This document shows, piece by piece, positions 1-64,000 of a stretch of 64,000 nt of DNA (positions are counted from its first letter, which is position 1; each line of letters starts with the position of its first letter). The DNA is from Octopus sinensis (lineage: Eukaryota): positions 39,556,001 through 39,620,000 of the forward strand of contig NC_042998.1 of assembly GCF_006345805.1 (NCBI RefSeq), written 5' to 3'. Under the pieces are notes generated by a model. It was given only the letters and a program-made list of their open reading frames with translations, did no database searches and was not told the origin of the DNA. The position numbers and the translations under genes were made by a program.

Positions 1-604
1 GGCCTGCCAAAACAGAAACATCAAATTCAACCTAATTAGATACAATCTTGACTTCAGCCAGCAAATGGTGTGAAACCGAGGTCAACTACACAAGTTTACA
101 AACAGATCAGATTTCAGATTCAAAACAACCTCACCTCATCTTCCCCTGAACCCTAACTGTAACAACTAACCGTATTCAGTTCAATTTGAAACTAGCAAAT
201 CAGCAGATCCTGAATGAAGCTGCACAGAAAATTATGCCTGGTTGCATGTGTAACTGCTCATACTCTGTGCAGTGGAAAGAAACATGTGTAGGTTGTAATA
301 ATCATAAAAATGTGTTGAATGACATACTGTAAAATGAAAGGAAATAAATTTTGAGGAGGAACAAGTTTCCATATTCTGAGTCATTATAATTGTTGTTAAT
401 ATACACTCCAGTTAATACTTCCATCCAGAGAAGCAAACACGGAATTACCCATTTGCAGCATGAATGACAACTCATAGCAGTCGTAGATCTTAAATACTAA
501 TTGATGCAGTAAGCCATAACCAGGAACATAACTGAAAGCCACCATGATATCTAACTGAATGATATATCCCTCCAAACACACATCAAAAATAAATATACAT
601 AAAT

Positions 605-682
605 ACATCAATAATATACATACATACATACATACATACATACATACATACATACATACATACTACATACATACTTACATAC

Positions 683-735
<53 letters not shown>

Positions 736-760
736 TATGTGTGTATGTATGTATATTATT
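605..760. repeat. (ACAT)n/(AT)n microsatellite; other microsatellites at about 4985-5045, 15800-15865, 20575-20630
   Basis: Direct reading. Confidence 0.95.
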
Positions 761-1001
761 AATATAAACAGCTTGGTGCAAAGTAATAAAAGAAAAATGT
801 CATTGTCATTAAGTGTGACTTAGGCTGCCAAAACACCTCCATTGTTAGAAATAAGAGTTTAATAAACTCTTAGCATTAAGAGTTTTTAAATTCTTATTTC
901 TCGGAATGTAGATGCTTTTTCACCCTTGGTCACATTTATTTTTAGAATATTCATTAGCATTTCACTAAATCAGCCATAAATTTTTAAGGTAAAAATTTAT
1001 A

Positions 1002-2286
1002 TGAGGGAGTACACAAAAGAAACTGGAATTTTACAATATTATTTTATTCACTTAGTTTTACCTGTTTACACTTTTATCACCTTCAAAGTATTCTCCATTT
1101 GAAGCAATGCATCAGTCCAGATGTGTTTTCCACTGTTGGAAGTTCCAGTCCTGGAACTCTTGCAAAGTGATGCCCTTTGATGCCGCCATCATATTTTTCT
1201 TCACCTCTTCCACATCAGCAAAACATTTTCCTTTAAGGACTTTTTTCATTCAGCAGAACAAAAAAAGAGCTGCAAGGAGGGTGAATAGGGAGGGTGGGTA
1301 AGCAGGGGTTCATGCCATATTTGGTCAAAAACTGTCTCACACTCAAAGTGGTATGTGCAGGCACATTGTCAGGATGAAACCACCACTTTCCACTTGACCG
1401 CAGGTCAGGGTGCTTTCATCTCACCGCGTCTTGCAAATGCTTCAGAACTCTCAAGTAAAATGTCTAGTTAAAAGTTTGACCAGAAGTAAGAAATTCTGTG
1501 TGGACATTTCCTTCACATTGGACTTCACTTGGTGCGCTTTTTGGGGGGTATAGTGATATTGAATGCTTCCATTGATTTGATTGCTGTTTCATTTCTGGGT
1601 CATAGCCATAGCACCAGCTTTTGTCACTAGTGATGACCTTTGAAAAAAGGTCCGGTTCAACTTCCAACTGTTCTTTCAGTTCACGACACACATTCAGTCA
1701 TGACTGCTTTTGATCTGTGAGCAAGTGAGGCACAACATTTTGCTGCAACTCTTTTCATTTGCAATGCCTCACTCAAAATTCATTGGCAGGAGTTCCAGGA
1801 CACACCAGTCATTTCAACAAATTCATCAACTGTTCGGTGACAGTCCTCCAAGATCAGTTCATGAATTTTCATTATTTTCTTCATTTGTTTGGGAGGTTAA
1901 TGGACGCCCTAAATGAGGTGGTCTTCAAGTGATAAGTAACCATTCCTAAAGTGTGGAAACCACTTGTAAACTTGTTTTGTTCATGGCAATATCTTTGTAA
2001 GCTGTTTGAAGCATGACAACTGTTTCAGCTGCCATTTTCCCCAGCAGAAAACGAATTTCACAGAAGCACGCTGTTCCTTCATTTCAGCTGACACAAAAAT
2101 CAATGAACTGGGGAGAAGCACAGCAAAACAAAGACACACCACATGACAGCACGACTTCATGCAAAGATGCCAGTTGACAGACTGATGCCTGAGTATTGCA
2201 TGAAGTGGCTTCTAGCGATAGAAGTCTGAACTACAACTGGTTTGCCCCACAGAGGACACTACCAGTTTCTTTTGGGTACACCCTCA
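1002..2286 (-). mobile_element. Full-length degenerate mariner (Tc1/mariner DD34D-type) transposon
   Basis: TIRs TGAGGGAGTACACAAAAGAAACTGG / reverse complement of CCAGTTTCTTTTGGGTACACCCTCA, TA on both flanks, 1285 bp; minus-strand transposase fragments VITSDKSWCYGYDPE, HPDNVPAH, HPPYSP with stops and frameshifts. Confidence 0.93.
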
Positions 2287-2289
2287 TAT

Positions 2290-4655
2290 ACTGGCAGACA
2301 ATTGGTGAAACCATCAACCATTTGAACAGTCACTACTGATGGTGCCTACAGAATAGACGAAACCTGGGAGGAAGCAGAAAAGAAGTTTGCCAATGTTCTG
2401 TAGCATGAGGACCAGTGGCTTGAAGTATTTCAGCTTGCATGACAGGGTGTCAGGGAATATTGTGATGTTGTTGGAGAGAAGTGCATTTGCATGGATGATG
2501 GTTCACTTGAAGTTAGTGACTCTGCTAAGAAAGGGGCTTGGAAAGGCTACTAAATGTAGAGAACTCATGGTGGAAGGAGAGTCTGCCTAAGATGGATCCA
2601 ACAGAGGGACAGGCAATCTAAATAGACAGTTTCTTGGTAGATAAAGCCATGAAGGATATGAAGATGGGGAAAGCCCTCGGCCCATCAGGAGTCACCATTG
2701 AGATGCTTGAAATACCTGGTGCTGTGGGTTAAGGTCTTGTCACCTGTATGGTTAATGAGGTTGTACACAAGGGAGTCATACCCCATGACAGGTATAGCAG
2801 CACTATTAGTCAACTGCTACAAAGGCAAAGGTGGCACCTTAAACAGAAATAATTACAGATCTACCAAATTGTTAGATCAGGGGGTGAAAGTTATAGAAAG
2901 GATCATAGTCCAACCAATTAGGAAGAGAGTTGCAGTTTGGTTTTGTGCCAGGGAAAAGCACCACCAATGCTATATTCCTGGTAAGGCAGCTGCAGGAGAA
3001 GTACCTGGCCAAAAATAAACCTCTGTACTTGGCTTTTGGTGACATAGAGAACGCCTTTGACAGGGCCCCTTGCTCCCTTATCTGGTGGTCAATATGGAAA
3101 CTAGGGATAGATGAATGGTTGGTGAGAGCTGTACAAGCCATGTACAGGGATGCTATCAGTAAGGTGAGGACTGGCAACAAGTATAGCAATGAAATCAGAA
3201 TACAAGTAGGAATTCACCAAGGATCAGTCCTTTTTGTTCATCATAACCCCCGAGCAATAACAGAGGAATTTACGATGGGCTGTCGTCAGGAGCTCCTCTA
3301 TACTGAAGACCTTGTTCTTATTGCTGAATCACTACCAGAACTGGAGAAAAAATTTCAAGTATGGAAGTAAGGTCTGAAATCAAAGGTCCTTAGAGTTAAT
3401 TTAGCAAAAATCTTAGTAAGTAGGGGAGCAAACAAATCACAAATCCCTTCAGGGAGATGGCCCTGCTTGATCTGTAGAAAAGGCATAGGCAGAAACTCCA
3501 TAAGGTGTACCTGGTGTGAGCTATAAACATGTAAGAGATGCAGCAATAACAGAGGAATGTTAATAGGGAAAATAGTCTTTGTATTTGGCAGATGCACAAG
3601 GACAATAAACACTAGATACCTATGTAATGAGTCAGAAAAGTTCTTTTTGTTATCATGTTGAAACATAGTGATGCAATGGCAACTCCAGCCAATCAGGGCC
3701 GGGTGCATATTAATACCAAAAGCAGTTCTCTGCCCAAGAAGAGAAGTGGGCATTTTTAACTAGTCAGCGGAAAGACAACAGACCAGCATCATTGGGAACA
3801 GCCCCTTTGTTTTTCACACCAACTTCTTGCCAATAGCTCTGAATAATATATCAGCTTTCAACTCTGGCCACATCATGAACAGCCTATTTTATTCATGCCA
3901 ACTTCCCTCTTGAAATTCTGGATGACATCAGCCCACAACTCCAGCCATGTCATGAGCAGTGTATTTCGTTTACACCAGCTCCATTTCTGTTAGCTTATAA
4001 TGACTTCTAACTGAATCCATTTTTCAAATGTAAGTTATAAAGCTTTCTCTGACTCATGCATATACACCTGACTGTGCTCATATTACTTCTTAGCTTTCAT
4101 TATCCTTTAATAAATTAAGAAATTTTTCTTAAAAATGCCTTCTGATATTTTCATTACATATGCTTCTCAAAAGCTCACTTACAGGATCTCTCTATGTACA
4201 CTTTCACTAAAGTGGTGACTCTTTACCAACACTCTCTCCATACCTAGAATTAGTTGATGGCTTTTGTTGTTTGGGTGACCAAGTCAGCAGTGGAGGTGGA
4301 TGCTCCAAGAGCATAGCTGCTAGAATAGAAATAGACTGGGCAAAGTTTAGGGAGCTTCTACCTATGTTGGCAACAAAGGGCCCCTCCCACAGAGTGAAAG
4401 CAGATTTATGATGCCTGTGTGTGCATAGCCATACTACATGGCAGTGAAACATGGGCTGTGACTGTAGAGGACAAGCAAAGGCTTCCAAGAAATGAAGTCA
4501 GTATGCTTTGCTGGGTGTGCAATGAAAGTGTACATGTACAACAGAGTGTAAGTGTCTTGAGAGAAAAGTTGGGCATAAGAGACATTAGATGTGGTGTGTA
4601 AGAGAGACGACTGCACTGGTATGGTCATATGATGTGTATGGATGAGGACAGCCAA
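2290..4655 (+). mobile_element. RTE-clade LINE ORF2 remnant (RT), interrupted at about 3620-4200
   Basis: QFGFVPGKSTTNAIF, LAFGDIENAFD, GIHQGSVL, LLYTEDLVL, then WAKFRELLP, LHGSETWA, RLHWYGH; frameshifted. Confidence 0.9.
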
Positions 4656-5010
4656 GGCTGGATTTATAGGGGGTCAAAGGTGGCAATTGTCCCGGGCTCC
4701 AGCTAGATATTAGCCTCCACCTGCTAGGAAGGGTATATAGCACTCAATACAGGAAGCCCCCTACCTCGAAGCAATTTTGCATGTAGAGGTTCTCTTTCAA
4801 TAAAGAAACATATCTTAAAAAATAATTTTAACTGCATTCCTGATATCAATTCATTCAATTAAAAAACAGTTTGTTATCCAGACTCAAAGCAACAACAATT
4901 CTTTTGGGAATTAATTGCAGCTACATTGGGAACAATTACAGACAAAAGGATAATAACAAAAGACCCCTAAAAATGTATATATGTATCTGTATGTGTGTGT
5001 GTGCGCGTGT

Positions 5011-5042
<32 letters not shown>

Positions 5043-5499
5043 TTGAGTACTAATGTATATAAAGCTAGATAAAGAGATTGCTAGAAATAAGTTATCTATT
5101 GTGACAAGCAAAGTAGTCAGAATAATCTCATCAGTTATTTATTGTCTCTAATTCAAATTCCTTCTTTCAACACATGACTGAACAGTGGCCTTAGATTGAC
5201 CACTTATAATTAAACACACACACACACACACAGATATGCACATGTATATATTGCCATTGTAAACTTCATTATTTCAGTGAGACATTGACAACCAGTCTTC
5301 TTTTCCTCGCAAGTAAGTAATGAATATGCTCCAAAATTAAAATTTTGAATTTAGTTTCAATTATAACAACTCTCAACAGGTCAAAGCATTTTTTACAGCA
5401 TCAGAATTATTGCTTTTATGCTCACATGTTTTTCGTTAAATCAAATCTTTTTCTTCTTTTTTTTTCAATATTTTTTGTCATTCTGTCAAATATTTGAAA

Positions 5500-6860
5500 T
5501 AAGTACAGGGGAGTGGGGCAAAATTGTAACTGGAGAAAATGAGTAATTACCAATTTCTTGTTATTTTCTTGCTATTTGTTTAAAACAATTACTACATTGT
5601 GCAAGCATTGCATCACCATTTTGTATTCTTGCATCATCTTTGGGATTGCCACCATTATTGTTGTTGCAGTTGAGGCAGTTTGAAGCTGTCAGGTAACAGG
5701 TACTTTATTTTCAAGAAATTTTCCCTCAAATTTGACCCAGTTGTAATTGAGGTTGCTAATAAAATATCTAGACAATTTTGGATATTTAACAAGCCAAATT
5801 CTTTCCTCTGTTGGATTCCAAATCAATTTTTTCACACACCAATGTCTAATTTGATAATTTTCAAAAATGGTTGACTAAACTGGGGCAAAATGAGTAATGA
5901 CCAATATCGGTAATTTCTTCTCTTTAACTGTATGATGTGTGAATATATCATGAGCCACTTCTGCAGATTGTGAAGAAACTATAGAGAATATTTTATGTTG
6001 AGTTTTTATATTTAGTTAAAGTTTTAGTAATTTCAGGTCATGTGCCATTTTCCCACGATCCTCTTGGTGTTTAACAATCAATATTCTTTTCTCTGTTCGA
6101 CTGTACATCAATTTTTTCTCATGTTGATGTCCAATTTGATAATGTTCCAGTTTTCAAAAAATTATGTCTAAATTGAGGCAAAACGAGTAATGACTAATTC
6201 CAATAATCTCTTCTCTTGAACTGTATGGTGCATTATTGCATCAGGAAGAGAGCCAGGTGGAATTCTGTTTTAAGCACCCCATATAATCCCTCAGTTTTAA
6301 TTTTTTGTGGCATTTTCAGAAAATTTTTGCAAATTTGTACTCTACGCATGGGAATTCATACAACTATGAAAAGAACCCCCCCCAAAAAAGACTTTTGTGT
6401 TTGATTTAAGGGCTATTCAGCTATTATTTTTAGAACAACTCACAACCACCTGATACTCTCCTTGCTTCTTTGTCACTCTGACATATTGATGCTTTTCAGT
6501 ATTTTTCTCCCCATAAACACATTTAATGGCCAATTGCTGGGATTTAAACCAGACTGGGATTTTTTTTTTTAAATTTGAAAAATTAAAAACAAAGTTTTTT
6601 TCATAGTTGTATGAATTCTTATGTGTAGAACACAAATTCACAAAAATGCTTTGAAAATTCAAAAAGATTTAAAAGTTATGAGGAACTATATGGAGTGCTC
6701 AAACCAGAATTCTACCAAGAGCCACTCCAGCAGATCGTGAAGAAGCTATGTTGAATATTTGATGTTGAGTTTTTTGATTTAGTCAAGTTTTGTTAATCTC
6801 ATATCATGCCATTTTTTCCTGATTCCCTTTCGTTTGACCTCGATATTTTAATCTTTGTTG
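5500..6860. repeat. Degenerate tandem repeat of about 293 bp (2-3 units), interrupted by a MITE
   Basis: GCAAAA(T/C)GAGTAATGAC at 5885 and 6178; 5958-6070 matches 6725-6840. Confidence 0.7.
6256..6716. mobile_element. Non-autonomous MITE, Merlin-like
   Basis: 29-bp TIRs GGTGGAATTCTGTTTTAAGCACCCCATAT / GGTAGAATTCTGGTTTGAGCACTCCATAT (reverse complement); 8-bp TSD GAGAGCCA/AAGAGCCA; no ORF. Superfamily inferred from GG termini and 8-bp TSD. Confidence 0.7.
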
Positions 6861-7194
6861 AATTTCTGATCTTTCTGGTGTGCAAGAATGGATATTAATG
6901 TGAAGTAGTGGGACCAATGAATATTTCACAGAATTAATGGTAAACCTATTGGATTATTTCTAAAAACTTTATCCAAAAAACCTGAAAGCGTAACCTGTGT
7001 TATGCCTGTATGGAAAGATAGTTGCTCATCTGCTTTTCATTGAAAAGTGAAAGAAATTGGAATACGATGATTACTTAAGGCATTTTATATATTTATAATG
7101 GTTAGTGCTTTGTTGTAGTCAAGGGTCACCAATTGTAACGGTTAAACAATAATTGATAAACAATAGGATGGAACATCGGAGTTGTCACCAATTG

Positions 7195-7640
7195 TAATGG
7201 TTGTTGTTAAGATGTTGGTTGCCAGTGTGCAAGATGGAAGAACGGTGATCGAAGTTGTAAAGAAGTATTTCTTTACCGTTACTTTAATACATGCCATACC
7301 ATGACGGATAGGCTCGTGTAATAGTATAACACAGTTCGTAAAGCATGCAATGTAAAGAAAGTTAATTTTGGCTGGTATGTGTGTACACATTGTTATAGTT
7401 ATATATAAAGAGAGATATGGTAATGTTACAGAGAAAAGAAAGTAAGCTAGTGAAAGTGAGAGTGGTGGGATGAGACAACTGGTTTGTTGGTGAGTTACTA
7501 TAGTTGTCAGTTTGTGCCTTTTCCTTTTGAGATGGCATTTTGTTCAGCCGGTCAACCAGACTCAGTTCTCACTAACTGACTTTGGCTTACAGAGTTCTTG
7601 TTTTTATAACTATCCAAAACCAGCCAGAAGGATAGACATA
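7195..7640. repeat. Dispersed repeat, second copy at about 10575-11010
   Basis: Shared GGTTGTTGTTAAG.TGTTGGTTGCCAGT.TGCAAGATGGAAGA... and GCTGGTATGTGTGTACA blocks. Confidence 0.7.
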
Positions 7641-8789
7641 TTGTTGAGAACAATAGATCTCCTTGGTAGTCTGTTATTTCTATTCTAGCTTTTTGGTGGC
7701 CTAGAAGAAGTTAGAACCGTCAAGTGGCAAAGACATTATTCTGCTTAGTGAAGGCATCTGGCAAATGTAACTGCTGTCACTCACAGAAAAACTATTGGTT
7801 TTACTGTGAGAAAAGTGTTATTGAACTGTTAAGTGAAATTTGGCGATCAAGGATCGAATCCATGCTATGCCTGCATGAAGCCACTACATATTTTATGCAA
7901 TTTTATTGACTAAATACATAGAACTCATAAAATAGATTTTCACTTTTATTTTTCTACTTTTCTCATATACAAAAAAAAATATCCTGTGCATATGATACAA
8001 CCTGTAGTTAAATTGCATATATCTGCCATGTAAATAAGCGTGAATATTTCACGGAATTGCACTTATGCACTTATGTTAAGTGAGAGGTGATATAAAAAAA
8101 AACTTAGTTTGATTAAAAAAAACACTTTTCTCTATCCAATCACCACCACCACCATCTCTCTCTCTCTCCCCATCTTTCCAGCCGGATAACCTTGTACCTC
8201 CTCTACAGCCAAACACCTGTTTCATCACCCCTCTGCTAAAATTATTTCATTCCCCCTACCTCATGTCAGGGACGTTTCTCTCTCACTTTTTCTTTCTCCC
8301 TCTTTCTGTCTTACTCGTTGCCTTATCCTCTTTTTCTCTCTCCCTTTTCTTTCTCGTCTCTTTCTCTTCAACTGATCATATGAAAGTGTCACAACTACAT
8401 TCCCTCTACCTCACATCATGGATGCTTCTCTCTCCCTCTTTTCTTTAATCACATGAAAGTTTAACATTCAGGCTAAGTACACAAAGCAGAATTATTATAA
8501 GATGAGATTTTTTCAAGAGTAATTCTGGAGAATTGAAGAAGCAAATTTACCTTATCTTGTCTTACTCATTTTGCATCATCTAAATCTGTCTTTTATATAT
8601 AAAGAGAATGGAGATAATTTTCTGAAATAGTGTTTTTAATGCATTTAGAGAAGGACTTTTGCTCAATTGATTTATGTTAAAAAGGGAACATTTATAAAGT
8701 AAAAAATGCAGTAAATATTACTCATTGTGCCCCACCACACCCTACTGGAAACCAGAAAAGCAGACTTTCAGAATAATATTTATTATTAT

Positions 8790-9360
8790 GGCCGGGTTCC
8801 AACCCAGGCTGCATCAACAAAGTCTACTGACTGCATTTCTCAGTCCATCATCACTGCCTTGAGATCCTGGATACATTCCAGGCCAGTGTCTGCAATCGAG
8901 TTGTTGGTGTAAATGTGACATTTTCCTCTGCTTACATCACCATGAAGTGGGTTCCACAAGAGTAATTTGGATGCTCCCAGCTCAGGGTGGCACACACAAC
9001 GATCAGATAATCACAGTCATCTTTACCTAATCTTCTTGCTAACTTTCGACAGGTTTCCATAAAGGCAGTTCATTTGTCAGATGTTGCTGCCATTTCACAT
9101 TTACAGCCATTCGTAGCATCCTTGTGTAGCATCCATTTAGCCCGTTTGATCATTTCTTTGTCAGTGTCCATATTTTACAACCATATGATAGCACTGATTC
9201 AACAGTTGTAATGAACAGCTTCATTTCGATTTGCCTGGCCAATTTGAAGTTCCAGACTTTCTTTAGTTTGTGACCAGCTATCGATGCTTGTGCCTTCCTG
9301 ATCTTGATGACTGCTTCCAAACTGCTTGCCCAACCACTTAAGACTTGTCGAGCCAAGTGA
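8790..9360 (-). mobile_element. 3' remnant of a second RTE-type LINE
   Basis: Minus strand LFITTVESVLSYGCKIWTLTK and DGCYTRMLRMAVNV.WQQHLTN motifs. Confidence 0.75.
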
Positions 9361-9439
9361 AATCATTATTGTGGCCTATGCCGGTGACATATAGCAGCAT
9401 CCATGCTGATGACACGTAAAAGCACCCAGGTGCACTACA

Positions 9440-9950
9440 ACTCAGCAGAAAAAGCAACTAAAACTGCATGAACATTACATAAAATATGCACGGAAAGTAA
9501 ACAGTGAAAACGTCTTAAAAAACGGAAGATGAAACGGGAGGGAGGAGATAACAAGTGTACTGTTGACGAATTTCAGAAGCAGGGAAGTTTTGAAGGATGC
9601 AGTGTCTCAACTGCAAACAACTGATGTAGGGAGTTTATTCCACAGTTCAGCAATTCTGAATGTGAAAAAATGTTTCTGAAAGTTATAGGTTCTGGTTTGA
9701 TTTTTGATTTTGTAAGCATGTTACATGAGTGTTAGATGAATGGAATTCAAAAATGTGCCCAAGATTGTTGTTGGAAAAATAGTAGATAATCTTGAGGGTG
9801 TCAGCTGGATCAGTTGCCAGACATTGGCACTTTAATGTGTCCATTTCCAGAGAAGAATGACATTCAGAGCATGATAGACACTTGACAGCGATTATTCGTC
9901 TGGTTGCACATTCCTGAACAGTTTCCAGGAGATTGATGTGCTGAGCAATA
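9440..9950 (-). mobile_element. CR1/L2-group LINE 3' remnant
   Basis: Minus strand LLETVQE.ATRRI and RKHFFTFRIAELWNKLP motifs. Confidence 0.7.
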
Positions 9951-11154
9951 TATATATATATATATACAAAATGAGAAAATGGAGAAATATATCTAAATCA
10001 ATCATCAACTATCAGATAATACCGAATCATATACTTTATTAAAACACTACACAATAGCAATGAGATTAGACATTAATACAGTACAATAATTACAATCAAT
10101 ATGGTGAGATATAACTAAATAAATATAACAAGATATAAAAATACATATACATTATAACTGACAGCTGTTTCGGCCATGAAGATAGGTATGTCTCATTTAA
10201 CCTATTAGCCATATATTGCAGGTATAAATGAGACATTAACGAGAATATCTTACGGCCTCTTCGGAGATTCTAATGCAAGTATGAGTACAAACCCTAAAAT
10301 AATTTACATATAAATATGAGTGCATACATACTCATATCCTTACATATATATACATATACATATACACAATAATACAATATAAACAATATAAATCAATATA
10401 CATCAACAAACACAATAATGTTCCATATTGAACGCCACATCTCCTCAACCAACATCAAGAAACCACAACAGACACACTCACACTCAATGCAGGCATATAT
10501 ATTAAACAGTTCAATATATTAATTTGTGTCACTTCACAAAAAGCCAATAAAGTTAATACCACCATATATGTAAAGGTTGTTGTTGTTAAGGTGTTGGTTG
10601 CCAGTATGCAAGATGGAAGAAGAGCAGCAATCGAAGTTTAAGAAAATATTTATTTACCGTTACTTTGTATATATCCAAAACCACAACTGGTTGGTATGTA
10701 TAATTAGTAAATGGAAAAGCATGTGAGGAAAAAAAGAGTTAATATTGGCTGGTATGTGTGTACATGTTCTCATAGTAGTATATATATAGAGAGATTGGTA
10801 AAGTTACAGAGAAAAGAAAGTGAGTTAGTGAAAGTGAGAGTTGTGGGAAGTTGTCATGCATAGTCGCTGATTGTAACTTTCTTTCCCCCTCTGGCCATTT
10901 GATCTCTAGTGGCTGCCTGCTTGTGGCCATGACTCAAGTTGTCCGTTCACTAACTAATTTTGCCATGCCAAATTCTAGTATTTATAACTATCCAAAACTA
11001 GTCACAATGTCCATGTATTGCAGAGAAAATAGAAAATTTGAAAAGCTGTTTTTTTTTAGATTTCATATGAATTATATTTGTATATACAAAGTTTAATGAG
11101 GTGTGGGAAGATGGCATCTTAAAAGATTAAATTTACTTTGAAATTTTAAGAAAT

Positions 11155-11368
11155 AAGTAATTAATGTTCAGAAAGAAGAATGCAAGAGATAAGCAAAACT
11201 TATGGGGTACAAGAGAGTTAATAATGTAGATGGAAGAAGAAAGTTATTCAAGTGATCTGAAGTAATTAATGTTCAGAAAGAAGAATGCAAGAGATAAGCA
11301 AAACTTATGGGGTACAAGAGAGTTAATAATGTAGATGGAAGAAGAAAGTTATTCAAGTGATCTGAAGT
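11155..11368. repeat. Exact 105-bp tandem duplication
   Basis: AAGTAATTAATGTTCAGAAAG...GTGATCTG repeated at 11155 and 11260; no mismatches seen. Confidence 0.9.
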
Positions 11369-12134
11369 TCTCTTGTAACACACAATCGAAAGGTTCACTG
11401 ATGTTAAGAAAAAAAAAAGAAGAAAAAAAAAGAAGAGCATTACTCCCACCTTTGAGTGAGATGTAAGTGAAATAGTTCTTTATCCCAGTCTTTATCATCT
11501 TTGAGATACGTGAAACAGGAGCAGAAGATACTTGGAAAGGAAAGTGAGAGCTGAGAGGGAAGTGCTACTTTCCAGTGAATTTGTGAAAAGATGGGTGACA
11601 GTGGGCAAAAAATGGTTGTGTTTGTTTGTAGATTGGAGAGGATGATGAGGGCTGGTGCCTTTGGTGGTCAGGGTAATCTTGGCTCTGTGGGTTCTTTAAT
11701 TGGCCCTAGTTGAGAGTTTCTCCTGTATCAGGAGAACTGCATCGTTCATGCTATCACAGTCTTTTCTATTTCTTTCTCCCCTTCCTTTATGTAAATCATC
11801 ATCATCATCATCATTGTTTAATGTCCATCTTCCATACTGGCATGGGTGGGACAGTTTGACAGGAGCCAGCCAAGCAGAAGCCTGCACCAGACTTCTGTCC
11901 CTGTTTTGGCAAGGTTTTTAAAGTTGGAAGCCCTTCCAAATGACAACCACTTTACAATGTGGACGGGATGCTTTTTTAAGTGGCACCTGCACTGACAGGG
12001 TCACCAAGTAACCAGCGAGACAGAAATCTTTTGAGAGGGGAGGGGATCTTGTGTCGGATGATGAAAGGTTAGAGTGAGACAGAGAGGCAGAAACAGGTGT
12101 CTGGCTGTAGAGGAGGTACAAGGTTACCCGGCTG

Positions 12135-12465
12135 GAAAGAGAGGGAGAGAGAGGGGGGAGAGGAAGAGAGAGGGAGAGAGAAGGAGAGAGAGGGAGAGAG
12201 AGGGGGGAGAGGAAGAGAGAGGGAGAGAGAAGGAGAGAGAGGGAGAGAGATCAGGAATGAGGACAGAAACAGGTGTACTGCAACAAAGGAGACACATGGT
12301 TATCCAACCTGGGGGAAGAGCAGGAGAAGGAGAGAGAGAGAGAGAGAGTGGGAGACAGCAGGATAGAGATGGTGGCAAAGTGGCGAGGACATTCACAAGG
12401 AGTAGGGATCAGATTATAAATGGGAAGGTTAAGTAAAGGCAGAGAGAGAGAGAGAGAGAGAGATA
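12135..12465. repeat. GA-rich polypurine tract with a ~49-bp sub-duplication
   Basis: GAGGGAGAGAGAGGGGGGAGAGGAAGAGAG... repeated. Confidence 0.85.
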
Positions 12466-13499
12466 GAGGGTGGCAAGTGCCAGGGTATACTCTTGAGGTT
12501 TGAGGGTCATAATATAAGTGGCTAAACCTGGGTAGGGCTACTGGATAGCTGTGATACAGAGGAACAGGGCTGTGAGGAGAGGATTGGGGAGTGGTAGGTA
12601 GGCATGGTGTAGGGAGGCAGGAACGTGAGGAAGAGATGTAGAGATGTAGTTTGGTTTGTTTTGGTAGGGTGTGTGAAAAGCTTTCTTGTGTGGATGGAAC
12701 ACACAGATTGGGGGCTAGCAGATAGCAATGATACAGTGAGATAGGGTCAAGAGGACAGGATTGGGGAGTGGGATGTAGGCATAGGGCATGAAGTGGAAAT
12801 GTGAGGAAGGGAAGAGATGCAGAGATCTAGTTTGGTTTGTTGTGGTAAGGTCGTCAGCACATGGCAGTTTCCATGAAGTTGTGATACTTATCGGACATCA
12901 TTGTTGGCGAATCGTAGTTAAGAGGACTCTGAAAAAACCCTGACAAACATTTGAAGGAATGGTTTCAATTTTAAAGGCACGAGAATGATGCAGCGAAGCA
13001 TCATTTCTTTTCTTGATTGTCATCTTGCAACTGTTACAGGTGAGAGTAGTGGTTGTAATGTTGAAATTCTTGAGTCTTGGAGCAATGTACCTAAAAGGTG
13101 TTACAAACCTATGTTTTGAATTAAATAAGAATTTATAAAAGCAATGTAGGAAGAGCTATCATATATAATAACTATTCAAATACTGTATTAATTTATACAG
13201 TCTTAATTAACTAAGTAATATTTAATCCAGTGGTTATCTGATTATCAAAGCGACTTTTTTCCAAATTGTCACACTTTTTATTATATCAATATTATCATTT
13301 CTTTTCCATTTTTATTGCTGCATCCCATCCATTGGATTATTATTTCATATTAAGCTGCTAACAAATTTGAAAACATATTGATTTAGAGAATAAATAATTT
13401 TCAAAAGAAAATGGCATTTTCTTTTAATTCTAAATTAAAGGGAACATAATAATCTCCCTTGAACGCTCAAAAGCGGGTTTTAGTTATTTTCATAACGAC

Positions 13500-13545
13500 A
13501 GATTTGATTGGATGAAAACAAACACTTATTTCTATTGGTTCATTC
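13500..13545 (+). promoter_or_regulatory. Putative promoter with two reverse CCAAT (NF-Y-type) boxes
   Basis: ATTGG at 13507-13511 and 13534-13538, 27 bp apart; CpGs are retained around 13460-13870 while most of the window is CpG-depleted. Confidence 0.45.
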
Positions 13546-13559
13546 CATCTACTCATAAC

Positions 13560-13667
13560 GAATGTTCCTCTCTTCAGTTTCTGTTGATGTCTTCCTCTCA
13601 TCTTCTTGCCGGACTTTCATTTCTTTGCTAACATTCTCTTTTCCTTACACTTACTGCTCTTTTTCAG
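13560..13667 (+). other. Probable non-coding first exon (5' UTR); start position approximate
   Basis: Ends in TTTTCAG|GTAAGC at 13667/13668, just downstream of two ATTGG boxes, in a locally CpG-retaining region; the next exon (16516-16546) carries the ATG. Confidence 0.5.
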
Positions 13668-15246
13668 GTAAGCGTCCAGATTTATCGCATGCACTCATTT
13701 TTATTATTAACATCACTTGTCTATGTTTTTACACTGAACAATAATGTTATAACAGTAATGTTTTAATTATAGTCCAAACCAGAAATTATGTGACGAAGAA
13801 ATTTTAACATCGCCACTTGACCCTCATATTGTCGATTTTAACGATCGGATCCCTCCCTATTTCGAGAAATAATTGTTCTTTTTAAGTTCAAATTTACCTA
13901 GAACTGATATTTGCAAATATCTATTCGAATAAGATATTAGCTTTCTATTTTTTTTTAAAAACCAAATAGTGTTAAAAGTTTACAACGCATTTTGGTCCTT
14001 TGCAAAACAAGGATCTGCAAGATGTAGTACTTGCATCAGGGCCCTTCGAGAATTAGGATGGACTACTGCATCATTTATGATGGCTATGTGGCTAAAAAGC
14101 CAAATATTTTTAGTTGTCGTTTATCAACACTCTTACACATTGTTACAGTACTCGAATAGTTATTTTCGTTATTCCATGAAATTATGCTTTCAGTTTCTCA
14201 CCACTCACACACACACCTGTATGTGGAAGAAATGATGGGCCAAATGTGATGTGAACTCTTAAATGCAACTTAATATAGAAAAACTATCTTTAACGAGTAA
14301 TCTTCATATTTGTATATTTTTTTAATGAAATGTCTTCCAGAAGAATCAAAGTCGACGTCGGAAGAATTTAACAATTGGTCATTCAATCCAACTTTGAATT
14401 GATTATTATAACTTACCAGCAAAAACATTGTTTAATCACTTCTAAGTACTATTTATTAAAAATTTAGTTTAAAACCTTTTATTTCTGAAATATAAAGCCG
14501 AGTTAATATAGTTTTTCTTGTTTAAAGAGAATCCATTTTTGTCCCTGGAACAACACGTGTTTCACTTGAGAAGCAGTCCCCTACATATTTATTTTAGGCG
14601 TTCTAATAGAAAATTTCAACCATTTCTTATGGTCTTTATACTTATTTTCTCTTTAGTATTTTAGTCTAATCTACATTTCAATTTCTGTGGAATTGCAAGA
14701 ATAATCCTTAACTAATTGTCATATCGGCGGCGATCCTTCATAGTGGCCAAACTCAGTAGAATTAAATGCAGCTTTGTATTACTGACTAAGGAAATTAAAA
14801 AATTGATTTCAGTTATTGAAAACAATAGTTGGTAATCGGTACAACCACATTTTCACTAATCACACGGCTTTTATTATTTTGCTTGAAACATAGGAAAAAC
14901 ATCTTTAAAATTATTCTTGTTGAAAAAACATGGGTGTACATAACGAAGAAGGACGAAGGGTAAAGAATACACACACCCGGGGTTAAGGGCTTGCCGTGCC
15001 TATTCTTTACCTCCGCTCGAAGATGTATACCAAAACTTTAACCATTAGGATTTCATCCTGTTTGGGAAGAGGGGTCAGGATCTCGTCTAACAGTACTATC
15101 ACCTTCATACCCTTAGTTGGCTTCCTTAATGGGGGTTTGTTGTGGCAATGTTTTCGGACCATGTCTATTTTGTCCCTTCCATCTAGGATATATAGACATA
15201 CCTATTCATGTGCACCCCCCCCCCCGATCGATGTTGTTTCCCCATA

Positions 15247-15700
15247 ACTCAGAAAAATGAAATTTTCTAAAGATACACTTCAGATGTTGTAGATTCTGAT
15301 TATATTAGAATTGTGGGGGGAAAAAATTGTCTACATGTGGGAAGAGGAGTTTAGGAAAATTGACACAAGTTGGCTTTGTTTTCTCATAATTAAAACAAAA
15401 ATGGGTATTATTTAAAAAAATTTCTACAAATACTTTTCAGAGTGTGTAAATTACGATTATATCGGAATTTAATGTGAAAAGAAAAATAGTGAGCGCGCAC
15501 ATTTACATACTGACACACAACACAATCTTCCCAAATTTCAAGTTTCATTTTGTAGGTATGTGATGCGTGTCGTTATGTACGTAAGCGAGCCCACCAAATT
15601 CATTTTTTCATCTTAAATTCTGATTTAATCGTAATCTCCACACTCTGAAAGGTGTTTTAGATTAAAATTCTTTAGAAATTATCCATTTTTCTGAAAGTTA
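15247..15700. mobile_element. Palindromic MITE-like element
   Basis: 15430-15480 is the inverted complement of 15603-15655; 15247-15280 pairs with about 15660-15700. Confidence 0.5.
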
Positions 15701-15800
15701 AGGGTAAAGAGCCGTCTCGCGTGAGGTTTTCGAAAATGCTTACCTCACTTTTGTTGGTCGACACTTGTCCAAGTTAACTCCCCACCCAGTCGGATAACTA

Positions 15801-15846
<46 letters not shown>

Positions 15847-16535
15847 GTGAGAGAGAGAGAGAGGTTGTGTATACCCTGTGGTTATCAAGCTAACCAGAGA
15901 CTAAATAATGACAAACTTGGGAGTCTGTAGTCCTAATCACCATGATTTATTTTTTGAAAATCACACTGGTGCCCAGCTTCCTTAATTCTAATTTGGGGCA
16001 ATTGTTAACCCCAGTTTGCTGCATTTAGACATCCTATATGTTTGACAAGAATGTTTCCTGGACTCCATAAAGACCATTGTCTTGAATGGCTGTTTGCTGC
16101 TCTGCAAATGTATCAAAACTTGCCACAAGCTCCACTCATCTCTTGGCTACGTAGCTTAACTTGATCCTACCACTGCCGCATACACTGACAGCTTTTTCGG
16201 TTCCATTTGCAAGTAACTCTGTTATTCCTTACATTTGAAATTGATAAACAATTTTTATTTATTTTTAATAAATCAATGTCTTAACAAATTTTTTAAAAAA
16301 TCATCCTGAATTGAAGTGATTGGTAGTAAATAATTTTTAATGTTATTTTGTTGAAATTTCAATTTTGGTGAAGAACTTCAAAGCAAGAATTTTCTCCCTT
16401 TTTTTGTAATATTGGTTTAACAGTTTTAATCTGAAAAACATGGGGGTAGGTATAAAGTCTAGAAATTTTTTTCATTTATAAACTATAAAAATTTGTGATA
16501 ATTTTCTATTTTCAGGCAAAACGAAATTTTGAAAT

Positions 16536-16546
16536 ATGTCTAACAG
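16536..16546 (+). CDS. Coding exon 1 (MSN-R); whole exon 16516-16546
   Basis: TTTTCAG acceptor at 16515, AG|GTAAGA donor, phase 2. Confidence 0.75.
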
Positions 16547-19500
16547 GTAAGATTTTCAAATCTTTGCGAAAAAACAAACAAGGCAAAAAAACAAAACAAA
16601 AAAAACAGAACTTTATGGTTATTCTACTTGTTGGAGTTAGCAGCCAAATCTTCATATAATATTTGACCATTTTAAAAGAAAGCGCATATCAGATGGGCTA
16701 AACAAATGTATTGTTCTCTGAATATAGTTTTTAATGTGCATGAAACAGTTGCTCTTACCTTCAGTTGCAATCAATCTCTAGTTGTCCAGGATACCTTTCC
16801 AACTCCTACATAATGGAGGAGGTAACTTTTCTGCCAAGCTACATGTGATCACTTCCATATCACTTCCCATTCCCTCACAGCAATGGAGCTTAGAAAGATG
16901 TGAATTTTGCAAACTGTTTAGAAGAGCAGTAAAATCAGAACAAAAACTCTTTGCATTGGTTAACTTGTGCTGATTTCATGACAAAATACATTCATGTTAC
17001 TCTGTAAAATAGCAAGAGGAAAGGCATCCAGCCATCCATGACCTGCCAAATGGAAGTTAAAACCCATCCAGTCCACACCTTAAAATAAATGCAACACCAA
17101 AAACGAACAGTTTTCTTTGTTTATACATGTGCAAGATGTGGGTCCTGACAGCCTATCTAATCCACTGAGAAGTGGATGTAAAATGAAGTACCTTTGGATA
17201 TCATGTAAATATATCATCTGATTGTTGCAGAAATAATTCCAAGATTAGTGATAAATTCTTTTGATCTGAATTAACATGGAACTGTTTTTATGATGCCAAA
17301 GTCCTGTGATCCCAAACCACTCCGTTTAAAAATGTTAATATTGAAAAGTAAAATTGTCCATGACAATTTAAAAAATAGCACCGCATGACTGGTATCTGTG
17401 CTAGTGGAGCGCTAAGAGCACCATTTGAGTGTGCTCATTACCAGGGCTGCTGACTGGCTCCCGTGCCGGTGGCACATAAAAAGCACCATTCGAGCGAGAT
17501 CATTACCAGCGTCACCTTACTGGCACTTGTGCTGGTGGCACATGAAAAACAACATTCAAGTGAGGTCGTTGCCAGTACTGCTGGTCTGGCTCCTGTGCAT
17601 GAGCCATTTGAGTGTGGCTTTTGCCAGTACTGCCACACTGGCCCTTGTGCCGGTGGCATGTAAAAACACCCACTACATTCTTGGAGTGGTTGGCATTAGG
17701 AAGGGCATCTAGCTGTAGAAACTCTGCCAGATCAGATTGGAGCCTGATGCAGCCATCTGGCTCGCCAGTCCTCAGTCAAATCGTCCATAGAAAGTGGATG
17801 TTAAACGATGATAATGATGATTTGGACACAGTAACTCTACATCATCTTGCCAAATTTTGAATTTTCAAATATTCCTACAGCTTCATCATGAACAGTGTGT
17901 GAAAGCTAAGCTTTTTTTTATTTATATTTTCAAAAATCTTCATGGCAAAATGAGTTGAATGATGGAAAAAAGCACTTGAATTGTCTGTTATGTTTAAAGT
18001 TAAAATCCCATGGAGAATTGACTTTACATTTGGGGTTGGTTTTAGTCAACTATACTCATCTCGAAACATATGGAAGACCAGCAGTTGCCCATACATACCG
18101 TCCTCCCCTCTCCACACCACTGATGTTATCCAAAGGAAAGGCCAATGCATCTTGGAACCAGTGACCTTATATTAGAAATCCTTATTGAATCCAATATCAT
18201 TACTTGGTCAACTGTGCCAAATTCTTCAAGATGATAATGAGTCATGAAAACATGGGCTACCAGTATGGTGACTTGACTTGTTAGAAATAGTGAGATTCCC
18301 TCCATTTATACACTTTGCTAGCTTTTAAAAAGGAAGGAGATTTTGGACAATGTCTTAGATCCACTAAAAGACAGGATGATTCTATCTACTGTTCCTCTGA
18401 AGTCTGCTTGTTCATGTCCTATTTGTGTAAATATTATTCATTCTATGATTTAATATAAATAGGGGAAGGGGTAAATTTTGTTGTTCAGTAAGTAACGAGG
18501 AAGGGGCAGTGCTCATGCCCTTTGTAGGCCCCCCCCCCCACACTGATTAGATTAATGCTTAATGTTTAATTACTGAGATTGTTCCCTGTTGATGACTACA
18601 TGGAGGAAGTTCAAGTTCCAGGAATGGAGGACTGGTGTGAAGTGGTTAAGGTGGGATATGTGATGGGAAGACCTGATGCGAACAAGCCAAGTGTATCTGA
18701 ATTGAGGTGGCACAATCCAATAATCTGTGAGGGTCAGGAGCTATAAGCCATAGAAAAGTTAGAAGATAGAATCTCTAGACTGGAATGTAGAGTATAGTTG
18801 TGATTTTATACCTGTCTATCAAATCCTTTTTGTCTGGATATGGAATTATTATAATCATCATTTAATGTCCGTCTTCCATACTAGCACAAGTTGGATGATT
18901 TGACAGGAGTCGGAAAGCCAGAGGACTGCGCCAAGCTCCACTGTCTACTTTGGCATGGTTTTTTACAGTTGGGTACCCTTCCTAAAACTAACTGCTTTAC
19001 AGAATGGAATATGTTACCATATTGCCCAGTATATTCTTCCCAAATTAAAGACAGTAAGATGTGATTTGAGAGATTTGGCTACTATTTCCAGCAGGTTGAA
19101 TGACTTTGTAGAAGCTCCCTTGTTTAACAGCAAATCAGCTGACATCCTTTGCAACTTTCTGTCTGTCAAAACATTCTCTTTGTTGAGTTAGGTGGTTGAT
19201 ATGAGGCAGTGTGAGTAGGGTGTGGTAGGTTGTGAAAGGAAGAGCTTTAGTTACATATATATTATTACTTACATTAGCATCATTATAACAAAGATGTGTG
19301 TGGTTTCATGACACCAAAATTGCAACCATTGAATGGGACCTGAAACTAGGAATTCATATTATGAAAAACTCTAGCTCTGCATTTCACTCAGTTAATTGTA
19401 AACCTCTACCAAACTTACTGTGAAGTAGAAGTGCCAACTTGTTCAGTGCATCAAGCATTTGAGATCAGCAATGTTTAGGTGTCTTGCTTGCAGCCACATC

Positions 19501-20574
19501 AGCTGTAATAAGGCTCCTGATCATATCAGTTGTTTAGCATCTTGATTTTAGCTATTGTTCCCATTGTAATGTTCGGGTTGTTTGTTTTCTAGAGCCTCCT
19601 TTGATGTAAATGATTGGAATCCTTTAAAAGAAGCTTACAATAATACAGAGTTCAATAGTTATGACTGCGGACCAGGCAAATATCTTACTATGGGTGAAAG
19701 GTAAATTTCTTTTTCCTTTATTGATATCTGGAAATTTTCAAGGAAATTGTGTGGTATTTAAGGTGCTAGACTGCTGTTGCTGTAATCTGTTCAAATTTCA
19801 TCCAGCCATTGTTTTCTTCCAGGTCATCATCTGCTGGTTATGTCACTTAGTCTCCTCAAATATTCTTAATCTTCAATAAATTGAGCCAATGAAGGAATTT
19901 ATTTGCTTGCCTAACTAGAAATAGCAACTAGATCTCCCATAGATCACACCCTAACCCTATCTTTAAAAAGTCTATGATTTATTTCTAGATGATAGGCCAT
20001 TTGTTACCAGCAAAGGTAGGAGCTCTCTGAACTTTGCCCAGCTTATTTCTATTTTCACAACTATGCTCTTGTAGCCAAGTAATAGAAACTATCAACTACT
20101 TCTAGTTTTCACCCTTGGCATCTGATGGAATCTATTTTCTGTACATTTTTAGTGTTAATTATACCTGTGCATCTGCCACACACAACTATTTTCCCAGTTA
20201 ACCTTCCTCTGATATTGTTGCACCTCTTATGTGTCCATAGCTTACACCGGGTACATCTTATGGAGTTTCTACCTGTCTCTTCTACAGATCAAGCAGGGCC
20301 ATCTATCTGAACGTATTTGTGATTTGTCTGCTTTTCTTATGAGTAGAACTTTGGTTTTTGCTAGGTTAACTTTAAAGTCGTTTGATTCTAGACCTTGCAT
20401 CCACACCTGAAACTTCTCTAGTTCTGTCCCAGAACTAGAGAAGACTAGAACTAGAACAAGCTGCTTTTAGTTTCCTACTAAATCCGCTTCCAAGGTTAGT
20501 GGAACCGAATCCAAAGTCATTTGGTTGGGAAGCAAACTTTGCTTCTCTCTTTCTCTCTCATATGTGAGTGTGTG

Positions 20575-20634
<60 letters not shown>

Positions 20635-23600
20635 CACTCTTTCAGTTTTTGCCAACTAAATCCATTCTTGTGGTTTTGGTTGGCCCAAGGCCATAGTTGG
20701 AGACAGTTCACCAACTGTCCAAGGTTATATGCAGTGTGACTGAATCTGAAACTATAAGATTAACTACACAGCTATGTCTGAGTCTATTATATTTAGAAGC
20801 TTGCTCTGTGTGTGTGTGTGTATGTGTGTGTTTCCTTGTGTCTCCTTGTCTTGTCATGTGATTGTTGTAAACGAGTGTCCCTGTGACATTTGTTTCCAAC
20901 CTTCTGTGAATACATGTCCAGCCATAGGGAAATATTTTCTTGAGCGTTATCAACAAGAAAGGCATCCAGTCATCCACAAAAATGCTTCATTGAATTCCAT
21001 TTGACTCATCCTAATAATAATAGGAGCACTCCATTGGTTGTGACGACAAGCTGATGCGATCAAAGGAACAGCTTGTTTGTGAAATTAACGTGCAAGTGGC
21101 TGAGCACTCCACAAACACGTGTACCCTTAACGTAGTTCTCGGGGAGATTCAGCATGACACAGAATGCAACAAGGCTTGCCCTCCTTTGAATTACAGGTAC
21201 TACTCATTTTCGCCAGCTGAGTGGACTGGGGCATCGTGAAAATAAAGTGTCTTGCTCAAGGACACAACATGCTGCCAGGAATCGAACTCACGACCTTACG
21301 ATTATGAGTTGAATGCCTGAGGCTAGGTTGGAAGAAAGGAGCCAGTCAGGATCTTTTGGACTTGCAGTGTCAATTGCAACACTAATCTCTAAGAGGAAAA
21401 AAGTTCATGAGAAAAGTTAGCTGATGTGTGCAAGAGATCATTGTCTGGGTTGGGCAAGACAAAAGCCTAATGCCCTTGTTGCCAACCTTTGCTTTTCAAC
21501 CAAGGTAAATTTTGTTCCACTGGTATTCAGCTTGAAACTGCCAAGCTGCAGCATTCTTTCTGTGATGTAAAGGAACTTACTGCTGCTCAGAGGTTATGGC
21601 AAGACACACATACACTGTAGGCTGACATACTGTTTCTGTTCTATTAAATTTGATTCACTAAGCTTTTGCCAGTTACCTTTATGAAAATGGAGTTAATGTT
21701 GATGGGTTTCTGAAGTAAAGACGGGTCACTGGAAATCAAAAGAACTGCTTAAAAATACATTGGAATTGTCTAAAGAAAGAGACAAAATAATGAAGCAATT
21801 GATGTGATTCTGTAGCTTTTGCAAATCTGTTGAAATTGTTGCATCAAGGAAAAACAAGGGATCGGATGCCTGAACTAGTTGACTTTCTAAGACTCAAATC
21901 CTTTCCTATGTTAAATCATGTGATGGATGAAAAGCTGGCAAACAGGGATCACTTTGCTTTTAATCGACTCTTTTAGAATTTTTAATATAAATTTATGGAC
22001 TGCTATGTATTGTCATCATCATTATATGTATGCATTTTATAATCTTTTCATATTTTTTTTGTTCTTTGTAGAAAACCTGAATTTGTTGATATTTTTGTAA
22101 GGAATATGCCTCGAAAGTTTACAGAGGTGAGTGGTTTTCTCTGTGAGGATCAGTAAATTTATACTGCCAGAAATGGCAGCTATTTCAACTTGGGTTCTTC
22201 TGTTAGAGACTTTTGCATCCTGGGATTGAGCTGCAGAGATAAAGGTGGTGAGATGTAAATATGTCCTCAAAGTAGGAGTCTAGAAAAGTGAGTGGGTGGA
22301 TTGAAGTTGTAAGGGTGCATGAGGAAAATGAGTGATAATTAGAGATGGGAGTCGGGTGGATAGAGTGAAGAATGACCTCCAGATGTTGCATCTCACAGAA
22401 ATTATGACAAAACAACTGAGATGGTGATTTGTTGTGCACAAGTAAACCTTTCCATTTCAGCAAAATCTAGGTCCTGAAAGTATATCTAGAGTCTGCACAC
22501 CCAATCTGTATCTGTCAAGCCATCCCAGCAAGTCCCCTTCCTAACACACCCATCCTTCTAACTATTGTACTATTTTCTCAGCAGAACTTCATATATTCCT
22601 TCCTTTTTTTGTGCTATGAGTAATCTCACATCTTGAACCCCCTCCCCTTGCCATCCGTCATGCTTCCCCATCATTCCTCAGCATCATGTGTCCACTGGAT
22701 GCTTGTTTTCCCAGAACATCTTCTCTGCTGTCAATGCTACTTGTTTGAACTCTACACTTCATCTCTGTCTTTGTCACTCTGCATCTTCTGTTTCTTCTAC
22801 ATTTCACCCCCCCCCTCTACCTTCTTACTCAGCCTTCCTCAATTTTCTGCCCCTATTCTCTCTCCACTTTCTTCTATCTTGAGGGCATGTGCCCTGATAC
22901 TTCATCTCCACCCTCTTTTCTCCTTTTCATGTTGGCCTATCCATACGTCTCCTCTACAGCCAATCACCTGCTCCTGTTTTCTATACTTTGCACAAAGCCA
23001 CTTTCTTCAATACTGCACCCCAACTCTGTAAAAGAGTCTTGTCTTGTGAGTTACTTGGTGGCCCCACTAGTGTTTATGCTGTGAAGAAAAGTACTTGGTG
23101 TTTAGAAGGTCAAGCCACAGAAATCTTGCTAAAGCAGACACTAGAGACCAACATGGGCCTTGAACCATTTGTTAATGACTCTGTTAATAAATTCTCTTTA
23201 CAAACTGCATGGTTTTGGGTTCAGTCCTGCTGCATGGTACCTTGTGCAAGTGTCTTCTACTATGGCCTTGGCTGATCAAAGCCTTGTGAGTGGATTTGGT
23301 AGATGGAAACTGAAAGAAGCCCAATGTGTGTGTTTGAGAGTATTTTGTGTTGGTATCCTGTCGATTGAGAGTGCCATCATAATGGGAATGGTACCAAATA
23401 TATTTAAGAGTCTTTGAAAACGTATCCAGACAAGTGGAAATACTACCTTGGAAACAGGTGAGGAAGGGCATTCAGCAGGGTTAAACCTGACTTGACAAGG
23501 TGTCTAACCCATTGCAAGCATGATGCTTAATGTACACATGAATGGTTAGTGTTAGGATGGGCAGCCAGATGTAAAAACCATGCCAAAGTAGACAGTGAAG

Positions 23601-26600
23601 CTTGGCACAGTCCTCTGCTACCAGCTCCTGTCAAACCATGCTAGCATGGAAGATGGACATCATTTAACGTCCACTCTCTATGCTGGCATAGGTTGGACAG
23701 TTTGACACGGAGCTGGTTAGCATAGCTGTCTTGTTGTAGCATGGTTTCTACAGCTGGATGCCCTTCCTCATACCAATGACTTACCATATATATTAAGTGA
23801 ATATTACTCTTACCAACATATTCATCATCATCATCATTTTACAACTGTTTTCAGTGTGATATTGAATGTGGTTTGACTGGATTCAATGTGTCAGAGGACC
23901 GTGTCTGCTTCCATTGTCTCATTTTTGATAGGATTTCTGTGGCTGAATGCCCTTCCTAATGCTAATCATTTACAGATTATACTAGGTGCTTCTTTTGGAG
24001 CACCATCATTCTGGGGTTCACCTTTATACATTTTAAACTATGCCTGTGTGTATTTGTCTGTGTTCCATCCCTTCATCTTGAGTGATGTTTTGAATATAAG
24101 AATGGTAGTCTTAATACACCAACTCATTTGTCCTATAGATTAACTAAAATATTCAGATAATGCTGTATGTTATGGATTTCTACATTTTTTTCTTCCCTTC
24201 TTTTACAGGATGGCTTACGAGCACTATTTTCTAAGGCTGGCTATGTACACAGGGTAAAAATATGTCCTGGTAAAAATGGCAAGCCTCCTTATGGGTAGGT
24301 TTATAAATTATTTTATTTTAATGAATGATGTTATTTATGAATTGTCATCCTCGTTGGCAGATTTCTTGGAAATCTACTTTATTGACTGTTCCTTAATCTG
24401 TCAGGATGTTGGAAAAGGTTTACCAATTGATTTTCCCATTAACCCTTTTGGCACCAACCCTCCTGGCACTTCTATTAATCCTATCATATGATATTAAAGT
24501 GATCTAAATTAAGATTTGCCATCAAAACTTCAACATAATGATTATTTTAGTTAATTAAAACCAAAGGCAATGCATTTCAATAGAAATATAACAAAAGTGT
24601 TCTTGGAAGTTGTCTATATGCAGTCACTTCAAGAATACGTTTGGTGAGCTAGTAGTCTAAAAGATTGCAGTTTCAATGTCGTTAGTTATGCTTCCCACAT
24701 TGTAATCTGATGAAGTATACTCTTTTAATCAGATTCTATGTCTATAGAAGTTCAAATTTATCAGTACTGTAGATGGATGGTTTTACCTTATAGAAATGTC
24801 TTTCAGCTTCCTTAACCCCTTTCTCCAGATTCTCTTCAAGTTCATTTCCACCTTATACTGAGGTAATTGTGTGTCTGTTCAGTAGGAAAGAACCCATTGG
24901 TGTTTTTGCTGTTTTTTCAAGTGGATATGTAGTCTCTAGCTTGCATGTTTGCCTGATTAGTACTGGTTGAGGTGAAAGTAATCAGTAGAATCCCTTGAAA
25001 CTAGGCTAGTACTAGCTGAAGCTACTAAATGTACTATAATTACAATAAGAATTTCCTGATATTGAAATGCATTCCTCAAATGGTGTCCTAAATGAATACA
25101 AAGTGTTTCTTAACTTCATTTAGCATTACATTTGGGGTGAATGAGTAATATGTCGACTTTGTTTATGCATTTTGTCCTACTGAAACCCTATATTAAATTC
25201 TTTTAGAGTTCTTTTCCTGCAGATGTTCCATAAACTGTACCAGTCTGACTACAACACATACAGACATCTTTTCTTTCAACTAAATATTTTTTCACTGGTT
25301 TTAGTCAAAATTTAAGAATGGAAAACAAAATGAACCTGGGAAGGATTCACACCTATCACCATGAGAGATAGATAAACGCCACAAGCTTCTACATTTAGAG
25401 AATTTCCAAGGAAGCATGGTCAAGTAGGCTCTTATGATGATGACATGGCAGTGCATGCTAACAAAACATCATATACCTTTCTGTTGCTGATTAGGGTAGT
25501 GAATTATAGCCCCTACATGATATCTTCATATAGATAAGCTACTTTTCTCTGTCCCTTCTATACTTTTAATCTTCCAACTGGCACAAAGCCCCTCAGTACT
25601 ACTCTCCACTCCCAGTTTAGAGGTTTTGTCTTGCAAGGTGCTCGGTGACCCTGTTGTTACTGATGCCATGTAAAAAGCATCCAGTACACTCTGGTTGGCA
25701 TTAGGAAGGGCATCCAGCTGTAGAAACCATGTCAGACCAGATAATGGAACCTGATATGTCAAACCATCCTACCCATGCCAGCATGAAAAACGGATGTAAA
25801 ATGATGATGATGATCGTGACTAGATGATTTCAGAGTTGTATATAACACTGTGAGATTGTTGTAATTTGAACTGGAAGTCCCGACATTGTCTGTTTAGATG
25901 AGATGCAACTGTTAAGGCATTTGTAGCAAGCATGTCTACCCGGCTATTCAGTTTTAAATTATATCAAATGGGCATATTTTGGCATTGTCAACATTTGATC
26001 ATGTGAATAGGGTTGAAGTAAATCTGTTGCAAAGATCGGATGGTCTTAACTAGCCAATCGGTTATTTGAGCAACAGTTTTTATCCCAGCACAGAAAACTC
26101 TCTTCCTGCCCAGCAATCATTATATATAATGTCCCTCACACATTAGAAGAGGAGAAGGAGAGAGAGAGACAAGATCACAGCAACCAAGCAGATATCTTCC
26201 TGTTCATTTCTGTTGCTGATTCTGCCCAGCACACAAAACTAAGTCATGAACATGCTACAGAATTTCAACTATGACACAACTTCCACTGTTCCAGATATAG
26301 TTAGTTAAAATTACCAAACCAGTTACTTTGCAATATGTAAGACATTTGCCATGTTTGTTTACAACAGGTTGTATAATGGTGAGCTGGCAGAAATGTTAAC
26401 GCACCAGGCAAAATGCTTAGCAGTACTTTGTCTGTCTTTATGTTAGTTCAAATTCCGCTGTGGTCGGCTTTGCTTTTCATCCTTTCAGGGTTGATAAATT
26501 AAGTACCAGTTGAGTCCTGGGGGTCGATCTAATTGACTGGCTCCCTCCCCTAAATTTCGAGCCTTATACCTAGAGCAGAAAAGGATATGTAAGACATTTG

Positions 26601-29600
26601 CCATGTATTTTTATAATGGGTTGTAATGAATAACAGTTGCATTGAATTTACCTTGTTCTCCTTGACATTTGTTCATCTATGGCCACTCCAGGCACACAGA
26701 CTATTTAATGCATAACCAACACACAGCTACATCAAGATGAAGCAGCCACAGTTAACTTAACCAAAACTCATAATCAATAACCAACCTTGTTCTACATGTA
26801 AGCAATAATAAATGTTTGCGTTTTATTTCTATTTTATTTATTTTCAGTTTTGTAACATATGCTCAGCTCAATGAGGCAGAAGTTGCAATATCAAAATTTA
26901 ACAATTTGAAAATAGCTGGTGATGAGCCATTAAATGTTAAGCTTTCTTTCAAAGATGAGAAGAGGATCAATCAACAGAAATTGGTTAGTGTTCCATATTA
27001 GTTTTGTTTTCCATTTCACTGTTCTGACTGAGGTGGTGTTGTTTATTGGAAGTCTTGTTATTGAAGTAAAAGGGGGAGGATGGAAAAAGAAATTTACTCA
27101 GTATATTTCACTTTCACTATTATCATCGTTTAATATCCGCTTTCCATGCTGGCATGGGTTGGATGGTTTGACTGAGGACTGACAAGCCAGGAGGCTGCTC
27201 CAATCTGATCTAGCAAGGTTTCTGCCGCTGGATACCCTTCCTAACATCAATCACTCTGAGAGTGCAGTGGGTACTTTTTACTTGCCATTGGCACGAGGGC
27301 CAGTTAGGCGGCAACTGGCATCGGCCACTCTCGAATGATGCTTTTTAAGTGCCACTGTTGCGGGGGCCAGTCAGTCAGCACTGACAGTGATCACGCTCGA
27401 ATGGTGCATTTTGTGTGCCACCAGCACAGGAGCCAAGTTTTCATTTATATAATGGGGCCAAGATGCTAAATAAATTTTTCATTCTTTGTGCATTATGGGG
27501 ACTATCATTACTCTTTTTTTTGCTTGAGAGGTTCATGATTAAATGCATTAAACTTTAGTTTTGGTATTTAAACTCCATTTCATCACATGGCTCTAAATAT
27601 ATTGTTCAGAAAAGCAAATAACTGGAATTATAATTCTCCAAATAACAGAAGTTTGAGTCATTTTCTGTGAAACTCCTATTTACTGATCTTAACTCTCTTA
27701 GCAGCGTCTGTGGAAATAAAACTTTGAATCATGTGTGGGAAAGAAAAGCGGTCTGCAAGAAAAAGAAAACCAAATTCCATGTGGTATAATGCATGAAAGG
27801 TGTAATGGAATTGAAGTCTAGTTGATAGTGAATAAAAATTTCAATTCTTGATGCACAAGAGTAGTTGGCAGTCAGCACTGGTAAAATAAATTCCTTGCAA
27901 TGCTGAGAAGAGTGTATAGAAGTAGTTTAATAGCTTCTGGTACACAGAGGTGAAGGTTGATTGCAAAACTTTCAAAACCATACAAGGAAGTAAAATGGTC
28001 ATATAATGATAATGGTTTTTGGTTATACTAATCTAGAAATTGGGGTTTATGGTTCTTTTATGTCCTATAACTTAGCATTTTGATAAATGGAGTTCATTGA
28101 AATAAGTTGTGGGTTGATAAGATTTTCTAAATCTCTCGATGTATCAGTCAATGAATCGTCATCGTTTTAAGTTTACTTTTCCTTGGTTACATGGCTTGGC
28201 AACCTCGTGAAGTATTAGAAATGAATGACAAGGTTAGTGTGATGGAGATGCTTGTTCATAACCTTCCCATATATGGTTGGCTTTAGGTTTTTGCCTCCCA
28301 ATTGCTCTTGCAACACAAAAATTATCTAAGGTTTCTTTCTTTCATAGAAAGTTATAAAGACAGCCCACCCCCTTGCAAAATACAATCCTGCAAACTGTAT
28401 TGGGGAGTTTTTTTATTTGTTCATCTTACTGGATGTTTACTATTCCTGATGTTGGCAACTTTGCTGTAGCTCTTGTCATTTTTTTCCCCTCTAGATGCAG
28501 TGAGATGTCATTTCACAAACATTTGATTTTTTATTATATATACCAAAAAAAGCAACCCTTTTCTATTTGCAGTCATGCTTGAAAGTTTGACCAAAATAAA
28601 ATACTAATTAGAAAATCCTGGTTATTGTACAAGCATGATAATTTTCATGCTGAGATTTTTGCTTTATGTACAGAAGTGAATTTGCTGTCTTCCTGACACG
28701 ATTTCCAATCTACCATATGCTTATTCTGTGGGTTTGCTTCATGTATATTGCCACAGACAGATTTTCAAGTTTTACTTGCTTGTTTTCAGAATATATTCCT
28801 CCCCATTATTGTTATTGCCGTCCAAGTTGTTTTCACTTCCTTTGAGTTTCTACTATAAAATCTAGAAACATTGGTATCCATTTTACAAAATGATGGAAGG
28901 TTACAGCAATATGAGAAAAGGAATATGGATAAATAGTCCCACACCTTAATTTAAAAACTATGTCAACATAATTCCTATTATCACTAGATTAGTAGCATGA
29001 TTTATATCAATATTTTTATTTAAATATGACTAATGAAGTGGTTTTGAGCTGGTTGGTAATAGTGGAGCAAGGGCAATGTTGAGTAGGGAAGAGTTACTTT
29101 TTGAATCCTTGAGATTTGGGAAAGGAACACAACTATCTTTGTTCTTCTTTTATCCTCTAACCTCTCACCTAACACACTGCCACTTCCCTTGATTCCACTC
29201 CCTCTCTCAGCTGAGAGTTTTTTGTCTTGCAGCTACTTGGCAACCCTGTTGGTGTTGGGATCACATATGAAGCACCCAGTACACTCGAAAGTGGTTGGCA
29301 TTAGGAAGGGTATCCAGTTATGGAAACTATGCCAAAAACAGACAAAACCTGGTTCAGCACTCTGGCTTACAAGCTTCTGTCAAACCATCCAACCCATGCC
29401 AGCATGGAAAACGGATGTTTAACGGTGATGATTAGATTTGAACCCCTATCTTGTAAACATCTTGGTTTAAATGTTTCTAAGTATTTACTAAGATATGTAG
29501 ATCTGAATCTTATTTATTCTTCTTATGCTTATGACTTCATTCATTTTGAAGAAAGAAGCTCATCATGCATGCATGATCATTAAATGCCCACCTGGATGAG

Positions 29601-32600
29601 TTAAGTGAATTCAATGAAGCATTTTTGTGGATGGCTGGATGTCTTTCTTGTTGCCAACCCTCATTCTTCCATTACTCAACCAACACATTGCAAAAATTCC
29701 CCATGTTTTGTTTACTGTTTTTACTATCTTTTTAATATACCATTTTCATAAATTTTATCTTATTTTCAGCAAGAATCTGCATTCTTCAAAAACGTTCACT
29801 CTAGGATTGACTCTTCTAATGAAAGTGATTCTGAGGTAAGAGGGTTTATCATTTATATTTGTTAGAAACTATACAAGGAAATGTCTTGTGTCTTACAAAA
29901 TACACTCCTCGTGTTTCAATTAAATTCTAAAATAATCGTGAATTTAGACTGGCTTAATAAAACAACTCTTTTATTTATCAATATATTAATGTGATTGCAA
30001 ACTTATATATATTCACACACAATATTCCTAAAGGTTTTCAGATTTCTTCCTTCCAAGCATGTGGGGAAGCCTCAAAATATTGTTTTCTTCCTCTTTGTTT
30101 ATGTTCTGCATAACAATTTATTTCTGCAGTAATCGATTCCGGGGGGAAAAGTAACCCCCCCCCCCAGTAATCTAATGGTTTTGTTTTCTTGCAAAAAGAC
30201 TAGTCAGGTCATAACCCGTGGGCCCTACCTGGGACGTAGTCAGTCCACCTGTACATACCTTCCTTCTTGTGACACTTGTGAAGACCTGCTGAGGCAAGTG
30301 AAAATCAAATCAAATCAAAACAAATCAAAATAGATGAACATCAATGGAATTTGTATCCTTGTGGTACCAGTGCCGGTGGCACACAAGAATCCATCCGAAC
30401 GTGGCCGTAGTCAGTACCGCTTGTGGTGCCGGTGGCACACAAGAATCCATCCGAACGTGGCCGTAGTCAGTACCGCATCACTCGCCATCGTGCTGTGGGC
30501 ACATAACAAACACCATCCGGTCGTGGCCGTTCGCCAGCCTCATCTAGCACCTGTGTCGGTGGCACATAAAAAGTAGTCAGTACCGCTTGTGGTACCAGTG
30601 CCGGTGGCACACAAGAATCCATCCGAACATGGCCGTAGTCAGTACCGCATCACTGGCCATCGTGCTGTGGGCTCATAACAAACACCATCCGGTCGTGGCC
30701 GTTCGCCAGCCTCATCTAGCACCTGTGTCGGTGGCACATAAAAACACCTTCCGAAGACCCGGCAAGACTAGTCAGGCCATAAACCATGGCCCCTACCTGG
30801 GACGTAGTCAGTCCACCTGTGCATACCTTCCTCCTTGTGATACTTGTGAAGGCCTGTTGAGGCAAGTGAAAATCAAAATCAAAATCAAATCAAAACAAAT
30901 CAAAATAGATGAACATCAATGGAATCTGTATCTTTGTGGTACCAGTGCCGGTGGCACACACTTTGTGGTACCAGTGCCGGTGGCACACAAGAGAACCATC
31001 CGAACGTGGCCGTAGCCAGTTCCGCATCGACCGGCCTCCGTGCTGTGGGCACGTAACAAACACCATCCGATCATGGCCGTTCGCCAGCCTCATCTGGCAC
31101 CTGTGTCGGTGGCACATAAAAACACCTTCCGAAGACCGGCAAGACTAGTCAGTCCACCTGTGCATACCTTCCTTCTTGTGACACTTGTGAAGACCGGTTG
31201 AGGCAAGTGAAAATCAAATCAAATCAAAATAGACAAAATAGATGAACATCAATGGAATTTGTATCTTGTGGTACCAGTGCTTGTGGCACACAAGAAAATC
31301 CATCAGTGCCGTAGTCAGTGCGGTGGGCACATGACAAACACCATCCGATCGTGGCTGTTCGCCAGCCTCATCTAGCACCTGTGTCGGTGGCACATAAAAA
31401 CACCATCCGAAGACCCGGCAAGACTAGTCAGGCCATAACCCATGGCCCCTACCTGGGACGTAGTCAGTCCACCTGTGCATACCTTCCTTCTTGTGACACT
31501 TGTGAAGACCTGTTGAGGCAAGTGAAAATCAAAACAAATCAAAATAGATGAACATCAATGGAATTTGTATCTTTGTGGTACCAGTGCCCGTGGCACATAA
31601 GAAAACCATCCGAACGTGGCCGTGGCCAGTACCGCATCGACTGGCCTCTGTGCTGTGGGCACGTAACAAGCACCATCCGATCGTGGCCGTTTGCCAGCCT
31701 CATCTGGCACCTGTGTCGGTGGCACATAAAAACACCATCCGAGCATGGCCGTCTGCCAGCCTCGTCTGGCACCTGTGTCGGTGGCACATAAAAACACCAT
31801 CCGAGCGTGGCCGTCTGCCAGCCTCGTCTGGCACCTGTGTCGGTGGCACATAAAAAACACCATCCGAGCGTGGCCGTCTGCCAGCCTCGTCTGGCACCTG
31901 TGTCGGTGGCACATAAAAAACACCATCCGAGCATGGCCGTTTGCCAGCCTCGTCTGGCACCTGTGTCGGTGGCACATAAAATCACCCACTACACTCTCGG
32001 AGTGGTTGGCGTTAGGAAGGGCATCCAGCTGTAGAAACACTGCCAGATCTGACTGGACTGGTGCAGCTTTCGGGCTCCCCAGACCCCAGTTGAACCGTCC
32101 AACCCATGCTAGCATGGAAAGCGGACGTTAAATGATGATGATGATGATGATGACTGCGACTGTCTAATATCTCCCTAAAAATAACTAACGAAAAGAGTTT
32201 TTAAATTCTTACTATAATCAGGTATCCCCCCCCCACTTCCCACTTTCTGAACTATTAGAATTGCTTCACTTTGGAAAAAAAAGTAAATAACCACATACGT
32301 GGGTTTTATGTTTGCTTGACAATATGAAACTGGTATCCAGTTTTCATTCATAGTGAAACACTTCAAAAAATTGTAATGGGGAAAAAAAAATTTTCTAAAA
32401 TTCACAGCACTCACATGTAAAATAATGTCTGACTCAGTGTGACTTGGTTGTTTACGTGTTTTCACGAATATACTAATGAGATTTGTGCTGAAATTCTAAC
32501 TTAAATATGAATAGGTCGCTATGGCTGGCTTCAGGTGGGTTGGTATCAAAAGGGTTATTGAATTCCAAGTTTATTACCATCGTTTCTCTGTTTCTTCTTT

Positions 32601-35600
32601 GCAAGTTGCACATTCCAGTGTAGCTTTAGTCAACTTGGCAGACAAGCTGCTTCTGATTCTTTCATAGTTCTGAGATTAGGGATGTGAAGTGACCTCCAAC
32701 TATTAAAATTCTTCATATGAACTGGAAGCATTCTTGGTGCTTCAATTTGTTAGGCAATCAGAGGAGATCTTTCAAAAGCTGGGGTTCTTCTTTTTTTGCA
32801 TAAGAATTCAACTCCACACTGCAAGCCAGAAAACTATCTGACAATTCAGCTGTGTTTCCACTGCCTATGCTGGTGAATTATAGCAGCCACAGTGCTGTTT
32901 TTAGTTAGGTATACTTGGCTGTGCCTTGGATACATTTTCCTGTTGGATAAGATGGTACTTCATCAGTGGCATAGCTGTGTCATTTAATTACAACTGATTT
33001 TGGTATCTGATTCCATTGTGTGGGACTTTGGGCAAATGTCTTCTGCTGTAGCCTTGGGTTGGCCAGTGTCTTATGAGTAAAATTTGAAAGATAGAAATAG
33101 TATAGAAGGCTGTTTGTGTGTTTGTACAGGGTGTGCAAAAGGCAGCTGAAACAAACCATAGCAATGACTGTATACCAGGAATAGGTGGTCCCTGCCTATC
33201 ACCATGTCTAGGATGGTAGCACTTGATTCCTTGGCACCATGAAGTTGACGACTACTTCTAACAGTTTCTCTGATACACTGTGCAAGGGGCTCAAATTAAA
33301 GAGTGTAAAGGTCAGAAAAACCAAACAAATTTCCCCAGTTCTTGCCAGGCATGAACTTGCACTTAATGTTTTGGTTTTGCAGAAGCTGCATTGGTGCTCC
33401 CTGGGAAGAGAGGAGTTGGAGCTTTTGCAGAATGACATTGTGGCTGTCTTGTCCCCATTGCCTTTGGATATTTGAGGTGAATACAGTAGAAAGAGAGTTG
33501 GTTGGGTCAGAGAAGTTAACTGTTTGTTTTGTTTTGTTTTTTTAATAATGAGAAACATTGTAATGTACTTCAAAATGCCAGGATGTTCCTGGAAAGTGAA
33601 AGACTGAACATTTTAGTGAGGATAGGAACAGGTTCTGAGGCACATTGCCAGGGCTTGTGATCATGTTGATTTGGTGGGCCATGTGATAGATAAAGGCATT
33701 TTTTGCAGGTTACATTATGTTCCAGCAGGAGTTGCACTGCTTGGTAACCCTAACCCTCACAGAAGTGGGGAAGATTTTCCAGGTATTGATGGCCTTGTTT
33801 TTACTTGCACAGCTCTGAGTGGATAACATTATGGGGCTTGGAACATTTAGGTTTTGTTGAGGATACGTCTAATGAGTAGCTTCAGCCACCTGAGTAGCTG
33901 TTTCTGATGAATTAGGAGTGAGGCTTGTCTGCTGCCAGGGATAACTGGAATAAATCTACTGGAGCTTCAATCAGCCCATAGGATCGGGGAATGAGGATGG
34001 TGTGCCGTGTTGGGCATTTTTAATGAGGCAGTAGTAGGATGGTGCAATAAGTGCATCAGACAGGGTTTGGTAGAGAGGCATGGTTTTGAGATGGGAGAGC
34101 AATGGTGACTGTGTGCTAGGATGGGAATAAGATGAAATGAAGAATGAGTAATAGTAAAAGATTTGGCTTCTCAGCAGCACCATCGTTACAGGATGAATGG
34201 GAGAGTCATTGAGAGTGATGACTTTGAATGGAGGAGGATATCTAGTCAAAGACTTATACCTCCTCTTCCATTGGTGGTTTGACAAGTTGAGAGAGTGATA
34301 GAGGGGCCAGATGTGAGATAGACTTTGAAGCTGAGTAACTGAAACGAGTTGATTGCTACCATCTTCTTTTGGAGTGAATTTAAGTGTTTGTATCTTGGAC
34401 AGTGGACATGGGTTGTAAAAGTTGCAAAACTTGTGGTTTGTTTGTAAGAAGTGATGTGTCAGATCCAGTTTGGGGAGAATTTCTAGATTATTGGTTTGCA
34501 TAACATCATGCATGTGAGTATTTATTGTTTCAATGGGCTTCAAAATCAGCATTTCTCATGAGCTTCTAACAATTTCAATTTCTTTCTTTCCAGGACAACT
34601 ACTCAGATTCAGAAACAAGGTAAGGAGGAGATTTTATTTATCTGAGAGGATATCAGCCGTGATGTCTCTGAATTTACTTTTTTAAAAATTTTTGTTACCT
34701 TTAACTTGTTAATTACTGGAAAGTGCCATGTTTACAAAGTGAATTTTGGGACGAAATGTTCTTTTGTATTTATTGTTTTTGCATATTCTGGGTTAACAAT
34801 TAAGAGTATAAAACTGAAATTTATTAGATTGGCATACTTTCATTGTAAGAATCTTGAAATTCTTTTGTGATTTTCTCTTTCATCCATTCAGAACATTGAC
34901 TATGGAGTCACTTCATGGAAAGTAAAAAGTTGTTAGTTTTTACCTCTTTCTATTGCAATATCAGTAAGAGAATTCTTTTTTGGAACATTGGGTCTTGAAG
35001 CACATCACAAAGTTATAAATAATAGCATATAGATATTGGATAGAAAAAGTTGAAGGCTGCCCATTCTTTTGAAAATTTCTAAAATTCTTATGAGATATTG
35101 CCTAGCAAAAATGTGAGCCATCTCAATTGATGGAAACGGTGGGGTGGCTTCAGTAATTCTGGTTATTGCAACAGTTTTAATATTTTTGTTTTCTATATGA
35201 AAATCTGAGTTTATTTTGGTTAAAAGTTTTGTTTTCCTTTCTGAATACTTTGCTAGAATTAGCAACTGTCTGGAAAAATGGATTTATTGTGATGGAACAT
35301 TTGATCTTGTTCAAAAGGAAGGTTATCTGTTATAATTGTTCTCTAATATTTCTGGTTAATTTAATTTGATTTTTCTTTTTGATTTTGTTATTCCAGGCCT
35401 CGTTATTCCAGGAGTGAAAAATCCAATGATAAATATGCACAGCATTCAATATCCTCAGCATGTATGTATAATTGTTTCATTATTCTATAACTGCAAATAT
35501 TTGTTTGTGGTTGTGATATTGGGTTATACTTTGGCACAAGACAACAAGATCACACTGTTATAGACTGAACACTTTCTGTTATGTGATCTCAGTTCTTTGA

Positions 35601-38600
35601 GCCAGTGTGTGTGTGTGTATGTGAGAGAGATTCAGCTGGAAGTATTCAGGCATCAGACCACAACTTGCCACTTGATGTATGGAGGAGAGGGAGAGACAAA
35701 TTATTTACACCCTATACTTATTCACCATCATTGAATTAGTGAGGTGATGTCTAGCAGTAATATACTGGTGTCAGTTTTATTGGCTGTGTTCCACCTCATT
35801 GCAAGCTGTCTTGTACCAGATCACAAAGAATAAGTTACAAGGAAGATTCTTTCTGTTCAAATAAATCTTGTCTTGGGAGGGTCATTATGCCAATAGTAAT
35901 AAACACATGCACTGTTAGCCAGTCAGTTAAATATCTAACCAGCTAACTAATCAATCATTTGTTTAATGTGTTGGTTAAACAATCAGTTGGTTGTCTGTTT
36001 CTCAAAGTCCTTCCATAGCTATTCTCAACCTCTTCAAAGCCTGGCTTGAGTCTGAGAATTATTAATCTCATGCTTGTGTATGTAGATGTATGGTTGCTTA
36101 CAAAAGAAGAGAAGGGTGAGAGTAAATGAAAAGTGTGTGTGGATTAGCAAAAATTGGTTTACTTTAAATACCTCATTATTTACTTTTGACTGATTGAAAT
36201 CTTACCACGATTCACTCTTTCTTTATACTATCTTGGTGCATGCATGTGAGTATGTGTACATGCATGTCTGATCTGGGTTTATTTCTGTCTAAAGGTGAGT
36301 GGACTTGAATATCAGTAATTGGTATTTTAAATGTGTTGTTCAGGTTTTGGTGAAAGATTTGGTATTCATAAGACATCAGTTCTGGCATGATAATCAAGGT
36401 AAAAGGATACCACAGAGAGAATACAGCATGTGTTTTTAAGCCTTTTGACACCTTGCCTGAGACGGCTCCCATCAAATTCCTCGGTGATAGTAGAGTCCAA
36501 CACTTGCAGTGAGTGTGGAGGCTCTGAGTAGGTGTCATTTTTGTTTAGGATGGAGTGGCGGTGGTGGTGTAGATGCAGTGGTGTTTTCTTGACCCGAGTA
36601 ATCGTCGAGAGTTTTTGGTTTTTTAAAGAAACAACGCTCTGAAGGTATTCATTTATAGAATTGAAGCAGGTCTAGTGTGTGTAGTTTGGACCCTGTGTTG
36701 TGGAGTATGGTTATAGAAGGTTAGGGAGGAACAAAGAATCCTTCTGTCAACATAAACATATGCATTGGCAGCAGGTAGGTCAGCAATACATAGAAAGAAG
36801 TGGATGGAGGACAAAGCTCAATCCTGGGTAACTTTGGAGCTGAATGAAAGGAAGACAGAGCTCAGTGGACACATGGTGTGATGGTGCAACCTAAGAGGAA
36901 GCTTCTGATTCAAGAGATAAATGGAGCCTGTAGGTGTAGGGTGTTTTTGTAGCTGTTCTTCTGGACACAGGTGAAGAAGGCTTTGCTGATGTCTATGACA
37001 ACAACATTGCTTTCACTGAACTTATTAAAGTGAGGGCCTGTTGGCGGATGACATTTCAGAGTAGACCTTTAGTGGATCAAGTTATTTGGAAATGGTAAGT
37101 AGTGGTGGTCACTGATGGAGGGGACGGATTTAAGGCACTGGAGATGATCATTGTTAATGACTGTTTCTATCACCTGAGAGGGGTTTGAGGTGAAAGCAGT
37201 AGAACAATAATTGCCTGGCTCAGTGGGGTTAGGTTTCTGTGGAATGTCAGGGTGTATTTCTGTAGAGAGTGAGAGATTAAAGAGTTTGGTAGATGCAGAA
37301 GTCAATTCTGATGGACAACAGAAGGGACACTGTCCGGGCTGGTGATGTTTGTTTGAATCATCTAGCAGCATTTGCACGCTTGGTGTATGGGTAGCATACA
37401 GGAAGGGGTAGAATGGTATAGGTTTGAAGGGGACTGAGTAAGGGTATAATGGTTGATGCAAAGTAAGCACCAAAAAGAGAGGTTGTCTCTGCGAGGATTA
37501 CTGCTTACAAAGCCATCATTATTTGGAAGAGGAGGAAAACTGGACTTGGCAAAGTTGGCGGAGCCTCTGTTGGCAAGTTTGAGATAGGAAAGTGTGAAGG
37601 CCATGTGGTGGACATTGCCTCATTTAGAAACCCTTAATTAATAAGGCAGAATCATTAGCATGCCAGGCGAAATGCTTAGTGGCATTTTGTCCGTCTTTAT
37701 GTTTTGAGTTCAAATTCTGCTGAGATATCAACTTTGTCTTTCATCCTTTCGGGGTCAATTAAATAAATGGGGGTTGATATAATCAGCTAACCACTCCCCT
37801 CCAAAAATTTCAGGCTTTATGCCTTTATTATTTAGCTTCAGTTTTATTTATTTTCCAGCAAACCAGTGCCACGTTCCTCTTCCCTCAGATGAAGAACAAA
37901 AACCTGAAGCCATTATTTCCATCTATTGACCTTAATCAATTCTTTATGCAGTAATTATTTCTGGCAAGACCAACACTTGATTTACTCAGTTCCACATCCA
38001 TTTCTACACATTTGTATAGGGAAGATAGTAGATTAGTCAGTTTTTTTGTTAGAATTTCATTGAATTGCAATGAGTTGGCTCTACCTACCTGTCTTGAAAA
38101 GTGGTCTGAGAGTACCATGGGGAAATTTTATGCAAAAAGCACATTTAAGTGAACTCCAAGATGAGTGTATCACTCATCTGTCATCTATCCATCAATAAAT
38201 CAACATTTTTTTTCCAGATTCTTCTCATGAAAAGCAATGTTTTTCAAAAAATAATTCATCAAAAAAAATACAAAAGACTTACTCTCAGCAACGGGAAAAG
38301 AATGTCAGAAACTATGGAAATTTGGAAGTTTCTAATGATATGTGGAAATATAAGGATTCAGACGAAGAATCTACAAAATTCAAATCTCCACCAAAGAAAA
38401 ATTTTTCCAAATCTCCTGCCAAGTCTTTGAATAATTCTCAAGGTTCAGGTAATTCTATTTTGCATTTAATTAGAATTTTTTGCCTAATATTTGTTGAATC
38501 ATAGCTCAAGAGTAAGGTCTTAAACAATTATTGGGTGATTGGTCTTATCTTGTTTGTCATTAGACTGTAGCCATGATGGGGCAGCATCTTAGATTTAGCT

Positions 38601-41600
38601 TAGTCATTTCTTAAAGCTTGGTACTTATTCTATAAGTCTCTTGTGTCGAACTGCTAAGTTACACATGTAAATGCATCAATTCTTGTCAAGTGGTGGTTGT
38701 GGGGGATAGATACAAAGCACAAACATGATGGGCTTCTTTCAGTTTCCATCTACCAAATCTACTCACAGGACTTTGGTTGGTCCAATGCTATAGTAGAAGA
38801 CACTTGTCCAAGATGCCATGCGGTGGGACTGAACTCAGAACCTTGTGGTTGGGAAAAGCGCTTCTTACCACACAGCCATGTCTAATTGTCTTATTGACAT
38901 TTGTTATGTGGAATTTGCATCAGTGTTGTCGGTCTCAAACATTTACTGGAAATAACTACACAATATCGAACCAGCCCGAGACTGCTTGGATTTTACCATT
39001 TATGATGTGGTACTCGCTAAACTGAAACATTTTTAGGTCTCTTTTTATGAATGACTCCTAACGAGTCCATCACTACCACTGTGAATGTGTAAGTGCGCAA
39101 CTGATTGTGTGTATGTGTTTAAGAAAACTAGAATAGTTGAAGTGTTGATATTGTGACATTGATAGATGTGGAGAGAAGCAGGTGTTGAGATATTTGCAGG
39201 CCTACCATCACTGAATAATACAACCAACATGGTATTATTGGACCATAGAAAGAGAAAAAATATAATTGTTTTAGGCAGATACACACTTCTTCACTGAGTT
39301 ACCATTTTGAAACTGGTTAAATGGTGTTCAGCTAAACGGGTAGTATCTTCAAGAAATAGCATCAAAATCTACCTCAAATTATATTCCACTGTCTTATGGA
39401 AAAAGAACACAATAGAGAATGTAGACCTAGATACAGTAAATATAAAGGGTTTAATGGGTGTTCATGGTTGGAGAGCTTTTGCTGATTGGCTTGTTAGAGC
39501 AGGAGTGACTCTAACTGGCACCCTGGTTGCAATGAATGTGCAAGTGATTTGAACGCTCTACACACACACACACGTGTACCCATAACATAGTTCTCAGGGA
39601 GATTCAGCATGATACAGACTGCGATAAGATTGGCCCTTTGAAATACAAGCACTACTCATTTTTGCCTAGTGGGTGGGCTGGAGCATCGTCATCTGCTCAA
39701 GGACACAATGTGTGGCCTTATGATTCTGAGCTGAACACACCTGACCATTATGCCACTTGCCTTCACTAGCAGTGACTGGGACAAACAATATTCTCTCCCA
39801 TTAACTCAGCTGCATGCTGAAGGACAGTTTGCAAATTTCTGATTTTTACATTCACTTTTCTTCCTTAGTAAAATTGGTATGAGTTTTGTTGAAACAGTTT
39901 TATATCAGTTGACATTTATAGCTGGGTGTTGTTGCTTCTATTTAGGGAGTGGAACCAGTTTGTCAGTCAGATAGACTCATGTCTAGGATCAAAACAAAAC
40001 AACTGTACTAAATTTCAGTGAACTCCTGTGATTGGTTGCCCTACACCCTCAGTTCTGACTTTACTCTTCATTACATCTACTCATTACTCCTGAATATGAA
40101 AAATTCCGCAACTCTTCTTTCAACTAATCTCAGCTAATAGATGTCAAATGTCTTTGGGTTGTTCTTTGGCTTTTGCTGATCAATGTATTCTTTCTTTTAT
40201 AATTGTAGATGGTTTTGGAATATTGCAGTTGAAGAACAAGTGTGTAAATTGTGGGAGTGAAGGTGAGATTAAATTTGATATCATTTAATGTCTGTTTTCC
40301 CTGCTGGCATGGGTTTGACAGGAGCTGGAGAGCTGCACCAGGCTCCAAGTGTTTTCTTTGGCATGGTTTCTATGACTGGATGCCCTTCCTAATGCCAGCC
40401 ACTTACGAAGTATACTGAGTGTCTTTTAGTCACATCAATAGGGTTACCAAATAGGTTGCAAGACAAAGACCTTTTATCCAGGAGAGGGAGTGGAAGCAAA
40501 GGTGATGGCTGTGTGCCAGGTGAGAAGCGAGGGCCATAATAGCATTTATTATATTGAACTGCATATGATGGATTCTTGTGGTTTGAAAGAAATCTGTCAT
40601 GTTCTGAAAGAGGTGGTAAAAGTGTATGTGCAATAGAGAGTGAGAGATTCCAATGAAGCTACCAGGACATGCACACATGAATAATTTTGGCACATGTACT
40701 TGCACACTGACAATAATTAACTGTGTGTAGACATGTCTGCATGCCATTAGTGTTTTTGTGTTTGCATGTGCCAAGCATGTTGATTACTTTCCTTGATGAT
40801 ATAACATGCACACCTTACAGCAGGTTTCTGTAAAGATTCAATATCTGTCTAACAACAAAGAACTTGTAAATATTTCAACTGAGTTACCAATGACTGAGAG
40901 CAAATACAATTGGAATGGTCTGTATCTCAGTATGGAGACAACTGATTGAAAATGTCTAATTGAATTTCATCTATAATTTATTTCTTCTTGTCAAAATAAC
41001 TCTGATATTAGTGTAAAGAAAGCAACTAGAAATGTGAGATTATTTCTTAACAACCACAACTTTTATGAGAAGGTCTGTGGCCCACAATGGGTCACTAGTT
41101 GAAATAAAGGCCTTTAATCCCATGAATATTGGATACAAACCTGCTATAAAATTTTACTGCTTTACAGCAGATTCTCAAAGAACTCCATAGGTTTATGGGC
41201 TATTTGTGTAACTTGTAAATAACTTTCATGTGATAGGGTTGTGTTGGGTGTGCAAACTGCACAGGGTGGGAGCCACTTGTCATTGAAGATAAATGTTTAA
41301 GGGATCTGCCAAGACCAACATTATAACACCATTCACTTGCATTGAAGGAAAGGCTTGAATGTCACAGCTTCTTATTTGTTTTATTGTTTCTACTATAAGT
41401 CTGACTTGGTATTTTTAACAAAAAGTTTAAATGACTTGTTTTTCAGCTACCAAAAGATGTTCCAACTGCAAAGTACCATATTGTAGTATTCGCTGTCAAA
41501 CGAAGGACTGGACGAATGGTCATGAAAAGAGATGTTTTAGTTTTAGGTATGATATTTCTTTTGATTTGTGATCAGATTTCTAACTCTCATGATAGAAAAT

Positions 41601-44600
41601 TTAGACTCCAGATCTAAGATTTTGTGGAGTTCATAGAATATCAGGCGACCAGCTTGATAGGTCTGTTGTTTGTCACAGATGCTTTAGTAAAATTCTTGTG
41701 GTCATCACTGAATGTGGCTGAAAGGTTCACAAAAAGTTGGAACAGGAGGATGAGTAGAAACTTCTCTTGTACATATGAGTCATTATCATTGTTTAACATC
41801 TGCCTTCTATGCTGGCATGGGTTGGACAGTTTGACAGGAGCCTGCACCACACTTTGGAGTTTATTTCAGCTGGGTTTTTATGGCTGAATACTCTTCCTCT
41901 AATATCAATAGGAAATAATTCTGTATTTTAATAAAATTACAATAACTTCATATTTTGTCTGTGTACTGGTATATCCAGAAAAAAATTACAGTTTATGCAA
42001 GAACAATGAATTTTATTTATATAAAAAAAATATTTCTCTTTTCTTAGTAATATGTCTCTCCAGGAACTTGCTGACCGGTTTGATGTTGATTTAAATTTAA
42101 ATACATCTGGAAACAAGTCAAAGTTTAAAGACAATGTGAGTACATTTGAAAAAAGCCTTATCTTGCTTAATCACTGAAGATTATTGTTGTTTTTGTAGAT
42201 GAATTTGGTTGAAGAAACTTCAGGCAGTTGTTTGAACATTTAGGTGTTGCACACCTACTTCTGTTCTGGGATTTACTAGGCATTAGTTTATTGTATGAGA
42301 TTTAGTGTTGAATCCTGGATCTAGACTCTATCCTCATTTCTGTAGATCTATAGATTCTAGTGATGGCCACAGTATAAAGTAAGTATAAAGATAAACTTGG
42401 TCAGAGCATGACAGTCACTCTTCCTTTGAACTATGATATCCATCCAGGTACAGTGGCTGGAGTGTAACATTGCTATTTCAGTGTGTTTGGGTGCCAGGAC
42501 CACCAAACTGGCCCTCGTGCCGGTGGCACGTAAAAGCACCCACTACACTCTTGGAGTGGTTGGCGTTAGGAAGGGCATCCAGTTGTAGAAACTCTGCCAG
42601 ATCAGATTGGAGTCTGGTTCGCCAGATTTCAGTCAAATCGTCCAACCCATGCCAGCATGGAAAGCGGACGTTAAATGATGATGATGGGTGGGTAGAAGAT
42701 ACTGTAGTATGAGGACAAACAACTTGGCCTCTTTAAAGATGTGAAATATTTTTGTGCAAAGTTGTCATTTTTAAGTTTGTTCCCTAGATGTCCTTAGTGA
42801 TTGTTGTTGAGAGGGTGGAAACAGTGCACCTGGTCAGTTCCTAGATTGGCCTAACAGTTTAGAATAGTATTTGACCACTATGTGCTGACTGACTTGCCAG
42901 CTCCTGTCAAAACGTCCAACCCATGTCAGCATGGAAAACACACTAAATGATGATGCAGGACTATGTCGTAAAATTAGGATAGTGGATATTCTCTTATGCA
43001 TAAGTTCTGATAAATTTGAGGATTCTTTATGATGGTGAGATCTTTGCAAGGTGGTACAATTTCAGTTCAGAGAACTAACTAGCATTGCAGCTATTTCATA
43101 TAGCTTTAGTTTCATGGTGTTTTGTTTTGTTATGTTGCTAGTACTAGTGGCTAGTTGAACTGCTGCTACAGTTGATGTAGAGAAAGTGGAATTTCATAAT
43201 TTGGGAATAGTTAAGACTCTTCAGTTTGTATTAAAAAAAAAACAACCTATAATTTTTTATTTTTTGTCTGTTTTGATGAGTATATTCATGTATTACAACA
43301 TCGTTTAATGTTTGTTGTCCATGCTGGCAAAGGTTGGACAGTTTGACCAGAGCTAGCAAACTGGAGAGCTGTGTGAGGCTCCAGTCTGATTTGGATGGTT
43401 TCTATGGCTGGATGCTGCCCTTTCTGACACCTTTTAATAGACTAATGCATTGTCATTGGACAGCATTAAGTCTTTTGTCAATTATTTTAGATTGTATCCT
43501 GTTGCTGCTTAGAGAACTGCGTTATTGTGTACTTAATAGAGTTAATTTTCTTCTATTTCAGCAATCCCGCCAGAACAACCATCAAACAAGGCATAATTCT
43601 TCATTGCCAAGTCAAAAAGTTAGTGGTTTTACCCCCAAATCTGATGCTGTAAAGCCAAAACCAAGTAAATCCCCAAGAAAGTCATTTTCAAAAAGGGAAT
43701 CAGATGTAGAAAATGCCTTTTCTGATCATGAAGCTGCTGATAAATGGTTAGGGAGTGTCCTGTCTCATACTAAACCTGCTCGTAGTAATAGCAAACATGA
43801 ACACACAGTGGCTGGGAATGATGATTTTGAAGAATCCTACATTGGTTCCACTGTTTCTAATGGAGAAAGCAATGAATTAGAAACTGTTGAATTACCATGT
43901 CGTGGCACTTGTCAGGTTGGTTGCTTCTTTTCATCTATTTATTTTTCAAATTAACCTTTCATAAATTTCATTATCATCTAAGGCAAGAGAGAATGTGAAA
44001 AAAATAGATTTGAAAGACAGCCTTCTCATTTCATGGCTGCTTTTTCTCATTTCACAAATGAAATCTAAAATTCTATCATTTTATCAACTAAATTTAATTG
44101 TATTTTTAAATGGCTTCAAGTTTGTGTCGGCATGAATGATTTATTTTTTTATTTTTTTGCAACAATAAGTGGTTGCTTGTGGTATAAATATGTTTGTGTC
44201 TTTTATAAGCTATTTTGTTTTTTTCCTTTAAAGGTATTGGTGACTTATATCAATGAGTTGAACATATTCGTTCAGTTAAGTACAGAAAAGAACCAAAATA
44301 TACAAAAGGAAATTCTCTGTAAATTATACGAGGTGAGTACATTATGAAATCTTTACCTCTTCTTCATCCTCATTTAATATCCGTCTTCATTATCATAAAT
44401 GAATTTAACAATTCAATAAACATAATTTAATTTGGTTTTTGTTTTGTATCCTGTTTCAGTCATGTAAAGATGAGGATTCTCCATTATGGAACAAGAAGTC
44501 ATTGAGAGTCGGCCAGTTGTATGCCTGTGTGTTTAGTGAAGATGGTGTTTGGTATCGAGCAATGCTTCTGGAAATCTTGAAGTCTAACAGAGTGAAAGTG

Positions 44601-47600
44601 AAATACGTAGATTTTGGTAATTGTGAAATAACTACAATTGACAAGTTGAGAGTACTTCCTCCTGAACTGAAACAAGTTCCACAACAGGTAAATTTAGATT
44701 CTGTTTTTATGGGAGGGCATTATATTTTAGTTACTATGGTGATAAAAGGTGCTGTAAAACTGATGCTAAAACTATACCTTGGTGAAATTAGCTGATAGGA
44801 GGATAAGTAACTGTGAGTTGTGTGAGTCGCTTGCATTGCTCTTTGTTGGCAATGTAGAACTAAACTTATAGTCCCCAGGGTTTGATAGCGGGGAATGAAT
44901 TTAAGAGAACTGCTGCATTATTAGGCCCTAAAAAAATGTTTTCTCTCTACACGTAATAATAGACTACTATCCATTTCAATACCAACCTGGCTGAATCAGC
45001 CTCTGGCTTTGAGTACAAATGTCTTGTTTTCATAAGTTTTGAATTAAAATCTTCCACCAAACCTTAGTCACAGTTTATGTTCTTAACACTAGCTTAATGA
45101 TAACTAAGTTATTTTACTTAATTCTTTGTTATATTTAAAATGAATGGAAAGAAACACAGAGCCTCTTAAAATAAATATGGTAACAAAAGGGTTATACAAG
45201 GGCTTACATTTTATGTTGTATAGGCATTTGACTTGTGGGAGAAGGACCACTGAATGTAGTTGAGATGCAAGTGACAGGACCTCAAAATTATTGCTCAATG
45301 TAAATCTATTTGTAGGCAGTGTGTTGTGTGCTGAGTCTTCCTCTTGAAGCGACTTCTAAGAATTCTACAAAACTTGCTGCTTTCATTGGAAAGCATATAC
45401 TCCAAGATTCTCAATATCAGCTGAAAGTAGTCAAGGATTCAACTCCTCCAGAAGTATTTATATATGATGCTGGTAAGTTGTATGAAATTTAACCCCTGCA
45501 GTCCCAGTCTCTCTCTTATAATTCTCTAAAATTTGTTTCAGTCACTAAAACTTGTGAATCACCAATTTGTCCACTACTATTCATTTCTATTTACTTTTTT
45601 CTTTTTTACTTTCATCAGACGGAAACAAAATCAATAAAAAAATTGTCAGCAGTTTGGATTTGAATACCACAGCATTACCTAGCGAAACTACTAAAACAAG
45701 TAGTGTGAATACTCCCCAGATTGTGAAGTAAGTTTTCCTCTTTAACTCTTTCAAAGTCATCTTGACCAGTTTACACTGCTTTGTCTCTCTCTCCTCTCTT
45801 CTCTCTCTCTCTCTCTCTCCATCCTCACCCACAAATGTCAAGTGGAACATGGCCATAAATCTCCATCACAACAAACCTGTCCCGACTCCTTCCAGCTTAA
45901 CACTTAACACATTCGGATTACTCTCTCAAATCTAATGCTTATTCATTCACACTGTTTTGAATTCTAACTTTGGGATTTTGATGATCTGATTGTATTTGGT
46001 TGAGGGGAAACATTAGATGAAGCATATCAATTCTTGGATTGTTGACTTAATCCTATCACTTAATCCCACCGTTACATTGCTGTTACACCTCTTGTATTCC
46101 TGTTTGTGTTCTATTTGAGGACAATCAAGGGTTGTGATTCAAACTTGCTGTTTGAGAGCTCCTCTTGCAGAATAAGGCAATTGGCATTGCTATTCCTAAA
46201 TGAAAAGCACTTTTGCTTCCTGGAAACAATCATTTTATTTTATTTTATTTTTTTTCTTTTTGACAATTTTTGGGAGCAACTGTTAGTTTGTTGGACCTTA
46301 AAGACTAAGTGTCTCAGAGAAGTTACTAAAATTATTGTTTTTCTGCACTATTAACATTTATGTATATTAAGGTATATCTACTTCTTTCTGATTTCTTTTT
46401 CCGGACTGGACATGAACTGGGAATCTTACTCCCAAATTAATCCTAATGTACAATTCTCAGTGAAGAGGATTGCTACCATAAGTTTAAAAATAAAAGGTTT
46501 AAGATTAAATCCAATCTTGTATCATGCATATATGTTGGAATAAGTTACCTGTTGCTTAAAGATATGGACAGATTGTAAATCTCTGAAGTTTTTTGTCTTG
46601 AATTAATCCTGCATTATCTTACAGTTTAGAGATTTCACTAATGTGATTGTTTAGTCTTAGAATGCCATTGTAGAGTTGAGGTGAGAGGTTGGATCTGGCT
46701 GGTTTCAACATGAAACAGGTTAAATAGTTTGGTCGGATCTGACTGGCTTGAATGTGAAAGAGCTAAATAATATTTTTGCTAATGATTTTGGTTAGCATCA
46801 CTCATAGATTCAGTTCTTGTTTCGGTGGTCAGATGAGCATCCAATGGTAGGGAAACTTTTCCGACAAAATTCTAAATGTATGAATTCAGCAATTCAAAAG
46901 AAAAGAATGGGTAATTGAACTGCTCACTAACATTGGAAGGAAATGTCTTTTGAAAGAAAGGTGTTTTGTTTTCTTGTATTATAAATCTGGAAAATATTCT
47001 TTTCTTTTTCTTTTTTTCCAAACTTCAGGTCGTCTCCTGTTATGGCCTGTGATGTGCCTCTTGTTTCTGAGAACCTGAAATATGGCAGCAAGCACAAGCT
47101 ACGAGTTATTGATGTGAAATCTCCTGAGGACTTTCTCGTCCAGTTTGCTGATGAGCCATCCAGAGCTTTTTGTCAGTTCACCAAAATGTTGAGCAACTAT
47201 GCTGAGTCGTGCCATCCTGCTTCAGAAATGTAAGTTTGGTTTTTTTAAATTAGTGTGAGCATAGGCAGGTATGACAGTTGAAAAAATGTGTCAGGTGACA
47301 ATGGATATGTGTGTAGGTGGGTGGGTATACGTCATCCTTATCGTTTAATGTCCATTGTTCCTTGTGGGCGTGGGTTGGGTGATTTCACAGGATCTGATAG
47401 ATCCAACAACTGCAGTGTATTCTGAGGTCTGCTTTGGCATGGGTTCTATGGACAGATGCCCTTCCTAATGCCAATCACTTTATAAACTGTGCACTGGTTA
47501 ATTGGTTTTTATGGCTCCAGCTCTAGTAATGTTGCCATGCATCCTAAGATCCTCTTTGGGTAAGAAAGGCTACAGGAGAGAGAAATGACGTGTGCATGGG

Positions 47601-50600
47601 GTGGGGGGTGGAGAAACAGGTGTAATGGATGGGGAGAGTGAGATTTACATGGTTGTGGAGAAGGAGAGGAAGCGAATTAGGAAATTCCAGGCATGAAAGC
47701 TAAACTTAGACTTGAGTTTCCCCAAGGTAAACTTAGCAAAGACTAAATAAGAAAGAAAGACGAGAGAAATCTGCTATCTTCAGCGCTATGGTCTTGCTCA
47801 GTACTTAGTATACTTGATATAAAATCACCAGCATCCAAAGCTAGAATTGAAAGGTCTTAAAGTTAACTTGTTAAAGACCAAGGTTCTAGTAAGCAATAAA
47901 ACAGACAGGATCACTATCCTTTTCGGGTAAGTGGCCCTGATTGATATGTAGGCAGGTGTTTTCAGTGCAAGCTAAGGACACACAAAAGATGCAGTGGAAT
48001 AATAGGAAGGCTAAAACATAGAAAGTAGTGTTTGTATCATCATCATCATCATTGTCTTTTAGCGTCTGTTTTCCATGCTAGCATGGGTTGGACGGTTCAA
48101 CTGGGGTCTGTGAAGCTGGAAGGCTTCATCAGGCCCAGTCAGATCTGGCAGTGTTTCTACGGCTGGATGCCCTTCCTAACGCCAACCACTCAGTGAGTGT
48201 AGTGGGTGCTTTTTACGTGCCACCCGCACAGGTGCCAGACAGAGCTGGCAAACGGCCACGAATGGATGGTGCTTTTACGTGTCACCGGCACGGGGGCCAG
48301 GCGAGGCTGGCAACGGACACGAACGGATGGTGCTTTTATGTGTCACCGACACGGGGGCCAGACAGAGCTGGCAAACGGCCACGAACGGATGGTGCTTTTA
48401 CGTGTCACCGACACGGGGGCCAGGCGAGGCTGGCAACGAACACGAACGGATGGTGCTTTTATGTGCCACCGACACGGGGGCCAGACAGGGCTGGCAAACG
48501 GCCACGAACGGATGGTGCTTTTACGTGTCACCTGCACGGGGGCCCTGATGTTGATCGACCTCAATTTGGTTCTGCTTTCTGATATATGAATTGATTTGGT
48601 TTGATTTTGATTTTGACTGTTCTCACTGGTCTTGCCGGGTTTTCTCACGCACAGCATACTTCCAAAGGTGCATGCTTCCAAAGGTCTGTAGGTGCTTAGT
48701 AGCCATAGAGTCTGAGGTCACACTGGAAGCTCTCTAGAGTTAGTAGATAATTTCTGTTAACTAGGTAATCTAATTAGCAGTGGAGGAAGATGCTCCAAGA
48801 GTGTAATTGTTAGAATATGTACAGGATGGTTTCTCTTTCTCGCTTTGAGTGTAAGGAAGATTGTATGACGCATGTGTATGAACAGTATTGCTACATAGTA
48901 ATGAGATCTGGGCCTTAAATGCAGAGGACATGTGAAGATTAGAAAAGAGATGGAGCTAATATGCTGTGTTGAATGTGCAATGTCAGTTTGCATGTATGAC
49001 AGTGCTTATGTGTTAGGGAAAAGTTGGGCATGAGAGGGATTAGATGTAGTGCACAAGAGAGAACACTGTGTTAGTTTGGCCATGTGATGCATATGGACAA
49101 GGACAGTTGCATAAAAAAGTGTCAATCATTTAAGGTGGGATGGAATTTGTGGTAGAAGACCCTGGAAGACTTGGGACAAAGTATTGAAAGTCAGTCTAAA
49201 GATGATGGTTTTTTGAGATGACTGGCAGCTTCATGTGGTCATGAAGACCCATCCATAATTGATATCCTAAAATCACCTTACTAATGATTGTATATGTGGA
49301 GCTCTGCTTCATCTCCATCTTCTTTCTTATGTCAAGAATTTCCCCCACATCTCACCACCTAACATTCATCACTTCTCTATCTGTGGCACATATATCTCCT
49401 CTCTTTGGATACCCCCTCCCCCAACTATTTCCATTTCTTGTTATCTTCCCTGCCTACTATTTCTGCCAGTCCTTTCTGTTCCTTCAGCCATTGCTCTCCC
49501 TCTCTCCATCTCTCTGCTATATTCCATCCTCAACATCTCTTATCAGCTATCACTCTCAATGCCCTCACATATATATATTGGGTTGGCAACTAAGTTCCCA
49601 CTTTCTTTTTAAATTAAAATTTTTTAAAAGGTTTAATAAAAAATGACAAATTAATCAATAATGTATTCACCCTTGTTGCTTACAACTTCTTCCTAACGTT
49701 CAACAAGATTTTCAATACATCGTTGGTAGAAATCATCCGTTTTTGACTCGAAAAATTGATCCAACAAAGCTCTCAATTGTGCATCAGTATTGAACGAAAC
49801 TCCGCACATAGCATTTGAAAGAGATCAAAAGAGGTGGAAATTCGTTGGTACCAAATCAGGAGAGTACAGCGGGTGTGGCAGCATTTGAATGGCTTCCTTG
49901 GACATATTGGCAATATGAGGGTGGGCGTTGTCATACAGCAGAACTCCATGCTGCCAATTAGGTCTTTTCTCTTGAATAGCCGTGTTGAGTTGTTCCATCT
50001 GTTGAACATAGAGTTCTGCATTGACTGTTTGGTTCCGCTCAAGCAATTTGTATTGGATAATTTTTTTCCAGTCCCACCATATGCATGTTTTACGCGAATG
50101 AAGATCTTGTTTCATTTGCAGTGTTGCTTGTTTACTGGGGCTAAACCATTCCTTACGCTGCTTCATATTGATGTACAGGCACCACTTTTCATTGCCAGTA
50201 ATGATTCGGTAAAGAAATCCTTGGTTGTGTCCGTGAGTTGAGTGGTGACAAGCAAGCAAACCAGCGGAGATTGTGGCTCATTGATTTTTGTTGCCACTTA
50301 AAGCATGCAGAACCCAAGCTCCATACTTCTGAACCTTTCCCATCGAGTGAAGTTGCTTCTCTGTAGCAGTGTGGGAGCATTCCATTTTCTCTGCCAGTTC
50401 CCTTGTTGTTTGATGAGAATTTTCATGCAAAAGTTGGTTTAATCGCTCTTCATCAAACTCAACTGGACGGCCAGAGCGAGGTGCGTCTTCAAGGTCAAAA
50501 TTTTCATTTTTGAACTTGGCATACCAATCATGAGCAGTTCTTTCAGCTATGGCACCCTCTCCATACACAGCACAAATGTTGCGAGCAGCCTTTGTGGCCT

Positions 50601-53600
50601 TAGAACTTTGATTAAAAGCAAAAAGAAGGTGTGGAAAATGCTCATTTTTCTTAACTTGACATTCCATCTTAATGATCTGAAAATAAACTAAAATTAACTA
50701 GAAAAGAAAAGACAAAATAGATTCCAAAATGATTCAAAAATAGAATTCTTGAAAAAATAGATTCCAAAATTTTTAAAAACCACGGGAACTTAATTGCCAA
50801 CCCAATCCCCCCCCCCCGAGTCACTCCTATATTTCTCACCTTTACCTTTCTACAGTCACCTTTACAGTCACCTTTCTACATCTCTCCTTTTGTGAAACTT
50901 TCCCTTCTATCCCACCCCCAAATCTCTGTCATTTCACCCATATTCTTCCCTTCCCCCACATTTCCTTGTAGGAATGTCATCACAGTTCGATCTCTACCAT
51001 TTTCTATCTGGGGTATCAGCTCAACAGCAAGACACCTATCTATGTCCCTCTATATCTTTAATCTGGCACAAAGCCCTTAGCCCATTCTGTAAAGCATTAG
51101 GAAGGGCATCTGGCTGTAGAAACCATACCAAAATAGAATGGAGCCCGGTGTGGTCCCAGCCTTGCCAGGTCCTGTCAAACTATCCAAAACAGAAAATTCA
51201 CGTTAAATGATGACACAGTTTAGTTTTTTCATATGGTTTATCTGATATATGTACACAAGTTTTATACAGTTTGTGATATTTTCTATATGGATTACAATAA
51301 TTTTTTTTTTTTTTACTTTTTCTTGCAGCCCCTTCAAAGGTCAGCTAGTTTTGATAAAATTAGAAACACAAGAATGGGCCCGAGCTGAAGTATTGGACAT
51401 CAATAATGATTCTTTACTGGTTTCTCTGATAGATTTTGGTGCAGAAAAGATGCTACACTTGGAACATTGTCGTTCTGCCATGCCTTTCTGTTTGGATTAT
51501 CCTTGTCTTTGTATTCCATCAAAACTTGAAAGTGTAAATTTTTTTGGAAGAAATGATGACTCTTTTAAGATGCGTCAGAAATTCAATCAAATTTTAAAAT
51601 CCTTAACTAAAAGTGAAGATTTTTCCAAAGAATGTATTTTAGGTCTATACATGGGATGTGGAAAGAAATGTCAGTGGAATTTGTATGATTGTAATGGAGA
51701 GGCTTCTGTCATGGATTTGTTGACTTCCCCATTGAAAGTCATGGCTTCAGAATTGAAAGGTTGTGAAGTCAGTATTGGTGAGGTCTTGGATGGTTTGGCT
51801 GTCGAAATCCTTAATGATTCATTTTATATAATTGTTGTCAGCGAGAAACAGATAAGTTTCCTTGAAGAATTCAATACTTACTTGGAAAAGAAAGATGACC
51901 ATAAGGGTTATACTCCTTGTCTCAATGAAATGGTTGCAGCCAAGTTTTCACAGGACAACCAGTGGTATCGTGGTCAGATAATCAGCACCACTGCAGATGG
52001 CAGATATAAAGTCTTTTTTGTTGATTATGGTAACTCTGAGTATGTTGATAAACTACAACTGCAGCCGTTTCCTGTGCATTTCACTCCTTATCCTAAACAA
52101 GCCTTACACTGCTATCTTCCTGGCGTGTGTGGTATTAAAGACAACGAGAAATTCAGTCAGCTCATCTGCAACAATGTGTGCAAATATAAGATAGAAGGCT
52201 GCTCCAAAAATGTCTATGAAGTTGTTGTTTATACTAGTGATGGCAGCTGTGTTAATGATTGCTTTGAAGAAAGCTTGGAGAAGAATGCTCCGAATGACTA
52301 TTTCCCCAGAAGTCAGTCTTTAAATAGCACTGCTACATCAAAGTCAAACTCTGTAAAATCTGCTAGCTCTCTTTCAATATCCCCGTTCAGATCTCGTTCT
52401 CAGTCTCCTCAAAGCATTGAAGGGCAACCAGTGGATGCATCGTCTCCTGCACAAATGACCTATCCTCCCTCTTGCCGTCGACATCATAGGGACTCTGCTG
52501 AACATGATTTTGAGAACCAGTTTTCTTCTGAGAAAACGTTGCCTGACGATAGACAAACAAAGGAATCCATTATGCTATCTCTAAGCACCAAAACTTCAAA
52601 ACAGGAAGTTTGTCAAGAAGATATGTTACGAGCAAACAGAGTAAAGTATTTTGCCAAAAGCATGGGATGTCTACAGCTGAAGGTCAACACACAATATGAA
52701 CTGCTGTGTAAATGGGTTGTGGACACAGACTGCTTCTACTGTCAAATACTTGATGAAGTGGGTCAGTGAAATTTTCTCATTTATTTATATTCCTTTCTTT
52801 GTATGTTTCTGTATGCAGATTATCTTGCATGGTTAATATCTTGTAACTTGCCACAGTCCTCATATTGTAGTAGTAGTATGGGGGAGAGGGGGATGCACTA
52901 TAAACTGTGCATTGCTACATCCGCCCTTTATTAGTGGCTCCCTTCAAGTCTTGGCCGATGACACCCCTGCACCACTCTGGTGACAACCCTCCAACCTGTT
53001 GGGTTTTTTTCAAATAGTTGTTGCTGGTTCCAGTTTTACGAGGTTGGAGTGCAAATCCTATTTCAACCTCTTTTAGTTGCCTTTTAAGATAGAAGAAATG
53101 GGTCTTTTCTTCGTGTTTTGCTCAAGAACACAACAACATGCTACCAAGTCTGGCAATGGAACCCATACTCTTAACATTTGTGTGTGTGTGCAATACCCTC
53201 ACCACTGGACCATGTGCCTTCACAGTAAACCAAATAAATAATCTACTTTGTTGTTGAGTCTCCTTGCCATTGTTACAATGCAGACCAGCACTGGACAGGT
53301 TGTCTTTGACAAAACATACACAAGCAACAGAGGCAGTGTTAATACTGAAAAGTAATATTTACCCCCCCCCCCCCCCAACATGGATGTTCTGTTAGAACAA
53401 GCTATACTGTGGTAGATACCATGTGAGAAACTCTCCTGTTGGCTTTTGGTGCAAAATGCACTCTTGTTTATATTGCTAGTGGGGAGATAAATCCCCATCT
53501 CCAGCATGGAAACTTACCAGATTGCATAATTTTGACCTTCCTTGGTATTGTCAATGATGGACACTCGACTGCTAGAGATAGCAGTTATTCCTCTCTTTGC

Positions 53601-56600
53601 CAGTGATATATAGAAAAACAGTGTTATTTTTTTAACAAACTCGCTGGCTAATTGTGACATCAGTTCCGGTTTTGGTACTGTTTTTCAAAATATTGCTGGT
53701 TGGGGAGATGAGTCACTGCTATCTCTAGTGGTTGAGCATCCATCATTGACAAAACCACCGAAGGTCAAAATCATGTGATCTTGTGGTTTTGGTGCTGGAG
53801 ATGGTAGGAATTTCTCACTGCTAGCAATATAAACAAGCATGCATTTTGCAACAAAAACCAGTATGAAACTTGGTATCTACTGCAGTATAATTTGTTCTAG
53901 CAGAACATTCATGTTTAAGTTCTTATTTGATGTCTTCTTTGATGGGTAACGTCTGATGTGACTTAAGGACTCTATATTATCTTTGTTCTTTCACTCATAT
54001 AGTTCTTTTCTTGGCCGAATACTCTCCCTGTCACCAACTACTTTACAGGGTGTTGCTTTTTACACCACCAGCAACTAGAGAAGATTTCTGTGGTTGGGCT
54101 AAAGGCTCTTCTCTTCCCTGTATTATTGTCTTTGGAAGAGGTGCCTGCTGTGTGGCTTGGAAACTCCACATTTTCATTTGCTTATAGTATGATGTAGAGA
54201 TGTAGGTGACAGGCAGACGTTCTTACTGAGAGCCATTAGTCTCAGGACTGATCTGGGATTAAACACTAGCAGTGAATCTATGATCATGTCCATATATGTC
54301 ATTATGTAGTAATGACCAATGTTGAGTTCCATTTCCTTTTAATGAAAAATGGTTACAAGCATCTTTTTGATTTGATGGGTAACTGTTTACTGAGCTCTGT
54401 TCTACAATATTAAAGTTTACAGAATTTATATTAAATAATAATAAGCTAATTGATTTAGCTCTGTAAATTTGTCTGCAGCTGTAGTTGTTTATTATATAAT
54501 ATTAAATTCACATCAGGATCAATAAAATATGTACCAGTCTGGGGTCAATGTGAATGACTTGTCTCCTCTCCTGAACTTTTCTGGCCTTATGCCAAAATTT
54601 GAAACCAACATTAAGTTCACTGGATTTGTAACAAATACTCTTTAATAATTAGTTTAGTAGTAATAAATGCCCTGATGCAGTACCAGGCACTGGCTCTCAT
54701 GGCTTCTGATTTGAACTGATTGCAAGTATTATCATGTACATTGTTTTGTCTTGGTATAAAAGATTGGCTACAACAAGTATTCTGCACAATACCACAGATT
54801 TGCTTGACCGTAACCAGTTGATTATGGCCTATGATATGTGTATCTCTGATGATGAGCAGAAGTAGTGCTTGGGCATCATAGCCATGTATTGAGAGGAATT
54901 CTTTGGGGTTTGAATTATTCACCTCTGGAAACATGGGTGTTTCATTCATCATCCTTAAACAACCTTTATTCAGAGACATTTTGGGTTAACTGGGCCCCAC
55001 CTGCAAGGTTATGCATTGTTTATCTTGATATGAGGTCACCATGTTGCACACATGTGGTTGTGATGCATGTGCCTGGTGTAAAGTTATCAAATGGGTGGTC
55101 ATGTTGAGTATATTCATCATTGCCCTCATCATTTAATGTCTGTTTTCCATGCTGGTATGGGTTGGATGGTTTGACAGAAAACTAGGGAGTTGCACTAGGT
55201 TCCAATCTGATTTGGCATGGTTTCTACACCTGTATGCCCTTCCTAACACCAACCACTCCAAGAGTGTAGTGGTTGCTTTTTATGTACCACCAGCATGGGT
55301 GCCAGTTATGAAACACTGGCATTAGCCACAACAATGATCTCACTTGGTTTGACAGATCTTCTCAAGCACGGTATATGGCCAAAGTTCAAAGGGTGCTTTT
55401 TATGTGCCACTGGCACAGGTGTCATTTATGTGTCTCTGCCATTGGCTACAACTATGATGTCATTTGGCTTGATGTGTCTTCTCAGGCACAGCCTACTACC
55501 CTACATTTGATGGGCTGCTTGTTACGTGTTACGACTGCGGTTTCACTTGGCTTGACAGGTCTTCTCAGTCATGGCATATTTGCCAAAGGTCTCGGTCAAT
55601 TCATCACCTCGTCCTATGTCTTCCTGGGCCTACCTCTTGCACAGGTTCCCTCCACACTTGGAGATTGGCACTTCTTTACACAGCTGTCCTTGTCGTCCAT
55701 ATGCATCTCGGCAATCTCACCAGACCTACCTTTCAGTGTGCCTACATTGACAGTGCCAACTTTGAAAACTGGGGAAGGGATGTGGGAGGGAACATAGGAA
55801 ATTGGGACAGTATTCAGCACCCGGGGAAAAGGTTTGGATTTCATATATTTATACCTTAGTGCCACTTTGATGACATGCATTGCTCTCTCAGTCAATAATA
55901 ATAATAATCCTTTCTACTGGAAGCATAAGGCCTCAAATTTGGGTAAGTTGGCGGGAATCTATTACATCAATCCCAGTTCTTGGCTGGGATTTATTTTATC
56001 AAACCTGAAAGGATTAAAAACCTCAGTGAACCATGGCAGAATTTGAACAAAGACCATAAAGATGAATGAAATATGTCTAAGCATTTTGTGCAGCATGCTA
56101 GCTCACTGCCTTATTAATGATAATAACAATAATGAGATATGCATATAATATCACAGTTCTGTAATGTCTTTATTCTTGTCATTTGATTTTTGTGTGATTT
56201 GCAGTTTTCCATGTTTAAAAGTTACCGTTTTCTCTTCAGCTATGGAAGCTTTGACTGATATGACTGAACAATTGAATAAGATGTGTGAGGCTTCTCATCT
56301 GAATCCAGTAATCCAGCCCGAGATTGGAGAAGTTGTTTGTTGTAAATATTCAGGTAAGTTTTAGTTTCAAATAAATCAGGGTTGTTTTTTTTCCTTGTAA
56401 ACTATTTGTTCTCAAGTGGGGACAGGAGCCTAGTAGAGTAAAAGAGGAATTAAAGGAGTCCATAAAAAGAAAAAAAAAATGGTTGAGCATACTGCTGTTG
56501 ACTGAAATGATGTTTGTAGAAGTTAAAGTTAAGAAAATATCAAAAATTAAAGTTAATTCTCTGATTTCAGGAATTGTGAAATGTGTTAATGATGACAGCC

Positions 56601-59600
56601 ATAACATAGGCAACTAGTTCCTCCTCTCTTGCATTGTTCCAAGCTGGCTGTGATCAGACGCATCCTAACCCTGTAAATATCAAGTATAACTTATGAGCTA
56701 GGAACAGTTGTGGCAAGAATTTAATGTTCTGCTAAAAACAGCATAATAGAAGTTGTATTTTGTGAAACAAAATGAATATTGCTCGTCAATAACCTGTTTA
56801 GATCAAACTAATAAATGTGGGACTTGTAAGTAAGTCTTGTTAATGAATTAACATTTCCCTCATAACAGACTCAATTTTTGGTTTTTTTTTAACAAATCGT
56901 CATTGTTTAACATCCGCCTTCCATGTCTGATCACAGCCAGCTTGGAACAGTGCAAGAGAGGAGGAACTAGTGAGGCTAAAGCTTTGTAACCACAAATGTT
57001 TCAACATTTTAATTCAATCCTGAATTACCATTTTGATTCATAATTCCGAATCGTTTGAAGATTTTATTTCATTGTTTTTACAGATGGAAAATGGTACCGA
57101 GCTAAAGTGATGGCAGCTTCCAAGGCAGAATTTTCTGTATTTTATGTTGATTTTGGTTGTAGTAGTAGAGTTACCCAAGACGAGATAATGCCTCTCACAG
57201 ATGAGTTGGCAGAAATACCGATATTAGCAGCTCGATGTTCTTTGGCGGGTAAATACATTAAACTTTCTTTTAATTAATCCAAGATTTTATTTTGCATGAT
57301 AATTTTTTCCCCTCTAAAACAATATTCATGTAATTAGGTTGGTTTACAAAATTCAGTTTTTTGTATGAATTTCTGAAGATCGGTCCTCACCACTTCATCC
57401 AATGTTTCCTTGGGTCTCCCTCTTACACAGGTGCTATCTACTTTCAGTGATTGGCACTTTATACACCTGTCTTCATTCATACACATCTCCTGTCCAAACC
57501 AACGGTTTTCTCTCTTGTATCTGATTCCTTTTATGCCCAACTTTTTTCTTAACAAATTGGTACTTTGTCGTCTGTGCACATTGATGTACATGCAATGGGG
57601 CTTACTACCTTTATTCCTCTCTAGTCTACACAAGGTTTCTGCATTCAGAGCCCATGTCTCACCACCATGGAGTATAGCTGTTCATATGCAAGCATCATAC
57701 ATTTTACCTTTCACTCAGAGAGTCCTTTTCTTGCCAACAGAGGTAAAAGCTCTTTCAGCTTCCTCCACCTTATTCTCATTCTAGAAATATTACTTTCAGA
57801 ACTTCCTCCACCATTGCTAATTTGGTCACCTAGGTAACAGAGACTATCAATTACCTCAAGAGAGCCTTCTGGACAATTTGAAAGAGTCTAATTCTTGTGT
57901 GTCCTTAGTGTTTAATTATTCCTTTACATCTGTCACACAAGAAGACTACTTTATCTATTAACCCTTTCATTTCCATATTTCTAACCAAAATACACCCCTT
58001 ATGTGTTTCAATTAATTTCTAACATAATCATAAATTTAGTCTGGTTTCATTAAACTTTTTTATTTATCAACATATTAATGTGATTTTTGGGAGATAATTT
58101 AACGAAAGGTTCTCAACCAACCCTATACCATAATTTTTGTCTCAAAGTGACTCGAATCAACAAAATACAAAATTATTAAAATTTTTGTTCAAACATCGCT
58201 ATTGAAAATGGGTTATTAGCTAATATTCAATTGGGTATACAACAAAATTTTACTATAGAAGAGTTGTGCACATTACTGGATTCATCAGGTGAATTTAACC
58301 ACACAAAAGACAGGTGTACCATAAAGGTATAAGTAAAACAAAAGACTGGAATTTGCCTGTGAAGAAAACTAGAAAACAAAATACACACACACTATCAACT
58401 AGATTAAATAAGCTCTCCCACATACATAGATACACAGAAATATACAATAATGATTTACAAAAGAAATTAATCAAAATTCATCACTCACCTTACAGGTAAA
58501 TTAAAATTACACATAAAATAAAAATAAAAACGAAGTAAATTTGAAAATATTTATAAAATCAAATCACACATATATACAAATCAAACAATATTCCTATCAT
58601 GAAAACTTGCACCCTGCTCTACATAATGCACATTGGAAAGTTGTTTCAACAGCCCTGCCACTAGGAGCTTTTGTTTTTTGATGAAGGCATTTGCAACGCT
58701 GCTTTTTTCTAATTTATGGAGATCGGCTGAATTCAGAAGGATATCCCACTGGCAGGCTTTGTTTTTTCTCCCTACAATTATTTTTTTTTTAGGAATAACC
58801 AGCTCTTAATTGTGTTGCTACATCTGCACAGAACTGAAGATGGTCACATCACTTTTGAGCCAATCCCAGTTTGGCATATAGTATAAGTGCATTAGTAATA
58901 TTCACATTTACTATATACCAAACCAGGTATCGCCACCATTTATTCCCTGGTCTGCCAACTGGATAGGAAGACATCATCTGATTCAGCCGATCTACACCAC
59001 CCATGTACCTGTTTTAATCGAGGTTCACAAACGGCGTGCCATTTTTATCCACATGTGGCTGTGCACAGGTAGACAGAAAATTGATCTGCCCCCTATCTCT
59101 GTATGCGGTCGCTGGCAAATTACCTTTCTGCTGTTGAATTTCACCTTTTATTTTTAATTTTGCTTTTTTTATATCCAACGGCAGTCATTTTCTGCTAGAG
59201 ATCACTGTAGCACATGTATGTGTTGCCACAGTATCTAAATTCTCCACAAGTTTGACCGGACTGGAAAATCGGTCAAAAAATAATATATGGCTGTGATTAT
59301 AGTATGGAAGTGATAAATTCCGAACCACATCATACCCTAAGCCATGTTGACTTACATAATTGTCTCATTTTCCAGTATAAAATTCAAATCCAGAGCAGTA
59401 CCCAGGGTTTGATTCACAAATCTTCCACACTTTGATCCCCCATTTTGTGGCCTTTCCTGGCATATATTGTCAAAAACATATTCGGCCTTTATAGCCCACC
59501 ATACCCTCATCAATAGATAAATATCTCCCTGGTTTATAAACTGTTTTATGTGTTTTGAACACAGTCAATGAGGGGTCTTATTTTAAATAAGGGATCAAAG

Positions 59601-62163
59601 TCTGGTTCTCCACATGCTGGTGTACTGCTTGTATCTCTTATTTGTAGATACTGAGTCAATTTTAAAAATTGTGTCCTCATCATTATACTTAAGACATATT
59701 CATCTCCAAAGGGTTCATCGCTACTCTAGTAATTTGTTATTCTGGGTAGCTTGCTAATGCCCATAATAACATTTATGGCAAAATATACCTTTATTTCATG
59801 TAAGCTTGTGGGAAACCACAAACTATTCTTTTTTTTGCTTTGTTTACTTTCAGCTTAACGGTTTGTTTCCGCTGTAATGATTTCAAATAAGCTCATAGGT
59901 AAAAGTAAAAGGAAATAGTCTAAAGCTTTGCTCTCCTGGGAAAGACTGTGACTTGGTCCAGTTTCTTCAGGAAAATCACTGAAAGAAACAGTTTTAAAAT
60001 TTTTTACTCCATTCAGGTGCCAAGTCATTTTCTTTATTGCTGTCATCGGAGCTCTTGGATTCACTGCTTTCACTTTCGGAAAATGAAACATCAGATTCAT
60101 AATCAAATACCATGTGTTTTTTTATTATTATTTTTATTTGTTTATTTTTTTTTTTTATAGCTATAGAGTTAGATTTATCAAGGTCTTCAGTGGAAAATCC
60201 TTCGAATTCTGACTTGCTGCTTGACAGAATGAAATTCATATCCATTCTTTGTTAGAATTACAAATTTTCAAAACACAGCAGGGACAAATTTGGAAAAAAA
60301 ATCTCCCAAAATTCACAGAATTAAAATTACTCGTCAATCGTTGTACAAAACTGTAACTGAACTGTTTGCGCAGTATAATCACGTGTTTTCACGAATGTAC
60401 TGAGATTTGCCCTGATATTCTCGTTTAAATATGAATATGTGATTACGGGCAGTTTTGGGTGGCTTTGGTAATGAAAAGGTTAATCTACTGTAATTCCACT
60501 GCTCCTCTTATGTGTCCATAGCTTACACTGGGTGCATTGAATGGAATTACTTCTAACTCTTTTCCTACATATTGATGGAAAGAGTCTTATCTGCTTTCTG
60601 TCTTTTCGTTTATTTAGGATTTGGCCAATCTTTTTATCCCTTGCCACGAATAATTCTGCAAAAATTAAACACTGAAATTCTTTTCCATTTCATTTAGGTG
60701 AATCAAAAGAAAAGTGGACAAAAGAGAAGCTCCTTCAACTTCGGGAACAACCAATCAATGTTGAAGTGGTTGGTGAAACTCTGAATTCTTACAGTATTGT
60801 CTTGGAGGAGGACTTTGAGGACGAGGACGAAAGGGCAACAAATTCTACATCACCATCAAATGAAAGTGTTTCTGGTAAGTTTCTGATTTCATTTTCCTTA
60901 GAAAAAGAAGAAATTCAAAGATTTGGTGATTTGAGACACAGTAAAAAGTCCAAATGTTTTCTGATGTCAAAATGGTTGGAAGAGGAGATCTTGTAGGCAT
61001 TGTGTTGTTCAGATTCTCTATCAACGTACATAACTTACTCCAGTTCACTGATCAAAAGGCTTCGGTCTCCCTTTCATTAGTGATATAAAGGACAACTGGT
61101 TACTGAAAACATTTCATCTCCTAGATGTCATTGCGAATGACCAGATTGAGAACACAATTAACAAAGCCACCACCATTGCTCACAAGAAAGTATCTTGGAA
61201 AAATATCCATTTCCAGAACTCCTGGTCAAGGCTGGAGAGTACATCAGCCGAAACATGATAACAGCAAACAAGATAACACCTGTCTGTCCATTGTAAATAA
61301 TGTATACAGGCATTGGATATTGAAACATTTGGAGCTGTGAGACCATATGTAATAGCAGCCAAAAGAAGTAATCTTTTGTTGGTAAAGATACTCTCACTGA
61401 TGGGTTCAAGAGAGACAATGTTTAAAGCATTTGTCTTTCCCCTTCACTTACAATCTGGGTCTCCCACTAAATAGTCCTTAATTGCAGTTATAGATGTACA
61501 GGTGTTCAATATGAACATTAAGGGCCATTTCTGTCTGGGAAACAGAGAGGAACCCTAGAGTTTGTGACTCTGTTCTCTATCTTGCTGGGTGGAAAGCTTT
61601 AGGGAGACTTGTACTGTTGCACCCATGAAGGGTGTTGATGAGATACTCTGATTTATCTTACATACAAAATTAGTTTGAATCATCACCCTCCCCTTTCTAA
61701 GGGGGTTACAGCTATGTCTGATAGTTTTACTAACCCTAACACTAAGACAGAGTGTGACAGAAAAACCTGCTGTATCTCACACTGCCATTAATGTGGCACT
61801 TGTAACACTTGGCGGGTGTCTATGTGTTTCCTGTTGAACTGGTAAATCACTGTGTAGATGTAGTTCATTCTCATCATTTAACATCCGTTTTTCATGCTGG
61901 CATGGGTTGGATGGCTTGACAATGAGCTGGAAAGCTGTTCAGGCTCCATTGTTTTGACATGGTTTCTAAGGCTGGATGTTCTTCCCAATGCCAACCACTT
62001 TACACAGTGTACTGGGTGTTTTTAATGTAACACCAGCATAGGTGCTCTATACATAAAAGACAGGACAACAAATTAAAATAAACATTTTTTTTTTTTTGCA
62101 GCCAAAGAACTAATTCTCCAACAGATTGAAGAATTAAAGAAGAAGCTAGAATCAATGGATTAA
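16536..62163 (+). CDS. Spliced gene (22 coding exons, about 1356 aa): RRM + partial MYND finger + 4 extended Tudor domains; Vreteno/TDRD1-like piRNA-pathway scaffold
   Basis: All 21 introns are GT-AG and exon phases chain without a frameshift (4071 nt including stop). ATG at 16536 has an in-frame TGA upstream (16530-16532). RNP2/RNP1 (IFVRNM, PYGFVTY), CSNC..YCS..CQ..DW...H...C and Tudor WYR/DFGN motifs are split over exons. Family assignment is from domain architecture, not from a search. Confidence 0.9.
17400..17820 (+). mobile_element. 5'-truncated RTE 3' UTR copy with GAT tail; related copies at about 11784-12010(-), 18850-18990(-), 25620-25815(+), 27120-27430(-), 29210-29430(+), 40270-40420(-), 41790-41900(-), 42500-42686(+), 43300-43430(-), 47340-47500(-), 51095-51215(+), 61870-62040(-)
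   Basis: Shared core GGAGTGGTTGGC.TTAGGAAGGGCATCCAGCTGTAGAAAC...CCAACCCATGC.AGCATGGAA...GTTAAA(TGA)n. Confidence 0.8.
19593..19700 (+). CDS. Coding exon 2 (ASFDVNDWNPLKEAYNNTEFNSYDCGPGKYLTMGE)
   Basis: TTTTCTAG acceptor, AAG|GTAAAT donor, 108 nt, phase 2-2, open. Confidence 0.8.
20125..20460 (-). mobile_element. RTE ORF2 fragment covering the PHD-like insert
   Basis: Minus strand WPCLIC...RNSIRCTRCKLWTHKRC...CGRCTG, homologous to 3458-3600. Confidence 0.8.
21010..21320 (-). mobile_element. tRNA-derived SINE (family 2); second copy at about 39480-39760
   Basis: Minus-strand B-box-like GTGAGTTCGATTCC, shared CTTGCTCAAGGACAC core and TTA tail. Confidence 0.65.
22072..22126 (+). CDS. Coding exon 3, RRM RNP2 (KPEFVDIFVRNMPRKFTE)
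   Basis: TTTGTAG acceptor, GAG|GTGAGT donor, phase 2-0. Confidence 0.9.
23180..23530 (+). mobile_element. tRNA-derived SINE (family 3); copies at about 20690-20980(+), 32990-33120(+), 38520-38885(-)
   Basis: GGGTTCAGTCC B-box-like motif and shared CAAGTGTCTTCTACTAT...GTGAGTGGATTTGGTAGATGGAAACTGAAAGAAGCCC core. Confidence 0.7.
24209..24294 (+). CDS. Coding exon 4, RRM (DGLRALFSKAGYVHRVKICPGKNGKPPYG)
   Basis: TTTTACAG acceptor, GG|GTAGGT donor, phase 0-2. Confidence 0.92.
26374..26584 (+). mobile_element. tRNA-derived SINE (family 1) flanked by a ~41-bp direct repeat; copies at about 37650-37830(+), 55915-56110(-)
   Basis: A-box TGGCAGAAATG, B-box GTTCAAATTCC; flanks 26333-26373 and 26585-26625. 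Confidence 0.75.
26848..26983 (+). CDS. Coding exon 5, RRM RNP1 and C-terminal half (FVTYAQLNEAEVAISKFNNLKIAGDEPLNVKLS...)
   Basis: TTTTCAG acceptor, TTG|GTTAGT donor, phase 2-0. Confidence 0.92.
29770..29835 (+). CDS. Coding exon 6 (QESAFFKNVHSRIDSSNESDSE)
   Basis: TTTTCAG acceptor, GAG|GTAAGA donor, phase 0-0. Confidence 0.82.
29890..32554. mobile_element. piggyBac-related non-autonomous element carrying a nested RTE-3'UTR concatemer
   Basis: 29895-30000 matches the left end and 32390-32554 the right end of the piggyBac at 57962-60479; ends GGTATCAAAAGGG|TTAT; left TIR not found. Confidence 0.6.
30196..32152 (+). repeat. Head-to-tail concatemer of four RTE 3'-end units containing a 61-63-bp VNTR
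   Basis: AAGACTAGTCAG unit starts at 30196, 30764, 31141, 31420; CTGTGTCGGTGGCAC modules at 31711, 31773, 31835, 31898, 31961; ends in a (GAT)n tail. Confidence 0.88.
34594..34619 (+). CDS. Coding exon 7, 26-nt micro-exon (DNYSDSET-R)
   Basis: Long pyrimidine tract + CAG, AAG|GTAAGG donor, phase 0-2 bridges exons 6 and 8. Confidence 0.78.
35397..35461 (+). CDS. Coding exon 8 (PRYSRSEKSNDKYAQHSISSA)
   Basis: TTCCAG acceptor, T|GTATGT donor, phase 2-1. Confidence 0.75.
36200..37620 (-). mobile_element. L2-group (Crack/Daphne-like) LINE RT remnant
   Basis: Minus strand NFAKSSFPPL.NNDG, TKLFNLSLST, PGNY...TS..SQVIETVIN, ISDHHY.F, VIDISKAF; heavily decayed. Confidence 0.75.
38218..38448 (+). 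CDS. Coding exon 9, Ser/Lys-rich low-complexity linker
   Basis: T-tract + CCAG acceptor, CAG|GTAATT donor, 231 nt open, phase 1-1. Confidence 0.85.
41447..41546 (+). CDS. Coding exon 10, MYND-type zinc finger C-terminal part (ATKRCSNCKVPYCSIRCQTKDWTNGHEKRC)
   Basis: TTTCAG acceptor, TAG|GTATGA donor; matches the MYND pattern C-x2-C-x3-YC-x3-CQ-x2-DW-x3-H-x3-C. Confidence 0.92.
42048..42135 (+). CDS. Coding exon 11 (NMSLQELADRFDVDLNLNTSGNKSKFKDN)
   Basis: TTCTTAG acceptor, AAT|GTGAGT donor, phase 2-0. Confidence 0.82.
43562..43915 (+). CDS. Coding exon 12, Ser/Lys/Pro-rich linker into extended Tudor 1
   Basis: TTTCAG acceptor, CAG|GTTGGT donor, 354 nt open; it is the inner part of ORF 43334..43954. 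Confidence 0.87.
44234..44332 (+). CDS. Coding exon 13, N-terminal SN-like part of extended Tudor 1 (VLVTYINELNIFVQL...)
   Basis: TTTAAAG acceptor, GAG|GTGAGT donor, phase 0-0. Confidence 0.9.
44460..44687 (+). CDS. Coding exon 14, Tudor 1 core (ACVFSEDGVWYRA...KYVDFGNCE)
   Basis: Canonical Tudor motifs; TTTCAG / CAG|GTAAAT. Confidence 0.96.
44965..45216. mobile_element. piggyBac-type MITE
   Basis: Ends GGTAACAAAAGGGTTA, resembling the piggyBac TIR+TTAA ends in this window; left end degenerate. Confidence 0.45.
45316..45472 (+). CDS. Coding exon 15, C-terminal part of extended Tudor 1 (AVCCVLSLP...)
   Basis: TTTGTAG / TG|GTAAGT, phase 0-1; continues P.QA..C.L after Tudor 1. Confidence 0.9.
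45619..45727 (+). CDS. Coding exon 16 (DGNKINKKIVSSLDL...)
   Basis: TTTCATCAG / AA|GTAAGT, phase 1-2. Confidence 0.87.
47029..47229 (+). CDS. Coding exon 17, N-terminal part of extended Tudor 2 (VIDVKSPEDFLVQ)
   Basis: Long T-tract + CAG / AT|GTAAGT, phase 2-2; V..V.SP..F.VQ motif typical of extended Tudors. Confidence 0.92.
48036..48690 (-). mobile_element. RTE 3' end: ORF2 C-terminus + 3' UTR with 62/61-bp alternating VNTR + GAT tail
   Basis: Minus strand DLWKYAVREKTRQDQ* followed by (AAAATC)n, five modules starting (plus-strand coordinates) at 48211, 48273, 48334, 48396, 48457, then the common tail. Confidence 0.88.
48740..49240 (+). mobile_element. RTE ORF2 C-terminal remnant
   Basis: Homologous to 4285-4650 (GGAGG..GATGCTCCAAGAG; GGCCATGTGATGCATATGGAC). 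Confidence 0.75.
49578..50805 (-). mobile_element. Full-length degenerate mariner (cecropia/Hsmar1-like) transposon
   Basis: 22-bp TIR TTGGGTTGGCAACTAAGTTCCC with 1 mismatch at the other end, TA on the left; transposase pieces 50278-50667 and 49773-50259 (HTH, SGRP, WVLHAL, ITGNEKW, DNAHPH, YSPDL); frameshifted, catalytic D1 and D3 read as N. Confidence 0.93.
51329..52761 (+). CDS. Coding exon 18 (1433 nt): Tudor 2 core, complete extended Tudor 3, Ser/Arg/Pro linker, start of extended Tudor 4
   Basis: Inside ORF 51249..52769; T-tract TTGCAG acceptor; donor G|GTCAGT chosen over GAA|GTGGGT because it matches the phase of the next exon; AAKFSQDNQWYRG...FFVDYGN. Confidence 0.93.
53377..53915. 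mobile_element. Fold-back element/MITE with ~225-bp inverted arms
   Basis: 53377-53600 is the inverted complement of about 53690-53915 (e.g. CTTGTTTATATTGCTAG, TTGTCAATGATGGA, CTAGAGATAGCAG blocks). Confidence 0.88.
55128..55800 (-). mobile_element. Internally deleted RTE copy (endonuclease N-terminus fused to ORF2 C-terminus + 3' UTR)
   Basis: Minus strand KVGTVNVGTLKGRSGEIAEM joined directly to HMDDKDSCVKKCQ...RGRPRKT, then the common 3' UTR and tail. Confidence 0.75.
56240..56353 (+). CDS. Coding exon 19, extended Tudor 4 (MEALTDMTEQLNKMC...PEIGEVVCCKYS)
   Basis: TTCTCTTCAG / CAG|GTAAGT, phase 1-1. Confidence 0.92.
57084..57248 (+). CDS. Coding exon 20, Tudor 4 core (DGKWYRAKV...FYVDFGC...LAARCSLA)
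   Basis: TTTTTACAG / GG|GTAAAT, phase 1-1. Confidence 0.95.
57380..57840 (-). mobile_element. RTE ORF2 C-terminal remnant
   Basis: ORF 57334..57633 LLRKKLGIKGI...WFGQ...RGRPKET. Confidence 0.75.
57962..60479 (-). mobile_element. Full-length degenerate piggyBac transposon
   Basis: TTAA at both ends (57958-57961, 60480-60483); TIRs CCCTTTCATTTCCA / CCTTTTCATTACCA; minus-strand LSIDEGMVGYKGR, QYMPGKATKWGIKVW, FFDRFSS, NRYMGGVDRLNQ, C-terminal YTCLLCG; several stops. Confidence 0.92.
60698..60874 (+). CDS. Coding exon 21, end of extended Tudor 4 plus acidic tract (EEDFEDEDE)
   Basis: CATTTAG / TG|GTAAGT, phase 1-1. Confidence 0.88.
62102..62163 (+). CDS. Terminal coding exon (AKELILQQIEELKKKLESMD*)
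   Basis: T13-GCAG acceptor, phase 1, TAA at 62161-62163; amphipathic helix. Confidence 0.85.
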
Positions 62164-64000
62164 CAAACATTTTCCTCAACAACTCAAGAAATAGTTTGGG
62201 TTTTTTTTTTCTTCTTTCTATTCTCTTCCTTTCACCTGACTGAACTGATTCTAAGAAAATCATTCAGTGTTTCTTTATCATCCTGCTGCTATATTTGTCA
62301 ATTTGTAGCTCAGTACAGGCTCAGGTAGTTTATTTTCTACAAGCACATCTAAAGTAACTATCAAATTTAAACTTGGTGCAATTATGTGATTTAGGATTCA
62401 TTTAATATCGGAATCTTGTTGAAGCCCAACTCACGGGGCCTTCGTAACATTGAAATTTCTGTTCACACTATGATAATTCAGTGCAGTTGTAGTGAATGGT
62501 GGCTGATTATTTAGTGCATCCACAGTTCAAATCTGGTATGAATTTTGTTGACCATAGGTAATATATATCTTTAATATGGTCAAGATTTAGTGCAATCATA
62601 CTAAACCTTACAATTATAAACATGCATGTGCATAAAATGCTCTTTATTGAATACACCATTTTAAAAAATTTACTAAATATACCAAATAATTCTTCAGTTA
62701 AGATAACTTGGTTTTTGCCATGATTTTTCTAAGTGGCTTTATCAAACTCTTACTGTTTTCCCTTTTTTTTATCAAAAAAAAAAAAAAGGGAAAGCAAATG
62801 GAAAGCTGACTCAGTTTCTCTGGCATCACCAGCTCCACCAGCATTTTGCTGTTTTAACGTTTGTAGTTCAAATGTAAAATCATTAATGTTAACGGCGACA
62901 ATATTGTATGGTTGACAAACATTTCATCAATTCAAATGTTGTCTGGCGTGAATGTTAAACAGAGGAATGGCACAACCAGGTCAACTTGTCTGCCTGGGTG
63001 CATTGCATTATGGGAATGATGCTAGAGTTTGAATAACCTAATGTGTCATAGGAAATAGACTCAAACAGTTATATATTTTCCTTTTGACAACTGCATTTGG
63101 GTATGTAAGGCTACTTGATATCACAATACAGGCATAAATCAGCAATCTAGTGAAGTGAGGAAAATTAAACAAAATTTTAATACGAAGACCTGATAAGATA
63201 ATTAAATGGTCACATCCAGTTTCTCTCAGATTACCAATGTCCTGGATATTTTCCACAGCTTTTAGCTGTTTATTCACTTTGTTAGGAGTTTGTATAACTG
63301 TTATATTAAAGATTGCATATTTAATGAGTGGCTGTGCTGTCACCAACTCACTGTAGTTTTTGGATAAACATATTGCATATTCCTTTAAAACATTTGTAGA
63401 GATAAAAATGCCAAAAAACAGGTGAGAAGGGAAATGCAAAAGTAGTGTCTGGCTGGAATGGTTTTCAAAATGCATTCATCAACTTTGTTTTTACTGTCCA
63501 CCTGTTAAATGTATGACACGTACAGTAACTGGTTACAGTTAAGTCTATAAGTGATAGTTGATGGGCAAAACTAAAGATTGTTGAAATAGTCAACATTATG
63601 TTTGATGCTGCTCATTTATTGGGCAACAGTAAACACTAAAGATTTCTTTTTGAAGTCAGGTTAAGGTTTGATATAACCCAGACACAGTTTTAAAAGTTCA
63701 GTTAGAATATTAAGGTCAGATTGAGGAGTGATTTAAAAGGTTTTGTGGTAAAAATTTACTCTGTTCTCATGAGACAGTCAAGTAGAAGCTGGTTTCATTT
63801 TAAATGTAGTTTTATTTTCTTCAGCAAAACTTTTCTGGTGTAATGAGAGAACTTCACTGAATTATTCTGCTGCCTAAAAAAGCTTTTGATGCTCTGGGGC
63901 ATTAGCAGATTTGTGGCTAAAACCGTTCAATTTACACAGCATAATGTATTTTAGTAACAATTCTTTTGCAACTAAAGGATTATGTCCTGGGCATGAGTTT

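What the first reader, a model, noticed from the sequence alone, without database searches (positions are those of the whole stretch)
16536..62163. Hidden 22-exon gene with a combined Vreteno/TDRD1 architecture (RRM + MYND + four extended Tudors)
The ORF track shows only Tudor fragments. Manual splicing recovers an RRM split over three small exons, a MYND exon and four Tudor cores in one frame of about 1356 aa. Established layouts: Drosophila Vreteno has RRM, degenerate MYND and 2 Tudors; vertebrate TDRD1 has MYND and 4 Tudors without an RRM; TDRD10 has RRM and Tudor. This protein has all the modules together, so it could represent an ancestral-type form linking these families and a lophotrochozoan piRNA-biogenesis scaffold. 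The function is inferred.
Basis: partly seen in the sequence, partly recalled or inferred. Interest (0 to 1): 0.75.

Follow-up and report, generated by a model that had tools for sequence, protein, structure and literature searches.

The report
Octopus TDRD1 gene, already annotated
The window holds a real multi-exon gene for a germline-type scaffold protein (RRM, MYND finger, four Tudor domains), but it is the TDRD1 gene already annotated in Octopus sinensis, and other molluscs and a tick have the same layout, so it is an ordinary member of a known family.

Summary
On the + strand, from the ATG at 16536 to the stop ending at 62163, GT-AG introns join 23 coding exons, not 22; a 26-nt micro-exon lies at 34594-34619. 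The reading frame is 4119 nt (1372 aa) with no internal stop. The protein is letter-for-letter identical to RefSeq XP_036368170.1, [quoted passage not shown], so the gene is not hidden from public annotation. Pfam finds RRM_1 (aa 47-111), zf-MYND (271-307) and four Tudor domains.

The same RRM + MYND + multi-Tudor order occurs in scallops (5 Tudors), mussels (8), a clam (6) and the tick Haemaphysalis (5). All of these start with the same short motif, W[DN]P..FN[ST]Y..GPG. The literature already treats insect Vreteno/Veneno (RRM + MYND + 2-3 Tudors) and vertebrate TDRD1 (MYND + 4 Tudors) as homologues.

The "ancestral-type" reading is therefore reasonable for protostomes, but it is not special to this gene and is untested outside them. 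A per-domain Tudor tree did not resolve the octopus domains. I could not retrieve any Vreteno or TDRD10 sequence.

A role as a PIWI/piRNA scaffold is inferred from homology and from intact aromatic cages in Tudors 1 and 3. Tudor 2 is degenerate, and Tudor 4 has Cys in place of the cage Asn. Interest is low.

The parts
16536..16546 (+). Coding exon 1: ATG TCT AAC AG (MSN + 2 nt). An acceptor-like ttttcag sits 20 nt upstream, so a further 5'UTR exon is possible.
   Evidence: donor gtaaga
19593..19700 (+). Exon 2 (aa 4-40): encodes the conserved N-terminal motif W[DN]P..FN[ST]Y..GPG (aa 12-32). It is a cassette exon, skipped in annotated isoform X4.
22072..22126 (+). Exon 3 (aa 40-58): RRM strand beta1 with RNP2 (IFVRNM)
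24209..24294 (+). Exon 4 (aa 59-87): RRM helix alpha1 and strand beta2
26848..26983 (+). Exon 5 (aa 87-132): RRM RNP1 (PPYGFVTY), alpha2 and beta4
29770..29835 (+). Exon 6 (aa 133-154): acidic/Ser linker
34594..34619 (+).
   Evidence: identical peptide in O. bimaculoides
35397..35461 (+). Exon 8 (aa 163-185): linker
38218..38442 (+). Exon 9 (aa 185-260): Lys/Ser-rich linker. Skipped in isoform X5. The alternative donor at 38448 gives isoform X1 (+GS).
40209..40262 (+). Exon 10 (aa 260-278): first CxxC of the MYND finger
41447..41546 (+). Exon 11 (aa 278-311): rest of the MYND finger (CxxC..C..C..H..C)
42048..42135 (+). Exon 12 (aa 311-340): linker
43562..43915 (+). Exon 13 (aa 341-458): disordered basic/Ser-rich linker
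44234..44332 (+). Exon 14 (aa 459-491): N-terminal (SN-like) part of extended Tudor 1
44460..44687 (+). Exon 15 (aa 492-567): Tudor 1 core, aromatic cage F-Y-Y-F plus Asn intact
45316..45472 (+). Exon 16 (aa 568-620): C-terminal SN-like part of extended Tudor 1
45619..45727 (+). Exon 17 (aa 620-656): end of eTudor 1 and inter-domain linker
47029..47229 (+). Exon 18 (aa 656-723): N-terminal part of extended Tudor 2
51329..52761 (+). Exon 19 (1433 nt, aa 723-1201): Tudor 2 core (degenerate cage L-A-L-F-A), the whole of eTudor 3 (cage F-Y-F-Y-N intact), a Ser-rich linker and the start of eTudor 4
56240..56353 (+). Exon 20 (aa 1201-1239): eTudor 4, first half of the core
57084..57248 (+). Exon 21 (aa 1239-1294): eTudor 4 core (cage Y-Y-Y-F, Asn replaced by Cys)
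60698..60874 (+). Exon 22 (aa 1294-1353): SN-like C-terminal part of eTudor 4 and an acidic tail
62102..62163 (+). Exon 23 (aa 1353-1372 plus stop): C-terminal helix AKELILQQIEELKKKLESMD, conserved among molluscs

Best explanation
This is the Octopus sinensis orthologue of the TDRD1/Vreteno family. It is a 23-coding-exon gene spanning 45.6 kb that encodes a 1372-aa modular scaffold.

Shown:
- The gene structure and the intact ORF.
- Exact identity to RefSeq TDRD1 isoform X2.
- The domain content: an N-terminal short motif, a canonical RRM, a complete MYND zinc finger, four extended Tudor domains and a C-terminal helix.
- The same collinear layout in bivalves and a tick.

Inferred mechanism, by homology with mouse and zebrafish TDRD1 and with insect Vreteno/Veneno:
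- In germline granules (nuage), extended Tudors 1 and 3 have a full aromatic cage plus Asn. They are predicted to dock symmetrically dimethylated arginines in the N-terminal tails of PIWI proteins.
- Tudor 4 (Asn to Cys) probably binds more weakly.
- Tudor 2 has lost its cage and would act as a methylation-independent protein-binding surface, as described for cage-less eTudors of Vreteno.
- The MYND finger mediates protein contacts and granule localisation.
- The RRM either holds the target/precursor RNA, as shown for BmVreteno-L, or docks a TDRD12-type helicase, as shown for Drosophila Vret RRM with BoYb/SoYb.

Together these would bring loaded and empty PIWI proteins and an RNA substrate close to each other for piRNA amplification.
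For: Gene model and ORF.

Exact match to XP_036368170.1 (O. sinensis TDRD1 X2), in a cluster with the O. vulgaris and O. bimaculoides proteins.

Pfam RRM_1, zf-MYND and 4x TUDOR.

Best solved-structure matches are TDRD1 extended Tudors (5m9n, 4b9w, 4b9x) and Drosophila Tudor. HuR and Sxl match the RRM, and DEAF1 matches the MYND.

AlphaFold model of aa 1-134: a canonical beta-alpha-beta-beta-alpha-beta RRM, with 10-residue block mean pLDDT of 80-91 over aa 41-120. Foldseek's top hits are RNA-bound RRMs such as HuR and Fox-1.

Cage residues per Tudor.

Domains are more conserved than linkers. Against Argonauta, domains are 55-68% identical and linkers 36-40% over aligned positions; against O. 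bimaculoides, domains are 88-98% and linkers 84-92%.

Same architecture in Mizuhopecten, Ylistrum, Mytilus, Mactra and Haemaphysalis.

Family functions come from the literature: PMC10711660 (BmVreteno; Tdrd1 as the Vreteno homologue), PMC12526068 (Vret is closest to mouse TDRD1; RRM binds the BoYb/SoYb helicase; MYND and eTud1 bind the CS domain), PMC6411831 (Aedes Veneno: RRM + MYND + 2 Tudors, sDMA-dependent Ago3 binding, MYND needed for granules, Tdrd1 the closest mouse orthologue).
Against: There are no expression, localisation or binding data for the octopus protein, so the function rests on homology alone.

The per-domain Tudor tree gave no supported placement of any octopus Tudor with a particular TDRD1 Tudor.

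Whole-protein E-values to vertebrate TDRD6 and TDRD1 are similar.

NCBI names for close relatives are inconsistent: TDRD15, TDRD1, TDRD6-like, maternal tudor-like.

No Vreteno or Veneno sequence could be fetched, so I did not test sequence-level kinship of the RRM and the N-terminal motif with the insect proteins.
Confidence: 0.85

Rival explanations
1. The protein is not a TDRD1/Vreteno orthologue. On this view it is a lineage-specific multi-Tudor protein of the TDRD6/Tudor/TDRD15 group that picked up an RRM and a MYND finger by exon shuffling, so its likeness to TDRD1 and Vreteno is convergent.
For: Among named vertebrate hits, Callorhinchus TDRD6 (E=1.3e-50) scores slightly better than the fish TDRD1s (about 1e-48). 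NCBI calls the relatives TDRD15, TDRD6-like and maternal tudor-like. The Tudor-domain tree does not tie octopus domains to TDRD1 domains. The GBE 2025 study could not separate TDRD1/2/4/5/6/7/15 into clean orthogroups (PMC12147562).
Against: In the family table of PMC12147562, MYND is listed as an accessory domain only for TDRD1 (and fly CG9684/CG9925) among the multi-Tudor families. The order N-motif, RRM, MYND, Tudors is identical in molluscs and a tick and, for RRM, MYND and Tudors, in insect Vreteno/Veneno, which the literature already assigns to TDRD1. In the domain tree, the last bivalve Tudors group with vertebrate TDRD1 T2-T4 (SH-aLRT 93), and the first bivalve Tudors group weakly with TDRD1 T1. 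The best PDB hit is human TDRD1.
Confidence: 0.1
2. The RRM exons and the MYND/Tudor exons belong to two separate neighbouring transcripts, and the single ORF is a modelling artefact.
For: The Argonauta hians annotation splits the locus into two adjacent models: Ahia01_000002600 (RRM part, P0325) and Ahia01_000002700 (partial MYND plus 4 Tudors, P0002). No RNA data could be examined here.
Against: All 22 introns have matching phases, and the joined frame has no stop over 4119 nt. All five RefSeq isoforms of O. sinensis, the three of O. bimaculoides and the O. vulgaris model keep the RRM and Tudors together. Short Logan contigs of 4.4-5.0 kb encode complete 1408-1415-aa RRM + MYND + 5-Tudor proteins closely related to the tick protein, so they must be transcripts that join the modules. 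The Argonauta model P0002 starts in the middle of the MYND finger, which is the mark of a truncated model.
Confidence: 0.03
3. The locus is a decaying or non-functional copy.
For: Tudor 2 has lost its aromatic cage, and Tudor 4 has lost the cage Asn. The introns are full of transposon remains.
Against: The 1372-codon frame is intact and all splice sites are canonical. The protein is 91.5% identical to O. bimaculoides, and domains are better conserved than linkers. The degenerate Tudor 2 itself is 94% conserved between the two Octopus species, and its cage loss is shared with Argonauta and cuttlefish. That indicates a retained, changed function rather than decay.
Confidence: 0.02

Closest known systems
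Vertebrate TDRD1 (mouse, zebrafish; structures 4b9w, 4b9x, 5m9n)
   Same: An N-terminal MYND finger is followed by four extended Tudor domains in a protein of similar size (about 1150-1370 aa). TDRD1 is the best solved-structure match. RefSeq names the octopus protein TDRD1. Tudors 1 and 3 have the same cage residues as the TDRD1 Tudors.
   Different: The octopus protein carries an N-terminal motif plus an RRM before the MYND, which vertebrate TDRD1 lacks (Pfam columns; PMC10711660). Its Tudor 2 has no cage, and its Tudor 4 has Cys for Asn, whereas nearly all (15 of 16) vertebrate Tudors examined are canonical. One-to-one orthology of the four Tudors is unresolved.
Insect Vreteno / Veneno (Drosophila, Bombyx, Aedes)
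   Same: The order RRM, then MYND, then extended Tudors is the same. The literature calls these the closest relatives of mouse TDRD1 (PMC12526068, PMC6411831, PMC10711660). Some of their Tudors also lack an aromatic cage.
   Different: The insect proteins have only 2-3 eTudors in about 690-790 aa. Both Drosophila Vret Tudors lack intact cages (PMC12526068), while octopus keeps two intact ones. Bombyx makes an RRM-less short isoform, but no annotated octopus isoform drops the RRM. I could not make a direct sequence comparison because no Vreteno sequence was retrieved.
Bivalve and tick RRM + MYND + multi-Tudor proteins (Mizuhopecten XP 'TDRD1-like', Ylistrum XP_060063570.1, Mytilus XP_076103467.1, Mactra, Haemaphysalis XP_077556063.1)
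   Same: They have the identical domain order and the identical N-terminal motif W[DN]P..FN[ST]Y..GPG. The molluscs also share the C-terminal QQI..L..L helix. These are the true closest relatives.
   Different: They have more Tudors (5, 5, 8, 6 and 5), and most of those (25 of 29) have canonical cages. Their linkers are longer and Gly/Arg/Tyr-rich, and Mactra also has a CCHC knuckle. Identity to octopus is only 22-27%.
TDRD10 (vertebrates)
   Same: It has an RRM combined with a Tudor domain.
   Different: It has a single Tudor and no MYND (table in PMC12147562). I did not test any relationship between the RRMs.

Membership tests
TDRD1/Vreteno family (MYND + extended Tudor piRNA scaffolds) | MYND-type zinc finger N-terminal to the Tudor array, with all Zn ligands present | tested here: met
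   Pfam zf-MYND covers aa 271-307 and profile positions 1-39/39, E=4.7e-07. The pattern CxxC-x7-CxxC-x4-C-x3-C-x8-H-x3-C can be read in the sequence.
TDRD1/Vreteno family (MYND + extended Tudor piRNA scaffolds) | Several extended Tudor domains (Tudor core plus SN-like flanks, about 180 aa each) | tested here: met
   There are four stretches of 179-193 aa: 443-633, 664-856, 862-1040 and 1165-1349. Pfam TUDOR scores E=9.4e-80 with 4 stretches.
TDRD1/Vreteno family (MYND + extended Tudor piRNA scaffolds) | Aromatic cage (4 aromatics plus Asn) for sDMA binding in at least some Tudors | tested here: met
   T1 is FYYFN and T3 is FYFYN, both intact. T4 is YYYFC (Asn to Cys). T2 is LALFA (lost). The mapping was checked against the TDRD1 5m9n alignment.
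TDRD1/Vreteno family (MYND + extended Tudor piRNA scaffolds) | Phylogenetic placement with TDRD1 and Vreteno/Veneno rather than TDRD6/Tudor or RNF17 | tested here: inconclusive
   In the domain tree of 64 eTudors, no octopus domain falls in a supported clade, and the branches are long. No Vreteno sequences were available.
TDRD1/Vreteno family (MYND + extended Tudor piRNA scaffolds) | Binds PIWI proteins, localises to nuage, and is needed for piRNA biogenesis | not testable with these tools
   This needs co-IP, imaging, and knock-down in octopus gonad or a heterologous assay.
Vertebrate-type TDRD1 | MYND + 4 eTudors with no RRM | tested here: not met
   An RRM is present at aa 47-111. None of the vertebrate TDRD1 hits carries PF00076.
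Insect-type Vreteno | N-terminal RRM before the MYND finger | tested here: met
   RRM_1 scores E=1.9e-12 in the full protein and 7.2e-14 in the N-terminal piece. The fold is canonical. The RNP1 and RNP2 aromatics are present.
Insect-type Vreteno | Only two or three eTudors in a protein of about 700 aa | tested here: not met
   There are four eTudors in 1372 aa.
Insect-type Vreteno | Sequence-level kinship of the RRM and N-terminal region with Vreteno | not tested
TDRD15 / TDRD6 (names NCBI gives to the O. bimaculoides and Mytilus relatives) | A multi-Tudor protein without accessory MYND or RRM domains (table in PMC12147562) | tested here: not met
   Both MYND and RRM are present, so these names look like best-hit artefacts.
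TDRD10 | RRM plus a single Tudor and no MYND | tested here: not met
   The protein has four Tudors and a MYND.

The most novel reading that the evidence does not exclude
The ancestral protostome, and perhaps bilaterian, TDRD1/Vreteno protein had a conserved N-terminal short linear motif (W[DN]P-x5-[YF]-x4-FN[ST]Y-x2-GPG), an RRM, a MYND finger and four or more cage-competent extended Tudors. Vertebrate TDRD1 would then be a form that lost the motif and the RRM, and insect Vreteno/Veneno a form that lost Tudors. The N-terminal motif has not been described in the papers searched. It is predicted to be disordered and is removed by skipping one cassette exon in octopus, so it would be a regulated docking site for an unknown partner.
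Probability: 0.5. Interest if true: 0.4.

Novelty: already known. Interest (0 to 1): 0.2.

Why it matters
As a gene it adds nothing new, because it is already in RefSeq under the right family name.

There is modest value in three side observations:
- Molluscs and a tick share one full RRM + MYND + multi-Tudor layout. This gives a concrete picture of how vertebrate TDRD1 (no RRM) and insect Vreteno (few Tudors) could both derive from one richer ancestor. It also bears on the question raised in PMC10711660 of how RRM-less TDRD1 obtains its RNA.
- All of these proteins begin with the same short motif, which alternative splicing can remove in octopus.
- Coleoid cephalopods have a conserved cage-less Tudor 2.

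These are leads for anyone studying piRNA scaffolds outside flies and mice. None is surprising to a specialist.

Tried and rejected
1. A profile of the N-terminal motif plus RRM was searched against 1.84 billion representatives. The top-150 list was swamped by multi-RRM proteins such as PABP-like ones. Only four relevant proteins appeared (P0003, P0147, P0171, P0242), so it gives no usable taxonomic census.

2. I ran two alignment-based searches of the 5.8-billion-protein database, one full-length and one of the N-terminal halves to reach Vreteno-sized proteins. Both reached only molluscs, plus generic RRM proteins. No Vreteno, Veneno, TDRD10, deuterostome-invertebrate or cnidarian relatives were retrieved, because the word index is too insensitive at this divergence.

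3. A per-domain maximum-likelihood tree of 64 extended Tudors left the octopus domains unresolved, with long-branch warnings. It cannot decide one-to-one orthology with TDRD1 Tudors.

4. I first joined exon 6 to exon 8 directly. The only in-frame option read through the strong donor GAG|gtaaga. I rejected it once the 26-nt micro-exon was found.

5. The cuttlefish 717-aa model P0324 looked like a natural Vreteno-sized form. Inspection showed a model that lacks the Tudor 1 core and Tudor 3, so it is probably mis-annotated.

6. Rfam and tRNA scans of the window found nothing.

7. Literature searches for a description of this layout in molluscs or ticks found none.

Full report
WHAT IS IN THE SEQUENCE. 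The window is AT-rich (35-42% GC) and looks like animal genomic DNA. The bacterial-style ORF list and stop-free segments on the + strand show isolated coding-looking pieces. A first Pfam scan of ten pieces found Tudor matches at 44.4, 51.2-52.8, 56.1 and 57.1 kb, a MYND finger at 41.4 kb and a weak RRM piece at 26.8 kb.

I made a crude concatenation of these pieces and searched it against the 5.8-billion-protein collection. The top hit was a 1372-aa Octopus bimaculoides protein (P0001, XP_014772425.1) whose precomputed Pfam domains are RRM_1, zf-MYND and TUDOR. Next came a partial Argonauta model, bivalve proteins and many vertebrate TDRD1 and TDRD6 proteins.

GENE MODEL. tblastn of P0001 on the window gave 21 collinear blocks on the + strand. 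For each gap I scanned GT/GC donors and AG acceptors and scored the joined translation against P0001. All junctions except one were unambiguous.

Between 29835 and 35397 the phases did not fit. A search for a small AG...GT exon with the right phase found a 26-nt micro-exon at 34594-34619. It encodes DNYSDSET, identical to the O. bimaculoides peptide.

Exon 1 is ATGTCTAACAG|gtaaga at 16536-16546, joining to 19593. The assembled CDS has 23 exons, 4119 nt and 1372 codons, with a single terminal stop ending at 62163. Every intron is GT-AG, and the protein is 91.5% identical to P0001.

An exact-sequence look-up then showed that this protein is already in the public collection as XP_036368170.1, [quoted passage not shown]. 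It sits in a 90% cluster with four further O. sinensis isoforms (1297-1374 aa), three O. bimaculoides isoforms and an O. vulgaris protein that differs at three residues. The window is therefore O. sinensis DNA, and the gene is annotated.

Its exon count (22) misses one exon, most likely the micro-exon. Its length (about 1356 aa) is close. Its "MYND exon" is really two exons.

DOMAINS. On the spliced protein, Pfam finds RRM_1 at 47-111 (E=1.9e-12), zf-MYND at 271-307 (full model length) and TUDOR in four stretches (E=9.4e-80). An iterated local HMM delimits four extended Tudors of about 180-190 aa at 443-633, 664-856, 862-1040 and 1165-1349.

The best solved-structure relatives are TDRD1 extended Tudors (5m9n, 4b9w, 4b9x) and Drosophila Tudor. 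HuR, Sxl and PABP match the RRM, and DEAF1 matches the MYND.

An AlphaFold model of residues 1-134 gives a confident canonical RRM, with strands at 45-50, 71-77, 86-91 and 116-120 and helices at 58-65 and 94-104. The first 40 residues are predicted with low confidence. Foldseek puts the model among RNA-bound RRMs such as HuR and Fox-1. RNP2 (IFVRNM) and RNP1 (PPYGFVTY) keep their aromatic residues.

Aligning all Tudors to one HMM and reading the five cage positions gives the following:
- T1 is F-Y-Y-F-N and T3 is F-Y-F-Y-N, both intact.
- T4 is Y-Y-Y-F-C.
- T2 is L-A-L-F-A.

T2 degeneracy is shared by O. bimaculoides, Argonauta and, by eye, cuttlefish. The T4 Asn-to-Cys change is shared by the octopods but not by cuttlefish. 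Nearly all Tudors of vertebrate TDRD1, bivalve and tick relatives are canonical.

Domains are better conserved than linkers between octopods, as expected for a working gene.

RELATIVES AND THE "ANCESTRAL FORM" IDEA. The architecture is not peculiar to this protein. The following all have RRM + MYND + Tudors in the same order:
- Mizuhopecten "TDRD1-like" (1700 aa, 5 Tudors).
- Ylistrum "maternal protein tudor-like" (1653 aa, 5).
- Mytilus "tudor domain-containing 6-like" (2195 aa, 8).
- Mactra (2030 aa, 6, plus a CCHC knuckle).
- The tick Haemaphysalis longicornis LOC144170259 (1400 aa, 5).
- Closely related Logan transcript contigs.

Pinctada has RRM + 7 Tudors with no detected MYND.

Every one of these proteins begins with the same short motif, W[DN]P-x5-[YF]-x4-FN[ST]Y-x2-GPG. 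In octopus the motif is encoded entirely by exon 2, which annotated isoform X4 skips. Molluscs also share a C-terminal QQI..L..KL helix encoded by the last exon.

Finding the same collinear layout and the same terminal motif in both Lophotrochozoa and Ecdysozoa argues for common descent rather than repeated shuffling. It therefore points to an old, at least protostome-wide, layout.

The literature already states the following:
- Tdrd1 is the closest mouse orthologue of Aedes Veneno, which has RRM + MYND + 2 Tudors (PMC6411831).
- Fly and silkworm Vreteno and fish and mouse Tdrd1 are homologues with different domain organisations, and the RRM-less vertebrate form raises the question of how it receives RNA (PMC10711660).

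I could not test it further. Two more database searches and one exhaustive HMM search returned no Vreteno, TDRD10, deuterostome-invertebrate or cnidarian relatives. The per-domain tree left the octopus Tudors unplaced. In that tree, the bivalve last Tudors grouped with vertebrate TDRD1 T2-T4 (SH-aLRT 93) and the bivalve first Tudors grouped weakly with TDRD1 T1. A 2025 survey likewise could not split TDRD1/2/4/5/6/7/15 into clean groups (PMC12147562). No paper in the searchable library describes this layout in molluscs or ticks.

HOW IT PROBABLY WORKS. This part is inferred.
- By analogy with TDRD1 and Vreteno/Veneno, the protein is a multivalent scaffold of perinuclear germ granules.
- Tudors 1 and 3 would bind dimethyl-arginine marks on PIWI N-termini.
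- The cage-less Tudor 2 would bind a partner independently of methylation. In BmVreteno, two of its three eTudors lack an intact cage, and eTD1 binds Gtsf1L (PMC10711660). [quoted passage not shown]
- The MYND finger would mediate protein contacts and granule localisation, as in Veneno (PMC6411831).
- The RRM would either hold the RNA substrate, as the BmVreteno-L RRM does (PMC10711660), or dock a TDRD12-type helicase, as the fly Vret RRM does (PMC12526068).
- The N-terminal motif and the C-terminal helix have no known function.

SURROUNDINGS. The introns carry transposon remains: a mariner-type transposase on the minus strand at 49.8-50.7 kb and several arrays of a 62-66-bp repeat in both orientations. 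Upstream of the gene I found only a reverse-transcriptase fragment (2.9-3.4 kb) and low-complexity DNA. There were no Rfam families or tRNAs.

VERDICT. The gene is an already annotated member of a known family, so interest is low. The shared N-terminal motif and the mollusc-tick distribution of the full layout are minor leads.

Noticed in passing
window 19593-19700 (exon 2, aa 12-32): The short N-terminal motif W[DN]P-x5-[YF]-x4-FN[ST]Y-x2-GPG is conserved in every RRM + MYND + multi-Tudor protein retrieved: octopods, cuttlefish, scallops, mussels, pearl oyster, clam and tick. AlphaFold predicts it as disordered. It is removed exactly by skipping exon 2 in annotated isoform X4 (also in the O. 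vulgaris model). I found no description of it in the papers searched.
   Followed up: partly
window 51329-51500 (Tudor 2 core) and 57084-57248 (Tudor 4 core): Extended Tudor 2 has lost its aromatic cage (L-A-L-F-A) in O. sinensis, O. bimaculoides, Argonauta and apparently cuttlefish, yet it is 94% conserved between the two Octopus species. Tudor 4 has Cys in place of the cage Asn in octopods only. Vertebrate TDRD1, bivalve and tick Tudors are almost all canonical.
   Followed up: partly
window 62102-62163 (exon 23): The C-terminal amphipathic helix (..ILQQIEELKKKLESMD) is conserved in octopus, Argonauta, cuttlefish, scallops, Mytilus and Mactra, but is absent from the tick protein. It may be an oligomerisation element.
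   Followed up: no
window 34594-34619: A 26-nt coding micro-exon (DNYSDSET) lies between introns of 4.8 kb and 0.8 kb.
   Followed up: yes
window 49828-50667, minus strand (intron 18): A mariner/Mos1-type transposase remnant in two ORF pieces: HTH_48 at E=1.3e-16 and Transposase_1 at E=2.3e-16.
   Followed up: partly
window 17417-17598, 30370-30744, 31576-31981, 48205-48544 (introns): Arrays of a 56-66-bp tandem repeat containing ...GGTGGCACA(T/C)AA..., present in both orientations in several introns. This is probably an octopus-specific repeat or SINE-derived satellite. It generates the long spurious ORFs seen in the ORF list.
   Followed up: no
window 2909-3367, + strand: A reverse-transcriptase (RVT_1, E=2e-07) fragment of a retroelement upstream of the gene. 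No other coding signal was found in 1-16500.
   Followed up: partly
related proteins P0325 + P0002 (Argonauta hians), P0324 (Acanthosepion pharaonis): Public annotations of this gene are inconsistent. Argonauta has it split into two adjacent models, the second starting inside the MYND finger. The cuttlefish model (717 aa) lacks the Tudor 1 core and Tudor 3. NCBI names for orthologues range over TDRD1, TDRD15, TDRD6-like and maternal protein tudor-like.
   Followed up: partly
window 11155-11368 and 12134-12250: A perfect 105-bp tandem duplication (2 copies, 100% identical) and a GA-rich low-complexity tract upstream of the gene.
   Followed up: no
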